This document shows positions 1 through 64,000 of a DNA stretch of 64,000 bases, in pieces; positions within the stretch are counted from its first letter, which is position 1, and every line of letters starts with the position of its first letter. The position numbers and the translations under genes were made by a program. The stretch spans positions 15,314,001-15,378,000 of the forward strand of contig OZ249452.1 in the NCBI GenBank assembly GCA_965235115.1. Reading direction: 5' to 3'. The notes under the pieces are model-generated. The model was given only the letters and a program-made list of their open reading frames with translations. It was not told the origin of the DNA and ran no database searches. The stretch is from Laetmonice hystrix. Taxonomy: Eukaryota.

Positions 1-89
1 GTCTGGAAGTCTGTAACGGAAGCCTCAGCCCCCTCCCCCTCCTGAATCATTCTCTGGGCTGTATACCAGACGTCCGATCGCGAGCTCAC

Positions 90-164
90 CTGTTTTTTTG
101 TACTCTTCCTGCGGATGGCCCGGCGGAGGTTCGACGATCGCTCCCGCATGTTGACTCCACTCAT
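90..164 (-). CDS. Candidate alternative first coding exon (MSGVNMRERSSNLRRAIRRKSTKKQ), phase 0
   Basis: ATG with A at -3; 25 codons ending at CAG|GTGAGC; (CAG)n-type leader and two X-box motifs upstream. Confidence 0.65.
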
Positions 165-3054
165 AGTTTGTTGTGGCTGAAATCAATTATACACAACTCC
201 AACTACAACTTTCCTCCGTACCTCGTCCTCTTGTCATCAACATAGCAGCTGCTGCTGCTGCTGCTGCCATCTGCTACTGTAAATCCTTAACTCTCCTTAC
301 AGGTTCTTACACCTAAATCTATTCATAGTATGCAGGCGAGGGTCAGTTCGACTTTCCGAGCCTTTCAGCCGGATCTTGTTTTTTCTTCTCACGTATATAT
401 TATCCTGGTGTACATAATAATTCTCCTCCTGTGAATACACTGATATGTGGAAAGGGTGTGGCGGCTTTTACCAAAGAAACCTGTCTTCTTTCTTTATAAC
501 CTGTAAACAAATCCAGCTGGTTACTATGGAAACATGAGGGCGTCGCTATGGTTACAGTGTCTAGTGCCCGTTTCCTCCGCTGGTACAGGGGACCTCGCCC
601 TGACAGATTTCTGGTTTAGAGAAGAGGGGGTATGACCCCCCCCCTCCTCAGGGGGACCTCTCCGGGGCTGCTGAGGTTGGGTCACTAGGGGGTTAGACCC
701 TCCTGTGACTGATCACTCACTGGAGCCCTCCAGATCTTGCTTCTACCCCCAGTTAGTACCAGGTGACCCGAACACCCTCTGTACGTGAAGTGCAGTGGGC
801 GTGTTTAGGATTTCTTTTTTTTTCCTCGGTTTCAGCACAACCCTGCCAAATAACACCTGCCCGAACAGGTACACACACCTTCACAGTTGATTGCCAGGGT
901 CCTTTGATGACATGATTGGTACACGGGACCAGGCCGTAACAAGGGCTTACCCAGATCACCCTACCATTCTGGTGATACCCTGCAGGTCATAAACCCCCTG
1001 TCCCCCTCACACTTTGTCATTACCCTGCCGGCCTGGTCTTTGAGAGCCGCTGACAATAGAGAGACACGCCAACCCAGACCCACATCAAGTCAACAGTCCC
1101 TGTCAAAACTTCTTTTGCCCGGCCCCTGCTGCTACAGACTCAGGATCCCCGGCCTCTTGACATCCACTAACAGGCCTCGATCCCCACCGCCTCGCTACGC
1201 TGAGTACTTCACAATCCAGCACACCAAATCCACCTCCCAGAGATGAGGCCTACTCCTTGGACTTGGCCGCTACAGCTAGGTCTTCAGTCAGATCCCTCCT
1301 GTTGGGGTGTACTTCTGGTTTGACAGTGCCAGCAAAGATGGCCATGGAATCCTTCTATGACTTGCAGTTACAGTGTTTCTTGACCTTACTCACACCGGAT
1401 CCTAAGGTACATTCAGAGTTATAATGACAGCCTTTGGCTGTAGAGTTGACTACGACATGACGTGTCCTGTACGAGACCTGGCGATCTCTCTCCCTCTCAC
1501 TCACTGCTCACTTACTGTGTCCGTGTAGAGAACATCAAACGACCGCACAGATATTCAGCCCAGGATGTCTCGAACTCTCTGCTTCCCCCGCCCTGGTCAT
1601 CCGTTGGGAGTTCTTGCTGCCCGTTCGACATGCCTTTCACATGACTAGAGAGGTAAAACTTTCCGTGGTCTTGGTGTGATTGTAGATCCCTGCTCGGTTA
1701 GTGTGTACCGACCGTTCAGGCACGTGATTGTCACAGCCGGATATATTCCACATTGTTCTGCTCTAGTTCCCGACAAACACCGACTAACTCGACATACTTA
1801 TCAACAATAGGTGTCGTCCATTTGTCCGTCCGTACTGTCCGTCTTGAGGTTTGTCTGTTATCCTTGTTTGGCGGGGGTTTCTGTGCCTTGTGTATATCTG
1901 AGGCAGAGTTGGGAAGAACTGAACCTCACTTGGAGTTAGTGAAATCTGCCGAGATCGCGGAGCAGCAGGGGTGGTTAGTTACGTCGTTCGTACCCCGATG
2001 GGGGTGCGACCAAACACCCTGTCTGTCCTGACGATTCTCAGACGGTCCGGCCAGTCGGGCCGCGCTGGCCCCGCCCACTGCCGCACTGAGTGACAGCGGC
2101 CCCTCACCATGGCAGCGACCGCCCACGACCTGAGTTCGGCACCGGAATCTGCTGCTGGTCACAGAACTAGTCTGTTCCCAGCGAACACAGAACTCTTCTA
2201 ACTTCAACAAACCCAGCCCCTCCTCTTCCCTCACCAGCAGCCAGCCTCTTCCCATCAGAGCGACACTTAGGCCAATACTCCTGATGTAAGTGTCAGCGGG
2301 CCCAGGGTTAAAGACAGCCGGAGCTAGAGCCGGGTGTTGAAGTGGGGGTAAGGGCAAGGAGAGGGGAAGGGGGTGTGGAGACAGAGGGGTGAGGGGGTTG
2401 GAATCGGCTAGTATTATGTCTACTGGGGTGGAGTGTTGACTGAGGGACTCCAAATGTCTGGGGTTAGAAATCCAAAACTTACTGCGCGATTTTAAGCCAA
2501 GGAGAGTAAAAGTCATTTATAAATATAAGTTACGCCTGTACTGCTCTTTTTATTTGCTCTCTTTCCCCCGCAATTATTCGCAAAAAGTTCCCAGGGGGCC
2601 TTTCAACCATGAGTTTAAAAAAACAAAGACGCTTATGTTTTATTAGTAACCCTGTCCGCCCCCTCCGTGCCCTGTTTCCATGGTGATGGATGTTGTAACC
2701 ATTAGCAACAGGTTATCAACAGATTAGGTACTTGAGCGAACAGCCGTATTTCACGCCGCTAAGTTCTGACTGTCCTTCAGTTCAAACCTAACACCTGTTC
2801 TCGTTGACAGCAGCTGACAACAGATGTCAACAGATGTCAACAGAACCCATCAAGTAGCAATGGGGGAATTTTCCCGACCTCTTCCTTAAAGTACTGGTGT
2901 CCTTGTTATAGAGAGCGAGAGACAGAGAGATTCAGGTTCATGATGTCGTTTTGCCATCTCCTTGACTGCTCCGCCACAAATACAACATGTAGCAAGTTTC
3001 CATAGTCCACATCGCCCCCGGACAATGGCAGCTCCAACAGGTGTGAGGTTACGA

Positions 3055-3160
3055 CAGGTGTTAGAACACCTTGTCTGACCCGACCCTACAGGTGTTAAAA
3101 CACCTTGCCTGACCCGACCCTACAGGTGTTAAAACACCTTGCCTGACCCGACCCTACAGG
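3055..3160. repeat. 34-bp tandem repeat x3 with an internal inverted repeat (AGGTGTT-a-AACACCT)
   Basis: caggtgttaaaacaccttgcctgacccgacccta at 3055, 3089 and 3123. Confidence 0.9.
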
Positions 3161-5483
3161 TCCATACATACTTAACGTTCATAAAACGTTAATAGTTCTT
3201 TGCTATCTGGGAACCATGCATTATCACTACGGCCTGGGTGGCCCCTGACCTCATGCAGTTCTTGTTGATCGTTACCTGTTAACACTGAGTTAGGCTAATC
3301 AAGTTCCAGTCACATCAACAATGCCAGCTGCTGGGGAAGGGAATTCTCGACCTACAGGTGCTACATGATTACCAATATACAATGGCAAACTTATAGAATC
3401 TTACATCTCCTGGGGCGTACCTCCGACCGAACATGGTAAGTTCGACATGCACTTGTAAAGTACAACACACCTGACTATACTAGCAACTTTTTACGACGAT
3501 TTTTTCTGTGAAAACGACATGCTCTTATTCTCAATATAATAATCATAATCTTACAAGTAACACGTAAAAGCTTGTTTTGACGTCACACAGCCTGACTGTG
3601 GTCAGCCAACAGGTTGCCTTCCCTGAGGTACAGGTACAATGCAAGCGTTCGCCGTCAAACACTACAGCCATTCTCCACATTTCACGACCTTTGTTTGCGA
3701 TACCAGAAACACGAATGATTCTTCCCGCCAGCTCTTTGATTTCTTTCCTTCTTTATTTTTTTTTCAGAACAAAAGACGGCTGTTTCCCCCTATAGCACCC
3801 ACCCTCCTCACCCGAGATTCATGCAAGCTAATGTTTTTCTTTATAAGGCAGGTATTTTAAATATTAAAACTTGAACTATGAGAAGATGATTTTAGAGAGA
3901 TATGCTGTATAAGGTATGAGATAGCCACTCCCAGTATCTGATTATGTGTCTGTCATACATACGTAAGGCGGGATACGCAAAACACTGTTCTTCGCCAGTC
4001 CTGTGCGGCTGCTCTATGTTTAAGTTTGCCTTAAAATATATCACTTCTTTCTACTTGTGTGTCTAGCCCCAGGTTATCGACCCGACTAGAAAGTCGGTAA
4101 TTTACCAGACCGCTCCCGATATAACAGGCGGCGCCAGTTTCGTCTTTACGACTCGGGACACAAGAAACCCTATCGGTAAAAGTTAAAGCTTTTGAACGCT
4201 TTCATTTAACTTGTATGTTTGTTATCTGACCTGGCTGGCTGTCTGTCGGTGGGTGCTCTGGTCCTATATGTAATATCTATCTCCTACCAGGGTGGGAGTG
4301 AGGTTCACCCCACTTACTGTGTGGGGGTGAAGTTTACCCCACTTACCGTCTAGATAATTCCTTGGGAAATCTGAGCACCCCCGCCCCATGTAATGGGATG
4401 TGAACTTCACGTGGCAGCATGAAACACCCTCCTTGAGTTGTCATAGAAATACGCCTTCAATCCCGTTTCCATGGCAACGATAGCATTCAGTTACCATGTG
4501 AGGCGCCTTGCTGTGTGTCTATGTCCTTGGTGTGTGTGTGTGTGGGGGGGGGGTGTTTAGTTTAGAAGTGTTGCCCCTACTGCTGTCACAAACTCACCCC
4601 AAGACTTGGCCTGTTCAACGTTTAGTACGTCCAGTTGGTGGAACACGAGACAGCTACGTACACGCCTGGGTCTACCCGATATAGTGTCCACCCCCCGTAA
4701 AAATCAACCAAAACTGTCCAAACAATTATTTCCCCCCTAATATACTCAAAACAAATCCCTATTAATCACCCGCCATTCAATATGTCACTCTATCAGAGAT
4801 AGTATTAAGTACGTTCAAGAGTTGTCTTTCTCTGACATGAGTTTTAATATATTACTACATGTAGACAACGTAAGCTAGTCGTCAACTGCTAAACACAGCA
4901 TATTCTGGTCACACATTTCTACACAGTAGTCCTTACTCAATATAATACGTCTACGAAACCCATGTGGCTCTAGAGTCTAGACTTAAATCTGAAAACCTTT
5001 CTTGCATTTTATACGAAGTCTGATTCGTGGCTCTGTTAGGTCTATACGTAAGGCCAGGTGACTCGTTGGTTCTTCCACTTACCTGAGAAATCCGACCCAA
5101 CAGCCCGTTTCGTTTTTACCTTCTGACATTTTCCCGTCACCAGTGTACGACCACGGTACGTACACGTAGGTCTTCATTAAAACAACAGAATTCTGTATCC
5201 AATCTTAGAGTCAGTTCGGCCTCTACCATGCCAAACTTTGACCGGTAGGTTCATGAAAAGGTGCGAGGTTGTGGCTAACTAACCGTCGCACCTGTAGCTC
5301 CCTCGACCAAGCGTTGCGGTGGTGAAGGACTGTGCCCGACTCCTAGGTGACAACTCGTGGTGCTGAGGCAGGACAGCTGTTGCTGCTGCTCTTCGCATAC
5401 ACAGCATCATGTCGTTTGACACCAGTCCTGCTGTAGGCGCCCAACCGTGTTTCACCTGGGTCTATTGGGACCTTTTCCTAGCT

Positions 5484-6153
5484 CCACCTGGTCAAGTAAC
5501 CAGTCATTGCCTCACTGGGTCTAGAAGCCATCCCAGTCCCACCTGGTCAAGTAACCAGTCACTGCCCCACTGGGTCTAGAAGCCATCCCTCTCCCACCTG
5601 GTCAAGTAACCAGTCACTGCCCCACTGGGTCTAGAAGCCATCCCTCTCCCACCTGGTCAAGTAACCAGTCACTGCCCCACTGGGTCTAGAAGCCATCCCT
5701 CTCCCACCTGGTCAAGTAACCAGTCACTGCCCCACTGGGTCTAGAAGCCATCCCTCTCTCACCTGGTCAAGTAACCGGTCATTGCCTCACTGGGTCTAGA
5801 AGCCATCCCAGTCCCACCTGGTCAAGTAACCGGTCACTGCCCCACTGGGTCTAGAAGCCATCCCTCTCCCACCTGGTCAAGTAACCAGTCACTGCCCCAC
5901 TGGGTCTAGAAGCCATCCCTCTCTCACCTGGTCAAGTAACCGGTCATTGCCTCACTGGGTCTAGAAGCCATCCCTCTCCCACCTGGTCAAGTAACCGGTC
6001 ATTGCCTCACTGGGTCTAGAAGCCATCCCTCTCCCACCTGGTCAAGTAACCGGTCACTGCCCCACTGGGTTTAGAAGCCATCCCTCTCCCACCTGGTCAA
6101 GTAACCAGTCACTGCCCCACTGGGTCTAGAAGCCATCCCTCTCCCACCTGGTC
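5484..6153. repeat. 55-bp minisatellite, about 12 copies
   Basis: ccacctggtcaagtaaccagtcactgccccactgggtctagaagccatccctctc repeated at a 55-bp period. Confidence 0.97.
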
Positions 6154-7173
6154 GAGTAGTCATTTTGTCCACTGCATAGTGTGTCCAATTCACACTCTCT
6201 CTGACACCTACCCTACTTATGCATATTACTATATATAACATTCTCCCGACTGTATCATATATCCATACCTTTAAGTTCCGATTATCCAGTACCCTCCCTT
6301 ACAACATGCGAGTGGGGGAAAGGAAAGGAAAGGAAGCGTTCAATTATCATGATGTTCGATACCGTTGCCGACATTAGCGCCCTCCTGTGACAGACTTAGA
6401 AAGGTTCTAGTTCTCTTAATGACCGCTAGAGGCCATGCGACGGTTGAACATGACGTGTTGCGTGCATGCTATTACACTAATTGAACAACACCCATGCTGT
6501 GCGACTCTTTCCTTACATAACATCGGTGTGGCTATGTCATATAACACTGCATTCGAAGTAAAACACCCAAGGCCCTGATCTTATACGCTAACAGGATGAT
6601 ATGACGTCATGCCAGATGATGGGGGGGGGGAGGGGGGAGATGAGCATTGTCTACCCCTTACACCTCTTTGTATATTACATTTGTTCGAGTTATACGTGTT
6701 ACGCATTTTCAAAATGCTAGAAAATCTTGAATCCTATCATGACATAGACATACTCCCACTGCAAATTTAACCAGGGCATTCCAAGATTCTCACACACGAA
6801 AAAGTGTTGCCCTTAAAAATATCAATTTGGCATGAAAGTGAATCCAACACATCTGGATTATTCACAAAGTTATTGAAGCAGGACAATTAAGTTTCGAAAC
6901 GATATGACATCGTCTACATATAAAACTCCAAAACACACATGTACATATCTGAAATATCAAACAAGAAAAAATGGAAAATTCCCATATGCTCTGCAAAAGA
7001 TAATGAAAATTTGAAATGTTTTCGACAAAATATATGGAAAAACATCCGAAAGAAAAATGGTACCAAGCCCGACATACTATCTAGAAAAAACGGAAATAGA
7101 ACCAAAACAACCTGAAAATGATGCACTTCGATTGGTCAATGGTGATCACATGATATAAAGTCACGTGACTTAC

Positions 7174-7287
7174 CTCCTCAGCCAGATCCTCCGGCTCAGC
7201 CAATGGCGGCTCTTCTTTACTTCTCTCTTGTAGGCGGCTCTGAAAGATGCGACAAATCATTAGCACAAGGCGAACGGTTTCTTTCAT
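7174..7287 (-). CDS. Candidate alternative first coding exon (MKETVRLVLMICRIFQSRLQERSKEEPPLAEPEDLAEE), phase 0
   Basis: 38 codons ending at the consensus donor GAG|GTAAGT; in-frame stop upstream; the Kozak context is weak. Confidence 0.62.
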
Positions 7288-10200
7288 AGATTCAACATAA
7301 CCGTTTTGTAATTTCCATACGGATATTACTATCCTAGAATACAATTGCTAACCGTCTACATGAAATTAACAATTCTTATCAGGGGTCAGTTACAAACGAT
7401 AAGGTTTCATTATTATCACCATATCAAAGAATAAAAAAAATAATCATTTCTTCCATTATAACAGTACGCGGACCAGTATATGTTAATCCTTTCGCGCTGT
7501 CTGTCTGTCTGTCTGTCTGTCTGTCCATCCGTATCCATTACGTTATGTCCCTACAGCCCAACTACTAGTACAGACAACAGAATCCATTATATTCCTATTC
7601 TGAGTTAGGACTCCCCAAACTGTATCTTCACCCTATGCCTATACAACCCCTCTCCTAGTATGACCCTACCTCGTCATTTACCCCTATAAGTTACTTCCAC
7701 GAGACACCTTGTCCTGGTAATGTCAAACCTTGACACTAGATGTCTCCACCCGTTCTCCACCGCTCACACCCACCAACACTGTTACACAAGACAAGGGTGA
7801 AGACGTTTCGGCAAACACAGATTCGGTTTCCTTGGTAACCATCTCATTCCAAACGTTTCCGGCATGTCAGCCCAATCCTGACCTCTGAGTGCATGTTTGA
7901 AAACATTCTTACTGCAGGCTGTATTCTTACTGCATGTCAAATAATCCGTTTTGGTTGGTTGCTGAACAAGTGTCACGTGACCCTTAAAGTTCTCGTAGAA
8001 CGTTTCTATCCAGAACTACAGACGGTCATTCAAACGCACCAACGCGGAAACAATTGGCGGGCAGTTGGAAGTTCTTTTTTAAAAATCGGACAATCATTGC
8101 TTTCTGTGAAAGTACTTTCGACGCCACTATATAGTTTTTTTTTGTCATGGAAGTAAATAAAGAAAGCATCATGATTCCATTAACTGTAAGGTAACAACAC
8201 TCCAACAACAATCTTCCGCCCTGATATTTTTTACCGGAGACCTATATCATATTACAGCCACACCACAACCTCCATGGCAACCACTCATTTTCTATGGCAC
8301 TTAGGTATAGTAAAGACGGTTATTGTATACGACAAACAAAGGCGTCCATTTATATGTCATAACATGTGGCATGAGATGGTCACTCGGTTACCATGGTTAC
8401 ACCATCGTCCAATCAGGAAAGTCCTCTCATGGGCCACAGACAGTGGTGCCACCACGAGGAGCTTCCTACACGGGATCCATGGAAAACGATCTCATCTAAT
8501 GACGATCTCATCTGATATCAAGAAAGTCTCGTTATTTATGTGTTACACTCTGAAATTTTCCTAAACATTTTATCAATATGCTATTACGTGTAACCCCTAA
8601 AATAATTCTGACTCTTACAGACCACAAATTTCCAAGTATTAGACATTTTAAGCCTTTAAGTTTCGGGTCTTTTGGTTGATTTGTTGTTCACAATATCGTT
8701 TCTATTCGCGGCATAAGTGTGAACGAGAGTGAACGATACTACGTATTCCCACCTACTTAGTATATTGATACATCCCCCCACAGAGGGTCGGTATCACCGG
8801 TTCCATATCCACCCCACTTCCGCCCAGTGACCCCATTCCTTGACCTCATTCACCTCATTCCTGGGACACACCCTTCCGGAGAGTGCCTGGTGCCCACTGC
8901 CACCAAGCTGAACCCTCAACTCTCACTTCAGCAAACAACCCCCCTCCACAGGGGGGCACGACCCCCTCCTGCCACCCCAGTGGTATACGTGCTACTATAC
9001 CACCCTTCGAGATCGTTAAGCCTTCTTACACACCCCGTCTCACATAAATCTATCTATAATATCAATAAATCGTTTTAGTCTAACCAAAACAGAGAACCCC
9101 CAAAAAATCATAAAGAACCCCACAGTGTCCGAGTTTAAGTCGTACATTGTTTAGCCCACACAGGTCAAAACGTCATCAAAACGTTTCATTTATACATCCT
9201 ACCCCTCCCAAAGCTTCATCAAATGTTCATTGCTATAGCTGGATATATATGCACGTGTCGGACCACGGCATGTTGTTGGGAGTCGAGACGCCCGGGACTA
9301 CACACTGCTTGACCCCAGGGCGTGGGGTCAAACGTAAATCCATACACACACCTGGCTCGCTGCAGCACCCTGGACACAAATCCACGCCCCGGCGCTCGCC
9401 ATGTGCCCGAAATAACAGCCTGAGTGGCCAAAAATATCTTCGAGCCGCGTCAAAAACGGCAAGCCGGTGCCATTTCTTACTGTAATCCTTGCCCACCAAA
9501 TCCCGGAATCTATCACCGACTTACCCGACATGACGTGCGCACCCTGCGTCCCCTGGCGTTTGTTTACGAGTTGGGCCCTGTCGAGTTCGCCATTTTACAA
9601 AGTCTGGCTAATGGCCCGAGATACTGATCTCCATTTAATTGACAGCGTATGTACTCGGATGCGATAGGCCACATAAAATACAAGTTACAAAAACGTCGAG
9701 TTCACGGCATCCCTCTAAATCATCAGGGTTGGTTTCCGAGTCTGACACTAGGGGGCGCTTCACTTCTAAGGCCTACATCACACAGAAGATTCTGATTCAC
9801 CGAATCGGATTTTGACGTCGCTACCTTTTCTTGACGATCCCATGGAACATTTAAATATTAGAGTCTTGCCCGAATCCCTCGTACAAAAGAAATAATCGGT
9901 GCCGACTAGATTCTGGAAATGTGTCTACGTTTTATGGCAGTCACTGCACAGGAATAGACCTATATCTGTCCATTATTAATATATTCATATTGACTGTATT
10001 CCACATAATCACAGTTTGCTTTCTTAGCGTCCAGCTAACCGACTAGAACAGGAATACATTCTGATAATTCCGTTGTTTACCCATATGTCTTGTTCTGTCA
10101 GTAAATGACAGATTGTGGGACGAATTAGCTAATCTGGGCTTCTCTGAGCCAAATACCCAAATCATGCGACCTCGTCACCTGACCTTTCATGCCTGGTCCC

Positions 10201-11521
10201 TACTCTTTCCACTCCAGTGGCTGGAAATGAAGCAAATACATATTTCTTCTTGGAACATGTGCTGTTCATTCCCCCTCCATTTGCTCTACCATGCAAGTCT
10301 AAATTTATTTTTGTCATAGTCTGAAACCGGGGTGAAAAAGTGCCAGTTTAGAGCTTGACCTCAGCAGCCTCGATGCCAGTTCTCAATCCTCACTGGCTCA
10401 TTACTATTGGTCAGCTGACCTACACGGGAGCCAATCATAACGCACCATACGGATTGCTCCATAGTATCTCTCACTCGGCTCACCGTCGACTAGAATGGGA
10501 GACTCATACCTTGCGACACTCCAGAAAATTATATTCTGTACCAAATGGCGGCTTGCACTAACCCTTTATCTGAACTGTATACATTTGTATTGTCATATTT
10601 AATGTAAATCTTACAGCAAAATATTTATTTCAACTTCAAATAACTTCATTTTGGAGTAACCAAAGGATATCTTTAGCAATGCATTCGTTTCTAAAATGAA
10701 TTAATTTTTACACAAATAATATTGGATAATTTATCGCTAACATCTACTTATATGCAATTTTAATTAGGTGTTAAATAATTATTGAGAAATTAACAACACC
10801 AATACGTGTACTACGTATCTAATAGCGCACTGCATGACTTCTCGACTTGGAAAATGGTAAATTTATCTACAGACATCTCAGCGATAGAGATAAAGAGACA
10901 TTTTCCCATCACCAACAGTATAAAAGTAGGCCTATTAGTCGGTTACCATGCCAACGAATTTTATAGGTGTAAGACACTCGGTGCAGACAATCACACTCAA
11001 GTAAAGAAAATCATTCTGTGACCAACAACCTCCACTAAAATCTACCTCACAGGATACCCACAGGGACAGTTATCAAAACGACGGACAGACACCAAACACA
11101 AGTTGTACTTGAACTGTGATCTACTTAGGTTGAAAGGGGCAGCAGTGGCTTTACGGTCTCAGATATATGGAAGAGCATTTAAGACTTGTCTTCGAAAATT
11201 GGTTTGAGAATTTTAAAATTTTGTGGCGGCAAAAAGTGTACAATAACGACAACTTCGTACAAAAAATCTGCCCCCTGCGTTCTAGGAATTTGGCCAACGA
11301 TAAGCCGGCAACAACAACAACAAAACTAGACCACAGACAAAACATCACCAAAACATACTACAAACTGTGAGGGACAGGGCGTATCGAAACAGTGCTGGTA
11401 TCTAGAAGTTTTAGTGTATGGGGAACCCGCTAGGGTCACACATTACCCTGTGGTTTTCGGGAGTGGCTGTGGGAGAGGTTGGCCATGACAACACAAGCGA
11501 CCCTGTAGAAGCCAATCTCAC

Positions 11522-11659
11522 CATGCAATCCGACATCTCAACCTCTCTGGCTGGGGACGGTAGAGGCGACGATTTCTCGTCCACAGCCTCTTCGTTCGTT
11601 TTGCTACTAAGGCAAGAGAAGAACTTGAAGATCTTGCTTTTTTTCTTAGTTTTACCCAT
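11522..11659 (-). CDS. Candidate alternative first coding exon (MGKTKKKSKIFKFFSCLSSKTNEEAVDEKSSPLPSPAREVEMSDCM), phase 0
   Basis: Perfect Kozak CCACCATGG; 46 codons ending at ATG|GTGAGA; phase matches the donor at 22681; CACGTG x2 and TGACGTCA about 340 bp upstream (11998-12021). Confidence 0.7.
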
Positions 11660-14600
11660 GGTGGTATTGTCCGAGGTTTACCACCACCTTATGGTAATCC
11701 TGTTAATGCATCCACATGACAAGACGCTGAGACGTCGCCAGGCCCACATGGCCGAATCGAGGTGAACAAAGCACCACAGAAATTAGCAGCAGTTTCAAAC
11801 AGGTTTATGTGAAGTGCTATCATAACCTGGCGCCAACACTTGCGATTATTTTTTCAACCTGAAGAACACAGACTGACTGATGGCAGGAAAACCGAATATT
11901 GGCGTTTTGAGCAAATAAAATGTCGTTTTCTTCACTTCTGCATCACTGGAAGGTGTTTTAACGAGACTTTGAAAACATACACACAGCCACCGGATATCAC
12001 GTGATCGTCACGTGACGTCATGGAAGACAGACATGGCAATGACCACCTCCAGCCAAGATGACCTTGAGAGCTATTCTACCCGGAACTTAAGTTTCCTCCT
12101 CTACCGGTAGGTGGCGGTGCGGGCTGTTAACAATGGAAGGAATGGTGTTTGTCTGAGGAGGAAGTTTCACCTGCCGCTTTCTATTATAGCTAGGTAACAA
12201 CGCAATCCGAAAAGGGTCCGCTTTACAGGTACAAACACCAAACAGGTGATCGTGAATTCTTGGACGATCCTGAATATGGATGAGGACAATGTTTCGCAAG
12301 TACACTACATTCCTGGTGTGGCAATAAACACATCCTTGTATTCACACACGTGACCTAAGTACTACGCATCAAAGCAGTGTTTCACAGGGAATCCCACTGG
12401 AAGGTAGAAGCGTCTTGATATCTATTCCTAGCAGCAGTGGCAATAATATCCTGATCTGGTATAATCATGTCGAAATAATCCCATGTGATGTCGACGAAGA
12501 TTTTGTTTCTATTGGGTGAGGGGGGTTGAGGTCGGAGGCCTGGCGGCCTGAGGTCAGTGCTGTGCTGTACTATGCGCAGTGTTGTCGTCGCAGTGCCGTC
12601 ACTACCAGTGCCTGGCTAAGCAAGGCCCTATGTCACCAAGGCGGGTGCGGGTGCCAGCAGCCCTCCAAGAACCCATGTATACGACACCGAGACCTCGCCA
12701 GCATAAGCACGACGGCCAAGGTCAAAGGTCAAAGACCCGACCTTCCGGTCAGACTGAATGCCGAAATCAGCCCTGGTACTTCCGCTTACATCAGTTCAAG
12801 GCCCCTTGACCAGTGGTCAATTCGGTCTAATTACCGCCTGCTAATCCGTGTTAATACAATGACCATATAACAAGTCGGTTCCAACTGACTGATGTCACAT
12901 TGTAATCCAGCTGTGGTTAAGACCATTGAAGGGCATTCGATACGTTGCCCTCAGACGTTACTTGTACTATTACCACCTGTTGGCTTATTGACCTTCACCA
13001 AACCGTTACACAACTCAAGCACCCACAGGTGTTCCAATGTGTCCTCACTGAACTATCCACCTTCAGTGTTTAACCTTGATAATCCAATCATACTGGATGA
13101 CGTTCCACTTATCCTGGTTCAGCTGTCTGTGGATGAAGATGAACCTGTTCTTCAGGCACTGTTATCACTCAGGGCCTCACTCGTTGCAGTCAATTCAATA
13201 GTTTATCTGCACGCCTGGCATAAACTCTCCAGTGTGCAACAGTTTGAATCGTCTGACGACTAGCGACTGAGGGTCCAGGAGGCCTGATCCTCGGTAAGTC
13301 GTGGATTAGGGAGAGATTATCCTATCTCTGGTGTAAATCTCACACCAATGGTCCCGGGAAGTGTTCGATCTCAGCTCCAGAACCGTAAACACACACAGGA
13401 ACACTCTATGTGATTTCAAACAGACCGTGGTGACCAGGCGATCTCAATCCGATTCATGACAAAAGGACGTAGTTCTCTCAGACATCCTCACGACTGGCTC
13501 ACAACTGCGAACGCCACGTTTGAGACGGACCGATGACGGGACTGTGACGTCACGCGCGTGGCGCCGTCTGGTTAGCGGACCGTGGATAACGGCTCAGTGT
13601 AATTGTCCCTGGTCGTCCTGCCCTATATCTCTCCACTCTGTGAGCCACATGCAACCTTTGCTTTCAACAACTCTCTCTCTCCTTCAACTATACCACTCTC
13701 AACCTGCACACACGTAGATCTGCCTACACCTGCATGCACTCCTTACCAATTCCACTCACGGCGACCTACAATCTACAACTCATTCTTTTGAGACCTTTTC
13801 TTCACTTAAATCTTTAAATTTTTCACGGCTGGTGGCCACTGAAAGCAAACCATTTTTTACTATTTTATAATGGGTCCAGAAGCGTCCTATATCCATATAG
13901 ACAGCAACAGACTTTACGAGCCATTTCGTTTAAATTTCAACTAACAAATCTGCATTGTGTTCTAGTCGAGAATATTAATTGACATTAATTTTGACACAAC
14001 CAGACTCGTATCCCAGTCAGGGAACATCAGAATGGGGTCTCACTAATGATCATACTCCAATCGTCACTCAAGGCATAATTAGGTCAATCTGCTGGTCCTA
14101 GCTGCAACTTGGATCATGACCCAATTTCCATGAAAACATCCGCAGCCGTTTTAAACCTTGTTCATGCAGGCTGTCTGTTTCCAAGAAGTCTTTTCACAAA
14201 GCTCCCACACAATGGGCATGTCTGTATATCTACACCGTGTGAAACATGGGCGGTTTACGCAGAGGTTTTTCTCGTTAGGAACCCTGGAGTTGTATACATA
14301 ACTCTTGTCTGGCCTTACAATCCTTCAGCCTGCCACGCGCCACCGTTTCTAACATCAACTTGTGTTTGTTTATGCTAGATAACTGTACGTTCCCTGCACA
14401 CAACAGGCGTTCCTCCTTGCTTCAAATACGGATTTCATTTTTTAATTTATCTGACCTCGCTCTTCATCTCAACCACTCCGGCGTCCCCTGTCAGCCAGCC
14501 CCAGGTGTCAAATCTTCGTGACCTTGAGGTCTGCAGCGACCTCTAATGATGATCTATGTCAAACATGGCCTCCCATGGCAATTAACTCTAATCTCGACCA

Positions 14601-16356
14601 GGAATAGCACGCGGATGTCCAAAATTAGACAGCAAGGCGACATCGGAATCGCCAGGTTGTTATGGCAACAGCAACAATCCTTCCCCCGTCCTAATTTTAC
14701 TTTCTGTTTGCGGTTTAACCAAGCAGCATTACCAAGAGGTGAACAAAAGCTTCTTTGACTCTGAAATTAGCAACAGGAGTTCATCTGGGCTGTCTCAGTG
14801 AAACGTTGCCTCCTCAATGTAACTGGTTATTGTAAATGGCGCCGCTGCAGGCAAGGCATGCATTGGATCCTAACACATGTAGTCAGGCCATTTATCCACA
14901 GCAATCTGCCGTCACTGGCGATTTATTGAACGCTCCGTCATATTACGTCTCTCCGCCGCCACTAAGCTGTCTCGACGGCTCTCATTGGACGGGCACAATT
15001 CCGAAAACATACACCTACTCTGCTCATTGGCCGAAAGCCACCAAACGGCCAAAATACACACTAATAAGTACGTCGAGTTGCGTCAAAACTCTACTCTTGT
15101 TTGATAATGAAACGGTCCCGGCTCAACTACCGTACCGGAATGGTCCCTCTGTTGGACGGACCCGAACCGCCAGAGACAGCGGGCATCGTGAACATTACCT
15201 TCTGACCCTTTCTTCACAGACTGATCACAACTCTACTGAAAGCTACACTTTGGCGTCAATGCACGACTTCTAGACTCGCGTTCTATTTCAGGACCTCGGT
15301 GCCCTGCAATTAGCATTGCTAATCTTTCCCAAGTGCCATAGCAACGTTTTCCCCTCTTCATTTACTCTTTAACGCCCCAGTTTTCAATAATCAATTTCAT
15401 TAAAACTACTTTTCCAGGCATGCTGGCTTCTATGTATCACTCGAAAAAATCGGTTTCCATGGAAATCAAACTACGTCCATTGACAGGTGAGAAAGTGGCA
15501 CAGCGGATGCTAGGCCGACCACGTTGGGACGATAAAATCCCCGTCGGTTCTCGACATGGGACAACAATTGTCTCTCACACTGATCCAACAGTGGTCGTCA
15601 GGCACCCGGCCGGGCGGTTGCCATGGTAACCAGTCTACTTTTGTAGTAACCACAATACCCTCAACAGGAGGGCCGCCTACGGCATACATCAAAATTGACT
15701 CGTAATAGCTATAATATCCGGCTGTCTTTCGCCTAATGAAAATGTAACAAACTGATATATGTTTCTGTCTTAATGAGAGGTTTACAATGGCATCCTAAAG
15801 GTAAGTGAGTAAGGCATTACTTCAGTAGGCCAATCGACCACCCGTCTCTGTTACCTCATTGACTACTCTCCCTAGCAACCATGGCGAGACCTACAATCAC
15901 ACCTACGTAACCGCCCAAGGTTATAACTCTTAGTAACCAATGACTACGGAAACCACTGAACGATCTACTTAGATCACAGATATCACCGAGGTATCTCTAC
16001 ATCATATGTACAACCAGTGCAATTCAATGAGAAACTATTCTACAACGGTCTAAGAAGGCAGGAGGCTCAGAGAAATGCACATAGTCCCTTGAATATGTTT
16101 CTGGGGGTTATTATGGCTCACAGATTATTGTACCAACTCAAACACGTTGTGCGTTCAGGTCAGCTGGCAGGTTTGGTCGGATAGTCATGACGTCACTTAT
16201 CCTGGGTCAGATTAGCAGATGATCCAAGGGAATAATAACCCGTTGGTCGTAGGAAAAAGATCACACATTGCATGGAGGGGATGACTTGGAGGGTACAGTG
16301 CAGTATTCTTGATGGAAAAAACACACTGCAGTCCTGCCCACATCCACTTGAGCACT

Positions 16357-16666
16357 TCTGACGTCCGCTGTAGAACTGCCGACGCCCACTGTAGAACTGC
16401 CGACGCCCACTGTAGAACTGCCGACGTCCACTGTAAACCTGCCGACGTCCACTGTAGACCTGCCGACGCCCACTGTAAACCTGCCGACGTCCACTGTAGA
16501 CCTGCCGACACCCACTGTAAACCTGCCGACGTCCACTGTAGATCTGCCGACGTCCACTGTAGACCTGCCGACGCCCACTGTAAACCTGCCGACGTCCACT
16601 GTAGAACTGCCGACGCCCACTGTAGAACTGCCGACGTCCACTGTAGAACTGCCGACGTCCACTGCA
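16357..16666. repeat. 21-bp minisatellite, about 14 copies
   Basis: cactgtagaactgccgacgtc unit; it generates the periodic ORFs in the track. Confidence 0.96.
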
Positions 16667-18820
16667 AGCCCTGACGACGTCCAAGCCAGAAGCACAACCG
16701 TCCACGAGTGCCAACCTTGGGGCCGTCGAGGGTTAAATCATCGGGATCCCTTGACTTTAGGTAAAGCAGCACTGTCTGCACAACGTTTCCACCAAGGAGT
16801 GTGTATCTGTGTGTGGTTCAGTATTCGCCAGGATACACACAGCCACACACAGCCTGGCCGATTTCTGCCCAGTTGCCGACCGATTTCACAAACCACCTGT
16901 TCACGGTCTGGGGCAAGGTCAGAGCCAAATCAAATAAACACTTTCCTCCTAACTCCACATATCATCCACATCCACCTTTTGTTACACCCTCAAACATGTG
17001 GAGTATGGGTGGGCCCCCGGTCGGATGGGGGGGGGGGGTTCAATCGGTTTCCATAGCAACCACCTTGGCTGAAAAATAGACTTGGGCGTTGAGCCAGATT
17101 GCAGAGTTGTGGGTGCAGGAACAGCTGCTCCTGGTCGTTTTCTTCCCCACCGTGAAGTCAGACCATAAGTCACAGCCAGCGGCTAAACATAGGTGGATCC
17201 TGTTGTGTGCCGGTGGGCAACCCGAAAAAACATCGCTTCTTTTAAAAGAAAGAAAGAACACACATGAGGTGGTTCAAACATGTAGGATGTAATCCTGGAT
17301 TTTGGGTGATGACAGTTCCACAGTTCCCTGGCGATAGTCACAGACCATTTCTTGCCACTGTCTCGTTTTGACGAGCTATGATATGAAGATTCCTGGACAC
17401 AAGACAGTTAAAGGTCGTGGATGATTCTGCTAAACGTACTCCCGAGTCCACCTCAATGGTGACCGCTCGACCCGGGGGGCGACCCACCTTGTGTCCTAAC
17501 TGACCACTCCCGACAGGTGAGTGGGTATGTAAACACAGGTATGTCCCGTTATAGTACACCTGATGATGATGAGGTGACCCCACCTCCATCACCTTCCCCC
17601 ATCATGGCCTCAAACACTGATGTCCCAGGCGATAATCCCGCCAGTATCTAGGTCAGATGTCCTCTGTAGTGTCCCCCACTGGTTGTCCCGTTTAGTAGAG
17701 CCAGGCCGATGTAAACACCATCACTGGTAATCAAGGATCACCGCCGATACATGTCATCAGTATTTAGTGGTTTAAATTATCTTAAACACCGGCTGCTTGT
17801 TCACCATGGAGGACACCCAGGTGCTTGTCTGCTGTCCCGGCTGTAGTAAGGTACACAAATAGTGATGATGTCACAGCTGCCCATACACACACACTAAGCG
17901 GCGGGCGGTGGGGGGGGGGGGGGTGAGAATAATGGATTAGAAAGATCCTAGATGTAGGATGCTATCCCAGCTCAGACTCATTGCGAACACTTCCTGGATA
18001 ATTCTCTCAGCGCCTCGCTGCCAACATCTTGGCACACACTGACTGGAGGAAAATGTCTCCCTGTCCTGGAGTCGTCTTCCTCCTGGCTGATGGCGGCTGC
18101 TGCTGCTGCTGTGGTTCTGTACGTCACGTCACACGTATTGGAGGGCGGGAGGCTGCACAATCTCTCCTCTCTATCTCTCTTCTCTCATAACACCAATCTA
18201 CCCTCCAGGTACGGGAAATCCGGACGATAATCTGAACCTTTAATCCACGGTGGGGGGCAGGAGGCGGAGCTGGGGTAGTCGGCCTCAGCAGGTGTCCGCC
18301 GGTGGTGGAGTAGGGGGGCGCAGCCGGAGGGGCCTCCCTGGGGTGCTGACGATCAGAAATGGGGGGCGCCTTGACCCCCTTACTGCAGAAAAAATCCAGC
18401 CGTGCAGGGCTGGCGCAATATGAGCGAGTGTGTGGTGGTGGTGGACGGCGTAGGGAGGCCTCACGTCCGCTGCCGGGGCTCTACTGGCGGTGGTGGCGGT
18501 GATGGCGCTAGTGGTGCTGGCGGCGGTGGTGCTCAGTCTGTGCGGTTAGTGCTAGTCTCTCGTCCCGCCGCTGCTGCTGCAGCTGCTGCTGCTGGATGAT
18601 GCTGGACGGAGGCGGGCGATGCTGGGACGTACGGACGGATGGTTGGGTGGTTAGCTCAGCACGCGCTGCCTCTCTCTGCCTCCCCATCCATGCTTACATC
18701 CACACACACATGGCTCGATCTCTCTCCCCGGCTTGTCACTACAGATGGCCGGCGGTAGACTGTAGTATAGACCGGCCTCGATCGGTCGGTCGGTCGGTGG
18801 CTGGGGTTAGATCGGACCTA

Positions 18821-18980
18821 CACTGCAAACGGTCACACTGCAGACGGTCACACTGCAGACGGTCACACTACACACGGTCACACTGCAGATGGTCACACTA
18901 TATACGGTGACACTACACACGGTGACACTACACACGGTCACACTACACACGGTCACACTACACACGGTCACACTACACAC
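18821..18980. repeat. 15-bp minisatellite, about 10 copies
   Basis: ggtcacactgcagac / ggtcacactacacac units. Confidence 0.93.
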
Positions 18981-19824
18981 AATCTTGACAGTTAGAGTCG
19001 TCTTTATGCCCCCCCCCCACACACACACACCCCGTACATGCGGGTGATCATTGTATACTGTGTCCACCCCCCCCCTCCACCCCGGACTCCTTGACGGTAG
19101 TATTGCCACACCCGCCCGCCTACAGCATCCTTGACAACCCGGCCTACAGACCCGCCAGTCCCGACTCTCGCCCTGTGTCCAACACCCGTCCAGCGGTGGT
19201 GGTTCACACAAACGCTGGTGGTGCTAGCCGTGGTGCTGGTGGTGGTGGTAGATTCTACATATTATAATCTGACCAGGACTGACAAGTGACAGAGAGGAGA
19301 GGGCCTGTTTGGGGAAGGGGGAAGGACCCCCCTTGCCAACTTGATCCACGCTCACCCTACCAAAAAAGGTCACATGTAGGCCTATTGGGTCGGTCGGCCG
19401 GGGCCGGGTCTGAGTGCCATAGCTCCTATACCACAGTGGTCATTTCAATGTTTGTGGTGGCGTATGACCTCACACCAGCCTCCTACCTCCCAGGGTCACC
19501 GAAAGGTGGAGCCACCTGGTCCTGGCTCGAATCCAGTTGCTGACATATAACCGTGGGGTTTCTGACCTCACTGCTGACCTCGTAACGTTCACCACTCCCA
19601 GGTTACAAACATTAGTTCTTGTCTGTCCACGACAGTGTTGACCCCTCTTGAATCAGTTTACTTTTCTTGACGGACCCCCGATCTCCTTGTCCTGAATCTG
19701 TCCTCTCCTCTCATTAACTCAGAATAATGATGAGCCACATCGGAGTGGGTCCACAACCATCTCTCTCAGATGACGCGTTCTGGAACCATACACACATAGA
19801 CCGACCTGCACCTTTGTTGTCTCG

Positions 19825-20270
19825 GCCTGCAAACCAAACTGACCTACAAACCTGACCTGCAAACCAAACTGTACCACCTGACCTACTGTTTTGAGAACAC
19901 CTACCTACGAACCAAACTATACTGAAAACGCCTGACCTACGAACCAAATTTTAGTGAGAACACCTGACCTACGAACCAAACTGTACTGAGAACACCTGAT
20001 CTACTAACCAAACTGTACTGAGAACACCTGACCTGCAAACCAAACTGTGCTGAGAAAACCTGACCTGCAAACCAAACTGTACTGAGAAAACCTGACCTGC
20101 AAACCAAACTGTACTGAAAACATCTGCAATCTACCAAACTGCAATGGGCAGACCTCACCTACCAACCAAGCTTTACTGAACACTGATCTGGACACACCTG
20201 ACCTGCAAACAAAACTATATTGTGCCCACCAAACCGTACTGGTACCTCATGACCTGCAAACAAAACTATC
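19825..20270. repeat. Degenerate minisatellite of about 31 bp
   Basis: cctgacctgcaaaccaaactgtactgagaaca-like units. Confidence 0.88.
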
Positions 20271-21095
20271 GGTCACACCCAAGCATAATTCACTAGATAT
20301 ATCTCACCGAGAAGCCAAACTGAACTGGCCACAACTGACCTACAAATTAAACTTTGAAAAGTGCGGCTTTCAACCAAACTCGGAACACAAACTGTCATCC
20401 CATTTTAACAGAATTGTCATGCAATGATAAAATGCAGAGAAAGTAACCTGACCTCACTGAATCCAACTCCCTTGAATTCTACCCCCCCCCCCCTTCCTAG
20501 CGACCCCCACCCCTCCCCGTGGAACTGGAGGCCCCTTCAGAACCCCACCAACCACAAGTTGTGGTGACCCGATTCCGCGAGTCCTGCAGACGAGCTCCGA
20601 TCAATACAGGCCCGCTGCAGCACAGTCCGCCCCGGGACCTACTATGTCGGTCGGGGGGTGCCAGGATCCAGCCGGGCGGACGGGTCCATTCTCTGGCGGC
20701 GACGGAGGCAGAACACAAGGTAGGGACAACGACAAGCAAGTCCGCCATCATGTCACATGTAACATGTTCATGCTCTGGCTTTCATATTATATATGAGACC
20801 ACAGACATATCGAAAATATATTATTGCATCCCCATCCAGCTGCGCTCCAAATGTGGGATATGCGATGAAAATGGGCAAGAAAATTGACGGCATCTTTTTC
20901 AAGTACTGGAGTAAAGCAAGGACTGACTATTTGCCATCTCTTCCACGACTGACATCAGAGTCATAATAGTAGACCTCGGCAATAGCGAGTTGAACTTCCT
21001 GCTGAGTAGCCTGTAAATGGGATCCTGGCATCCCCCGACTGGCATACTGTAGGTCCTTACACTTGAGGTGATTCGGTCTTTTAACTGGTACATGA

Positions 21096-22290
21096 ACGTC
21101 ACTGCCTTTCTGTCTCGAACTCGTTGTCTTCTCGATCCATTGACAAACAGAACTAAAGAACTACCACCCATCTACTGGATGTCACTGCCTTGTCAGAATT
21201 CTGTCTCTAACTCGTTGTCTTATCTAAACAAAACTAAAGAACTACAACCCATCTACCTGACGTCACTGCCTTGTCAGAATTCTGTCTCCAACTCGTCTTA
21301 TCTAAACAAACAGAACTAAAGAACTACCACCCATCTACCTGACGTCACTGCCTTGTCAGAATTCTGTCTCTAACTCGTTGTCTTCTCGATGTATTATTGA
21401 CAAACAGAACTGAAGAACTACCACCCATCTACTGGACGTCACTGCCTTGTCAGAATTCTGTCTCTAACTCGTTATCTTATCTAAACAAACAGAACTAAAG
21501 AACTACCACCCATCTACTGGACGTCACTGCCTTGTCAGAATTCTGTCTCTAACTCGTTGTCTTCTCGATCCATTGACAAACAGAACTGAAGAACTACCAC
21601 CCATCTACTGGACGTCACTGCCTTGTCAGAATTCTCTCTCTAACTCGTTGTCTTCTCGATGTATTGACAAACAGAACTGAAGAACTACCACCCATCTACT
21701 GGACGTCACTGCCTTGTCAGAATTCTGTCTCTAACTCGTTGTCTTCTCGATGTATTGACAAACAGAACTGAAGAACTACCACCCATCTACTGGACGTCAC
21801 TGCCTCGTCAGAATTCTGTCTCTCGTTGTCTTCTCGATCCATTGACAAACAGAACTGAAAAACTACCACCCATCTACCTGACGTCACTGCCTTGTCAGAA
21901 TTCTGTCTCGAACTCGTTGTCTTCTCGATGTATTGACAAACAGAACTAAAGAACTACCACCCATCTACTGGACGTCACTGCCTTGTCAGAATTCTGTCTC
22001 TAACTCGTTGTCTTATCTAAACAAACAGAACTGAAGAACTACCACCCATCTACCTGACGTCACTGCCTTGTCAGAATTCTGTCTCTAACTCGTTGTCTTC
22101 TCGATGTATTGACAAACAGAACTAAAGAACTACCACCCATCTACTGGACGTCACTGCCTTGTCAGAATTCTGTCTCTAACTCGTTATCTTATCTAAACAA
22201 ACAGAACTGAAGAACTACCACCCATCTACTGGACGTCACTGCCTTGTCAGAATTCTGTCTCTAACTCGTTGTTTCCTCCATTGACAAACG
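21096..22290. repeat. Minisatellite of about 85-94 bp with two interspersed unit variants, about 13 copies
   Basis: acaaacagaact(a/g)aagaactaccacccatcta(ctg/cct)gacgtcactgccttgtcagaattctgtctctaactcgtt.. ending either ttatctaa or ctcgatgtattg. Confidence 0.96.
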
Positions 22291-22680
22291 AAGAATTACC
22301 GTCGGTCTGAGAGTATCAACCTAAAGGTTCCTAGTTCCTGGAGAAATATATTTTTGTAGCCCGTAGAAATTCCACTGTTTTCTCAACATCTCTGGAGCAT
22401 TTATCTTTTCTTTAGCTGAACATCCTAAATTTTCTAACGTCTGGTTGCAAGAATCGCTTTTCTGAATAAAATCAATAATGTAACGCTATAACTCAATGTA
22501 TACCGCATGTAGGGCCTACACAGAAAGGGTTAAACCCACTAAACCTCTTCTTTCTAACAACCCCGCTCTTCCGCCCACACCCACTTCCTTCCTGTCATCT
22601 CCCTTCTCTTCATCACATAAAAACCAATTTCAGCAATCCACAGAAGACAAATCACAATTTGTTGAGAAAAACGAACTTAC

Positions 22681-22804
22681 CTTGAAGAACTTTCCAGAGT
22701 TCCGTTGGTCCTTGAGTTTGGACCCGTCCGACAAAGATTTCTCTATTGCCTGTTTGTCCAGCCGGCTTTGGCTCAGTTTCCGTACTGGATTCATGAGCCA
22801 TTTT
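22681..22804 (-). CDS. trio: Trio exon: linker (KWLMNPVRKLSQSRLDKQAIEKSLSDGSKLKDQRNSGKFFK), phase 2/0
   Basis: tttctttag acceptor and GTAAGT donor; RKWL..PVR.LS motif is conserved in Trio/Kalirin between SH3 and GEF2. Confidence 0.93.
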
Positions 22805-23105
22805 CTAAAGAAATCATGAGAAGAAAAACAGTCTTTAATTCAAACCATTACTCCTGAAGCAACTACTCTGCCATCTGGCGGAAACTGAGAGTACTACTCC
22901 CCTTACCTTTTATTTGCACAACACACAACAGGACACATTCAAAACAAAAATATCATCTCATAGCATCAAGTCTTTGTTACAAGTAAATCATTTACAATCT
23001 TTACAGGTGCAGAATACCAGGGTGTTAAAACAACGAAACAAACATATCGCGATAATTTCACGTCCAGAATGATTGACATTTGACGTGCGTGACGTCATCA
23101 CTCAC

Positions 23106-23229
23106 CTAAAGCTAGTCCTCCTCTTATTGGCCGGTGACGAGGAGGAGGCGGTGCTGTTACTGGCCAGCGAGAAGTTGGAGGGGTGTGGACTTGTTTCAGC
23201 AGAGTTTGTTGTGTTCCCAGCTGTGGGGT
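23106..23229 (-). CDS. trio: Trio exon: post-SH3 linker (DPTAGNTTNSAETSPHPSNFSLASNSTASSSSPANKRRTSF), phase 1/2
   Basis: ttgtttcag acceptor and GTGAGT donor; phases match both neighbours and the junction regenerates SFRKWL. Confidence 0.9.
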
Positions 23230-24578
23230 CTGAAACAACAACAACAACACTTACTGGTTAAAACAACTGACAGCAGCACTAACATCAACTTTACTGACAC
23301 AAGATATACGTACAATCTGCCAACAGCTAGCCCGACTTCTCACCATTCTCTACACAGACATGACTGTGGCTGGCAAAATAGTTTGGAAGTTTCTGATAAC
23401 AGCCAAAGCTGTCGTAAAACTCATACTTTGCCTCCCTGATTACAACGACATAATGACATGGTATTCTGAGATATTGAATAATCGCCGTTTTTCTAGCCAG
23501 ATCATCAGTATGATCAATTACCAGACTGATTAGTTAGGTATTGGAGAATTTGGCGAGCATGGCGAACAGGAGCGGAGACCTTGCTTTCTTTCACATCTCA
23601 AGTAGAAACTGCCACCGAAGAACATTCAGCCAGCATTCAGCCGCTGTCTCGAGCGCCCCCACCGGCAGCCTCGAGCACTACACACGGCCCGGCACCGCAG
23701 CGCCACCTGGCGTTGGCGGGCCGAACTCATCCGCCCCGACAGCCCCGATTCTCATTCTAAAGGTTAGGGCCACCTCTTGTTCACTTCTTTAAGGCCAATT
23801 CCTCTTTAGAAAGTCGTGTTAACATTTATCTCTGCCAAAAACCCTTCTAGCTGCGTTAAGAACTCCTAAATATAGCAAAAATAAGCATTACATTGGCAGA
23901 GTACCTTGAAGAAGGTTCAGGTAATATGCCAGCGCTTCCACACTGCGAGTTATTCTTTCCTGTGGATCTCTCGCTGCCTTCTCTCCTCAACCTAAGTATG
24001 AATCACTTCAGATTCTTCAACAAATTTCACTGTGCTCGCGCCACTGCCGGAATATAACATCTCAGGTACCATGATCACCATGGCAACCAGTCCGCCATAT
24101 CCTCAAGTCATTGACATGGTGACCGATCACACCTCTCACAAAGATCACTCTTTGTTTACAAGAAGGAAAACAATTGACCTTTGCTTGACCTTCCACAGCT
24201 CTATGGATGAAACCGTTCAGATTTTAACACAGAGTGACTGAGACTTTCCGCGTGATTTTACTCCATGTCGGAGACTAGTAAAACGCTCATCATCATTGCG
24301 AGAACTTTGATGTTATTCGGTCCGAATAACAAAACTCTCACCTAGACGTATAATCGAATACTGTCTCTCAATCTTGACTGCATATTTACTGACTTTAAGA
24401 GAATTATCACAAACAGTAGCCCTACTTATTTTATGACGGCAATAAATACTAGATTTTCCAGCTTTTTCTTGCCAGCGTGACCACCTGCGATATCTCCCAT
24501 GCCTACGACCGTTACGGCACAGATCATGAATAATATACTTGTTGTAACGTCATGTATCTACCCATCCGACCTTGACGG

Positions 24579-24987
24579 CAGACATCCCGCGTTCACATCA
24601 ATAAAATACGCAGATACATTTTAGTCCTTTCTATTTCACATTCTACTCACGTAAATAACAAAACTATCAACAATTTGACTGGTCATTAAAGTGACACAAC
24701 AACTGAGAAACAAGCATTGCCTTATCTAGTCAAAACTTTTGGACAGTGAAACTGAGACCAAAGGTAGAGAGAGAGAGAGAGTCAGACATCCCGCGTTCAC
24801 ATCAATAAAATACGCAGATACATTTTAGTCCTTTCTATTTCACATTCTACTCACGTAAATAACAAAACTATCAACAATTTGACTGGTCGTTAAAGTGACA
24901 CAACAACTGAGAAACAAGCTAGCATTGCCTTATCTAGTCAAAACTTTTGACAGTGAAACTGAGACCAAAGGGAGAGAGAGAGAGTCA
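24579..24987. repeat. Direct tandem duplication of about 204 bp (2 copies)
   Basis: cagacatcccgcgttcacatcaataaaatacg... begins at 24579 and again at 24783; both copies end in (GA)n-gtca. Confidence 0.95.
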
Positions 24988-26074
24988 GTGGGGATCTGGA
25001 ATGTGTTGTGCAATTCGTCGCATATTTCAGACAAGTACAACTTGGAATTCAGGCAATGTACGGCTACGCTCTCTCAACCTTGTGGAGAAACATTTGGTAG
25101 GTCCGCTATATTATGACGGTCACCCCACCAATGCAGTTTGCGAAGGGTTGGGGGTTGTAGCCGTAACATGTCCCTAATCTGGGGAATTGTACCCGACTTA
25201 ACTTGGCTTGACTGACCGATCCTCTACACCACACCGACACACCATCCAACCTGTCACATTCATTATCCATTTATCCAACAATACATTGCCCTTTTCTTAT
25301 TCCTCCAATCTGAATGTTCTTCTACCTTTGACATATATATATATCACCTCAGGCAACAACTTGAGCTCCTTTACCTGTGCTGTTGTTAGAATATAGCACA
25401 CCTCCCCTCGGCAGGTGTTATTATCACACCAGTGGTAACCTAGTGCCCCCGCCCGCCCCCCACCCCCACACCGTGCCGGAGATTGCGGTCACCAAGCCCT
25501 GACGACTCGAGCTCCAACACAAGGACTAGGACCATTAAATCCCACCTCGGCCCGTCCTGAGTAATAGCCAAATGATGACCTGACCTGGCAGACCAATCAG
25601 AGTGTGTGATACATAATATACTAACTTCTCAATGACGACATGTCTGACCTTGGCCTGTTGGGCTACTCGCCCCGTCCTACGGAGGGTGGGTGGGGTGGGG
25701 GCCTTAGAAACTACCCCATATCTCCAAACACAATGTAAATGACGCCCCTCCTAACCCGAATACCTTACCACTCAAACTCCGCCACCAACATTCCATAACA
25801 ATATGCACTAAAAGTATGCAAAACATGGCCGTATGTCTCACCTATACTGAACCTGTCACAGTGTCACTCCTTCAGACTACATGTACGTTCACAAGGGTTA
25901 CTGCAGGCCCGTCCTCCTGGGGGGGGGGGGGGGGGGGGTAAATCCGTTATATGTATATGTTTCAGAAAACTGCCCCTAAACTACCATTCCAAAGTACGTT
26001 AACTTCCCCTGAAAGGGCAATCCTCCTGCCTCACAAAGTCGGCTACAGCTAGGGCCGCGGGCAACTATGCCACA

Positions 26075-26741
26075 TACCCAGTGTTAGTAGCAGTACAATA
26101 TTATACCATCACACAGGTGAGATACCCAGTGTTAGTAGCAGTACAATATTATACCATCACACAGGTGAGATACCCAGTGTTAGTAGCAGTACAATATTAT
26201 ACCATCCTACTCACAGGTGAGATACCCAGTGTTAGTAGCAGTACAATATTATACCATCCTACTCACAGGTGAGATACCCAGTGTTAGTAGCAGTACAATA
26301 TTATACCATCCTACTCACAGGTGAGATACCCAGTGTTAGTAGCAGTACAATATTATACCATCCTACTCACAGGTGACATACCCAGTGTTAGTAGCAGTAC
26401 AATATTATACCATCCTACTCACAGGTGAGATACCCAGTGTTAGTAGCAGTACAATATTATACCATCCTACTCACAGGTGAGATACTCAGTGTTAGTAGCA
26501 GTACAATATTATACCATCCTACTCACAGGTGAGATACCCAGTGTTAGTAGCAGTACAATATTATACCATCCTACTCACAGGTGAGATACCCAGTGTTAGT
26601 AGCAGTACAATATTATACCATCCTACTCACAGGTGAGATACCCAGTGTTAGTAGCAGCACACTATTATACCATCCTACTCACAGGTGAGATACCCAGTGT
26701 TAGTAGCAGTACAATATTATACCATCCTACTCACAGGTGAG
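26075..26741. repeat. 52-bp minisatellite (first two units 48 bp), about 13 copies
   Basis: cccagtgttagtagcagtacaatattataccatcctactcacaggtgagata. Confidence 0.97.
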
Positions 26742-26973
26742 TCCCTCATCTTCCAGTTCCTCGATACTGACATAGAAGAAGGACCTCCGTTTGTCAGCGG
26801 TCTGTGTCTGACGGACGGCCGCCATGGCAGTCAGTTCCTTAGTCTGTCTGTCCCGACGTGGTGCGACAGTTAATGATCCAGAGAGATGGCTGTCCACTTG
26901 TTAACTCTTGGTACAACGGTATGTGTGACTTACAGCAGTAGTCTAAAACAACTGGCACATCTGTAGTCTTAAG

Positions 26974-27801
26974 ACTCACACCAGTCCTGTAGTCCCAGGG
27001 AACTCACACAAGTCCTGTAGTCCCAGGGGACTCACACCAGTCCTGTAGTCCCAGGGAACTCACACAAGTCCTGTAGTCCCAGGGGACTCACACCAGTCCT
27101 GTAGTCCCAGGGAACTCACACAAGTCCTGTAGTCCCAGGGGACTCACACCAGTCCTGTAGTCCCAGGGAACTCACACCCGTCCTGTAGTCCCAGGGGACT
27201 CACACAAGTCCTGTAGTCCCAGGGAACTCACACCAGTCCTGTAGTCCCAGGGAACTCACACCAGTCCTGTAGTCCCAGGGAACTCACACCAGTCCTGTAG
27301 TCCCAGGGAACTCACACCAGTCCTGTAGTCCCAGGGGACTCACACAAGTCCTGTAGTCCCAGGGAACTCACACCAGTCCTGTAGTCCCAGGGGACTCACA
27401 CCAGTCCTGTAGTCCCAGGGGACTCACACAAGTCCTGTAGTCCCAGGGAACTCACACCAGTCCTGTAGTCCCAGGGAACTCACACCAGTCCTGTAGTCCC
27501 AGGGAACTCACACCAGTCCTGTAGTCCCAGGGGACTCACACAAGTCCTGTAGTCCCAGGGGACTCACACCAGTCCTGTAGTCCCAGGGGACTCACACAAG
27601 TCCTGTAGTCCCAGGGGACTCACACCAGTCCTGTAGTCCCAGGGAACTCACACCAGTCCTGTAGTCCCAGGGAACTCACACCAGTCCTGTAGTCCCAGGG
27701 AACTCACACAAGTCCTGTAGTCCCAGGGAACTCACGCAAGTCCTGTAGTCCCAGGGAACTCACACCAGTCCTGTAGTCCCAGGGAACTCACACCAGTCCT
27801 G
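26974..27801. repeat. 28-bp minisatellite, about 29 copies
   Basis: ccagtcctgtagtcccaggg(a/g)actcaca. Confidence 0.97.
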
Positions 27802-27812
27802 CATTTGTATTT

Positions 27813-28410
27813 GAATTCGCACCTGTAGGTACCAGGGGCAATGAACTCGCACCTGTAAGTACCAGGGGCACTGAAGTCCCACCTGTCGGTACCAGTAGCA
27901 CTGAACTCCCACCTGTTGGTACCAGGGGCAATGAACTCGCACCTGTAGGTACCAGGGGCAATGAACTCACACCTGTAGGTACCAGTAGGACTGAACTCCC
28001 ACCTGTATGTACCAGGGGCACTGAACTCCCACCTGTTGGTACCAGTAGCACTGAACTCCCACCTGTATGTACCAGGGGCACTGAACTCACACCTGTAGGT
28101 ACCAGGGGCACTGAACTCCCACCTGTTGGTACCAGTAGCACTGAACTCCCACCTGTATGTACCAGGGGCACTGAACTCCCACCTGTTGGTACCAGTAGCA
28201 CTGAACTCCCACCTGTATGTACCAGGGGCACTGAACTCACACCTGTAGGTACCAGGGGCACTGAACTCGCACCTGTATGTACCAGGGGCAATGAACTCCC
28301 ACCTGTAGGTACCAGAGCACTGAACTCGCACCTGTATGTACCAGGGGCACTGAACTCCCACCTGTATGTACCAGGGGCAATGAACTCCCACAGGGGTACT
28401 GAACTCACAC
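27813..28410. repeat. 30-bp minisatellite, about 20 copies
   Basis: gaactcccacctgtatgtaccaggggcact; explains the 206-219 aa periodic ORFs. Confidence 0.96.
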
Positions 28411-30137
28411 CCGTTGTCTACAGGACCAAGTACCTGGCATCCGGTACTGATCCAGAGACCTAACTGTCTGGTGCACCTTGCCCACAGAACTCCAGGTTGT
28501 CCAGGTGTTCCAACTGCTATTTCCTATATCATCACCTCTGTGTGTGTGTGCCTCTCATTCCCAACCCATACCGTCTGCGGTCGCAGGCTGGCCAAACTTG
28601 AAAGGGGACACCCGTGGTTGTGACACGGAAGTTCCAAGGATGTGTCTGCTTCCCCTCGCCACCAGGGGGCGGGAGGGGCGCTGTCACGGAGGCCTTGTCC
28701 CAGTTATAACTATGTGACCTCAATATGTCAGGGCTGTGTGGACAAAGCCCCTCCGGGGCCGGCTGACATCCATGGATCCCTTCTAGTTAACGTTATGTGT
28801 TTAGATCACAATGGTCGCTGTGGCAACCGCTGGCTCGGTATTCCGTGTTTACCCAGTTCTTTCCTTTTTCTCCTCTAGCACCTTCCTGCACGCTTTGTTC
28901 CCATAATGCTGTGTTTCGGCCTACTTGTATAATAATGTTTGCACGTACTCAACTTTACTATACTTACTTCGACTGCACGGACCATTATCTCAAGAACTGA
29001 CCTAGACTCCTTTTTGTTATTTTTCACTCGTCTTAAAACTCGCTTTACATTTTACAGGTGGAAGGTATGTTAACTGGTGGTGTATCATTCCGGCTACACC
29101 GGTACATGGTGTAACCACAAATATTTCCCCTCGGGTTATAAGTATTCCAGCCGATCATTCCGGTACATATTTCAATTTTATACCGAACTTACGTACTCTC
29201 AAACGAGGAAGTGTCCAAAATTAGGAGCACCAAGTTGTTTCTGTTTGTTAAATTAAAAAATAAAAAAAATAATTGACAGAAATCTCTTCCCTTCCTTGTA
29301 CTTGATAGATTTTGTCCGGGTGGTATATTGCTGAACAAGTTGATATTTCCCCATCCAGGCCCAGTATTTAATCACGTATGTTATTTTCATTTTTGCCCAG
29401 ACGTAAATCTCGACAATGACCTATACAGACCAGCTTATCTAAAACACACAGAAATATTCACATACCAACGATACCCAAGTCAAACAAACATGAGAAAAAT
29501 TCCAAATCCACCAAAACAACGCTTCAACATCGACTTCAGTTATCTATGTACGTCATCATGTTTTTACTATCAGTATCAGTCAGCACTATCCGGGAAGTTT
29601 GTATTTGTGATAAATGAGGTTATATTTTCCTTGGTCGGTGTATCATCTTGTTGTAGATTACCACAATTACCCCCCCCCCCCCCCACCCCCACCCCCACGC
29701 CAGTCTCCTGGCTGCTAGGATGGGCAGACTGATGTATGACTTCAGACATATGGTTGACTTCCAACCACCATATCATGGTAAATATCACGACCTGGGAGCA
29801 CGGTCGTGTCGGTAGATATGACTCACAATGGTGTGTATGTCCTCACATCAGAGGATGAGTCGGTCCGACCTGCCGCATGTTTCGTCGGTAACACAGTAGT
29901 TCCCAACTTGTGGAAACCTCGCCCCCGTCCCACATCCAGCAAATAAATACTACGTAAAAAATAGGATAACAAGGGCACATATCCTATACACTGAGCAGAC
30001 TAAACCAGACTTCTGGGTCGGCTTTCAACTATACACAACACAAATAATATCTATGAGTGAGCTGAGACGAGTGTTGACTAATCTATCGGGACCCGATATG
30101 ATGAAACAACGACCTACACCTACTGACTTCTATCAGC

Positions 30138-31708
30138 ACTCACAAGCTGCCAGAATGTAGGAGCTCAGAGACTGACTCACGACCTGCCAGAGTGTAGGAG
30201 CTCAGAGACTGACTCGCGACCTGCCAGAGTGTAGGAGCTCAGAGACTGACTCACGAGCTGCCAGAGTGTGGGAGCTCAGAGACTGACTCACGAGCTGCCA
30301 GAGTGTAGGAGCTCAGAGACTGACTCACGACCTGCCAGAGTGTAGGAGCTCAGAGACTGACTCACGACCTGCCAGAGTGTAGGAGCTCAGAGACTGACTC
30401 ACGAGCTGCCAGAGTGTAGGAGCTCAGAGACTGACTCACGAGCTGCCAGAGTGTTGGAGCTCAGAGACTGACTCACAAGCTGCCAGAGTGTAGGAGCTCA
30501 GAAACTGACTCATGAGCTGCCAGAGTGTAGGAGCTCAGAGACTGACTCACGAGCTGCCAGAGTGTGGGAGCTCAGAGACTGACTCATGAGCTGCTAGAGT
30601 GTGGGAGCTCAGAGACTGACTCATGAGCTGCCAGAGTGTAGGAGCACAGAGACTGACTCACGACCTGCCAGAGTGTAGGAGCTCAGAGACTGACTCACGA
30701 GCTGCCAGAGTGTAGGAGCTCAGAGACTGACTCACAAGCTGCCGGAGTGTAGGAGCTCAGAGACTGACTCACGACCTGCCAGAGTGTAGGAGCTCAGAGA
30801 CTGACTCACGACCTGCCAGAGTGTAGGAGCTCAGAGACTGACTCACAAGCTGCTAGAGTGTAGGAGCTCAGAGACTGACTCACGAGCTGCCAGAGTGTAG
30901 GAGCTCAGAGACTGACTCACGACCTGCCAGAGTGTAGGAGCTCAGAGACTGACTCACGACCTGCCAGAGTGTAGGAGCTCAGAGACTGACTCACGACCTG
31001 CCAGAGTGTAGGAGCTTAGAGACTGACTCACAAGCTGCTAGAGTGTAGGAGCTCAGAGACTGACTCACGAGCTGCCAGAGTGTAGGAGCTCAGAGACTGA
31101 CTCACGAGCTGTCAGAGTGTAGGAGCTCAGAGACTGACTCACGAGCTGTCAGAGTGTAGGAGCTCAGAGACTGACTCATGAGCTGCCAGAGTGTAGGAGC
31201 ACAGAGACTGACTCACGAGCTGCCAGAGTGTAGGAGCTCAGAGACTGACTCACGACCTGCCAGAGTGTAGGAGCTCAGAGACTGACTCACGACCTGCCAG
31301 AGTGTAGGAGCTCAGAGACTGACTCACGACCTGCCAGAGTGTAGGAGCTCAGAGACTGACTCACGAGCTGCCAGAGTGTAGGAGCTCAAAGACTGACTCA
31401 CGAGCTGCCGGAGTGTAGGAGCTCAGAGACTGACTCACGACCTGCCAGAGTGTAGGAGCTCAGAGACTGACTCACGACCTGCCAGAGTGTAGGAGCTCAG
31501 AGACTGACTCACAAGCTGCTAGAGTGTAGGAGCTCAGAGACTGACTCACAAGCTGCCAGAGTGTAGGAGCTCAGAGACTGACTCACGACCTGCCAGAGTG
31601 TAGGAGCTCAGAGACTGACTCACGACCTGCCAGAGTGTAGGAGCTCACAGACTTGCTCACAAGCTGCTAGAGTTTTAGAGCTCACAGACTGACTCACGAG
31701 CTACCAGA
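30138..31708. repeat. 37-bp minisatellite, about 42 copies
   Basis: ctgccagagtgtaggagctcagagactgactcacga(c/g). Confidence 0.98.
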
Positions 31709-34700
31709 TGATAATACAAGGTAACCATAACTGACTTGACTTTGTTTATTAACCGGGCCCCAGGTCCATCCACTCTGTAGTGCTGCCATGTAACACCACT
31801 ACTGGCACTTTGTCGGGGTCAAGATTCATCTGACCCCGCCGAGGACAATGGCTTTGACCTCTGACCCCTGACCTAGATCCCACTGACACAAGTCACTTAC
31901 TGATGTATCTCTGGTGCAATGAAAGATCTACTGTACTTACAGCAGATCTGTGGCTGCCTTTCTACCATGGACCCAGGTTTAAGAATCGTGACCTAGCTAT
32001 CGACGCCATGTTTTGTATCACGGTTCGTCCCTGGAGTCAGGACGTCAAATCTAGGAGTCTCCCAGATCTTTGACCCACTGTTCATCGATCACATACTCCC
32101 GAACAGTTCACTAAGTTATCCTAAAGATAGCAAGTGCAGCATCAGCCGCAGCGGGACACTTTATATCACTTTTACGGGTTGTGACTTTTCCCAGTTTTGG
32201 GCCTGGATTTGCGTCTTCCTGAATTCCCTCCCTGCAGTACGGTCCAAACATCGCGGAAAGATTCATTCTACCATGATGGATGCGGACCGTGCAGACAAAA
32301 TCAGGACTTTCACTTTCACTTTGATTAACCCCTTAAAGCCATCATAACCATAAAGATCTAACTCAGAAACAAACACATTTTCACCAAATGATTATTTGAC
32401 CTTTGACCTGGGGTCACCAGGGGTCACCATACCTTCAGATTCATCGATCCGTGTCGACCTGATCATAGACCGCCGGATCCGCCTGAGTTGTTCCATGACG
32501 TCACGTGACCCTCACTGACCGCCGATCGTCTGCCTCAGTGATGACGTAATATGGGGGTTTGCGCCCGAGTCCAAGTTACCCGCCCGCTATTGGGGTACTG
32601 TTACTGTTACTTTACCTTTAATCCTTACTTAATCCACAGGTTCCCGGGTTAGGTTAATCCCTTGTACACAACACCAGAGTAATGCCTTGGATGTACAACA
32701 CCAAGTGTATAATCCTTGAGGTGCTAATCTCCAATAAATCCACAAGTGTTTAATCCTTGAAGTGCTTATCTCCAGTAAATCCACACGTGTCCCTGATAGG
32801 TAGTTTAACAACCACTCCACCTATGTATAGACCTGTGTCGGTACACTATCACTGAGTGAGGATATGGATGGCGACAAAACGCCGTGACAGCGGCTCACGA
32901 CACCATACTGACACCACCGCCCTCTGTGAACAACAACGTGAACAACTCCCCAAACACCTCCTCTCCTGACTTGGTGTGAAAAACTTCAACCCTCTCCGAC
33001 CAGATCGGAGATCGCTCTCTGCCAGAGAATCGAGTTGTACCCGCTGTTTGATTCGACTCGACTACACTGCCTGCCGGATGGCCTATCCCTCCATGACGCT
33101 CACGGTGAAAAGGATCAAGGGATAGCCCTTCATTCCCGAAATAAACTCTTGCTCATAGGCCCCCTACAGCTGAATCCTCCTTATCTGATATCGAGGCTTT
33201 CTATCTAAACTAGTCACGTGACTGATTCCAAGCAATCAGTCACATGAGAGGTCAGATAAGTTTATCTCCTTAACCCACAGACCTGTTAAAATAAATCGGC
33301 GACAAAAAATCCAAAACACACGGTCAACAAGTCAGTGTATTTTTTCTGCAGTTCTCCGAAGCGGTGGTCTATTACAAGAGACAAGACTAGTTGGGCGAGC
33401 GGGTCAGTTACCATGGTGATGACCTTCATCTGTCTGATGGGACTCATCCTTGATGACAGAGTGTGACGTGAGGTGTTTCCCCTGAACTCCCCCCCCTCCC
33501 GCCTTAACCACCATCCCTATGACCGACTATAACATATAGTCCACATATGATGTGGGTCTACCACCTCGGCCACAAGTCGCTGTGTACATGTTGGAGGTGA
33601 TCTCCCTGAACTCTTTACTCCACTAGGGGCGTCTATGTATGTCAGTCTGGTGGCAAGGCTGCTTAAGTGGAGCAAGCTACAGTGGTCAGGGTTATTTTTG
33701 CCTTTACACGCCATACATATTATACATTTAGTCCTTTAATTAGCAGAACTTTGACGAAAAGTTATCCAATGAAACATATTTCCATACATAGAGAAAGGCT
33801 TCCATAACCGGAGATATAACCTTTCTCCATTGATTCCCAACAGTTTCATGACTTTCGAATAAACCCGTTTTTCCCTGTTATTACACATCTGACGAGGATC
33901 ATTTAACTTCAGAACGGCTTCCCTCCTGACGGGGATGTCCCGTGCGTCGACCAGAATGGACAAATAGAAATTCAGGATGTCCTGCCTCCTCATGTGTCAC
34001 GTGACCTGCTGGGTCTGAGTACGTTCTCTCACCGCACCTTGTGGCTGTGAGTGTGGTCTGTGGTTCACGAACATTTCAATCACTTTGCCACAACTCTGGG
34101 CCCTGACTCCAAGGTCAACCGGACAACCCTGAAGGTCATCAAGGTGTGTTACCATCGTTATGGTCACGGGTGATTGGTTCAGTCCAGGGAGGAGGCAAGG
34201 AACGTTGATGACGTCACAAACAGGTGTTCCACGTGGAGGGGCGGTGGAATCGGGAAAAGTGAGAGCACTATTATTTTTCTCAACGGATTTGCACCAACCT
34301 CAGGATTGACAAAATCATAGAACTCAGCAACGATGACCAAACAAAGATGATCAGCGGACAATTCTCCTGCCTGTGGTCATGGCACAGTTTGAAACAACAT
34401 GGGTTAGATCATACAAGGAAGCTAAGCCAGCGAGTGGGGAGGTGGGGAATCCTGGCGCTATGACCCAGTGAACATAGAATCGATCCAGGAAACATTCTCA
34501 CTGTCTGCTATGGAACGAGGGCGACACCTACTGTGCAAAGTCGGAACTAGAGTGGAACGCACACTGGCGGCTCCACTGCCTTCCAGGAAAGGAACAGGAA
34601 CGTGTGGGCTGGGCTCATCGGATACTGAGGAAGACCTTCAAGCCATCCACGTTATCTCAAAGTTCAATGACTCCAAAATGGTTGTTGACCTGGCATTGAC

Positions 34701-34872
34701 TTGAACAGCCAATGAAATTCATTGGGCAATTAACCGATGAATTTCATTGGTTGTTTAAGTCAATGTCAGGTCAACGATTTTGTCAACAAACAACCATAAG
34801 CCGATAAACCTTTTCCATATTATACTAAACTGAAAATGGCCGAAGCATAACCCATGATGGTTCCCTTGATCG

Positions 34873-35020
34873 CTATTAGGGGGCGCTGTGGATGTTAATG
34901 TTTCCAGTCGTCTCGACCAACCCCATTACTGCTGCCACCTGGTGACATGATCACACATCGTCTAACACGCCGGACTTGTATGGTGGTCTGGGCGTCCGCT
35001 GCTTACAGCGCCACCTGGAG
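34873..35020. promoter_or_regulatory. Cluster of three CTCF-like motifs
   Basis: ctattagggggcgctg (+, 34873), ctgccacctggtg (-, 34932) and cagcgccacctggag (-, 35006). Confidence 0.45.
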
Positions 35021-36050
35021 CATTTTAAGACCTCATTCCGGTTGGATGAGAGATAGCCCTCCATAACATTCTGAGGCCACACATCTCCAAATACTGGATA
35101 AGAAATTATCATTCCACCATGCGTTACCAAATGTCTTTTATTATCCCAATGTTTTTATGGTAAACCAGCAGAGATTAGCCTCTCTAACCTTAGCAATATA
35201 AGCCCAGATTATCCCCTGATAATTAGGAAGAGTCACGTCAACAAACTCTTCCAGAGAGAAATCTAACCATGTGCCAGCCCCAGGATATTCACAGACACCT
35301 ACACTGTTCTCAGTCGACTTTCTCCGGCTAATTTCTACCCCCAACGCCCCTCACAACGAGTCGTATATATCCAGGCGGCGTTCATTCACAGCCCCGCGTC
35401 CAATCACCCCTTTCCAATGTCAATCTGCCTGCATGGATCCCGTCACCATGACAACCAAAACGACCGGCACAGGGAGGTGTCGTTGTAACAGACAGCGTAC
35501 ACCTGTGTGAGGGAGAAGCCTTTATTTCCACGCGCCGCCCACCATTGATTCCTCCCTGGACAGACCCAATCTGGCCCCCTCTCAACTCGTCTCTCAAACC
35601 TTGCTTGTGCCAGTATCTGCTTCTACACTCAGGAAAAATATGGCAGATACCCAGTCGTGAAACATGTTGTCTACACCATTCACAAAGTTTGACATCCTCC
35701 TGACCTCATGTGACCTCCAGCGTTTCTCCACTTGTCACGTGATCCTGGAGAACTTTTACCACGAACCGAAGTGGCCTCTGGCAGACAGAGTTTACTGCTA
35801 GCTACAAATAACAGATCTTAGCCAATGTAGCCTGCCTTCAAACGACCCTGTCGCTCTCTATCCCTATCTGATACTCTCAACCTGTCTATCTATCCGAGTC
35901 TGAAAACAACGTTATTCCTGAAAAATGTCTTACTCTGTTTTTTTATCAGATGGCAGGATTACCAATCTGTGTTCCCCCCTCAATTTTATTTGTCAAAGAT
36001 AGTGTAATTGACATGAGCTTGACATAACATTGACTTAAAAAACGACCTAC

Positions 36051-36300
36051 CTTCGTTTTCTATACTGGTGTGAGATCCTGACACCTTCAGGTTTGGCATT
36101 TGCTTCAATGTTGCCATGGGAACGAGTCCTTCCTGTGGGGTAACTCCAGACTCTGCCACTAGGGTGCGCACTAGGCACCACTCTGAATTGCCATTGGGTG
36201 AGGTGTCCACCACCTCCACTTTCTGACCCCTGGAGACGGACAATTCTTGACCATTGTTAGCGGTGAACTCCTCACCTATAACCCACACATCCGACGACAA
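36051..36300 (-). CDS. trio: Trio exon: SH3 domain (LSSDVWVIGEEFTANNGQELSVSRGQKVEVVD...WCLVRT...EGLVPMATLK...IENE), phase 0/1
   Basis: tttttcgtttcag acceptor and GTAGGT donor; matches the Trio SH3 pattern F.A....EL....GQ.VEV, WCLVRT and EGLVP. Confidence 0.95.
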
Positions 36301-37106
36301 CTGAAACGAGAAAATATTCACACATTAGACACCTACTGAAATTGGAGAACCCAGATAAAAACATTAGTTACCTAAGTTTACGTAGCATCCCTAGAAAGTA
36401 TTCCTGGAAACAACTTCGTAAACAGAATTCACACACGTCGAGAAAAGCCAAGAGCGTTTCTACGATGTTCCATGATCATACCTAACCACCCCTTGTTATG
36501 TTATGAACCTTTTCTCCTAGAACCTAAGCTGACCTTCAGACTGACAAAATGGCGATGTTCTGTTGTCGTACAGCTGCTGAGCTGCAAACTTCCTGGGGGG
36601 GGGGGGGTTCTCAGCTTCAGTACCACTGGGGCACCCATTAGGGGTGGGTTACACAGGGCTCACCTCCAATACACATTCTCCACGCCCTGTGCTAGCTATC
36701 TATAAACACCGCATGAGGCAAACTTCCCAACTGTGACTACAACTACAGGTAATTATTTAACCCCTTGGCAAACTTTGTAATCTTTATATTTTTAGATATT
36801 CCGCACAAGCTGATTCTCTTCCACTAATTTCAACAAAAATATCTTTACAAATTCCAATAAACCCTTGCCGTTATTAACATTTTTGACAATTTCCGAAATT
36901 AGTAAAAGTGCTCTATTCAAGATGAAGCGAAGTTTTTCAGTATTATACTCTGATACTCTCTGTCTCATAAAATAGTACACTATCGGCCCAAACCAGTGTG
37001 ACGTCAGCGGGACCCTCACGTTCCTAGTGTACGTCTATACCTGCCCCCGACACCCCCGGAATCTAGGTCAGGGAATCAATCACTCAGAGAGAGGCTCGTT
37101 CTATAC

Positions 37107-37394
37107 CTGGTCCTCTTCACTCGGCTCCACCAACTCTTCGCCCACACCGGTGGCGCCCCCATCTAGGTCAGCGGCCGATACCACTTGACCGTCACATGAC
37201 GCGTCCGTTCCGGCCAAACTCCCAGCTAGTGTCGTTTCGTTGTCGGTATTATCCGAGATTAGCGTTTTATCAGTTTCCTCTCCAATTTGTTGTTTCTCTA
37301 GGGATCCTTGCTGTTCTAGCTGCCGCCGACGTAACGGGGCCTTGAAATGCAACATGCGCATGATGCACGTGCCCACATACTGTAGCGTTGTCAT
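37107..37394 (-). CDS. Candidate alternative first coding exon upstream of the SH3 exon (MTTLQYVGTCIMRMLHFK...VEPSEEDQ), phase 0
   Basis: Kozak CACCATGA; 96 codons ending at CAG|GTATAG (weaker donor), in frame with the SH3 acceptor at 36300. Confidence 0.55.
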
Positions 37395-40300
37395 GGTGAC
37401 AATTTCCGGGGGGGGGGGAGTATCCCCCTTTAAGACATAGAATGACGACGTCTGCCGTCGAGAGGGTTAAGTTGTGGACGGTACAAGGGTTTCAGTTTTC
37501 CGAGTCGGCACAGCGCGCGCCCCCTGGCGCTGAGATCATAAACAAAGCGACCCAGTCTGTGGCGATCTCCTGTTCCCGACTGCTGTCATATGCTTACACA
37601 ATTTCTTATCACTGGGTGAAACCAATGGGTACCGCAGGCCCACCTCAATGTACAGACACCACAATTCTCTTCCACGTTACCATGGCGACACGGACTACCT
37701 GGATTGTGGCACCGTTTTGTGCCACACAAGACACGTCTGGGTACGTTGTTCCCAAGGATAGGTTCTAAATGATAATGACCATCCAGACCATTTCAGATAT
37801 TCAAGGGATGTCATAAAACACTTCAGAATCACTGACCGTCCGTGACGTCATTGGTGCGAAACACAGAACGCTCCAATGCATTAATTCTCGAAATTTTCAA
37901 TTTGAAAGAAAGGAAAATCATCAAAAATATCTCTATAATATCCAACCACGTTCTACGGCGGAATAAAGATAATATTAGCCACTTATCACCCTGGAAATCA
38001 CTTACCACTCGATCTAAGTCATCTTTTTAAGTCACGTCTGCACATGTTTTGGCCAACGAAACCACCAAACACTTAAAATGGGTGTCGTATCCATGGGAAA
38101 CCATGGCAACCATCGGGCACCAGTGGCGGTTCTGGATCCCAAGGGATGTCAAGATCTAGTTAAGCTTACAATAATCTTCGGCACACGATCGGTTACTTAA
38201 TCAACAAAAATACCATCACTCAATTCTTCTTGTTACCAACACAGCCGCCGTCAGGTCCCGGGAAACACTGAACCAAACCTAATAACCTACCTAGAGAATA
38301 ATAAAAACTTCAAACCATTTCATCAAATCAGGACACCATTAATTTTTTGAACACTTTGTTTCACTTCAAATAAATTCGCAAAAAAGGGGTTAGTAGTGAA
38401 CAAGTTCATCCTTGTGAATCCCTCGGAGTGGACGGCTTAGATTAGCCCAGTTGATGATGCCGTAATCCGGTACAGTGACCTCCCATATGAAGAAGTTAGG
38501 ACCCTTGGCCTTAAGTGGCCCAAACACTTGTATTAATCCGCACAAAGTGGCCTTGTTCCCGAGGGCAGGTCAAAGGTTATCACCCGAGCCTGGGCATTAG
38601 CCTGATTCCAACGGAGGGTAGTTAATCTCCTCCCGGCTAGGGTTAATCTCAGCCCGGTGGTAATCTAGGCACACCCTTGGCTCCTGCCTCCTTCAAACAA
38701 AACACACACAGCCCTTGTCAGCCTGCTGCCACTTCTAGGCCGTATTTCCACCACTCGGAACCTATTTCCAGGATTCCCAGATGTGCTTAGAGGTGAGAAG
38801 AAGAAGAAGGAAGAAGCAAACGGACGATGAGGGAGGAGGGAGGGGGCGTTGCAGCCTTTTATCCCGGCTCTGAGAGAAATCTCCGCTGATGTTTTAGTAA
38901 GGAACGTAGAACGTTTCTCCGATACCGAATCAATCAGTGGTTTCACGTCCACCCGTACCGTACTCCAGCGCTGCCCGTCGATGACCTCCAAACTACTCCA
39001 AGGGCCAACGCCCGTCGCAAACTTTTATCTGACGTTCCCTGTGCCTGCCCTGCCGTCAGCCGACAGATGGAACACAGCTGCACGAGCGGCGCAGATGGAC
39101 GTTGGTTGGTGTTGCCGTCCTCGCCGCCGCTCAGTCGGAGTGGCGAGTACGGCACAGCCGCCGCCGCTGGGATGGATAGGAAGGAACCAACTTCATCTTC
39201 CCTTAGTGTCAGACATCTTTGAAGATCGCCTTCATCTCCCAGCGCCGTCGCTGCCGCCGCCGCCGCCGGTCTAGGCTGGGCTCAGAGTGAGGCTGGGAGA
39301 CCGGACGGGTCGGATGGCGGTGGCGGGGAAGACAGGGGATAGCCGGGAGGGGGGAGGGGGGAGGGGGGATCGGACCTGCAGATAGTGGCTTGCTTTGGTT
39401 CCCCCTCTCTCCACTAACCCTACATTGGCGCCACCACCCCACAGACCACCACCTCCACCCACCACCACCGTGCTGATCTGCTAGACTAGACTCCCAAACC
39501 TGCTGAATCATCATCCACTTCCTGGATTGGCGCTTCCAGGCTTGGATCGCAGCGGGACCGGGTCCCAGTCCAACCATCGACCCACTCAACCGTGTCCTCC
39601 CCCGGCTCTCTGCAAACCATTCCGGGAATCATCTAATAATTTCTCCGATCGATCACCACTGCCTGCACACAGACAGCAGACACCATCTCCAGTTCCCAGA
39701 AATTCTAAGCGACCAGCTGAGGACAGCACATTGCAGACCTTGAAGCAAACTTTGCAATATTATTCGAGAACCCTCATATATTATTATGTTGGAATTATAC
39801 TGAACTGATACAATGCAGTGGGCCCCGCGGATAGGCTCTTTGTGCCTGATGTCATGCTTTGTGAGCGCAGAATCATGTTATGGGAGTTAGGAGCATGTTG
39901 TGTCAGCAGAACACATGTTCTCTGAGCTCTGCGCAGTGTTCCATCAGCGAGGTCATGTTCCTCGTGCCAAGGTCATGTTCCTCGTGCCAAGGTCATATCC
40001 CAAACCCATGAAAGCGTTTGTTCCCTCAAACAGGCCAATGTTTCAGTGAACCGGAAGCCGATGGGGTGAAAAGATCATGTTCTAGTATGACCTACGGCTT
40101 CGATTGGTCAAAGCTATCTCCCTGTGCCTCAAGACACAAACACTGTCATGCATGTATACGCCAAGGACACGAATGGAACAATGCCATGTCCCTGTGTTCA
40201 ATATTCCATGTTCCACGGAACATTATGTGAGGAACAGATGGTCTCTTGTCCCAGAGATCCGTTCTTGGCAGATCACTTGGAAACAGAGAGGCTGATAGAC

Positions 40301-42532
40301 CGATGCTGGAGCCACCGGAACTGTGGATATAGTGGTAAAAACGGATAGGTACAGAGATTGCCAGACTGCTCGACGGTACAGGGTCTGGGAGACCGACACA
40401 GAATGACTGACAGACTGATGGCCTACACAACCACCCGCACGGACAGAGAGACAGATGTCGGGAGGGACTGAGAGACAGGAGAAATGAGCGACAGATACAG
40501 GAACGTGAGATACTCGCATACATATGGACGAGAACCATGACAGTAGACGAGCTGCATGCAGCACTCAGCCGTCGGCAGGCTGGGTAGATAGAATGACACA
40601 CACAGGCCGACGGCATTCTCAGACTGTCAGTCGCCTGCCACCAGTCCTGGCTGCCAAACCTGCACGCCAGTACTACCCCCCATACCCTCCAGACAATGCT
40701 CTCCTAACTTACTTACTCATTCACTCAGCAATTCTATCAATTCATATTTTTTAAATATATAAAAAGTATAAAATCGCCAAATATTTTATGTACGCAGATG
40801 CTAAATCTAAGATATTATTATTATCCGTTGTCCTCTAATGTTGAGTTTCCATGGAAACCGTTGCGTGAACTTGATCGACATACAGACCTATGGTTATATA
40901 GATGCTAGCAGGACATTGTTGTATAGATGCTAACAGGGCATTCTTGTAAGGATGACCTCCTCACACTGCGTTGTTCACAAAGCTCATGGTGAATTTTAAT
41001 TCATACACGCACATATGGCACATTTGGAGGGAATTGCCTGAACCACGACGTTTAGTCCTGGCATACAGAGCATTAGCCCTTGGCCAGCGCCATTTTGGGA
41101 CAAAAGCAATTGGCCAAGTCTTCGTACAGGACAAGTCAAGACTAAGTATATCCCCAAATTCTTTATTTTTCCACTCTTCGGCTTCTTTTTACGCTGTAAA
41201 ATATAAAAGCAATGGCATGTAGCCAGAGACGAAACCCTTTTATGAGTGAGCTATCATTTCCCAGACACATGTGTCTGCCTCAACAATGTATTCCGCGCAA
41301 GTAATCAGCGCCGAGTAAGACCGACTGCCAATATCCACCAGTCGACCGATCCATCCGCATTTACTGCTGAACGCTCTGCTATATCAACCAACCAGCGGGC
41401 TGAGAAACATTCGCTGCGGGGCTCACATCGGTTCCAATATGGTAGCCGACACAACAATGACTGTGGTAGGCCCGGCAGCTGGGGTTCGGCCTGTTATTAC
41501 GCGTGCTGGTAACAACACTGAAAATACACGAGGGAGGATCGGGGTCGGAGCACCTCGGCTATTTAAATTTAATCCGTTCTTTTATGTTCTGTTTGTCCGA
41601 TTCAAACCGCATGGTTGGATTCTAAGTCCAAACATGGTCCAAGAGCCAAGTCCTGACATACCATATGCCTCGGTCCTAAATCTCCATTTAAATCATCCTT
41701 GAATCCTTCAGTGGCAATTTCCCCCAATAATCGCAATCCCTGAACAGTCACAGTCCAAACGTTGACGTCTGATGTAATCTTAATCATTTATTGCAACCTC
41801 ATTCAAAAATCGTCTTCTGTTTCCTCCTTCATAAACTGTCACACCAGAATCTGATGACGTGACAAAAAACTCTGCTAAATACCAATGTAAATATATACAC
41901 TCCAAACACATTCTGCCACTTGGCCATTTTTCTGCTGTCAAATCTCGTTAGTTTTCAGCATTCCGCACTTTGTCTCCTCGCCTTCGATCACTCGGGGCGT
42001 CCAGCCCACGGCCGATGATGATGCCCACTTCTGTTGCTTGGTGACCGAGTCCATTTCGTCCTGTCATGGCGTTTTATCCCGCTGACACTGTGCCGCCATG
42101 TTGACTAAGGGCTTGACCTTTGAACGTTCTTGGACTACTGCTCGCGGTAATAATTACGTCACCAGGGTCGCAATGACGTCGGTACGTCAATAACGGCTCG
42201 GCTAAATGTTGCTGGGGCGACTGTCGAGTGCTAAGCTAATCTTCGCGACTCTGCCCGCGAGCGCTCGTTGTGACAAAGCGTTCCCGTAGATTTGCCATCA
42301 CAAGGCTTTGCTGAAACTGTCTTACACATTGTGACTGGGTGAACCCAGTGTAACACTGTGTGTTACACTGGGTTACACTGTGTGTTACACTAATATGTAA
42401 AAGAGCAGTTCTCATTTTGTAATTACTTACCTATGTTAAATCAATCATTCTTAATTGCAGACAACATATTTCAGGAGGTACCTTGATTAGTTTGTAGCTG
42501 GCTGTGGACACATGTGGTAATTCAGAACTCAC

Positions 42533-42610
42533 CCTCCTTGGTGTCACCACTCACTGAGCTACTACTCTCCCACCAATCTCACTCACCTGGAAAGACACAC
42601 AAACAAACCA
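42533..42610 (-). promoter_or_regulatory. Candidate recursive splice site (3'SS abutting a 5'SS) with a 54-nt RS-exon
   Basis: ggctgac...tttgtttgtgtgtctttccag|GTGAGT at 42587/42586, near the middle of the 13.5 kb intron; a further GTGAGT donor at 42532. Confidence 0.55.
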
Positions 42611-42730
42611 AGTCAGCCAATGAGCACACAGCATCACAAGTTACAACCACACAAATATAAGAAAATTAAAATGTTTTCATGATGGTAATATACTTCTGCT
42701 CCGTGGGGAACACTCTGTAAAAGAAACCAG

Positions 42731-42823
42731 GTGGTTTACGGTAAGTACACTGGTGTACGTTTTTTATGGTTTACGGTACGTGCACTGGTGTACGTTTTCT
42801 GTGGTTTACGGTATGTTCACTGG
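42731..42823. repeat. 35-bp tandem repeat, about 2.6 copies
   Basis: ggtttacggta.gt.cactggtgtacgtttt at 42733, 42768 and 42803. Confidence 0.85.
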
Positions 42824-43069
42824 TTCAAAAGGTTCGCAGACTGAGGGCCCGGTGGATTATCTTTAGTAGTAATCACTTGGCCTTGAAATGGGATTAGCCT
42901 GGGGACAAAAACAGGTCGGACCACAGGTCTGCTGGGAGCGCGGGCACACCGCGTCCGGGTGGCCGGATGTGGTGCTCCTTGCTAAGTACATCCGATTTGC
43001 TGCCAATCGTCAGACCTACATCAGGTAATTCTAGGTCTTCGTGATTTACTGAGTACACCCTCTGCTGAC

Positions 43070-43400
43070 TGTCCCTGTCCACTGACTGCCTCTACCCACA
43101 GACTGTCCCTGCTGACTGCCCCTCCCCACGTACTGTACCTACTGACTGCCCCTACACACATACTGTCCCTACTGACTGCCCCTACACATACTGTCCCTAC
43201 TGACTGCCCCTATACACATACTGTCCCTACTGACTGCCCCTACCCACATACTTCCCTACTGACTGCTCCTAAACACATACTGTCCCTACTGACTGCCTCT
43301 ACACACAGACTGTCCCTACTGACTGCCCCTACCCACAGACTGTCCCTACTGACTGCCCCACCCACATACTGTACCCACAGACTGCCCTTACTGTCTACCC
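43070..43400. repeat. Degenerate minisatellite of about 29 bp
   Basis: actgtccctactgactgcccctacacacat-like units. Confidence 0.88.
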
Positions 43401-43909
43401 AGACTGTACCTGTCTCTACCCTATTGACCCTACGTACTCAGACCACAAACTGTCCCTGCCTTCTGACTTTCCCTGCCCTCTGACTGTCACTACTGACTGT
43501 CCCTGTCTGCTGACTGTCGGTCTTCCTGTAGATTTAGAAACGGTGTTCACTGTCAATGTAGACCATGTCTGTTTATCTGCAGAACGTGTACTGTCTGTCT
43601 GTCACACCTCTGCCGTCCGGTTACAGTATCTTTGCCTGCTGAATTGCTGGGGCTGCCGGAAACCTGGCCAGCAACAGAGGCAGATACTATTTAGCTTGCA
43701 ATTTCCAATTTACTAGACTTATCAATAACTATACTAATAAAGGCTTCTCATTAGCCACCAATCAGGGAGCCTTCCTGTCCCAATCCACCTTCAATATAAA
43801 GGCTACCGGCAGTTGATCTAATTAGTGTAATTAACATGCCGGCTCCATCGCTATAATGAGGAAACGGAGCTCGGAGCGCCGGCTTGTTGAGTTCTGCATC
43901 TAGGCCCGT

Positions 43910-44145
43910 CAACTGGGCCTTTTACCGGGGCCATGGGCCCTCCTACCGGGGCGTTGGTTGGGCCCTCCTACCGGGGCCATGGGCCCTCCTACCGGGCCGT
44001 CGGTTGGGCCCTCCTACCGGGGCCATGGGCCCTCCTACAGGGCCGTCGGTTGGGCCCTTCTACCGGGGCCATGGGCCCTCCTACCAGGGCCATGGGCCAT
44101 CCTACCGGGCCGTCGGTTGGGCCCTGCCATCGGGCCGCTGGTTGG
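43910..44145. repeat. Composite 21/25-bp GC-rich minisatellite
   Basis: gggccctcctaccggggccat alternating with gggccctcctaccgggccgtcggtt. Confidence 0.92.
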
Positions 44146-46230
44146 CCCCTTCAATCGTTTGATTTCCCTTCGTTAAAATTCCCCATTTACTGGAAATGAA
44201 AGAACTTGGGGTAGTGGGCTACAGGTATTTTGTCTCTCCTTTCATGGCATAGAAAGAACCCTAGTAACCACTGCCGTGGTGGTTACCAGAAACCTCGGCT
44301 TGTAACAAACAGTTGCCATGGAGATCCGAACTTTTTTGTTTGTTTCTAACTCAATGGTGAGAATACCGATCCACACTCAACAGATGTTATTCAATTCACG
44401 AGCTGCCGCCTCAAAACTCGCCGAGTATTCTCGTAATCAGTGTGCGGCATATGTGCCAAATTGGCATCCTGCAAAACTGGCAACGGGCTCTGGAACCGAG
44501 GCCAAGTTCTGGCAGCGTTTAACCACTGGCAGCAGACAGAAGGAAACCGTTAGTTACAATCCATATTTGGATATGAACCGTACAACAAATGCTGTCCGTC
44601 ATATTTAAGCCGTCCCTCACTAACACAGTCTGCCATATTTTACGCTCTCTATAATCGATCGTTTCATCAATATCTCAGCTGCCTCTGGTCCATACCATTG
44701 TCCATATCTCACCGACTACAGCATAACATAGTCATCTACACTTGAACGGTCTACGACAAATTCTTTTATCAATATCAAAACAACCCACAACTTACAAACA
44801 CACACATTTACATTGCGTGCAATTACTACAGACATCTATATTTGGTTTACTTCCACTTATTACGTCACAGCGTTCGCGGTTTTCGAACACCCCAACACTG
44901 GGACATCGGGAGCTGTTAATCACATTAAAACTGTCCATGAATTCGTTAACACATCTGAGTTAACGAATACGTTACAAATAACGAAAAAAGACCGTAATTA
45001 TAAAGCCCATTTATGGGGACGTTACCGACATTCCTTTCCGTTTCCATCGTTCAGACTCTTTTTTACTTAGAGCGTTTCCATGTGTGTGGGTTCGTGCAAA
45101 TGGAAACGCTGCTTTCACAAAACATGAACGATAAAAACGAAAACGGATAACGGAAACGGACACATGAGGATTGGTTTTAAGAAGCGTTCAAGGAGATGCC
45201 TGTTTTACATGCTCCTACTCTCAATGTGCTAAAAATGATTCGGATAAACGTTTTGGTTGAACGCAAAAGAGTTGCATAAATAGCAGAATCCTCATGTCAC
45301 GACAGTCCCAGAAATCTAACTGTACCAAATTTCTAAAAATGTCATTGACACCCACACTCCTAACAGACAGTGGAAACGTTAGTTTTATTCAGAAAACAAC
45401 ATCGTTTCCCATCTAGTGGTATGATTTTTGTTCATTATGCGCTGTAAAAGCCTACGTACTACAGGGACCGATCATTGACTACAATCCATGAATGTAATAA
45501 AAGAGCGGAAAGCCATCCACCATGATTGTAAACACCATCACTTGTTGAATTATTGACATGAAAATGTTCGGATGCGCATGAAATAGATTCCGGGAACGCC
45601 TCGCCACAACCGATGAATGCCATGTAACGGCAAGGAGGCCATGCCCTTGCCACATCGGAGGGCACTCCCAGTGCCACCTGCCGGTAACAATCCCAAACCT
45701 CCTCCGTGATGGCAGTTGACATTATTACCCACTGATGAAGCCACTTTTCTGGAGGAGGTTAGCGACCCCTCGCGGTGTCAAACGCAACTAAAATGTCTCC
45801 AATCGTTTCCTGCCCTATCTGACCCGCCAGCCTGGCTCCATGGCAACGTGGCAGACGATCGACGGCAGAAAATAAACGTCACCGGTTCGACAACACCATG
45901 TATAAAATATTAATTTCTGCTAGTATGATTCAAGTGTCCGCGTGGCCAAAATCGTTAGGATTCATATGCAATAACTAGGGGATAAAATGCATGGTTTGAC
46001 GTCATAACGTTCCGAGCCTCCGTTTGGAAATATCCTAGTCAACAACTATCCCCTTCACTCAACGGTCTATGCCACCAAACAACATTAATACAATGTTATC
46101 GAAGACGGGGGAGATACAAGCCGGCATGACATTGAGAGATTTAAAATAGTACGTGTATCAGCAATGCAATATTACACGGTTTGCTTTCCCCAATCGTTAT
46201 AACACATCACGTGACCACAACTCCACCTGG

Positions 46231-46386
46231 CCTCGGTTTCAAGAAAGTGGTTAAGTTAACTAAGTTGCTTAAAATCGTGCTTAACTCTGCCTTTAACCAA
46301 GATTGGTTAAATCTCTTAATTAATTAACATTAACCAATTCGTCTTAACCAACTTAGTTAATTTAAACCAATTTCTTGAAACCAGGG
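46231..46386. mobile_element. MITE-like element of about 156 bp with imperfect terminal inverted repeats of about 38 bp
   Basis: The left end cctcggtttcaagaaagtggttaagttaactaagttg matches the reverse complement of the right end (ccctggtttcaagaaattggtttaaattaactaagttg); AT-rich core; no clear TSD. Confidence 0.7.
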
Positions 46387-46790
46387 TGGTCAATTCCAGC
46401 ACTGTCTGCAAACCGGAACTGGAACCGTTGACGGGACGTATCACGTCAGCGTCTCAAATCATTTGTTACCTCCTTCAGCTACCATCCTTGAAAAGGAAAC
46501 TAAGAACACCCCAACAACTGTACAATTATTTCTAACGTGAACAGAAATCATGTTCCCACCTGTTAGGCTTGAGCCCTCGGTGATCATTCGTATACCAACT
46601 GACCAATCAAAATAGCTGTGACATCGAGACGAGGGTGCGGGCTTACGACCCTAACAGACTGACGTTGTGGACAATAATGTATCTGGCGAACCGTTCCACT
46701 CATCCCCGGCTAAGTAGAAGCCTCGGTAGAGTACAATACATGGCCCCTACTAAAATCGTTGTTTCCATGGTAGCGGTGCTAGCCTGCCGG

Positions 46791-46988
46791 TTACAGTGGC
46801 CCGTATCCTGCTTTATGTAATGTCCCCAGCGGTGCAACAGCTCCGATAGCAGCCTGGGGTGAGAGTGGGTGGGACGGCTTGGTGTGGGGGTTCGATCGAA
46901 GAATGTAATTCCTGCGAATCTCTTTCAGGAAGATGTCGATGGTGGCCGCCTGGGGGCGCTCGTAATCTCCACCGCTGGACAGCTGCTG
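46791..46988 (-). CDS. Candidate alternative terminal exon after PH1 ((QQ)LSSGGDYERPQAATIDIFLKEIRRNYILRSNPHTKPS...KAGYGPL*)
   Basis: CTGAC branch-like motif, pyrimidine tract and AAG/CAG/CAG tandem acceptors, all in phase 0 with the donor at 49814; 63-65 open codons to TAA. Confidence 0.5.
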   Translation of the reverse strand, partial: QQLSSGGDYERPQAATIDIFLKEIRRNYILRSNPHTKPSHPLSPQAAIGAVAPLGTLHKAGYGPL

Positions 46989-47389
46989 CTTCAACAGGCA
47001 GGACGGAGGTCAAAGGTCAGATTAAAACCGACCACTAGAGGGCGGGTGTGGGGAGAAATGGGATCCGAGGGGCCTGTATGTGTCTATTGTTCATTCCACA
47101 GGCTAGGGGAAGTTTTCTCGATCACTAACCCAGACTAATGACTGCCCGACCGGAGATTATGTGGGGAACCGACGGTGACTGGTTCCTCCAGGAGGTTTAG
47201 CCTGACGACGAATTTCCTACTCCAGTAGGTCGAGCCTCAAGATTCAGTTTATGCTCCAGTAGGCATGGCCTGTTGACACAATACCTCCTCCAGTAGAGAA
47301 AGCCTGTTGCTAGGTATGACTTGTCTATAGACAGTCCTTCCTCCAGTATCTATAGGCTGTTGTCACTGCTGCAGTAGGTCCAACCTGTA

Positions 47390-47935
47390 GACACAGTAAC
47401 TCCTCCAGTAGGCACAGCCTGTTTACAGTGTTCCAGCCCCCTCCCCCAGTAGGCACAGCCTGTTGACACTGCTCCAGTAGGACCAGCCTCTAGACACAGT
47501 CCCTCCTCCAGTAGGCACAGCCTGTTTACAGTGTTCCAGCTCCCTCCCCCAGTAGGCACAGCCTGTTGTCACTGCTCCAGTAGGACCAGCCTCTAGACAC
47601 AGTCCCTCCTCCAGTAGGCACAGCCTGTTTACAGTGTTCCAGCTCCCTCCCCCAGTAGGCACAGCCTGTTGACACTGCTCCAGTAGGACCAGCCTCTAGA
47701 CACAGTCCCTCCTCCAGTAGGCACAGCCTGTTTACAGTGTTCCAGCCCCCTCCCCCAGTAGGCACAGCCTGTTGACACTGCTCCAGTAGGCCCAGCCTCT
47801 AGAAACAGTCCCTCCTCCAGTAGGCACAGCCTGTTGACACTGCCCCAGTAGGCCCAGCCTCTAGACACAGTCCTTCCTCCAGTAGGCACAGACTGTTCAC
47901 AGTGTTCCAGCAGGTCCTGGCTGGGACAGCCTGTA
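47390..47935. repeat. 103-bp higher-order repeat, about 5 copies, built from three ccagtagg.cagcct subunits
   Basis: Near-identical ORFs in the track recur at 47423, 47526 and 47629 (103-bp offset); degenerate flanks extend back to about 47240. Confidence 0.93.
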
Positions 47936-49813
47936 GACTGCAGTCCGCCCACAGACCTGTGTACGCAGGCCGGCCTGTGTCAGGCTAGTTAGTATGTATG
48001 TATGGCGGCCGTCCGCGGTTCATGCCATGGAGTGCTCAGCCTGGCGCCAACCACTGGTAGCAGGCCGTAGGTACTGGAGGCCTCCTGCCTCCGGGAACCG
48101 CTGCCGACACCGTCCAGTATTCTGTCTCAAGTGACTCCCTCCTCTAGAGTGGCGGTTGTCTTCAGGAGAACTGCTGTTCCAGCAGGAGAGGCAATGGCTG
48201 TGACGAGGCTGGACGGGGAGAGAGGTGGGTGGGGGTTACTCCGGAAAAACGAGGTCAATGACAGATTGGGTGAGTTTGCTGTTTGCTGACGTGACGTGCT
48301 GGCAGCACGGCGGCGGTGGTGCTAGCGGTTCTGGTGGTGGTGGTGGTGGTGGTGGCCATCGCCAGGCGGCGCTGTCCTTAGCACCGCCGCAGAAGCAGCA
48401 GCAGCAGGGCGGTGACGCTGGCTGGGTTGGTATCCCGGCTGGCACGAGCCGTCACCATGGCAGCAGTGCCAGCCTGTCGCTGTGCTGCTGCTGGGTGGTT
48501 CGAAGCCGCCCCACCGACCGCGGGACCCTCCCTCCCTGCCTCCCTGCCGCCCTCCCTCCCTGCCGCCCTCCCCCCAGGTTCCACATGACACGTCGCCGTC
48601 ACACAATCCCACAGCCCGAGACGTTGCTCGTAATCTTCCTGGTCTTTCATCCCTGTTGCCATAGACACCCGAACCAAATCAACCGTTATGCTAGCCGTGA
48701 AAAGTCAAGGTAAAAACACGCCGATGAGAAAACAACGATCTTGATCAACTAATTTATCCGTGGCCACCAGACAATGCCATCAATACTCCAGTCTCGATAA
48801 TTATAAAGACCTTAACCTGTTTATCGGGACGACCTGGTTCTGCTGCAAAGTAGGCTTACCGATTCATCGGATGTGAAATGACCTTTTCTTTTGTTAACCA
48901 ATCTCTATTCATGACGACTCACGAGACAATAGACTCTTCAAAATCGAACTCATTCACAGGTCATCTCAAGGCACTTTCAGGAGTATTACAAGAACTCCTT
49001 TTTGAAATCTTCAGCTTTCTAGAAATATAAACCATCCAGAATGAAAACGAGCTTTATTTCACCGCTTCAAGTACTCTTCAAACTGCAGACAGACATTCAT
49101 GACAACAAGCGCATTGTCTTCAGCCAAATTGCGTTGCCATTGGCAACCGACCAGTGCCGTTTTTCAGACACCAGAGACTGCTACCTCACTGTGACGTTAA
49201 CCATCCCCCTCCCTCATGTGAAAAACACACCTGAAAAAAGAAACCTGAGCACCTCGACAGGAACCATTTCAATGTTTTCGTGGTAACCGTCTGCATATGC
49301 TGTGTCAGCAGCGAAGTGATCTTAGGTCAAGTCAACAAAAATAATCCCGGCATTAAGAGAACCGTCTTAAAAACTTTACCACGCCAAAATATGCGATAAC
49401 CTAAAGCAGCTTCCATAGCCGTAGTGTTGGTACTTAACGGCAGGGGGCTCTGTGAGTCGTTTAACTCATACATTGGTATTCCATACCACATGCCGAGTCG
49501 GAGAACCGGAAGTTCACAGCAAACACCTACTATGCAGTATATATATTAAAGGGATCTATAAAATACATGTATATCCAAACATTAACATAAAACAACCGTC
49601 GCAATCCTACGGGAATTGCCGGTTGCTAGAACGCCGCAAAGTGGCGCTACCTGTGTTGCCGCCTTTTCCTCCCGTCGTAAACAGAACTATTAACACTCAC
49701 CGCTGAACCCAGATTTGAAACCTCCTGCCTCGGACCGCTCCGGTGTTTTCTTTACTTTCTGTAATTGTTAAGAATTTCTTGGTACCTTTAATTTAGAATG
49801 GAGTCAGCCTTAC

Positions 49814-49964
49814 CTTGCTCGTGCTACAACTGGTCGTGCAGCCGCTCCCGCTACTGTCGGTCGTACACGTCGTCGTTGTCGAGGCAACCGATGTGAGGGA
49901 GCCTCGTTCTGGGTGCGCCGACTCGAAGACGATGTCGTCAAGTGACGTCGTGTCATCCAAGTCC
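49814..49964 (-). CDS. trio: Trio exon: PH1-SH3 linker (DLDDTTSLDDIVFESAHPERGSLTSVASTTTTCTTDSSGSGCTTSCSTSK), phase 2/0
   Basis: tctacag acceptor and GTAAGG donor; open frame bridging a phase-2 upstream exon to the phase-0 SH3 exon; S/T/D-rich as expected for this linker. Confidence 0.88.
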
Positions 49965-50495
49965 CTGTAGAATGACGAACTGTTGATGAACTCATCAGAT
50001 CTCAGTGCTTACAACACATACGGCACAACAGTAACACTTTCTACGTAACGACAGATGTACATTCCGTATCCCTATCTCTAATCTTATCTCAAATCAACTT
50101 AGAATAATTAAGTACGAAACCATGCAAAACAACATATAAGTGAATACATGATGCATGTTACTGCGACTCCACACATTTAACATGAAGCCCATTTCAAACA
50201 TTCAACTTTCTGTCTCTTACAAAACTGCCACCTTTAAGAATCCAAATATCTGTGTACATGTATTAAGTACCTAACTACCAAACAGTATGTCTTCGAGTAC
50301 ATAATTGGGCATAGTCTTTAACAACTTGAAATCTTAACTTAAGCTTGATTTGCTGATCGGCCTATCTGCTACAACAAACCAATTAGAAGCGTTAAGCCTA
50401 AACTTAAGCAAGATGTTAAGTTTTCAAAGCTCGGTTTCAGAATTCCATTCCCCAGATACCGACTGCCGGGTCATGCTGAGAATGGGTTAACTTAC

Positions 50496-50644
50496 CGACT
50501 AGATCGGTTTTGGCCAAGTAACTTTGGTTGAGCTTTGAGTTTGGTAAGTGGCCCGTTAAGGGTAGAACACATGTAGACCATACGTTCCTGGATTAATTCC
50601 CGCAGTCGTTTCACCCACAACTGTTTGGTCTCCAGCGACGACGC
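50496..50644 (-). CDS. trio: Trio exon: PH1 C-terminal helix and tail (ASSLETKQLWVKRLRELIQERMVYMCSTLNGPLTKLKAQPKLLGQNRSS), phase 0/2
   Basis: ccaccag acceptor and GTAAGT donor; ASS.E.KQ.W.K..RE.IQER PH helix. Confidence 0.94.
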
Positions 50645-51113
50645 CTGGTGGACAAACACGGTACTAATCACTCACCCGGCCACGGATGGCTTTACAGAGG
50701 AACTCCACCATGAAATCTGGGTGTCAAAACTAAACATCTTTCCCATTTTCGGAGCCCCAAACTTTACGCCAATTCGTAACCTCAGTCTACAGACATTTCT
50801 CCTAAAATGATCTCTATCTAAGTTCTGTTCGTACCCCTCAGAAAAACAACACTGGTCATCAGAAAATACAATACATCTGTGGGTTGTACAGAAACGTAAA
50901 GATAGTTAGGGCAACCAAAATGAAATTCTTTGTTTTGAAATCTTGTTTGAGTGGTGAAAAAAAAAATTAATGTGACAACAATTTCAGATTTTACACTGAA
51001 AATCTCGTGACGGGAAACAACAGAGATGTCAATGTCCTGACCTTGTGGACGTATTACGTCCATGGCATGACCTTGAGGACGTATTATGACGTATATTATG
51101 ACGTAAAACTCAC

Positions 51114-51218
51114 CCGCAGGATGATCTTGTAGTCAGAGATGGGGGCTACGGTTCCCGTCCACAGGGCAAACTTACACTCGTCACCCTCTATGTGCTCTGT
51201 CACCCCGATCTCATTGGT
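51114..51218 (-). CDS. trio: Trio exon: PH1 (TNEIGVTEHIEGDECKFALWTGTVAPISDYKIILR), phase 0/0
   Basis: caacag acceptor and GTGAGT donor; GVTEH.EGD.CKFALW motif. Confidence 0.96.
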
Positions 51219-51447
51219 CTGTTGGCATGGCAACCAAAACATTTATAGGTCAAGTTTATTTTAAAAAGGGCAGTCTTTATTACCCATGATATCTTGTTAA
51301 ATTTTCCCCCACAATTTCCCACTGAAGCTCTCTAATGGCTTTAAAGTTTATCTCTGTTAATGCATACATTATGTCCATTGGTTAAAATAATACAAACCTA
51401 GATTATATTATATGATTTACTTTTAAAAAAATAGTGGACTCTCTTAC

Positions 51448-51630
51448 CATTAACTTAAACTTGTAGACGTATTTGGACTTCCCGTTGCTATCCTTCACCT
51501 CCTTAGCAACCAGTAAACACATCTCAAAGAGGAATATGTGGCGTTCGCGGCCCTTCTTGATGAGCTGTTTGGGATCCCAGACAGTGAAACGGTCCTGGAG
51601 TAGGACTTCCCCTAACAATTCCAGATTCTC
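51448..51630 (-). CDS. trio: Trio exon: PH1 N-half (ENLELLGEVLLQDRFTVWDPKQLIKKGRERHIFLFE...YKFKLM), phase 0/0
   Basis: tttcag acceptor and GTAAGA donor; VWDPK.LI.KGRERH.FLFEM motif. Confidence 0.97.
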
Positions 51631-52740
51631 CTGAAATTTGGTGAATTTCGTGTCCTGATTTCGTAGAGTGGCATGAAAATATAACGAAATATTTCACGTG
51701 CAGCAGGCAAGCATAAAGCAGGCAGACAGTACAGAGCATGCAAGACCAACCTGGCCAGGCGGTCGGAAAATAATGTATTATATGCGAAATGTGATAATAC
51801 ATCTGCAAAATGTAAAAATATATCTGCGAATTGTAAAAACATATCTGAGAATTGTAAACAAAATATCTGTGAAATGTAAATAATACATCAGAGAAATGTA
51901 AAAAACAAATCTGAGAAAAGTGATAAGTTTTTGCAGGCTACGACGTGCTAATGGAGTATTTCTGCTCGATGATCGTCATTTCTACAAATTCTCTGCCATT
52001 TTAAGGTTCCAACACTTCGATGCACTTGCAAATTTTTGGAACTTTTCTTAAAATCAGAGCCTTGACAAGAAAGTCGCCTAAATCAGAGAACCCCTTTAAG
52101 AGAACTTGGGCAATGACCTTGAAATCCCTTGCTTGAAGGATTTTCAAGGTTGGCGGGAACTCTGCCAAACCCTATAAAAGTTTCCCTTCCCATGTAAAGT
52201 ACTTCCCGTGTAGTACCATGCATACAGTACTCTGCCATTGTTGTGTACACTCTCGGACATTACACTATACATTACTTCTGACACTGTGCCAGAAACTATC
52301 TCAGTCACACCAGTATACAGCGGATAATTCATGTCATCACTACAGCCATATTGAGAAACGTGTGCACAGATGCCAAAACAAATTACCAAGATACAAAATG
52401 GATTCATTATAGCTACCGGACACATGCAAAACGCTTTCATAGGAGAGAGAAAATCACTACATTCAACCAAACAAATGCAATGTGCATGTCTACACCAAGC
52501 TTCTTTGGTGGTCAAATGAATATCTTGCCTGAATGAACGAAAAATATCATGGGCTTATCGTGGCAAAACTCTTACGTAAAACTAACCCAGAAGGAAGATG
52601 CATGTTTGATAGCAGCAAAGACTTTCAAGGCGAGCAAGAGCTGAATAGTTGTACATTTCATCATTTTCTGCATCTCCGGCAGAGCTGAGCCCACCAAGGT
52701 CACAGACATGTGTCAAGGTCACTGTTTGACCCCTACTCAC

Positions 52741-52818
52741 CTCGAAGCCACTTAGCATGGACAGATGCATGGCATCGTTTGCCTTCTTTGGTACATTCAG
52801 CATCACTTCAAGTCCGTC
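52741..52818 (-). CDS. trio: Trio exon: DH1 end (DGLEVMLNVPKKANDAMHLSMLSGFE), phase 0/0
   Basis: tttttcag acceptor and GTGAGT donor; DGLEVML.VPK.ANDAMHLSML motif. Confidence 0.97.
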
Positions 52819-52932
52819 CTGAAAAACAGCCATAACTTATCAATTTGATTTCTCGTATTAAGTTTGATCAATTAATAATTTCAGCGAAAGTCAAAAGCTC
52901 ATAATCTTTAAGGTCGTTGCTTAGCAACTGAC

Positions 52933-53067
52933 CTTGATTTCGCCTTTTCCCTCCTCACAACAGGAGAGTAGGTCCTTGAGCAGTAGTTGGTACTTTGTGA
53001 TTCGCTGGACAGGTTTGATAAGGTAGGAGGCGATTGGTCCGTTCAAACCATGCTTCCTTTGTTGCTC
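52933..53067 (-). CDS. trio: Trio exon: DH1 CR3 ([45 protein letters not shown]), phase 0/0
   Basis: ttttag acceptor and GTCAGT donor; canonical DH motif [17 protein letters not shown]. Confidence 0.97.
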
Positions 53068-53317
53068 CTAAAATTAATAAAACACAACACCATGGAATTA
53101 GATCATGTCGTTTGATTCTAGTTTGTGAATCAACTGTAGATCCTTATCACGAATACTAGTATTCAGAGCTATGACGGCCATTTTAAATATACTTTTCCGT
53201 TTTCAGTTTTACTTGATACAGTTCCAGGTTCTGCAGAATTAAACAGGTTACTTCACTTGAATTAAACAGTCTATGTTTGGAGATGTGAGGGTGACCGTTT
53301 GTGTGATGGATACTCAC

Positions 53318-53407
53318 GTCAAAGAAAGTTCCTCCCTGAGCCACGAGGAGTTGGTTGGAGTCTGGTTTGTTTTTACAGTAGGTGACGTAGATTGAGAAGT
53401 GCTCGGC
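53318..53407 (-). CDS. trio: Trio exon: DH1 (AEHFSIYVTYCKNKPDSNQLLVAQGGTFFD), phase 0/0
   Basis: gtccag acceptor and GTGAGT donor; YVTYCKNKPDS motif. Confidence 0.96.
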
Positions 53408-53556
53408 CTGGACCACACAAAATATCAGACACGTCACCAAAACAACTTTATTACTATCACCATCTATCAATCATCTTTCTCTCTCAACTTCGTCAATATT
53501 TAAATTTTCTTTATGCATTGTTATTTAATTTTAATTTCATTCACTCCCTAGTACTA

Positions 53557-53802
<246 letters not shown>

Positions 53803-53878
53803 TTACCTACAAATATACCAGCATTTTTTATTATTTTTCTTCATCTTAATTCTATACAGGAAAAAATCCTTTTCTTAC

Positions 53879-53991
53879 TTATTGTGGAAGTCGTAGATTT
53901 CCTGAATGTTGCCGAATATAACATCCTCTTTCCCTGTAATGCCTGAAGGGACGTCATTAGGTGCAGCATTCCGGAACTCTTGTAAATAACA
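53879..53991 (-). CDS. trio: Trio exon: DH1 (CYLQEFRNAAPNDVPSGITGKEDVIFGNIQEIYDFHN), phase 0/2
   Basis: aacag acceptor and GTAAGA donor; IFGNI.EIY.FH motif. Confidence 0.95.
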
Positions 53992-54101
53992 CTGTTCCAG
54001 AAACAAAAATACATTATATAATCTTAGAGCGGAGCTCAGTGAACGCAGGAGGCCGGGACTTTCTCACGCCTCCCGTGTAAGACTTCATGGAAACAGCACT
54101 C

Positions 54102-54118
54102 GCCACCAGGTGGCAGCA
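54102..54118 (+). promoter_or_regulatory. CTCF-consensus motif
   Basis: gccaccaggtggcagca matches the CCASYAGRKGGCRS core; binding is not demonstrated. Confidence 0.6.
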
Positions 54119-54256
54119 CAATCCCCCTCCCTCCGCCCCCTACCATCTCAGTGATCAAATCGGTATCTTACTGCTTACGTAACAGCCCTCCTCCGACCTT
54201 ACCCTTACTCTCACCGCCCTCTGGCGGGTAAATACAAACACGGAGAGGTCACTTAC

Positions 54257-54323
54257 CCGGATGCAGATCTCAAGGTCATTCACGTACGTCCTTTCTGTCT
54301 GCAATAACTCGGCCATGATAAAC
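54257..54323 (-). CDS. trio: Trio exon: DH1 start (FIMAELLQTERTYVNDLEICIR), phase 2/0
   Basis: attgcag acceptor and GTAAGT donor; DH conserved region 1. Confidence 0.96.
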
Positions 54324-55934
54324 CTGCAATAGTACCAACATCCGTTAGTTATATATTCCCCAGGGACGGCCTCGTATCAGGACAAGACGTCGGTTCAGAC
54401 ATTACGACAATATATCCTAACGTCTGCCTAATTTGCTCAAAACCTGTGAAGAATTAATTTCCATATCCAAGTAAGCGAAAAACGGGGGTTCCTTTTTTAA
54501 ACATCATTAATGCCGCACCGTTTTGAATATTCCTGACAGCATCGTATTTTTCAGTGATTTCCCCTGCGTGAGAATATTAATATTTCCACCCATGCGGAGA
54601 ATACCTACATAACAATAATCACTAAACTCCTGTATAGACTGGCTCTCTTTGATGCTCAGTGCCAACTACATTTACAGCACGTGTACATCTATCACCTACA
54701 TCTTCTCATGTCATTATAGTCCGAGCGAGAACACTGGCGCCCAGACACAAGGTTTCAGATATCTGAATAGTGAAAACTGCTGAGACTAGGACAAACAGGC
54801 ACTCTAAGTCTGGGAGGATGAACAGGAAGCGGCAGGGAGCGGTTCACAAGCCTTGCTAGCATGACAAAAATACAATCTTGAAACCATAATAACACATTGA
54901 GGAGGGCAGATATTCAATGTTCTAATACAGAACGAAACAATTCCTTACAATCTGATTGGTCAACTCAAACGTCATTGGTAACGACCATTGCGCTGATTGG
55001 TTAATACTGTCACGTGATACATTTCTTAAGTTCGTATTGGCTAAAATCTACCCAATTAGGTGCCAGGGTTATCTTCCCAATAATACTGAAACTAAAATTA
55101 ACTTTCAGATCATGATCTGGGAATACATTCATTGCGACTCTCACGCCAAATCGGTGTAAATATTCTCCCAGAAATAATTACTAAATATAAACACAATTAC
55201 AGCCACATCTGTTTTACAAGTTACCTGACAATATTAATAGGAAGGCATCAACTACGAAATGTTTTGAATGTTACAAACTGACTGCACAATTACTATAATA
55301 TATGATTGAATCCACATTTAATGAGATCACTGAATAATGAATGATCCTCATCTCACATGGTTTGATGGTAATAAATAAACACAAATGTTTGTCATCAGCA
55401 CGGTACAAACTGCTGCATATAGACAAAAGAAAACTCAGCGCTGACACAGAAATCTGTAAAGACACTGGACAAGATTCTTACTCCTTCTTCCTGGATGCAA
55501 GGGGACGGGTTGGAAGCAAACACACGTACATTGCAGAGTTGCTCATCTAGACTACCAAAACTAACTAACTTCCTGTTTGCTAAACGCATTTCCTTATTAC
55601 ATATTGTCAGAAGAATTTACAGATAAACCTAGGTATGTTTACACTGTCGCCTACTGCATTGTCACTCCTAAACTTTACCTCAAAGGATCCTTCAATGTCA
55701 AGTCAGTTAGGCAATCATCAAATTTTTACTCAATAAATATTATATTTTCCTTCTGGAGTATACACCCTTCCTACAGCTGCGTTCACATAGAACCTTCTTG
55801 GAACGCTGTTCATACTCTGTTACAAATCACCCGGGTACGCTCTCTAGCATTGGTACCGTACTACTGGTGATACTTTAGTTATATCAAATGTGTATGCCAA
55901 TCTGAGGTCTCCAAATATTTTATTTAATACTTAC

Positions 55935-56038
55935 TCTTTCCGCCGAGCCGATTTACGTTTTTCTTCTGTAAGTTCTTTTGCCGTCTGTTGTAACTTTTCT
56001 TCCAGACTCGGATCAGATTTTCTGTCCTCTGAGTCACT
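55935..56038 (-). CDS. trio: Trio exon: pre-DH linker (SDSEDRKSDPSLEEKLQQTAKELTEEKRKSARRKE), phase 0/2
   Basis: gtttcag acceptor and GTAAGT donor; the EEKRKSARRKE motif precedes DH1 in Trio/Kalirin. Confidence 0.95.
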
Positions 56039-56280
56039 CTGAAACACGCAAGAACAAACCTGACATCTTCCAACTGCCACATAAAATCACAATCCCCTTA
56101 TATACAACCATTCTTTCTATCTTTCAACCAAGAATCAAACTTGAAAAGGAGGAATTAACTAAATTTGTCGAAATGAGCATCCGTCGAAATAATAAAGCGT
56201 CACACAGGAAATTGACCAATCAGAGACGGCGACATAAACAAGAGGAGTGTGGGCGGCGCTGATTGGCTAAGCCTACTTAC

Positions 56281-56463
56281 GTCATGTGTGAGGCCTAACG
56301 TCGTCTCCAACTTGACGCGGTATTTCTCCATACGGGAGGAGAAATCTTTGTAGCGTTTGTCGACGGCCGCCACCCATTGTTTGATGCTCGACGCATGCGC
56401 GTGTCCTTTCTCGACTAGACTGTCTGCCAGTTGCAGCAACAACTTCACCTTCTCACGTGTCTC
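56281..56463 (-). CDS. trio: Trio exon: last spectrin repeat (ETREKVKLLLQLADSLVEKGHAHA...LGLTHD), phase 0/0
   Basis: ttccacag acceptor and GTAAGT donor; 61 codons matching the Trio pattern KERVKLLIQLAD..EKGHAHA..VDKRY.DFS.RMEKYR. Confidence 0.96.
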
Positions 56464-57074
56464 CTGTGGAAACGGCAAAAACACAAAATAAGACATTGAA
56501 TTCAATCCAACACTGATCCATCGCTACGAATACGTAATGGTCAAAGAGAATAACGGCTTAGTTCAAACGTAGAAATGAATGTAGCTGGGATATTCCCCCA
56601 GGACTGCTACACCATGTAGGGTAATAAAATGGCCCCTAGGGTCGTATTCTCACTCAACACGAGTGTAAGGTCCCTAAGGACGGTGGAACTGTTCCAGGGT
56701 TTCAGTGTATATGGCCCTCAAGGGACGATTGTCTTAAAATAACACATTTCCCTGTGTGAAAATCAAAGATTCTTTGTTCGCTTCCAACAAAAAACAAAAC
56801 AAAAAAACTTACCCCTTTCCCTACCCATAATCCCTCGATTGTTGGGAATCATATCACCATGGGAGATTAAAGCCTGTCTACTAAACCGACCGACCCTTCA
56901 CTTTAACACATCCTACCTTTAACTCCCTCTCACTACATACCTCAACCAACCACTTTCATTATAAATACTCCTCTAACGTATCCAACCCTCTAACCACATG
57001 TTTGATATCTCCCCACAAAATACAACCCAGTTTTGGTACCAAGAACCCCTCCCCCGCTCCAGTCCTGTTTATAC

Positions 57075-57245
57075 CTTGGTTTTTTTGGGCGGTGTGGCCC
57101 GCATCGACTGAACACTCCGACTTCTGAACCGATCATCAAGATCCCAGAACCACTCTGGTTCCTTCCGACACCGCCGACTGATCCAACTATCCGCATCCAC
57201 CGAGAAAAGTTTCCCCTTCACGAAATCTCTGATCACTGCTGCCAT
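57075..57245 (-). CDS. Candidate alternative first coding exon upstream of the last spectrin exon (MAAVIRDFVKGKLFSVDADSWISRRCRKEPEWFWDLDDRFRSRSVQSMRATPPKKTK), phase 0
   Basis: Kozak AAGATGG; 57 codons ending at AAG|GTATAA (weak donor), in frame with the acceptor at 56463. Confidence 0.42.
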
Positions 57246-59959
57246 CTTGAAGGGAGGGTTGTTCCTCGGGATGTTTACAACTCGTTCTGACAATGTTTTT
57301 CTCGCTCCCAAAGCTTCTCGTGTTGTAACTTCCACTGAGGGAAGTAAAACGAAAGGCAGAGATTGGAAATCTCTTGGAGAAGCTGGGAGGGTAGTTTCTG
57401 TTCTATGCTGGTTTTCTTCCTTTCTTTACCTTTTTATGTAAAGGTAGAATCGTCGGCTTTTATCACAACAATCATTTATGTAAAATATTATCAGGATTGT
57501 CCGTATTTTGGGATGAAAACCCTCAGTTGGTCCACATAGTATACCTCTGTGTGTATACTGGTGTCACTGAGGTTATCAAATATACACGTCACTGACTCAA
57601 AGTATCGCCATGTCACAGGAAATAGGACTTCCCTTTACATCTGTGAAATCGTCGACCTAACTGATACAGGCCTCGTCTCCTCGTGTCCTACACAACTGTT
57701 GCTATGGTAACGATCCTTGACAGCAGACGCCGACTTCTGCCAGATTCATGACAGTTTTTAAAGTGACGGCATAGTCACACACTTGCTCTAGGAAACAGCC
57801 GGAACTTTTGTTCTCAACCAAGCGCCAGATACTAAACCGCTGATACTCCCACTTCAAATTCTCACCTTTGTTTTTTTCTTTGTTTTGACCTACTTTCACT
57901 GCAGGCGTATCCGCATATTCATTTTTTAATGTATACTCTTGTGGTCATGACCTGAACCGCCTGGTTCGTTTTCCTTCAACATAACCACAGGTATTCTGTT
58001 TCACCTTGTGGCATCATTACATGCCATTACACATTAGGACCATTATTTTATCCTTTGTCTCAGTTTAAAATCACATATAAATGATACCCATACGTAAATA
58101 ACGTTGATCCAACGTAAGCTTAGACTACTGATACACAACGTGATATCCCCAATTGTCATACAATATTCACAATTAACATCATGACTTCCAAATGAACCTG
58201 AAAAAAAGCAAAGCAGAATAAAAAATTAAAAAAACATAAAAAGCCCAAACAACCTGGCTCTACATGAACCGGGTCTCTGTGTGCCCGGACTGCACACAGT
58301 AAAAAGGTCACGCTCCGGTGATTTCATTAACCTTCATATCGAACCCAGCGTCTGTGGTACGGCGTCCTGACGCTAGGGGCGTGCATTATGAATGATGCCG
58401 GGCGGAGCTAACGAACCACTTCGGGCTCAATTCAAACCGTCTTCGTTTACTTAATCTATTCCTCTGGCTCTACTTTAAACATCTACCATCAAATATCATC
58501 GGCACACTAAAATAGACAGTTGTTTGCGATATTGTAGCCAGACAACCTTCCTTCTGAAGTTCTTATACTTCTTATACAACACTTCTTACTCCCAGTATCA
58601 AGTGCCAAGCACTATAAATGTCATTTTCATATCACCTGACCTGAACTGTTTGTTCTTCAATGTCAATAGACTGCAAGTCTTAGCATGTTTGTTACTATCT
58701 CCCAGGCCTAATGTCCGCCGGGGACGAACGTTCTATCATAGAACGCCAGCGGGGGTCGGAATTATATCAGAGACTTTGAATCCTCAGGACATATGTGTTC
58801 AATGGTGTCAAGTCCGTGATGTTTAAGGTACCAAAGGATCCTTAAGCAATAGTCGGTAATCTTTGATCTGTGGTTATCCCTCGTATTAATCCCTCTATAT
58901 TAAACCCAGACCGTAACCCCTCAACCAGATAATTCCTGGCGGGTTAGACAGAGTGGTTCCGTTCCTGATCCGGGAAGGTAGATCCAGCAGCATGGACAGG
59001 TACGTATGATCTTTGTGAGATGATCCCGGATTATCCGCGGCGGTGTCATTGTTTGAGGAGATAATCCACGGGTGAACGGCGAGTCCCAGAAACTGGGTCA
59101 ATAGGATGATCCACGCTAGATCCATGCGGACAAGGATCAACAATTATCAAAGCTTGAATGTTAACATTGAACTCAGCGCTTCTCAAGTTCAGGCATCACT
59201 CATTGTAACACTCAGAGAATGAGTGGAGATATTAGTCTTGTATTTCACGGTTTCAAGTTTTCAGATCGTCCAGGTATCATTGGATTAACTGAGATTAACA
59301 TGATCCGTGTAATATCCAGGCGCGTCCGTACACAAAGATTAGCTGGTAGGTTGATCTTGGACCGTTCCGATTGGCAGACTGAGATTGAGGTCGACCAGCG
59401 GGTTAACACAAGCTGTATCGAGGAGGCCGCTGTGGCCTTGTATGAATAGATGATCCCAATATCAGTGAAACCACCAGTTGGTTCCAGGTGTTCTCCACCC
59501 CAGCCGGTCAGGGTTAGATCGTCTCCTGTGGTACACACACTGGTACACTTCAATTACCTGTCAGCGATCACTGGATCGCTAGCAATCGATCCCGGTGCAG
59601 ATATTTACATTCGGCTGCAGATTTTCTTTTCTTATACCGCAACAGTACGGAACAAATCAGTTTATCCCTATAGTTCTACAGTTCTAAAACACTGATTCAC
59701 ACTTCACAAACTCTTTTCATTCCCAAGGGTTGACACCAAACACTGGCCGCCAATGCTACATGCCGAGAATCGCCCGTTACGTCCTGTGTGTCCTGAGCTG
59801 CTGCATATAATAACGTCTTGTTATAATGTTACTACCTGCCGTTCTGGCAACCCTGGCCACAGCGACGGTTCGTTAAGGTCTGGCCGTCACAGTCAAAGTT
59901 GGAATAGTTCCAGTGGGGTTCACACGATCTTCACAAACCCAGCCGGAAAGGCAACCTTC

Positions 59960-60051
59960 GCCTTACACCTTCAAATGACACTGGTAGTCCACTGACACGC
60001 AAACTTTGCCTTACACCTTCAAATGACACTGGTAGTCCACTGACACGCAAA
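59960..60051. repeat. 48-bp tandem duplication
   Basis: gccttacaccttcaaatgacactggtagtccactgacacgcaaa at 59960 and 60008. Confidence 0.92.
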
Positions 60052-63000
60052 ACGTTTGCTTAATTTCTCCCTCGTCTCAGGTCAGCAATTCATGAAGATC
60101 TTACAAATCAGTTTACATCCCCGAAAAAACTGATCGCTCTTTACTTCATTTTGCGATGGGGAATGGTCCATGGATGTGGCGACAAAAACAGAGCATACAT
60201 CCACAAGAATCCTTGGTGAAATGTGTTTGTGTGTATCGTGGGAGTTGGTCGTACACTGGTGTCTGTCGTGTTGCCAGCTGGTCCGACCGTCACATACCGC
60301 CAACTACGACGATCCAAGGGCGGGTATTTTTTGGACGTTTGCTTAAAACCGGAAATTTATCGGACATTTCCATAGACAAACTGCACCAGGTTTTCCTATG
60401 TATGCAGACGCTATCCTACCTCAAGTTCTGAGTACACAACATGTATTGGTGTACACAAATCGTAAGCTATTCCAGATTGATAACAATTCGCAGAGCGACT
60501 ATAAACACATAGGAATTACAATCCAGGACATCAAAGCATACCTATATCCTTTCATAGCTTTCAAACATAGCACTGTAACGTACATACGAGTCTTTTTTCG
60601 TATACAATGTAGTTTTTTTACAAACTACCACCAAGCCAAAAGTTTCACTCGTGTGTGATACGATGAAAATGTGTAGACAGGGATCCCGCCCACAAGCTGG
60701 AGGTCCTTACGTGTAATGTCACTGCGTCACATTCCCCTACAATGACGAGGAAGGCATGATAAAATCCAAACAATCTCTGGCCAGGATGAGGGGCATAGAC
60801 CGGCGAGGGAGGCTGAACAACATCTAATTGTTCCAAAGGTACGCGTGTAACTGTCTTTTGACTAACTCTGCTCCCTCTGGCCTCCACCGATGGGTTGTCA
60901 ACCCTCACCGTTTAAAAAACCACAGCACCGAGTTCCACAATCCCTGCCAGATCATGAACTGTGAAACGTGCCAGGTTCCCATTCTGTTCTCCTCTTCTAT
61001 ACAATCCAGGTGAGTAAAGTCGTTTAATCCATCAATGTCCTTGAACAGGTGAGTCCAGCTGACCTGTCCGTTACGTCCACGTGCTCCCAGCGACCACTAC
61101 AGCCACACGTGTCACTGTATTCCCTGACCGTGCCTCGCTGTCCACACCGCAAACTACGTCCCTCTGTCTCGGAACCAGCGGTGGGGTTTCCACTCCCACA
61201 CCAACCAGCTAACGCTGCCACCAACACTGCCAACCCACTGCCCGTGACCAACACCGTCACGCCTCGCTCTCAGCTGTGTGGGTATTTTTCACCCGCTTCC
61301 ATTCCTGTAAAAGCGGTGGCCAACCAGCGCCACCACACGGCACACCCGCGAACACTACACCTGGCCGCCGCTATCACCAGCAAACAGTGCTGATAAGTCC
61401 CCTTTTTATCACTCAATCAACATTCTCCCGTTGTTGCGTGCGAGCACGCTCCTCCACGGCCAACTGCAGATGTATGTATGTCCCTGAACAGATGCCAGTA
61501 GTCACAGCTCGGGTGCTGACAATAGCGGTGGCAGTTTGAGATTTGGCGGGTGATGTCTAGCTTGGTACACCATCCTCACATCATCAGCAGGAGGTGGTAG
61601 CCGTTTAGCCTCAGCGGGACACTTCTAAAAGACCCCCTTCCTTCTCCCGAGAGCCTCCAAGCCACCCCCTCCCCTCCCAAACTGCCTTCTATTGTCACAA
61701 ACTGCCCAATCAGCTGACAGTTCCAGCCACTCAAGGACATCTTAAAAGAGTTTCAATTAAACATCCGCTGTCTACCGGTCCCCACACAAAGCTAAGTGCT
61801 TCTAAAAATAGCATATGGGGAGCTTTTAATGAGCTGGTCCCTTGACGAGGGAGGGTGGGGGGCGGACTGTGGACTTGTAGGTTCACATAAAACCTGAGAG
61901 CGTTCACAGCATTTTGGTACACAGTATACGATAGTACATGTGACGATATCTGTGACGTGACGTAAACATCACACGTCACATACGTCACGTCCAAGACGGT
62001 GTCTCAGGATAATGATTCCCTCATACAGACGGAAGGTGGAAGATTGAGTGGGGGCGGTTCAGTGAGGTTCCTAAAGTAATGAAGTGTTTGTCAACCAATC
62101 GCGCGGAGTACATCCCCTCAATGTGTCTTCCCATCACGTTCTCCGTGCCCTACCCCTCACCCAAAGGGATGAGTTTAATCTTTACTACCCCTAACCCCCT
62201 CTCCCCACACCCTACCTCTGTTTGCTCAATGGACACTTTAGATTGCTAGCAATTTGTACTACGGGACCAGTATCATTATAAGTTCACATAGACTTGCGTA
62301 CTCCTTCCAGGTCACTGACCAAATAATACCCACCCAGACACCCCCACCCCACCCCTGCCAGGTACCCAGACACCCCCACCCCAACCCCTGCCAGGTGTGG
62401 GGTGCAGTGGTCGGCAGGTGTGGCGGAGAGGGTATATTCTCATTACCTGGCTCAGGTGAGAACGTCAATTTCCCTGTCAGGTACCTACTATATTCAGGTA
62501 TAGGAATTGAAAAAAAAGTTGTTTTTTCGTTTTGCTTTGTTCTGTTATTTTTTTTCGTATATCCTTTTTCGGTACAATTTACAACTGCGATTTTGTGCTG
62601 CTCTACATCCCTGGCTGAGATTCGGTAACCATCAATCCTGTAGCGGTCAATGTCGGAGTCCTATATATCTCTACCTGGGCAGGTCTTGATGTATCAAAGA
62701 ACAAAGGGCTCATAAAAAACCAAGGCCCTCAGGCAAACTTTATTAACCAAGACCCTCTAGGCAAACTTTATCAACCATTTAAAGCCAATGAAACATACAC
62801 GACTCGCATACTGTTCTGGTGTTTTTTGGTGTTTTTCTTTCTGCGGCGGGTTCGTTGGACCACAGTAATATCAAATTCCTGGCAGGTCTGGGGTAGCGAC
62901 GTGTTATGTTCCTATCTCTGTCAGCACCCCCTCCCCCTACTAACACCCCCACCCCCTCCACCCCCATTGTCAGCGGCGAGCGCTCGGTGCGATTACCTCC

Positions 63001-64000
63001 GTGTTCAGCCAGGCGTGACCACCGCAGTCAGGTGGGGCTCTTTCCACCTGTAACACCACCACCACCACCACCGCCACTACAAACACCACCACCACTGTCT
63101 CCCAAAATCCCAGCGACTCGCTCAGAATCCCAAACAGACCGGATTATCGACAAATGCACACAGATTGCCGTCAAGTTGCGGGTGAAGCCGTACCATCTGT
63201 CTCACTCACTCACCCACTCCGTGACGGCGGCCAGGTCACCCATCGTGTCGTCATGTATAGTCCCGGCGTCCAACATATAACGTGTCGGCTCCAGTCGCCA
63301 TGATCATTCCGGGACACAACAACCACTCCCCCTGGCGGCGACGCGCCGAGTCAGGACCCCCTCCTCCCTCAATATGTCAGGTGCGTGTATAGAGGACAGC
63401 GCCAGAGCTTAGCACAACTATGCGACGTTTTTTAATCCACTCCCGTCGGTCCCCAGACATTCCGATGACTTGACGGCGCACACTGTAATCTGTAAACCCA
63501 TCGGGATCGTGCCACAAATCCCAGCCAAACCTAGTAACCCCACAGCACCCCTCTTTGATTGTCACTTACCCCTTCCAACCCTTGCGTTTGGAATACGTTT
63601 AAAACGTCACAGACATTGGTCATGGGAAGCCATGATATGTTTAGAGACAACAGAGTTTGAGAGATTCCTTAAATCCAACCCGTTATAGCACGAACCACAA
63701 GAACACCATGTGGAACTCGACAAATATCGTTTGTAGACTCAGAGCCCACCATTTCACGGCTTCTGTTTATTCAACTTTCCCATAAACGCCAAACTTTTTA
63801 CCCCCTTCAGTATGAAAGGCCCGGAAGTTTCGGTAGCGCGGAGTGCATGTCCACACGATCACAATGTGCTCATATTATGCCACCGCCACTGTGGACAAGG
63901 GGGCTTCAATCATGCCTCAACGGATGCTATGTGAAAAATTCCAACCTTGTCTATATCGGTGGGAACCTCCCTCCGCCCTCTACCTTTGAAAAACTATCTA

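What the first reader, a model, noticed from the sequence alone, without database searches (positions are those of the whole stretch)
90..22680. Array of alternative first exons between SH3 and GEF2 that would give GEF2-only Trio isoforms different N-termini
Seen in sequence: the >22 kb interval after the exon ending in phase 0 at 22681 has no recognisable constitutive Trio exon. It does contain three ATG mini-ORFs that each end exactly at a phase-0 donor (11659-11522, 7287-7174, 164-90), plus weaker candidates. Established knowledge: C. elegans unc-73 and Drosophila trio use internal promoters to make RhoGEF2-only isoforms. Inference: this gene has a variable-first-exon/constant-exon layout in which promoter choice sets the N-terminal targeting peptide of a RhoA GEF. 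I cannot tell whether this particular array has been described.
Basis: partly seen in the sequence, partly recalled or inferred. Interest (0 to 1): 0.8.

Follow-up and report, generated by a model that had tools for sequence, protein, structure and literature searches.

The report
One real alternative Trio first exon
Of three proposed alternative first exons in the long SH3-to-GEF2 interval of an invertebrate Trio gene, one is an internal exon of the main transcript, one has no support, and one is a conserved coding first exon that probably gives a GEF2-only isoform, a gene layout already known from Kalirin Duet and worm UNC-73.

Summary
The three ATG mini-ORFs are in the sequence as described. 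Such mini-ORFs are common by chance: 13 are observed and about 7 are expected in this interval.

- **Candidate 2 (7287-7174)** is not a first exon. A spliced 2845-nt RNA contig joins the post-SH3 exon (donor 22681) to an acceptor at 7239, and joins donor 7174 to the next linker exon 12.2 kb away. So 7239-7174 is an internal 66-nt phase 0-0 exon, and the ATG at 7287 is intronic. This also contradicts the claim that the interval holds no Trio exon of the main transcript.
- **Candidate 1 (164-90)** is absent from that transcriptome. It shows no detectable conservation.
- **Candidate 3 (11659-11522)** is a real coding exon.
  - Its peptide is conserved from the ATG in at least seven ORFs from other animals, with saturated third codon positions.
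  - It sits between the same two Trio exons in the two lineages where that could be checked.
  - Its GTGAGA donor is nucleotide-invariant and in phase 0.
  - A second conserved phase-0 donor lies at 11447.
  - Low-depth RNA contigs cover its ATG and the upstream flank.
  - Its splice into Trio exons was not observed.

Verdict: there is one conserved Duet/UNC-73-like alternative first exon, not an array.

The parts
22681..22805 (-). Post-SH3 linker exon of Trio, beginning KWLMNPVRKLS. Its donor AAG|gtaagt is in phase 0.
   Evidence: There is a weak Pfam SH3-RhoG_link hit. The 30-nt loose end behind 7241 in the X4 contig maps uniquely to 22683-22712. An ortholog with 77-88% identity lies in L011.
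11522..11659 (-). Conserved ATG-initiated coding first exon, short form of 46 codons. It begins MGKTKKKSKIFKFFSCL and ends at a proximal phase-0 donor, ATG|GTGAGA.
   Evidence: The start context is ACCACCATGG, with an in-frame TAA 21 nt upstream. Three database hits score E=2e-7 to 3e-5, and four more ORFs were found. Third positions are saturated while the amino acids stay fixed, and GTGAGA is invariant in 5 DNA sequences. The exon lies between the post-SH3 exon and the 66-nt exon in L011, and about 12 kb upstream of DH2 in the overlapping locus L015 from the same contig. In L014 it lies upstream of the 66-nt exon ortholog.
11447..11521 (-). Possible extension of the same exon to a second, distal phase-0 donor (AGG|gtaatg). 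It encodes a conserved STGS..W block.
   Evidence: The STGS..W block shows codon-like conservation in ours, L010, L011 and L014. Conservation ends at a GTAA[AT][TG] donor. The block is disrupted in L009.
11623..12400 (.). Region carrying low-depth RNA contigs at 11623-11836, 11881-12073 and 12333-12400+. It is the putative 5'UTR and promoter-proximal region of the alternative first exon. The strand is unknown.
   Evidence: X4 records 10-12 have depths of 5-10, against 91 for the main transcript, and there is no X4 coverage from 7242 to 11622. The region is unique in the genome. There is no Rfam family here.
7174..7239 (-). Internal 66-nt phase 0-0 linker exon (SRLQERSKEEPPLAEPEDLAEE) of the main Trio transcript.
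   Evidence: A 2845-nt X4 contig at depth 90.9 lies only on 7173-7241. Its two loose ends map to exon 22805-22681 and to the linker exon at C29:15309019. Orthologs in L011, L015 and L014 end in ..EDLASE|gcaagt.
7240..7287 (-). This is intron sequence, ending in the acceptor tctttcag.
   Evidence: There is no X4 coverage beyond 7241. tblastn alignments of candidate 2 cover only residues 25-38 in L011/L012/L013/L015 and 23-38 in L014.
90..164 (-).
   Evidence: X4 holds fewer than 5% of the 32 sampled words of window:1-330, while the DNA runs hold 0.69-1.00. No ortholog was found in the 7.9 kb between the 66-nt exon and the next linker exon of L015. There is no Pfam match.

Best explanation
The window carries a Trio/Kalirin/UNC-73-type gene on the minus strand, with the domain order DH1-PH1, SH3, linker, DH2-PH2.

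**Main transcript.** The post-SH3 exon (donor 22681) is spliced across 15.4 kb to a 66-nt phase 0-0 exon (7239-7174). That exon is then spliced across 12.2 kb to the next linker exon, 5 kb left of the window.

**Alternative first exon.** One conserved alternative first coding exon lies inside the 15.4-kb intron.
- It starts at ATG 11659.
- It encodes an invariant basic-hydrophobic-Cys N-terminus, MGKT[KR]K[KR]SK[IF]FK[FL][FL]SCL.
- It ends at a phase-0 donor at 11522, with a possible second donor at 11447.

**Inferred function.** Transcription starting upstream of this exon and splicing to the phase-0 acceptor at 7239 would yield a GEF2-only (RhoA-GEF) isoform. Its unique N-terminal peptide probably tethers it to membranes. 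This parallels the palmitoylated N-terminus of p63RhoGEF and the Duet promoter of Kalirin.

**The other two candidates.** They are not first exons. 7287-7174 is the internal exon plus upstream intron. 164-90 is most likely a chance ORF.

**Shown versus inferred.** Shown here: the two main junctions, the coding conservation, the conserved position of the exon, and RNA over its ATG. Inferred: the exon's own transcription start, its splice partner, and the membrane-anchor role.
For: - **Gene identity.** Pfam finds RhoGEF, PH and SH3 on the exons in the order DH1-PH1, SH3, DH2-PH2.
- **X4 is spliced RNA.**
  - It holds 0.28 of the words of a stretch that is about 31% exon-internal words.
  - Its 2845-nt contig touches only 7173-7241 of the 5.9 kb that were laid.
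  - The contig's loose ends map uniquely to 22683-22712 and to C29:15308989-15309018.
- **Candidate 3 conservation.**
  - The peptide has hits at E=2.2e-7, 5.9e-6 and 2.8e-5 among 1.84 billion representatives.
  - 22 columns are invariant, starting at M1 G2 K3 T4.
  - In the DEKSSPLSSP block, 10 of 10 third positions vary, against 3 and 2 first and second positions.
  - GTGAGA is invariant in 5 DNA sequences.
  - Flanking DNA does not align.
- **Conserved position in Trio.** L011 and L015, overlapping loci from one contig, have the order post-SH3 exon, candidate-3 ortholog, 66-nt exon, next linker exon, DH2-PH2, all on one strand. L014 has the candidate-3 ortholog upstream of the 66-nt exon ortholog.
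- **Nothing else is conserved.** Of all minus-strand ORFs of at least 15 aa in the interval, only these three blocks match the relatives.
- **RNA near candidate 3.** X4 contigs cover 11623-11836, 11881-12073 and 12333+. Nothing is covered between 11622 and 7242.
- **Start context.** The ATG sits in ACCACCATGG, with an in-frame stop 21 nt upstream.
[quoted passage not shown] The N-terminal 29 aa of p63RhoGEF confer plasma-membrane localisation through palmitoylated Cys residues (PMC3722567).
Against: - No read or contig shows candidate 3 spliced to any Trio exon.
- X4 contigs do not cover 11522-11622, and there is no loose end at either donor.
- Contigs carry no strand or 5'-end information, so the RNA near 11.6-12.4 kb could be antisense or unrelated.
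- Only one transcriptome, from one sample of unknown tissue, exists for this organism.
- Two conserved donors leave the exon end ambiguous.
- The canonical N-myristoylation motif is not met, because position 6 is K. The anchor role rests on analogy alone.
- The absence of candidate 1 from one contig set does not exclude tissue-specific use.
Confidence: 0.66

Rival explanations
1. One reading: all three mini-ORFs, plus weaker ones, are alternative first exons. Each has its own promoter and each splices to one common phase-0 acceptor left of the window, giving GEF2-only isoforms with different N-termini.
For: All three end in phase 0 at plausible donors. Every linker exon in this region is phase 0-0, so any of them would stay in frame.
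Against: - Candidate 2 is used as an internal exon from an acceptor at 7239, with its ATG in the intron.
- Candidate 1 is absent from the transcriptome and is not conserved.
- About 7 such mini-ORFs are expected by chance.
- Only one ATG ORF in the interval is conserved.
Confidence: 0.03
2. The conserved ORF at 11659 is an independent small gene nested in the Trio intron. It would be a micropeptide of about 82 aa in this genome, or the first exon of another transcript, and it is not spliced to Trio exons.
For: - In this genome the ORF reads through both donors to a stop at 11411-11413, giving 82 aa.
- Conservation continues past the first donor.
- No junction to Trio exons was seen.
Against: - Conservation stops exactly at a GTAA[AT][TG] site in phase 0. 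Beyond that site the sequences and ORF lengths diverge freely.
- GTGAGA is nucleotide-invariant although neighbouring third positions are saturated.
- No other conserved coding block exists downstream except Trio's own phase-0 exons.
- The position between the two flanking Trio exons is kept in the one contig that carries both. In L014 the order with the 66-nt exon ortholog is also kept.
Confidence: 0.17
3. The region at 11.4-12.4 kb is a conserved non-coding regulatory element or an intronic transcript. The apparent peptide conservation is incidental.
For: A CRE/E-box cluster lies at 11997-12020. The RNA contigs have low depth and unknown strand.
Against: - The substitution pattern is codon-like, with third positions saturated and amino acids fixed. 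Indels keep the reading frame.
- DNA outside the ORF does not align.
- The CRE and E-box motifs are not conserved upstream in the relatives, and they are enriched throughout the window.
Confidence: 0.04

Closest known systems
[quoted passage not shown]
   Same: An internal promoter and first exon lie in the intron just upstream of the second GEF domain of a Trio/Kalirin-family gene. The product lacks the spectrin repeats and GEF1.
   Different: In this gene the transcription start and the splice junction are inferred, not shown. I could not compare the N-terminal peptide with Duet's, because no sequence was available in the tools. The organism is an unidentified invertebrate.
C. elegans UNC-73 isoforms that contain only RhoGEF-2, such as D1 and E (Steven et al. 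2005, as cited in PMC3280986 and PMC3541206)
   Same: This is an invertebrate Trio ortholog that expresses isoforms containing only the Rho-specific GEF2 domain, with separate tissue functions.
   Different: UNC-73 has several such isoforms. Here only one conserved alternative first exon is supported. The primary paper was not held, so exon-level comparison was not possible.
p63RhoGEF (ARHGEF25) versus its splice variant GEFT (PMC3722567)
   Same: The DH-PH module is homologous to Trio/Kalirin GEF2. Whether the protein sits at the plasma membrane depends on a short N-terminal peptide that contains Cys, and an isoform lacking that peptide is cytosolic. Candidate 3 also begins with a basic-hydrophobic stretch and an invariant Cys.
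   Different: p63RhoGEF has five Cys residues within 29 aa, while this peptide has one invariant Cys (C16) and an invariant Gly2. No sequence homology was tested. Lipidation is untested.

Membership tests
Trio/Kalirin/UNC-73 dual-GEF gene | Two DH-PH modules in one gene with an SH3 domain between them, all on one strand | tested here: met
   RhoGEF and PH hits lie at window 54.3-50.5 kb. The SH3 hit lies at 36.3-36.0 kb. A second RhoGEF and PH lie at C29:15307.9-15303.4 kb. All are on the minus strand. One 2845-nt RNA contig links the post-SH3 exon, the 66-nt exon and the next linker exon.
Trio/Kalirin/UNC-73 dual-GEF gene | SH3-RhoGEF linker region (Pfam PF16609) | tested here: inconclusive
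   Exon 22805-22681 gives 17 bits at E=0.0048, below the 26.6-bit cutoff. A genome-wide search with the family found nothing. The other linker exons have no hit.
Internal-promoter GEF2-only isoform (Duet / UNC-73 RhoGEF-2-only type) | ATG-initiated exon located in the intron upstream of GEF2 and downstream of GEF1 and SH3 | tested here: met
   Candidate 3 lies between exon 22805-22681 and exon 7239-7174. The same order is seen in L011/L015. In L014 the ortholog lies upstream of the 66-nt exon ortholog.
Internal-promoter GEF2-only isoform (Duet / UNC-73 RhoGEF-2-only type) | Protein-coding constraint on the unique exon | tested here: met
   E-values down to 2e-7, 22 invariant residues, saturated third positions, and frame-preserving indels.
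Internal-promoter GEF2-only isoform (Duet / UNC-73 RhoGEF-2-only type) | Own transcription start upstream of the exon | tested here: inconclusive
   RNA contigs cover 11623-12400+ at 5-10% of the main depth. Contigs show no 5' ends or strand.
Internal-promoter GEF2-only isoform (Duet / UNC-73 RhoGEF-2-only type) | Splice junction from the unique exon into the common GEF2-encoding exons, in frame | tested here: inconclusive
   Phase 0 to phase 0 is compatible with acceptor 7239 and with every later linker exon. No junction-bearing contig was found, and 11522-11622 is uncovered.
N-myristoylated proteins (MGxxxS/T motif) | Gly2 with Ser or Thr at position 6 | tested here: not met
   Gly2 is invariant, but position 6 is Lys in all sequences. 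Myristoylation is therefore not claimed.
Palmitoylated N-terminal membrane anchors (p63RhoGEF-like) | N-proximal Cys in a basic or hydrophobic context, with demonstrated acylation and membrane localisation | not testable with these tools
   Cys16 is invariant and is flanked by KxFKFFS and L. Acylation and localisation need experiments.

The most novel reading that the evidence does not exclude
A previously undescribed N-terminal membrane-targeting peptide, MGKT(R/K)K(R/K)SKFFKLFSCL, is conserved among several invertebrate species. It defines an ancestral Duet-like, GEF2-only Trio isoform. Two conserved alternative 5' splice sites include or omit a second conserved block (STGS..VTW), so a single promoter would yield two differently tailed membrane-anchored RhoA GEFs.
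Probability: 0.4. Interest if true: 0.5.

Novelty: new member of a known kind. Interest (0 to 1): 0.38.

Why it matters
GEF2-only isoforms of Trio/Kalirin/UNC-73 couple Galpha-q signalling to RhoA. In worms and mice they have functions separate from the full-length protein. A conserved first exon with an invariant basic-hydrophobic-Cys N-terminus would show how such an isoform is placed at membranes in invertebrates. It would also give a concrete, testable peptide.

The result corrects the gene model as well. ATG-to-GT mini-ORFs in long introns are mostly chance matches.

Tried and rejected
- **Pfam linker family.** A search of the whole genome with PF16609 found nothing. Pfam scans of the candidate ORFs and linker exons also found nothing useful.
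- **Word-index protein search.** The 82-aa candidate-3 ORF found no relative, although the exhaustive HMMER search later did. That blank was therefore a sensitivity limit, not absence.
- **DNA-level alignment.** Alignment of the candidate-3 region to relatives fails outside the ORF. This rules out a simple close-relative explanation, but it also prevents promoter comparison.
- **Promoter motifs.** The CRE/E-box cluster at 11997-12020 looked promoter-like. The same palindromes are enriched across the whole window and are not conserved upstream in relatives, so I did not use the cluster as evidence.
- **Non-coding RNA.** Rfam finds no known RNA family in 1-23000.
- **Repeats.** The candidate-3 region is single-copy in this genome, so it is not a transposon.
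- **Inaccessible contigs.** Contigs of the closest relative (70% identity in the next linker exon, P0001) and of P0004 could not be read as DNA. Conservation of candidate 1 in the nearest relative is therefore untested.
- **Names.** Cluster look-up gave no names or organisms.
- **Literature.** The primary UNC-73 isoform paper is not held.
- **Candidate 1 as a cassette exon.** I considered it as an internal cassette exon, because an in-frame tttcag acceptor lies at 177. This was rejected for the available sample because the transcriptome holds none of its words.
Full report
**Setting**

The window is G000:C29:15314001-15378000 of a 627-Mb animal genome. A Trio/Kalirin/UNC-73-type gene runs on the minus strand.
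- DH1 and PH1 exons lie at about 54.3-50.5 kb.
- An SH3 exon lies at about 36.3-36.0 kb.
- A post-SH3 exon lies at 22805-22681.
- The second DH-PH module starts 6.1 kb left of the window, at C29:15307.9 kb.

I fetched the left flank (L002-L008). There I found the linker exons that precede DH2:
- A 204-nt exon at C29:15309019-15308816 (window -4981 to -5184), with acceptor tttgcag|GAG and donor CTG|gtacg.
- An 84-nt exon.
- A roughly 160-nt exon ending ..KKRE.

The first two of these exons are phase 0-0; the third starts in phase 0 and ends in phase 2.

**Checking the observation**

The exon ending at 22681 is in phase 0, and a phase-0 acceptor exists left of base 1.

The pattern itself is weak evidence. 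The minus strand of 1-22680 holds 13 ATG-initiated open frames of at least 15 codons that end exactly at GTRAG. Block shuffles give 6.8 +/- 2.7, with a maximum of 15.

**RNA evidence**

No run is on record as RNA for this organism. One run of the same sample, X4 (59 Mb of contigs), holds 0.28 of the sampled words of L002:3800-5050. That is about the share of words lying wholly inside the four exons there.

I laid X4 on window:6500-12400, with DNA run X2 as control. X2 covers every bin. X4 covers only four pieces.

- **Main contig.** One 2845-nt contig at depth 90.9 lies only on 7173-7241.
  - The 30 letters beyond 7173 map uniquely to C29:15308989-15309018, the start of the 204-nt linker exon.
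  - The 30 letters beyond 7241 map uniquely to window 22683-22712, the end of the post-SH3 exon.
  - The one- and two-letter overlaps are the usual splice-site ambiguity.
  - The main transcript therefore splices 22681|7239 (a 15,441-nt intron) and 7174|C29:15309019 (a 12,154-nt intron).
- **Candidate 2.** It is the internal 66-nt phase 0-0 exon 7239-7174 (SRLQERSKEEPPLAEPEDLAEE), preceded by the acceptor tctttcag. The ATG at 7287 is intronic.
- **Candidate 1.** X4 is not among the holders of window:1-330, although the DNA runs hold 0.69-1.00 of its 32 words and a listing slot was free. Neither a first exon nor the possible cassette exon 176-90 is in that transcriptome.
- **Candidate 3.** Three low-depth X4 contigs (depths 5.1, 10.2 and 4.9) lie on 11623-11836, 11881-12073 and 12333-12400+.
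  - They cover the ATG (11659), the first 37 nt of the ORF, and the upstream flank.
  - Nothing is covered from 11622 down to 7242.
  - The rest of the exon and its donor are not covered, so there is no junction evidence either way.
  - Contigs give no strand and no 5' end.

**Conservation**

An exhaustive HMMER search of 1.84 billion representatives with the 46-aa peptide found three proteins, at E=2.2e-7, 5.9e-6 and 2.8e-5. A follow-up search with one of them found four more. All are ORF calls on genomic contigs of other animals.

- **Protein alignment.** It is invariant at M1 G2 K3 T4 K6 S8 K9 F11 K12 S15 C16 L17 K20 T21 and in a DE.SSP..SP block. Conservation begins at the Met.
- **Start context.** In this genome an in-frame TAA lies 21 nt upstream, and the context is ACCACCATGG.
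- **Codon pattern.** DNA was available for four other loci (L009, L010, L011, L014). Flanks do not align, yet the pattern inside the ORF is typical of coding sequence. In the DEKSSPLSSP block all 10 third positions vary, against 3 first and 2 second positions.
- **Proximal donor.** This points to constraint on the nucleotides themselves, as expected of a splice donor.
- **Distal donor.** An STGS..VTW block downstream of the hexamer is also conserved in a codon-like way in four of the five sequences. Conservation then ends at a second phase-0 donor, AGG or ATG|GTAA[AT][TG]. In this genome that gives an exon end at 11447. In L009 this block is disrupted.
- **Reading.** I take this as two alternative 5' splice sites.

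**Position in other species**

In GCA_029980185.1 (overlapping loci L011 and L015 from one contig), the order on one strand is:
1. Post-SH3 exon ortholog (L011:4670-4747).
2. Candidate-3 ortholog (L011:10124).
3. 66-nt exon ortholog (L011:12491-12532), which has a GC donor there.
4. Next linker exon (L015:11305-11493).
5. DH2 and PH2, with Pfam RhoGEF and PH hits on the called genes.

L014 shows the candidate-3 ortholog 5 kb upstream of the 66-nt exon ortholog.

I also compared every minus-strand open frame of at least 15 aa, from window 23500 to beyond PH2 (785 frames), with these loci. Within the interval only three frames are conserved: the post-SH3 exon, the candidate-3 ORF and the 66-nt exon. 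Candidate 1 and the ATG-bearing part of candidate 2 are not conserved.

**Interpretation**

Three things are shown here:
- The splice path of the main transcript.
- A single conserved coding first exon in the intron.
- RNA over that exon's start.

One thing is inferred. A promoter upstream of 11659 would drive a transcript whose first exon joins the next acceptor, 7239 (phase 0), and continues through the linker exons into DH2-PH2. This would give a GEF2-only protein with a unique 46- or 71-residue N-terminus.

The invariant basic-hydrophobic stretch and Cys16 suggest a membrane anchor, by analogy with p63RhoGEF. The first 29 residues of p63RhoGEF, with palmitoylated Cys, place it at the plasma membrane, and its variant GEFT lacks them and is cytosolic (PMC3722567). 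The classical myristoylation motif is not met, because position 6 is Lys.

The layout matches two known cases. [quoted passage not shown] The other is the set of UNC-73 isoforms that carry only RhoGEF-2 (PMC3541206, PMC3280986).

**Rivals**

- An independent nested small gene remains possible (about 0.17), because no junction was seen.
- A purely non-coding element is excluded by the codon pattern.

**Verdict**

This is a new member of a known kind of gene layout. It is of moderate interest, mainly for the conserved N-terminal peptide and the two conserved donors.

Noticed in passing
window 1-64000; cluster at 11997-12020: The palindromes TGACGTCA (15 sites against 1.08 expected) and TCACGTGA (10 against 1.18) are strongly enriched across the window. 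Four of the TGACGTCA sites sit in one repeat family at 21258-22062. The rest have unique flanks. Three sites overlap within 24 bp, about 350 bp upstream of the candidate-3 ATG.
   Followed up: partly
L011:12533-12538 and L014:8429-8434: In two other species the ortholog of the 66-nt linker exon ends GAG|gcaagt, which is a GC-AG intron. This genome has GAG|gtaagt at 7173.
   Followed up: no
window 11447-11521 and L010, L011, L014: A block STGS[LI]..[ST]W lies just after the invariant GTGAGA. It is conserved in a codon-like way in four species but is broken by stops in L009. Whether it is translated through a distal donor or has another role is open.
   Followed up: partly
G000:C29:15247367-15248985 (minus strand), about 56 kb downstream of GEF2: A third set of RhoGEF (DH) exon matches lies on the same strand. 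It may be a separate neighbouring RhoGEF gene.
   Followed up: no
window 22681, 7239-7174; C29:15309019-15308816; L002:4691-4608: The donor at 22681 is in phase 0 and the next three linker exons are phase 0-0. Any of those three could be skipped or joined to any phase-0 first exon without breaking the frame. This also makes in-frame mini-ORFs uninformative.
   Followed up: partly
window 16190-16780, 18800-19210, 27730-28520, 47200-47980: Minisatellite arrays create long spurious open frames on both strands. They account for most of the large ORFs in the introns.
   Followed up: no
I did not examine it.
   Followed up: no
L015:10001-10978: A 325-aa open frame without a Pfam hit lies in the relative's intron, just upstream of its linker exon. 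It is also present on a second contig (L016). Its nature is unknown.
   Followed up: no

What the first reader, a model, noticed from the sequence alone, without database searches (positions are those of the whole stretch)
11522..11659. Candidate first exon with a lipid-anchor-like N-terminus (MGKTKKKSKIFKFFSCL...)
Seen: perfect Kozak, phase-0 ATG|GTGAGA donor, and an E-box x2 plus CRE cluster at 11998-12021. Established knowledge: Gly2, polybasic/aromatic stretches and a nearby Cys are typical plasma-membrane targeting signals. Position 6 is K rather than S/T, so myristoylation is uncertain. Inference: a constitutively membrane-bound GEF2 isoform. This is the best-supported member of the array.
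Basis: partly seen in the sequence, partly recalled or inferred. Interest (0 to 1): 0.7.

Follow-up and report, generated by a model that had tools for sequence, protein, structure and literature searches.

The report
Conserved alternative first exon of worm Trio
Inside a long intron of this marine worm's Trio gene lies a short protein-coding exon kept by selection in at least five distant relatives; it would start a shorter Trio protein (second exchange-factor domain plus kinase) with a strongly basic, phenylalanine-rich, cysteine-bearing head that probably holds it at membranes, although the spliced RNA itself was not seen.

Summary
On the minus strand an ATG at 11659 in ACCACCATGG opens 46 codons that end at ATG|GTGAGA (11522|11521), and an in-frame TAA lies 6 codons upstream.

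It is not a chance ORF. The peptide has homologues in at least five other, unnamed lineages. In the three that could be checked, they sit in the same intron between the same two Trio exons. Synonymous sites are saturated, amino-acid change is low, and the flanking DNA no longer aligns. M1, G2, K3, T4, F11, C16 and the G|GTGAGA donor in phase 0 are invariant.

Coding conservation runs 25 codons further, to a second conserved phase-0 donor (AGG|GTAATG, exon end 11447).

Both donors fit the phase-0 acceptor of the next Trio exon (7239-7174). The product would be GEF2-SH3-Ig-FN3-kinase, like Kalirin's Duet.

RNA evidence is weak. Transcriptome contigs cover the ATG and about 1 kb upstream, but none shows the junction, and the main mRNA skips the exon.

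Myristoylation fails the usual consensus at K3 and K6. Binding through the polybasic/aromatic stretch plus palmitoylation of C16 is inferred, by analogy with p63RhoGEF.

This is a new variant of a known kind, of moderate interest. The scan had noted this same stretch before.

The parts
11522..11659 (-). Core of the alternative first coding exon: ATG plus 46 codons ending at donor d1. It encodes a basic/aromatic/Cys head (net charge +7 in residues 1-21) followed by an acidic Ser/Pro-rich stretch (net -5).
   Evidence: sequence. (homologues; invariant M1 G2 K3 T4 K6 S8 K9 F11 K12 S15 C16 L17 S19 K20 T21 D27 E28 S30 S31 P32 S35 P36). (pS 0.76-1.0 against pN 0.10-0.38; Fisher p 1.5e-4 to 3e-14). 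(charge).
11516..11521 (-). Donor d1, G|GTGAGA, phase 0.
   Evidence: identical GTGAGA, preceded by G and in phase 0, in all six lineages although synonymous sites are otherwise saturated. In L009 the frame closes 6 codons after it.
11447..11521 (-). 25-codon extension of the exon (VRLASTGSLVLSWP...ENHR), used if donor d2 is chosen.
   Evidence: the block [AS]STGS[LI]x[VL][TS]W[PS] is conserved. Variable columns by codon position are 6/2/10. pS is 0.85 against pN 0.11-0.15 between L010 and L011/L015 (p about 1e-5). The frame is kept through indels in 5 of 6 lineages.
11441..11446 (-). Donor d2, AGG|GTAATG, phase 0.
   Evidence: AGG|GTAAAT in L011, L012 and L015, ATG|GTAATG in L010, all in phase 0. 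All protein-level similarity stops a few bases after it.
11678..11680 (-). In-frame TAA 6 codons before the ATG, with no AG in between.
11623..11836 (.). Low-depth transcriptome contig (run X4, depth 5) colinear with the genome. It covers the ATG, the first 37 nt of coding sequence and 177 nt upstream.
   Evidence: record 26. It carries the T>G allele at 11805 that is also seen in DNA run X2, so it comes from this locus. The strand cannot be told from contigs.
11881..12073 (.). Second low-depth transcriptome contig (depth 10), spanning the E-box/CRE cluster. A third contig starts at 12333.
   Evidence: records 27 and 28. X4 has no contig on the 4.2 kb of intron between 11446 and 7240.
11998..12020 (.). 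Two E-boxes (CACGTG) overlapping a CRE palindrome (TGACGTCA), 340-360 nt upstream of the ATG.
   Evidence: A role as promoter element was not established.
7174..7239 (-). Next Trio exon (22 codons, SRLQERSKEEPPLAEPEDLAEE), phase 0 at both ends. It is the expected acceptor for the alternative first exon.
   Evidence: record 25: a 2,845-nt contig (depth 91) touches only this exon. Its loose ends map to 22683-22712 and to about 5 kb beyond the window start. Orthologous exons in L011 and L015 also start in phase 0.
22681..22804 (-). Upstream Trio exon (..KWLMNPVRKLSQSRLDK..NSGKFFK). In the main mRNA it is joined directly to 7239, skipping the candidate exon.
   Evidence: Orthologues lie upstream of the leader exon in L011 and L012.

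Best explanation
The stretch is a conserved alternative first coding exon of the worm's Trio/UNC-73-type gene. It lies in the 15.4-kb intron that separates the SH3/linker part from the GEF2 part.

Proposed mechanism:
1. A transcript that starts near the exon is translated from the ATG at 11659.
2. It is spliced from G|GTGAGA (exon end 11522) or from the second donor AGG|GTAATG (exon end 11447) to the 66-nt exon at 7239.
3. The product is a Duet-like protein: leader, linker, GEF2 (DH-PH of the Trio-C/p63RhoGEF type), SH3, Ig, FN3, kinase.
4. The leader's first 21 residues have net charge +7, carry I10, F11, F13, F14 and L17, and hold the invariant C16. They most likely attach the protein to the acidic inner face of membranes.
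5. Palmitoylation of C16 probably stabilises this attachment, placing GEF2 where Gq and Rho act.

Shown: the exon is coding, conserved, syntenic, single-copy and frame-compatible, and there is transcription over its 5' part.
Inferred: the splice to 7239, the promoter, and every step of membrane binding.
For: Homologues and selection:
- phmmer of the 46 residues against 1.84 billion representatives gave only three hits, all N-terminal. A word search added more lineages.
- 23 positions are invariant in the alignment of 8 sequences.
- Synonymous sites are saturated while amino-acid change is low.
- Flanking DNA does not align at all.

Position in the gene:
- The exon lies between the same two Trio exons in L011. 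In L012 it lies after the upstream exon, and in L015 before the downstream one.
- The peptide and the DNA are single-copy in this genome, and the hit is reciprocal.

Splicing signals:
- Both donors are conserved in phase 0, and similarity ends at the second one.
- The acceptor exon is phase 0 here and in L011 and L015.
- An in-frame stop precedes the ATG.

RNA:
- Run X4 is spliced cDNA, as its record 25 shows.
- Its only other contigs in the 5.7 kb laid lie over the ATG and the roughly 1 kb upstream. None lies in the intron downstream.

Downstream module:
- DH2-PH2, SH3, Ig, FN3 and kinase exons follow.
- The DH2 exon matches Trio GEF2 (6d8z), Kalirin (8c7d) and p63RhoGEF (2rgn), E 2e-13 to 1.5e-11, against 0.009 for Trio GEF1.

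Precedents:
- A Duet promoter lies in the intron before the GEF2 exons of Kalrn.
- unc-73 encodes at least 8 isoforms, and a transgene expressing the UNC-73E isoform (Trio RhoGEF-E) was used to rescue a GEF2-specific mutant.
- The first 29 residues of p63RhoGEF, with palmitoylated cysteines, suffice for plasma-membrane binding and efficient Gq coupling.
- The Kalirin Ex1C front peptide binds phosphoinositides.
Against: - No read or contig shows either junction to 7239, and the abundant mRNA skips the exon.
- The RNA contigs stop at 11623 inside the exon. Their strand is unknown, so they could be promoter-associated or other RNA.
- The 177 nt upstream of the ATG that they cover hold 4 upstream ATGs, including a 44-codon uORF.
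- No spliced protein with this N-terminus was found in the protein collections, though length limits make this weak.
- The leader has no Pfam match.
- AlphaFold2 predicts it disordered: pLDDT 56 and no helix.
- The myristoylation consensus fails at K3 and K6.
- There is only one cysteine, against three functional ones in p63RhoGEF.
- The E-box/CRE cluster is not positionally conserved.
Confidence: 0.6

Rival explanations
1. The exon is real and starts a GEF2-kinase Trio isoform, but the leader is not a constitutive membrane anchor. It could be a nuclear localisation signal (KKSK fits K-K/R-x-K/R). It could be a calmodulin-binding site, or a PKC-switched basic site like the MARCKS effector domain. 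It could also be a regulatory or degradation tag.
For: - The invariant S8, S15 and S19 sit among lysines.
- The leader is predicted disordered.
- Myristoylation is unlikely by consensus.
- Indels between MGKT and SKFFK are tolerated in P0013 and P0015, so the geometry from G2 to C16 is not fixed.
Against: - The combination of net +7 charge, four or five bulky hydrophobic residues and an invariant Cys is the classical make-up of peripheral membrane anchors.
- The closest paralogous module, p63RhoGEF, needs exactly such an N-terminal anchor.
Confidence: 0.22
2. It is the first, or only, exon of a small independent gene nested in the Trio intron on the same strand, and is not spliced to Trio.
For: - No junction to Trio exons was seen.
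- All database homologues are unspliced ORFs of 100-287 residues.
- There are low-level colinear RNA contigs.
Against: - Similarity ends exactly at GT donors, and the tails after d2 and the stop positions are not conserved.
- Both donors keep phase 0, matching the phase-0 Trio acceptor in three lineages.
- tblastx found no other conserved reading frame between the exon and the next Trio exon. The one hit, at 7788-7738, is out of frame with the real exon of L011.
- The position in the same Trio intron is kept across saturated divergence.
Confidence: 0.1
3. It is a conserved non-coding element (an enhancer or promoter with E-box/CRE-like sites) whose open frame is incidental.
For: - CRE and E-box motifs lie in or near the stretch in four of six lineages. 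In L011 and L015 they sit inside the d1-d2 extension, read as M-T-S codons.
- A conserved non-coding motif, GGTGGAGYCTGTCA, lies upstream of the ATG.
Against: - Variation has three-base periodicity (6/2/10), with synonymous saturation and low amino-acid change.
- The frame is kept through many indels.
- The Met-Gly start is invariant, with synonymous Gly codons.
Confidence: 0.04
4. It is a chance ORF with a chance Kozak match and a chance GT.
For: ORFs of this length are common in the window, and the Kozak 10-mer alone is not significant.
Against: All the comparative evidence.
Confidence: 0.02

Closest known systems
Kalirin 'Duet' isoforms (KALRN/Kalrn internal promoter)
   Same: An internal start site in the intron before the GEF2-encoding exons gives proteins that lack Sec14, the spectrin repeats and GEF1, and consist of GEF2 with or without Ig/FN3-kinase (PMC11630257, PMC3541206). 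The worm exon sits at the equivalent place, and the predicted product has the same architecture.
   Different: No sequence similarity to the Duet leader was tested, because no Duet sequence was available from the tools. The papers read give no membrane-binding role for the Duet leader. The worm exon offers two conserved donors.
p63RhoGEF (ARHGEF25) against its GEFT isoform
   Same: A Trio-GEF2-type DH-PH is preceded by a short N-terminal basic, cysteine-bearing leader. In p63RhoGEF the first 29 residues suffice for plasma-membrane binding, palmitoylated cysteines are required, and the isoform without the leader is cytosolic and couples poorly to Gq (PMC3722567). The worm DH2 exon matches the p63RhoGEF chain 2rgn_B at E 1.5e-11.
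   Different: p63RhoGEF is a separate gene, not a Trio isoform. It has three functional cysteines (C23, C25, C26) against one here. It has no Gly2 and no phenylalanine cluster. Homology of the two leaders was not tested.
C. elegans UNC-73 GEF2 isoforms (UNC-73E and others)
   Same: One Trio gene gives at least 8 isoforms. [quoted passage not shown] Splice variants that resemble Kal Duet 9 act in pharynx and vulval muscle (PMC3541206).
   Different: No lipid- or membrane-binding leader is described for them in the papers read. The sequences were not compared.
Kalirin exon 1C 'front peptide'
   Same: An alternative first exon of a Trio-family gene encodes a positively charged, hydrophobic N-terminal peptide. 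It binds phosphoinositide-containing membranes and changes localisation (PMC9823006).
   Different: It lies at the 5' end of the gene, in front of the Sec14 domain, not in front of GEF2. It forms an amphipathic helix, whereas the worm leader was predicted disordered.
Polybasic/aromatic membrane-binding segments (MARCKS effector domain, K-Ras4B tail) and the ARF6 N-terminus (own knowledge)
   Same: They combine lysine clusters with phenylalanines and phosphorylatable serines. ARF6 starts MGKVLSKIF and is myristoylated despite K3.
   Different: The MARCKS domain is internal, and MARCKS has a canonical MGxxxS start. ARF6 has S6. The worm leader has K6 (S6 only in the P0013 lineage).

Membership tests
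Alternative first exon of a Trio/Kalirin gene giving a GEF2-type ('Duet-like') isoform | Lies on the gene's strand, in an intron upstream of the GEF2 exons and downstream of GEF1/SH3. | tested here: met
   Spectrin, PH and SH3 exons lie at 56-36 kb. The exon lies in the intron 22680-7240. DH2-PH2, SH3, Ig, FN3 and kinase exons lie downstream.
Alternative first exon of a Trio/Kalirin gene giving a GEF2-type ('Duet-like') isoform | Own start codon, and not readable as an internal coding exon. | tested here: met
   The ATG has A at -3 and G at +4 in all lineages. In the window an in-frame TAA lies 6 codons upstream with no AG in between.
Alternative first exon of a Trio/Kalirin gene giving a GEF2-type ('Duet-like') isoform | Donor in a phase compatible with the next constitutive exon. 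| tested here: met
   d1 and d2 are phase 0 in every lineage. The acceptor exon is phase 0 in the window, L011 and L015.
Alternative first exon of a Trio/Kalirin gene giving a GEF2-type ('Duet-like') isoform | Spliced transcript that joins it to GEF2 exons. | tested here: inconclusive
   Only assembled contigs were available. None spans 11522 or 11447. Low-depth contigs cover 11623-11836, 11881-12073 and 12333 onward. No spliced protein was found.
Alternative first exon of a Trio/Kalirin gene giving a GEF2-type ('Duet-like') isoform | Own promoter or transcription start. | tested here: inconclusive
   An E-box/CRE cluster is present but is not positionally conserved. Contigs cannot show transcript starts. 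There are several upstream ATGs.
N-myristoylated proteins (NMT substrates; PROSITE PS00008 pattern G-{EDRKHPFYW}-x(2)-[STAGCN]-{P}, recalled from own knowledge) | Gly at position 2. | tested here: met
   G2 is invariant in 8 sequences, with synonymous GGT/GGG codons.
N-myristoylated proteins (NMT substrates; PROSITE PS00008 pattern G-{EDRKHPFYW}-x(2)-[STAGCN]-{P}, recalled from own knowledge) | Residue 3 is not charged, aromatic or Pro. | tested here: not met
   K3 is invariant. ARF6 is a known exception (own knowledge).
N-myristoylated proteins (NMT substrates; PROSITE PS00008 pattern G-{EDRKHPFYW}-x(2)-[STAGCN]-{P}, recalled from own knowledge) | A small residue (S, T, A, G, C or N) at position 6. 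| tested here: not met
   Position 6 is K in the window and in all lineages except P0013 (MGKTRS..).
p63RhoGEF-type palmitoylated N-terminal anchor | Cysteine(s) next to basic and hydrophobic residues within the first 30 residues, in front of a GEF2-type DH-PH. | tested here: met
   C16 is invariant within ..FK[FL][FL]SCL... Net charge is +7. The DH2 type is shown.
p63RhoGEF-type palmitoylated N-terminal anchor | The cysteine is S-acylated and required for membrane localisation. | not testable with these tools
   Needs acyl-exchange or click-labelling assays and C16S imaging.
p63RhoGEF-type palmitoylated N-terminal anchor | Sequence homology of the leader to those of p63RhoGEF or Duet. | not tested
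   No tool-derived vertebrate leader sequence was available. phmmer at E<=0.001 returned only the three unnamed clusters.

The most novel reading that the evidence does not exclude
A membrane-anchored, GEF2-only transcription unit inside Trio may be ancient. On this reading the worm leader, the Kalirin Duet leader and the palmitoylated head of p63RhoGEF descend from one ancestral internal first exon, and p63RhoGEF arose by duplication of that internal unit.

The serine-studded polybasic head may also work as a switch. Phosphorylation by PKC, itself downstream of Gq, or binding of Ca2+/calmodulin would release the exchange factor from the membrane. The two conserved donors would give a short and a long version of that switch.
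Probability: 0.12. Interest if true: 0.7.

Novelty: new variant of a known kind. Interest (0 to 1): 0.45.

Why it matters
Trio-family GEF2 domains are the link from Gq to Rho, and they work well only at the plasma membrane. In mammals that placement is supplied by a separate gene (p63RhoGEF, with a palmitoylated head). For Kalirin's Duet and for the nematode's GEF2-type UNC-73 isoforms, the papers read here describe no means of membrane placement.

A leader exon held by strong selection in front of GEF2 in several distant worm lineages suggests that membrane pre-positioning of this module can be built into Trio itself through an internal first exon. It gives a short, testable peptide (G2, C16, the lysines, the phenylalanines).

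It also shows that annotation which ignores long introns would miss a selected isoform of a major neuronal signalling gene.

Tried and rejected
- Reads: the four runs found were three DNA runs and one set of transcriptome contigs. There were no joints at the exon, so splicing stays unproven.
- Protein search with the window's 88-codon frame: nothing found. It sees only proteins of 48-154 residues.
- Search with P0002 residues 1-56: only unspliced ORFs found. It sees only proteins of 113-359 residues. Full-length isoforms of more than 1,000 residues could not be searched for, because no stop-free long reference contains the leader.
- Pfam on the ORF: no family.
- AlphaFold2 with the 8-row alignment: pLDDT 56 and no secondary structure, so no fold search was made. 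The hydrophobic moment is about 0.5 for residues 8-19, but that is only a calculation.
- Nucleotide alignment of the flanks with L009, L010 and L011: only the first 90 nt of coding sequence align. The E-box/CRE cluster is not alignable.
- The tblastx hit at window 7788-7738 against L011 13184-13234 looked like an extra exon. It is out of frame with the real, longer Trio exon of L011, so it was rejected.
- The in-frame 'VEPVTK' upstream of the ATG in L009, L011, L015 and L012 suggested upstream coding. This was rejected: the window and L010 have stops there, and the motif is in another frame in the window.
- The PH2 exon gave no PDB hit. Searches were a one-base coordinate slip, corrected.
- tblastn of the other array member (90-164) against the relatives' loci: only noise. 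Those loci probably do not reach that far.

Full report
**What is there.** On the minus strand an ATG at 11659, embedded in ACCACCATGG, opens 46 codons (MGKTKKKSKIFKFFSCLSSKT...SDCM). They end at 11522 and are followed by GTGAGA. An in-frame TAA lies six codons before the ATG, with no AG between them, so in this frame the stretch cannot be an internal coding exon. CACGTG-ATCGT-CACGTG-ACGTCA lies at 11998-12020.

Taken alone it is weak.
- The Kozak 10-mer is expected 0.27 times in the window, and 23 of 100 shuffles have at least one.
- Frames of this length are common here.
- The CRE palindrome occurs 15 times in the window against about 1 expected.

**The gene around it.** The window is G000:C29:15314001-15378000. 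Earlier notes of the scan call this genome a marine worm; I did not verify that.

The minus strand carries a Trio/Kalirin/UNC-73-type gene.
- A spectrin exon lies at about 56.3 kb, a DH-associated PH exon at about 51.5 kb and an SH3 exon at about 36 kb.
- Beyond the window's start come a second DH-PH, an SH3, Ig, FN3 and a protein kinase.
- An exon of the second DH matches Trio GEF2 (6d8z), Kalirin (8c7d) and p63RhoGEF (2rgn_B) at E 2e-13 to 1.5e-11, against 0.009 for Trio GEF1.

**RNA.** Of four public runs that hold the stretch, three are DNA. One (X4) is a set of transcriptome contigs.

Its 2,845-nt contig (depth 91) touches the laid 5.7 kb only at 7173-7241. Its two loose ends map to 22683-22712 and to about 5 kb beyond the window start. 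The main mRNA therefore joins the exon 22804-22681 (..KWLMNPVRKLSQSRLDK..NSGKFFK) to a 66-nt exon at 7239-7174 (SRLQERSKEEPPLAEPEDLAEE) and then to EQIETSVESVG.., all in phase 0. It skips the candidate, which lies inside that 15.4-kb intron.

X4 has three more contigs, at depth 5-10, colinear with the genome: 11623-11836 (over the ATG), 11881-12073 (over the E-box/CRE cluster), and from 12333 on. It has none on the 4.2 kb of intron downstream of the exon. The first of these carries an allele also seen in a DNA run, so it comes from this locus.

This pattern fits a low-level transcript that starts upstream and loses the downstream intron. However, no contig reaches either donor, contigs show neither strand nor ends, and the covered 5' flank holds four upstream ATGs, including a 44-codon uORF. 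Splicing is therefore not shown.

**Conservation.** phmmer of the 46 residues against 1.84 billion cluster representatives returned three proteins. Each matched at its very N-terminus (E 2e-7 to 3e-5, 60-67% identity). Cluster look-up and a word search added more. All are unnamed ORFs called on contigs of animal DNA:
- NCBI assemblies GCA_013332915.1, GCA_013332975.1 and GCA_029980185.1;
- ENA assemblies filed as metagenomes;
- Logan runs.

The DNA obtained (L009, L010, L011, L012-L014, L015) represents at least five lineages besides the window. Synonymous sites are saturated between most of them; only L011 and L015 are close, with dS about 0.4.

Position and copy number:
- In L011 the order is Trio exon RKWLTNPVRKLSQSRLDK, then the leader exon, then Trio exon ..DEPPLAQQEDLASE.
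- L012 shows the upstream neighbour and L015 the downstream one.
- The peptide is single-copy in this genome, and the relatives' peptide hits only this place.
- Outside the first 90 coding bases, nothing aligns at the DNA level.

Within the N-terminal block, pS is 0.76-1.0 against pN 0.10-0.38 (Fisher p 1.5e-4 to 3e-14). In an alignment of eight sequences, M1 G2 K3 T4 K6 S8 K9 F11 K12 S15 C16 L17 S19 K20 T21 D27 E28 S30 S31 P32 S35 P36 are invariant. This is a protein-coding exon under purifying selection, conserved about as well as the neighbouring Trio linker exon (76% against 77% identity to L011).

**Where the exon ends.** G|GTGAGA follows the open frame in phase 0 in all six lineages, although the exon's length varies from 46 to about 100 codons. 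That the Val-Arg codons are identical among otherwise saturated synonymous sites argues for constraint on the bases themselves, as expected of a 5' splice site.

In L009 the frame closes six codons later, and what follows is a decayed, out-of-frame remnant.

In the other five lineages the frame stays open through indels up to a second conserved phase-0 site: AGG|GTAAAT, ATG|GTAATG, or AGG|GTAATG at 11447|11446 in the window. After it, all similarity stops.

Between the two sites, the block [AS]STGS[LI]x[VL][TS]W[PS] varies at codon positions 1/2/3 in 6/2/10 columns. Between L010 and L011/L015 it shows pS 0.85 against pN 0.11-0.15 (p about 1e-5). That segment is coding too.

Both fit the phase-0 acceptor at 7239, and the orthologous exon in L011 and L015 also starts in phase 0. 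No other conserved frame lies between the leader exon and that acceptor.

**What the product would be.** The predicted protein is leader, 22-residue exon, acidic linker, GEF2, SH3, Ig, FN3, kinase. This is the architecture of Kalirin's Duet, whose promoter also lies in the intron before the GEF2 exons (PMC3541206, PMC11630257). It also resembles the UNC-73 splice variants likened to Kal Duet 9.

**The leader.**
- Residues 1-21 carry net charge +7 with I10, F11, F13, F14, L17 and C16. Residues 22-46 carry net -5 and are rich in Ser-Pro.
- AlphaFold2 gives no structure (pLDDT 56), and Pfam gives nothing.
- Against the usual N-myristoylation pattern (own knowledge: PROSITE PS00008), G2 is met, but K3 and K6 are both disallowed. 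Only the P0013 lineage has S6. I therefore do not file the leader as myristoylated, although the invariance of Met-Gly-Lys-Thr shows that the extreme N-terminus matters.
- A lysine cluster with phenylalanines and a neighbouring cysteine is the classical make-up of peripheral membrane anchors.
- The nearest paralogous module, p63RhoGEF, depends on just such a head. Its first 29 residues suffice, palmitoylated cysteines are needed, and the GEFT isoform without them is cytosolic and couples poorly to Gq (PMC3722567).
- Within the family, Kalirin's exon 1C also encodes a basic hydrophobic front peptide that binds phosphoinositides (PMC9823006).

Membrane pre-positioning of GEF2 is thus the most likely function. 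It is an inference. 'Constitutive' is not justified, because the invariant serines among the lysines would allow a phosphorylation or calmodulin switch.

**Promoter.** The E-box/CRE cluster is real, but its meaning is open.
- In L011, L015 and L012, similar motifs lie 190-400 nt downstream of the ATG, partly as M-T-S codons of the extension.
- L009 and L010 have none; L010 has three CATGTGAC instead.
- The window as a whole is rich in CRE palindromes.
- The RNA contig runs across the cluster.
- A different short motif, GGTGGAGYCTGTCA, is conserved 27-123 nt before the ATG in the relatives and is weak in the window.

**Verdict.**

| Claim | Probability |
|---|---|
| The exon is coding and under selection | about 0.9 |
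| It is a Trio alternative first exon, given that it is coding | about 0.8 |
| Its leader is a membrane-binding head, given that it is a Trio first exon | about 0.6 |

It is a new variant of known kinds: internal-promoter GEF2 isoforms, and N-terminal anchors on GEF2-type exchange factors. The scan had already listed this same stretch (s1-311010) and the array it belongs to (s1-310965).

Noticed in passing
window, 15 sites (3578, 6602, 12013, 13545, 16188, 21258, 21340, 21879, 22055, 23090, 32496, 34209, 36999, 37843, 45997): The CRE palindrome TGACGTCA occurs 15 times against 1.08 expected (0 of 100 shuffles reach this). Four copies lie in one repeated element at 21.2-22.1 kb, and eleven are in unique contexts, several beside exons or candidate exons.
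   Followed up: partly
window 7130-7173 (minus strand); L011 13325-13420; L015 13420-13520: Just after the donor of the 66-nt Trio exon lies a cluster of CACGTGAC, CATGTGATCAC and a CCAAT box. The relatives have GTGACGTCATG and CCAATCAC-like motifs at the same place. It may be a conserved intronic regulatory element or another internal promoter.
   Followed up: no
L011 13318-13330; L015 13413-13425: In two relatives the Trio exon orthologous to 7239-7174 is about twice as long and ends in GAG|GCAAGT, an apparent GC-AG intron. The window has GAG|GTAAGT.
   Followed up: no
L009 860-880, L010 645-660, L011 10001-10015, L012 10001-10015, L015 10001-10015; window about 11690-11670: The motif GGTGGAGYCTGTCA is conserved 27-123 nt upstream of the leader ATG in five lineages and weak in the window. 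L011 and L015 also share a short upstream ORF, MELF.K.KT.
   Followed up: partly
window 5500-6200: A minisatellite of about 60-nt units (..gaccaggtgggagagggatggcttctagacccagtggggcagtgac..) lies in the intron downstream of the 66-nt exon.
   Followed up: no
window 16200-16800, 27730-28520, 43880-44200, 47430-47980: Tandem repeats give long spurious open frames in several frames and on both strands.
   Followed up: no
window 90-164 (minus strand): The other array member (MSGVNMRERSSNLRRAIRRKSTKKQ|gtgagc) found no match in the relatives' loci. Those loci probably do not extend to the orthologous region, so this says nothing either way.
   Followed up: partly
window 11692-11823 (minus strand): A 44-codon upstream ORF starts at 11823-11821 and ends at TAA 11692-11690, just before the leader ATG. 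It lies within the RNA-covered 5' flank.
   Followed up: no
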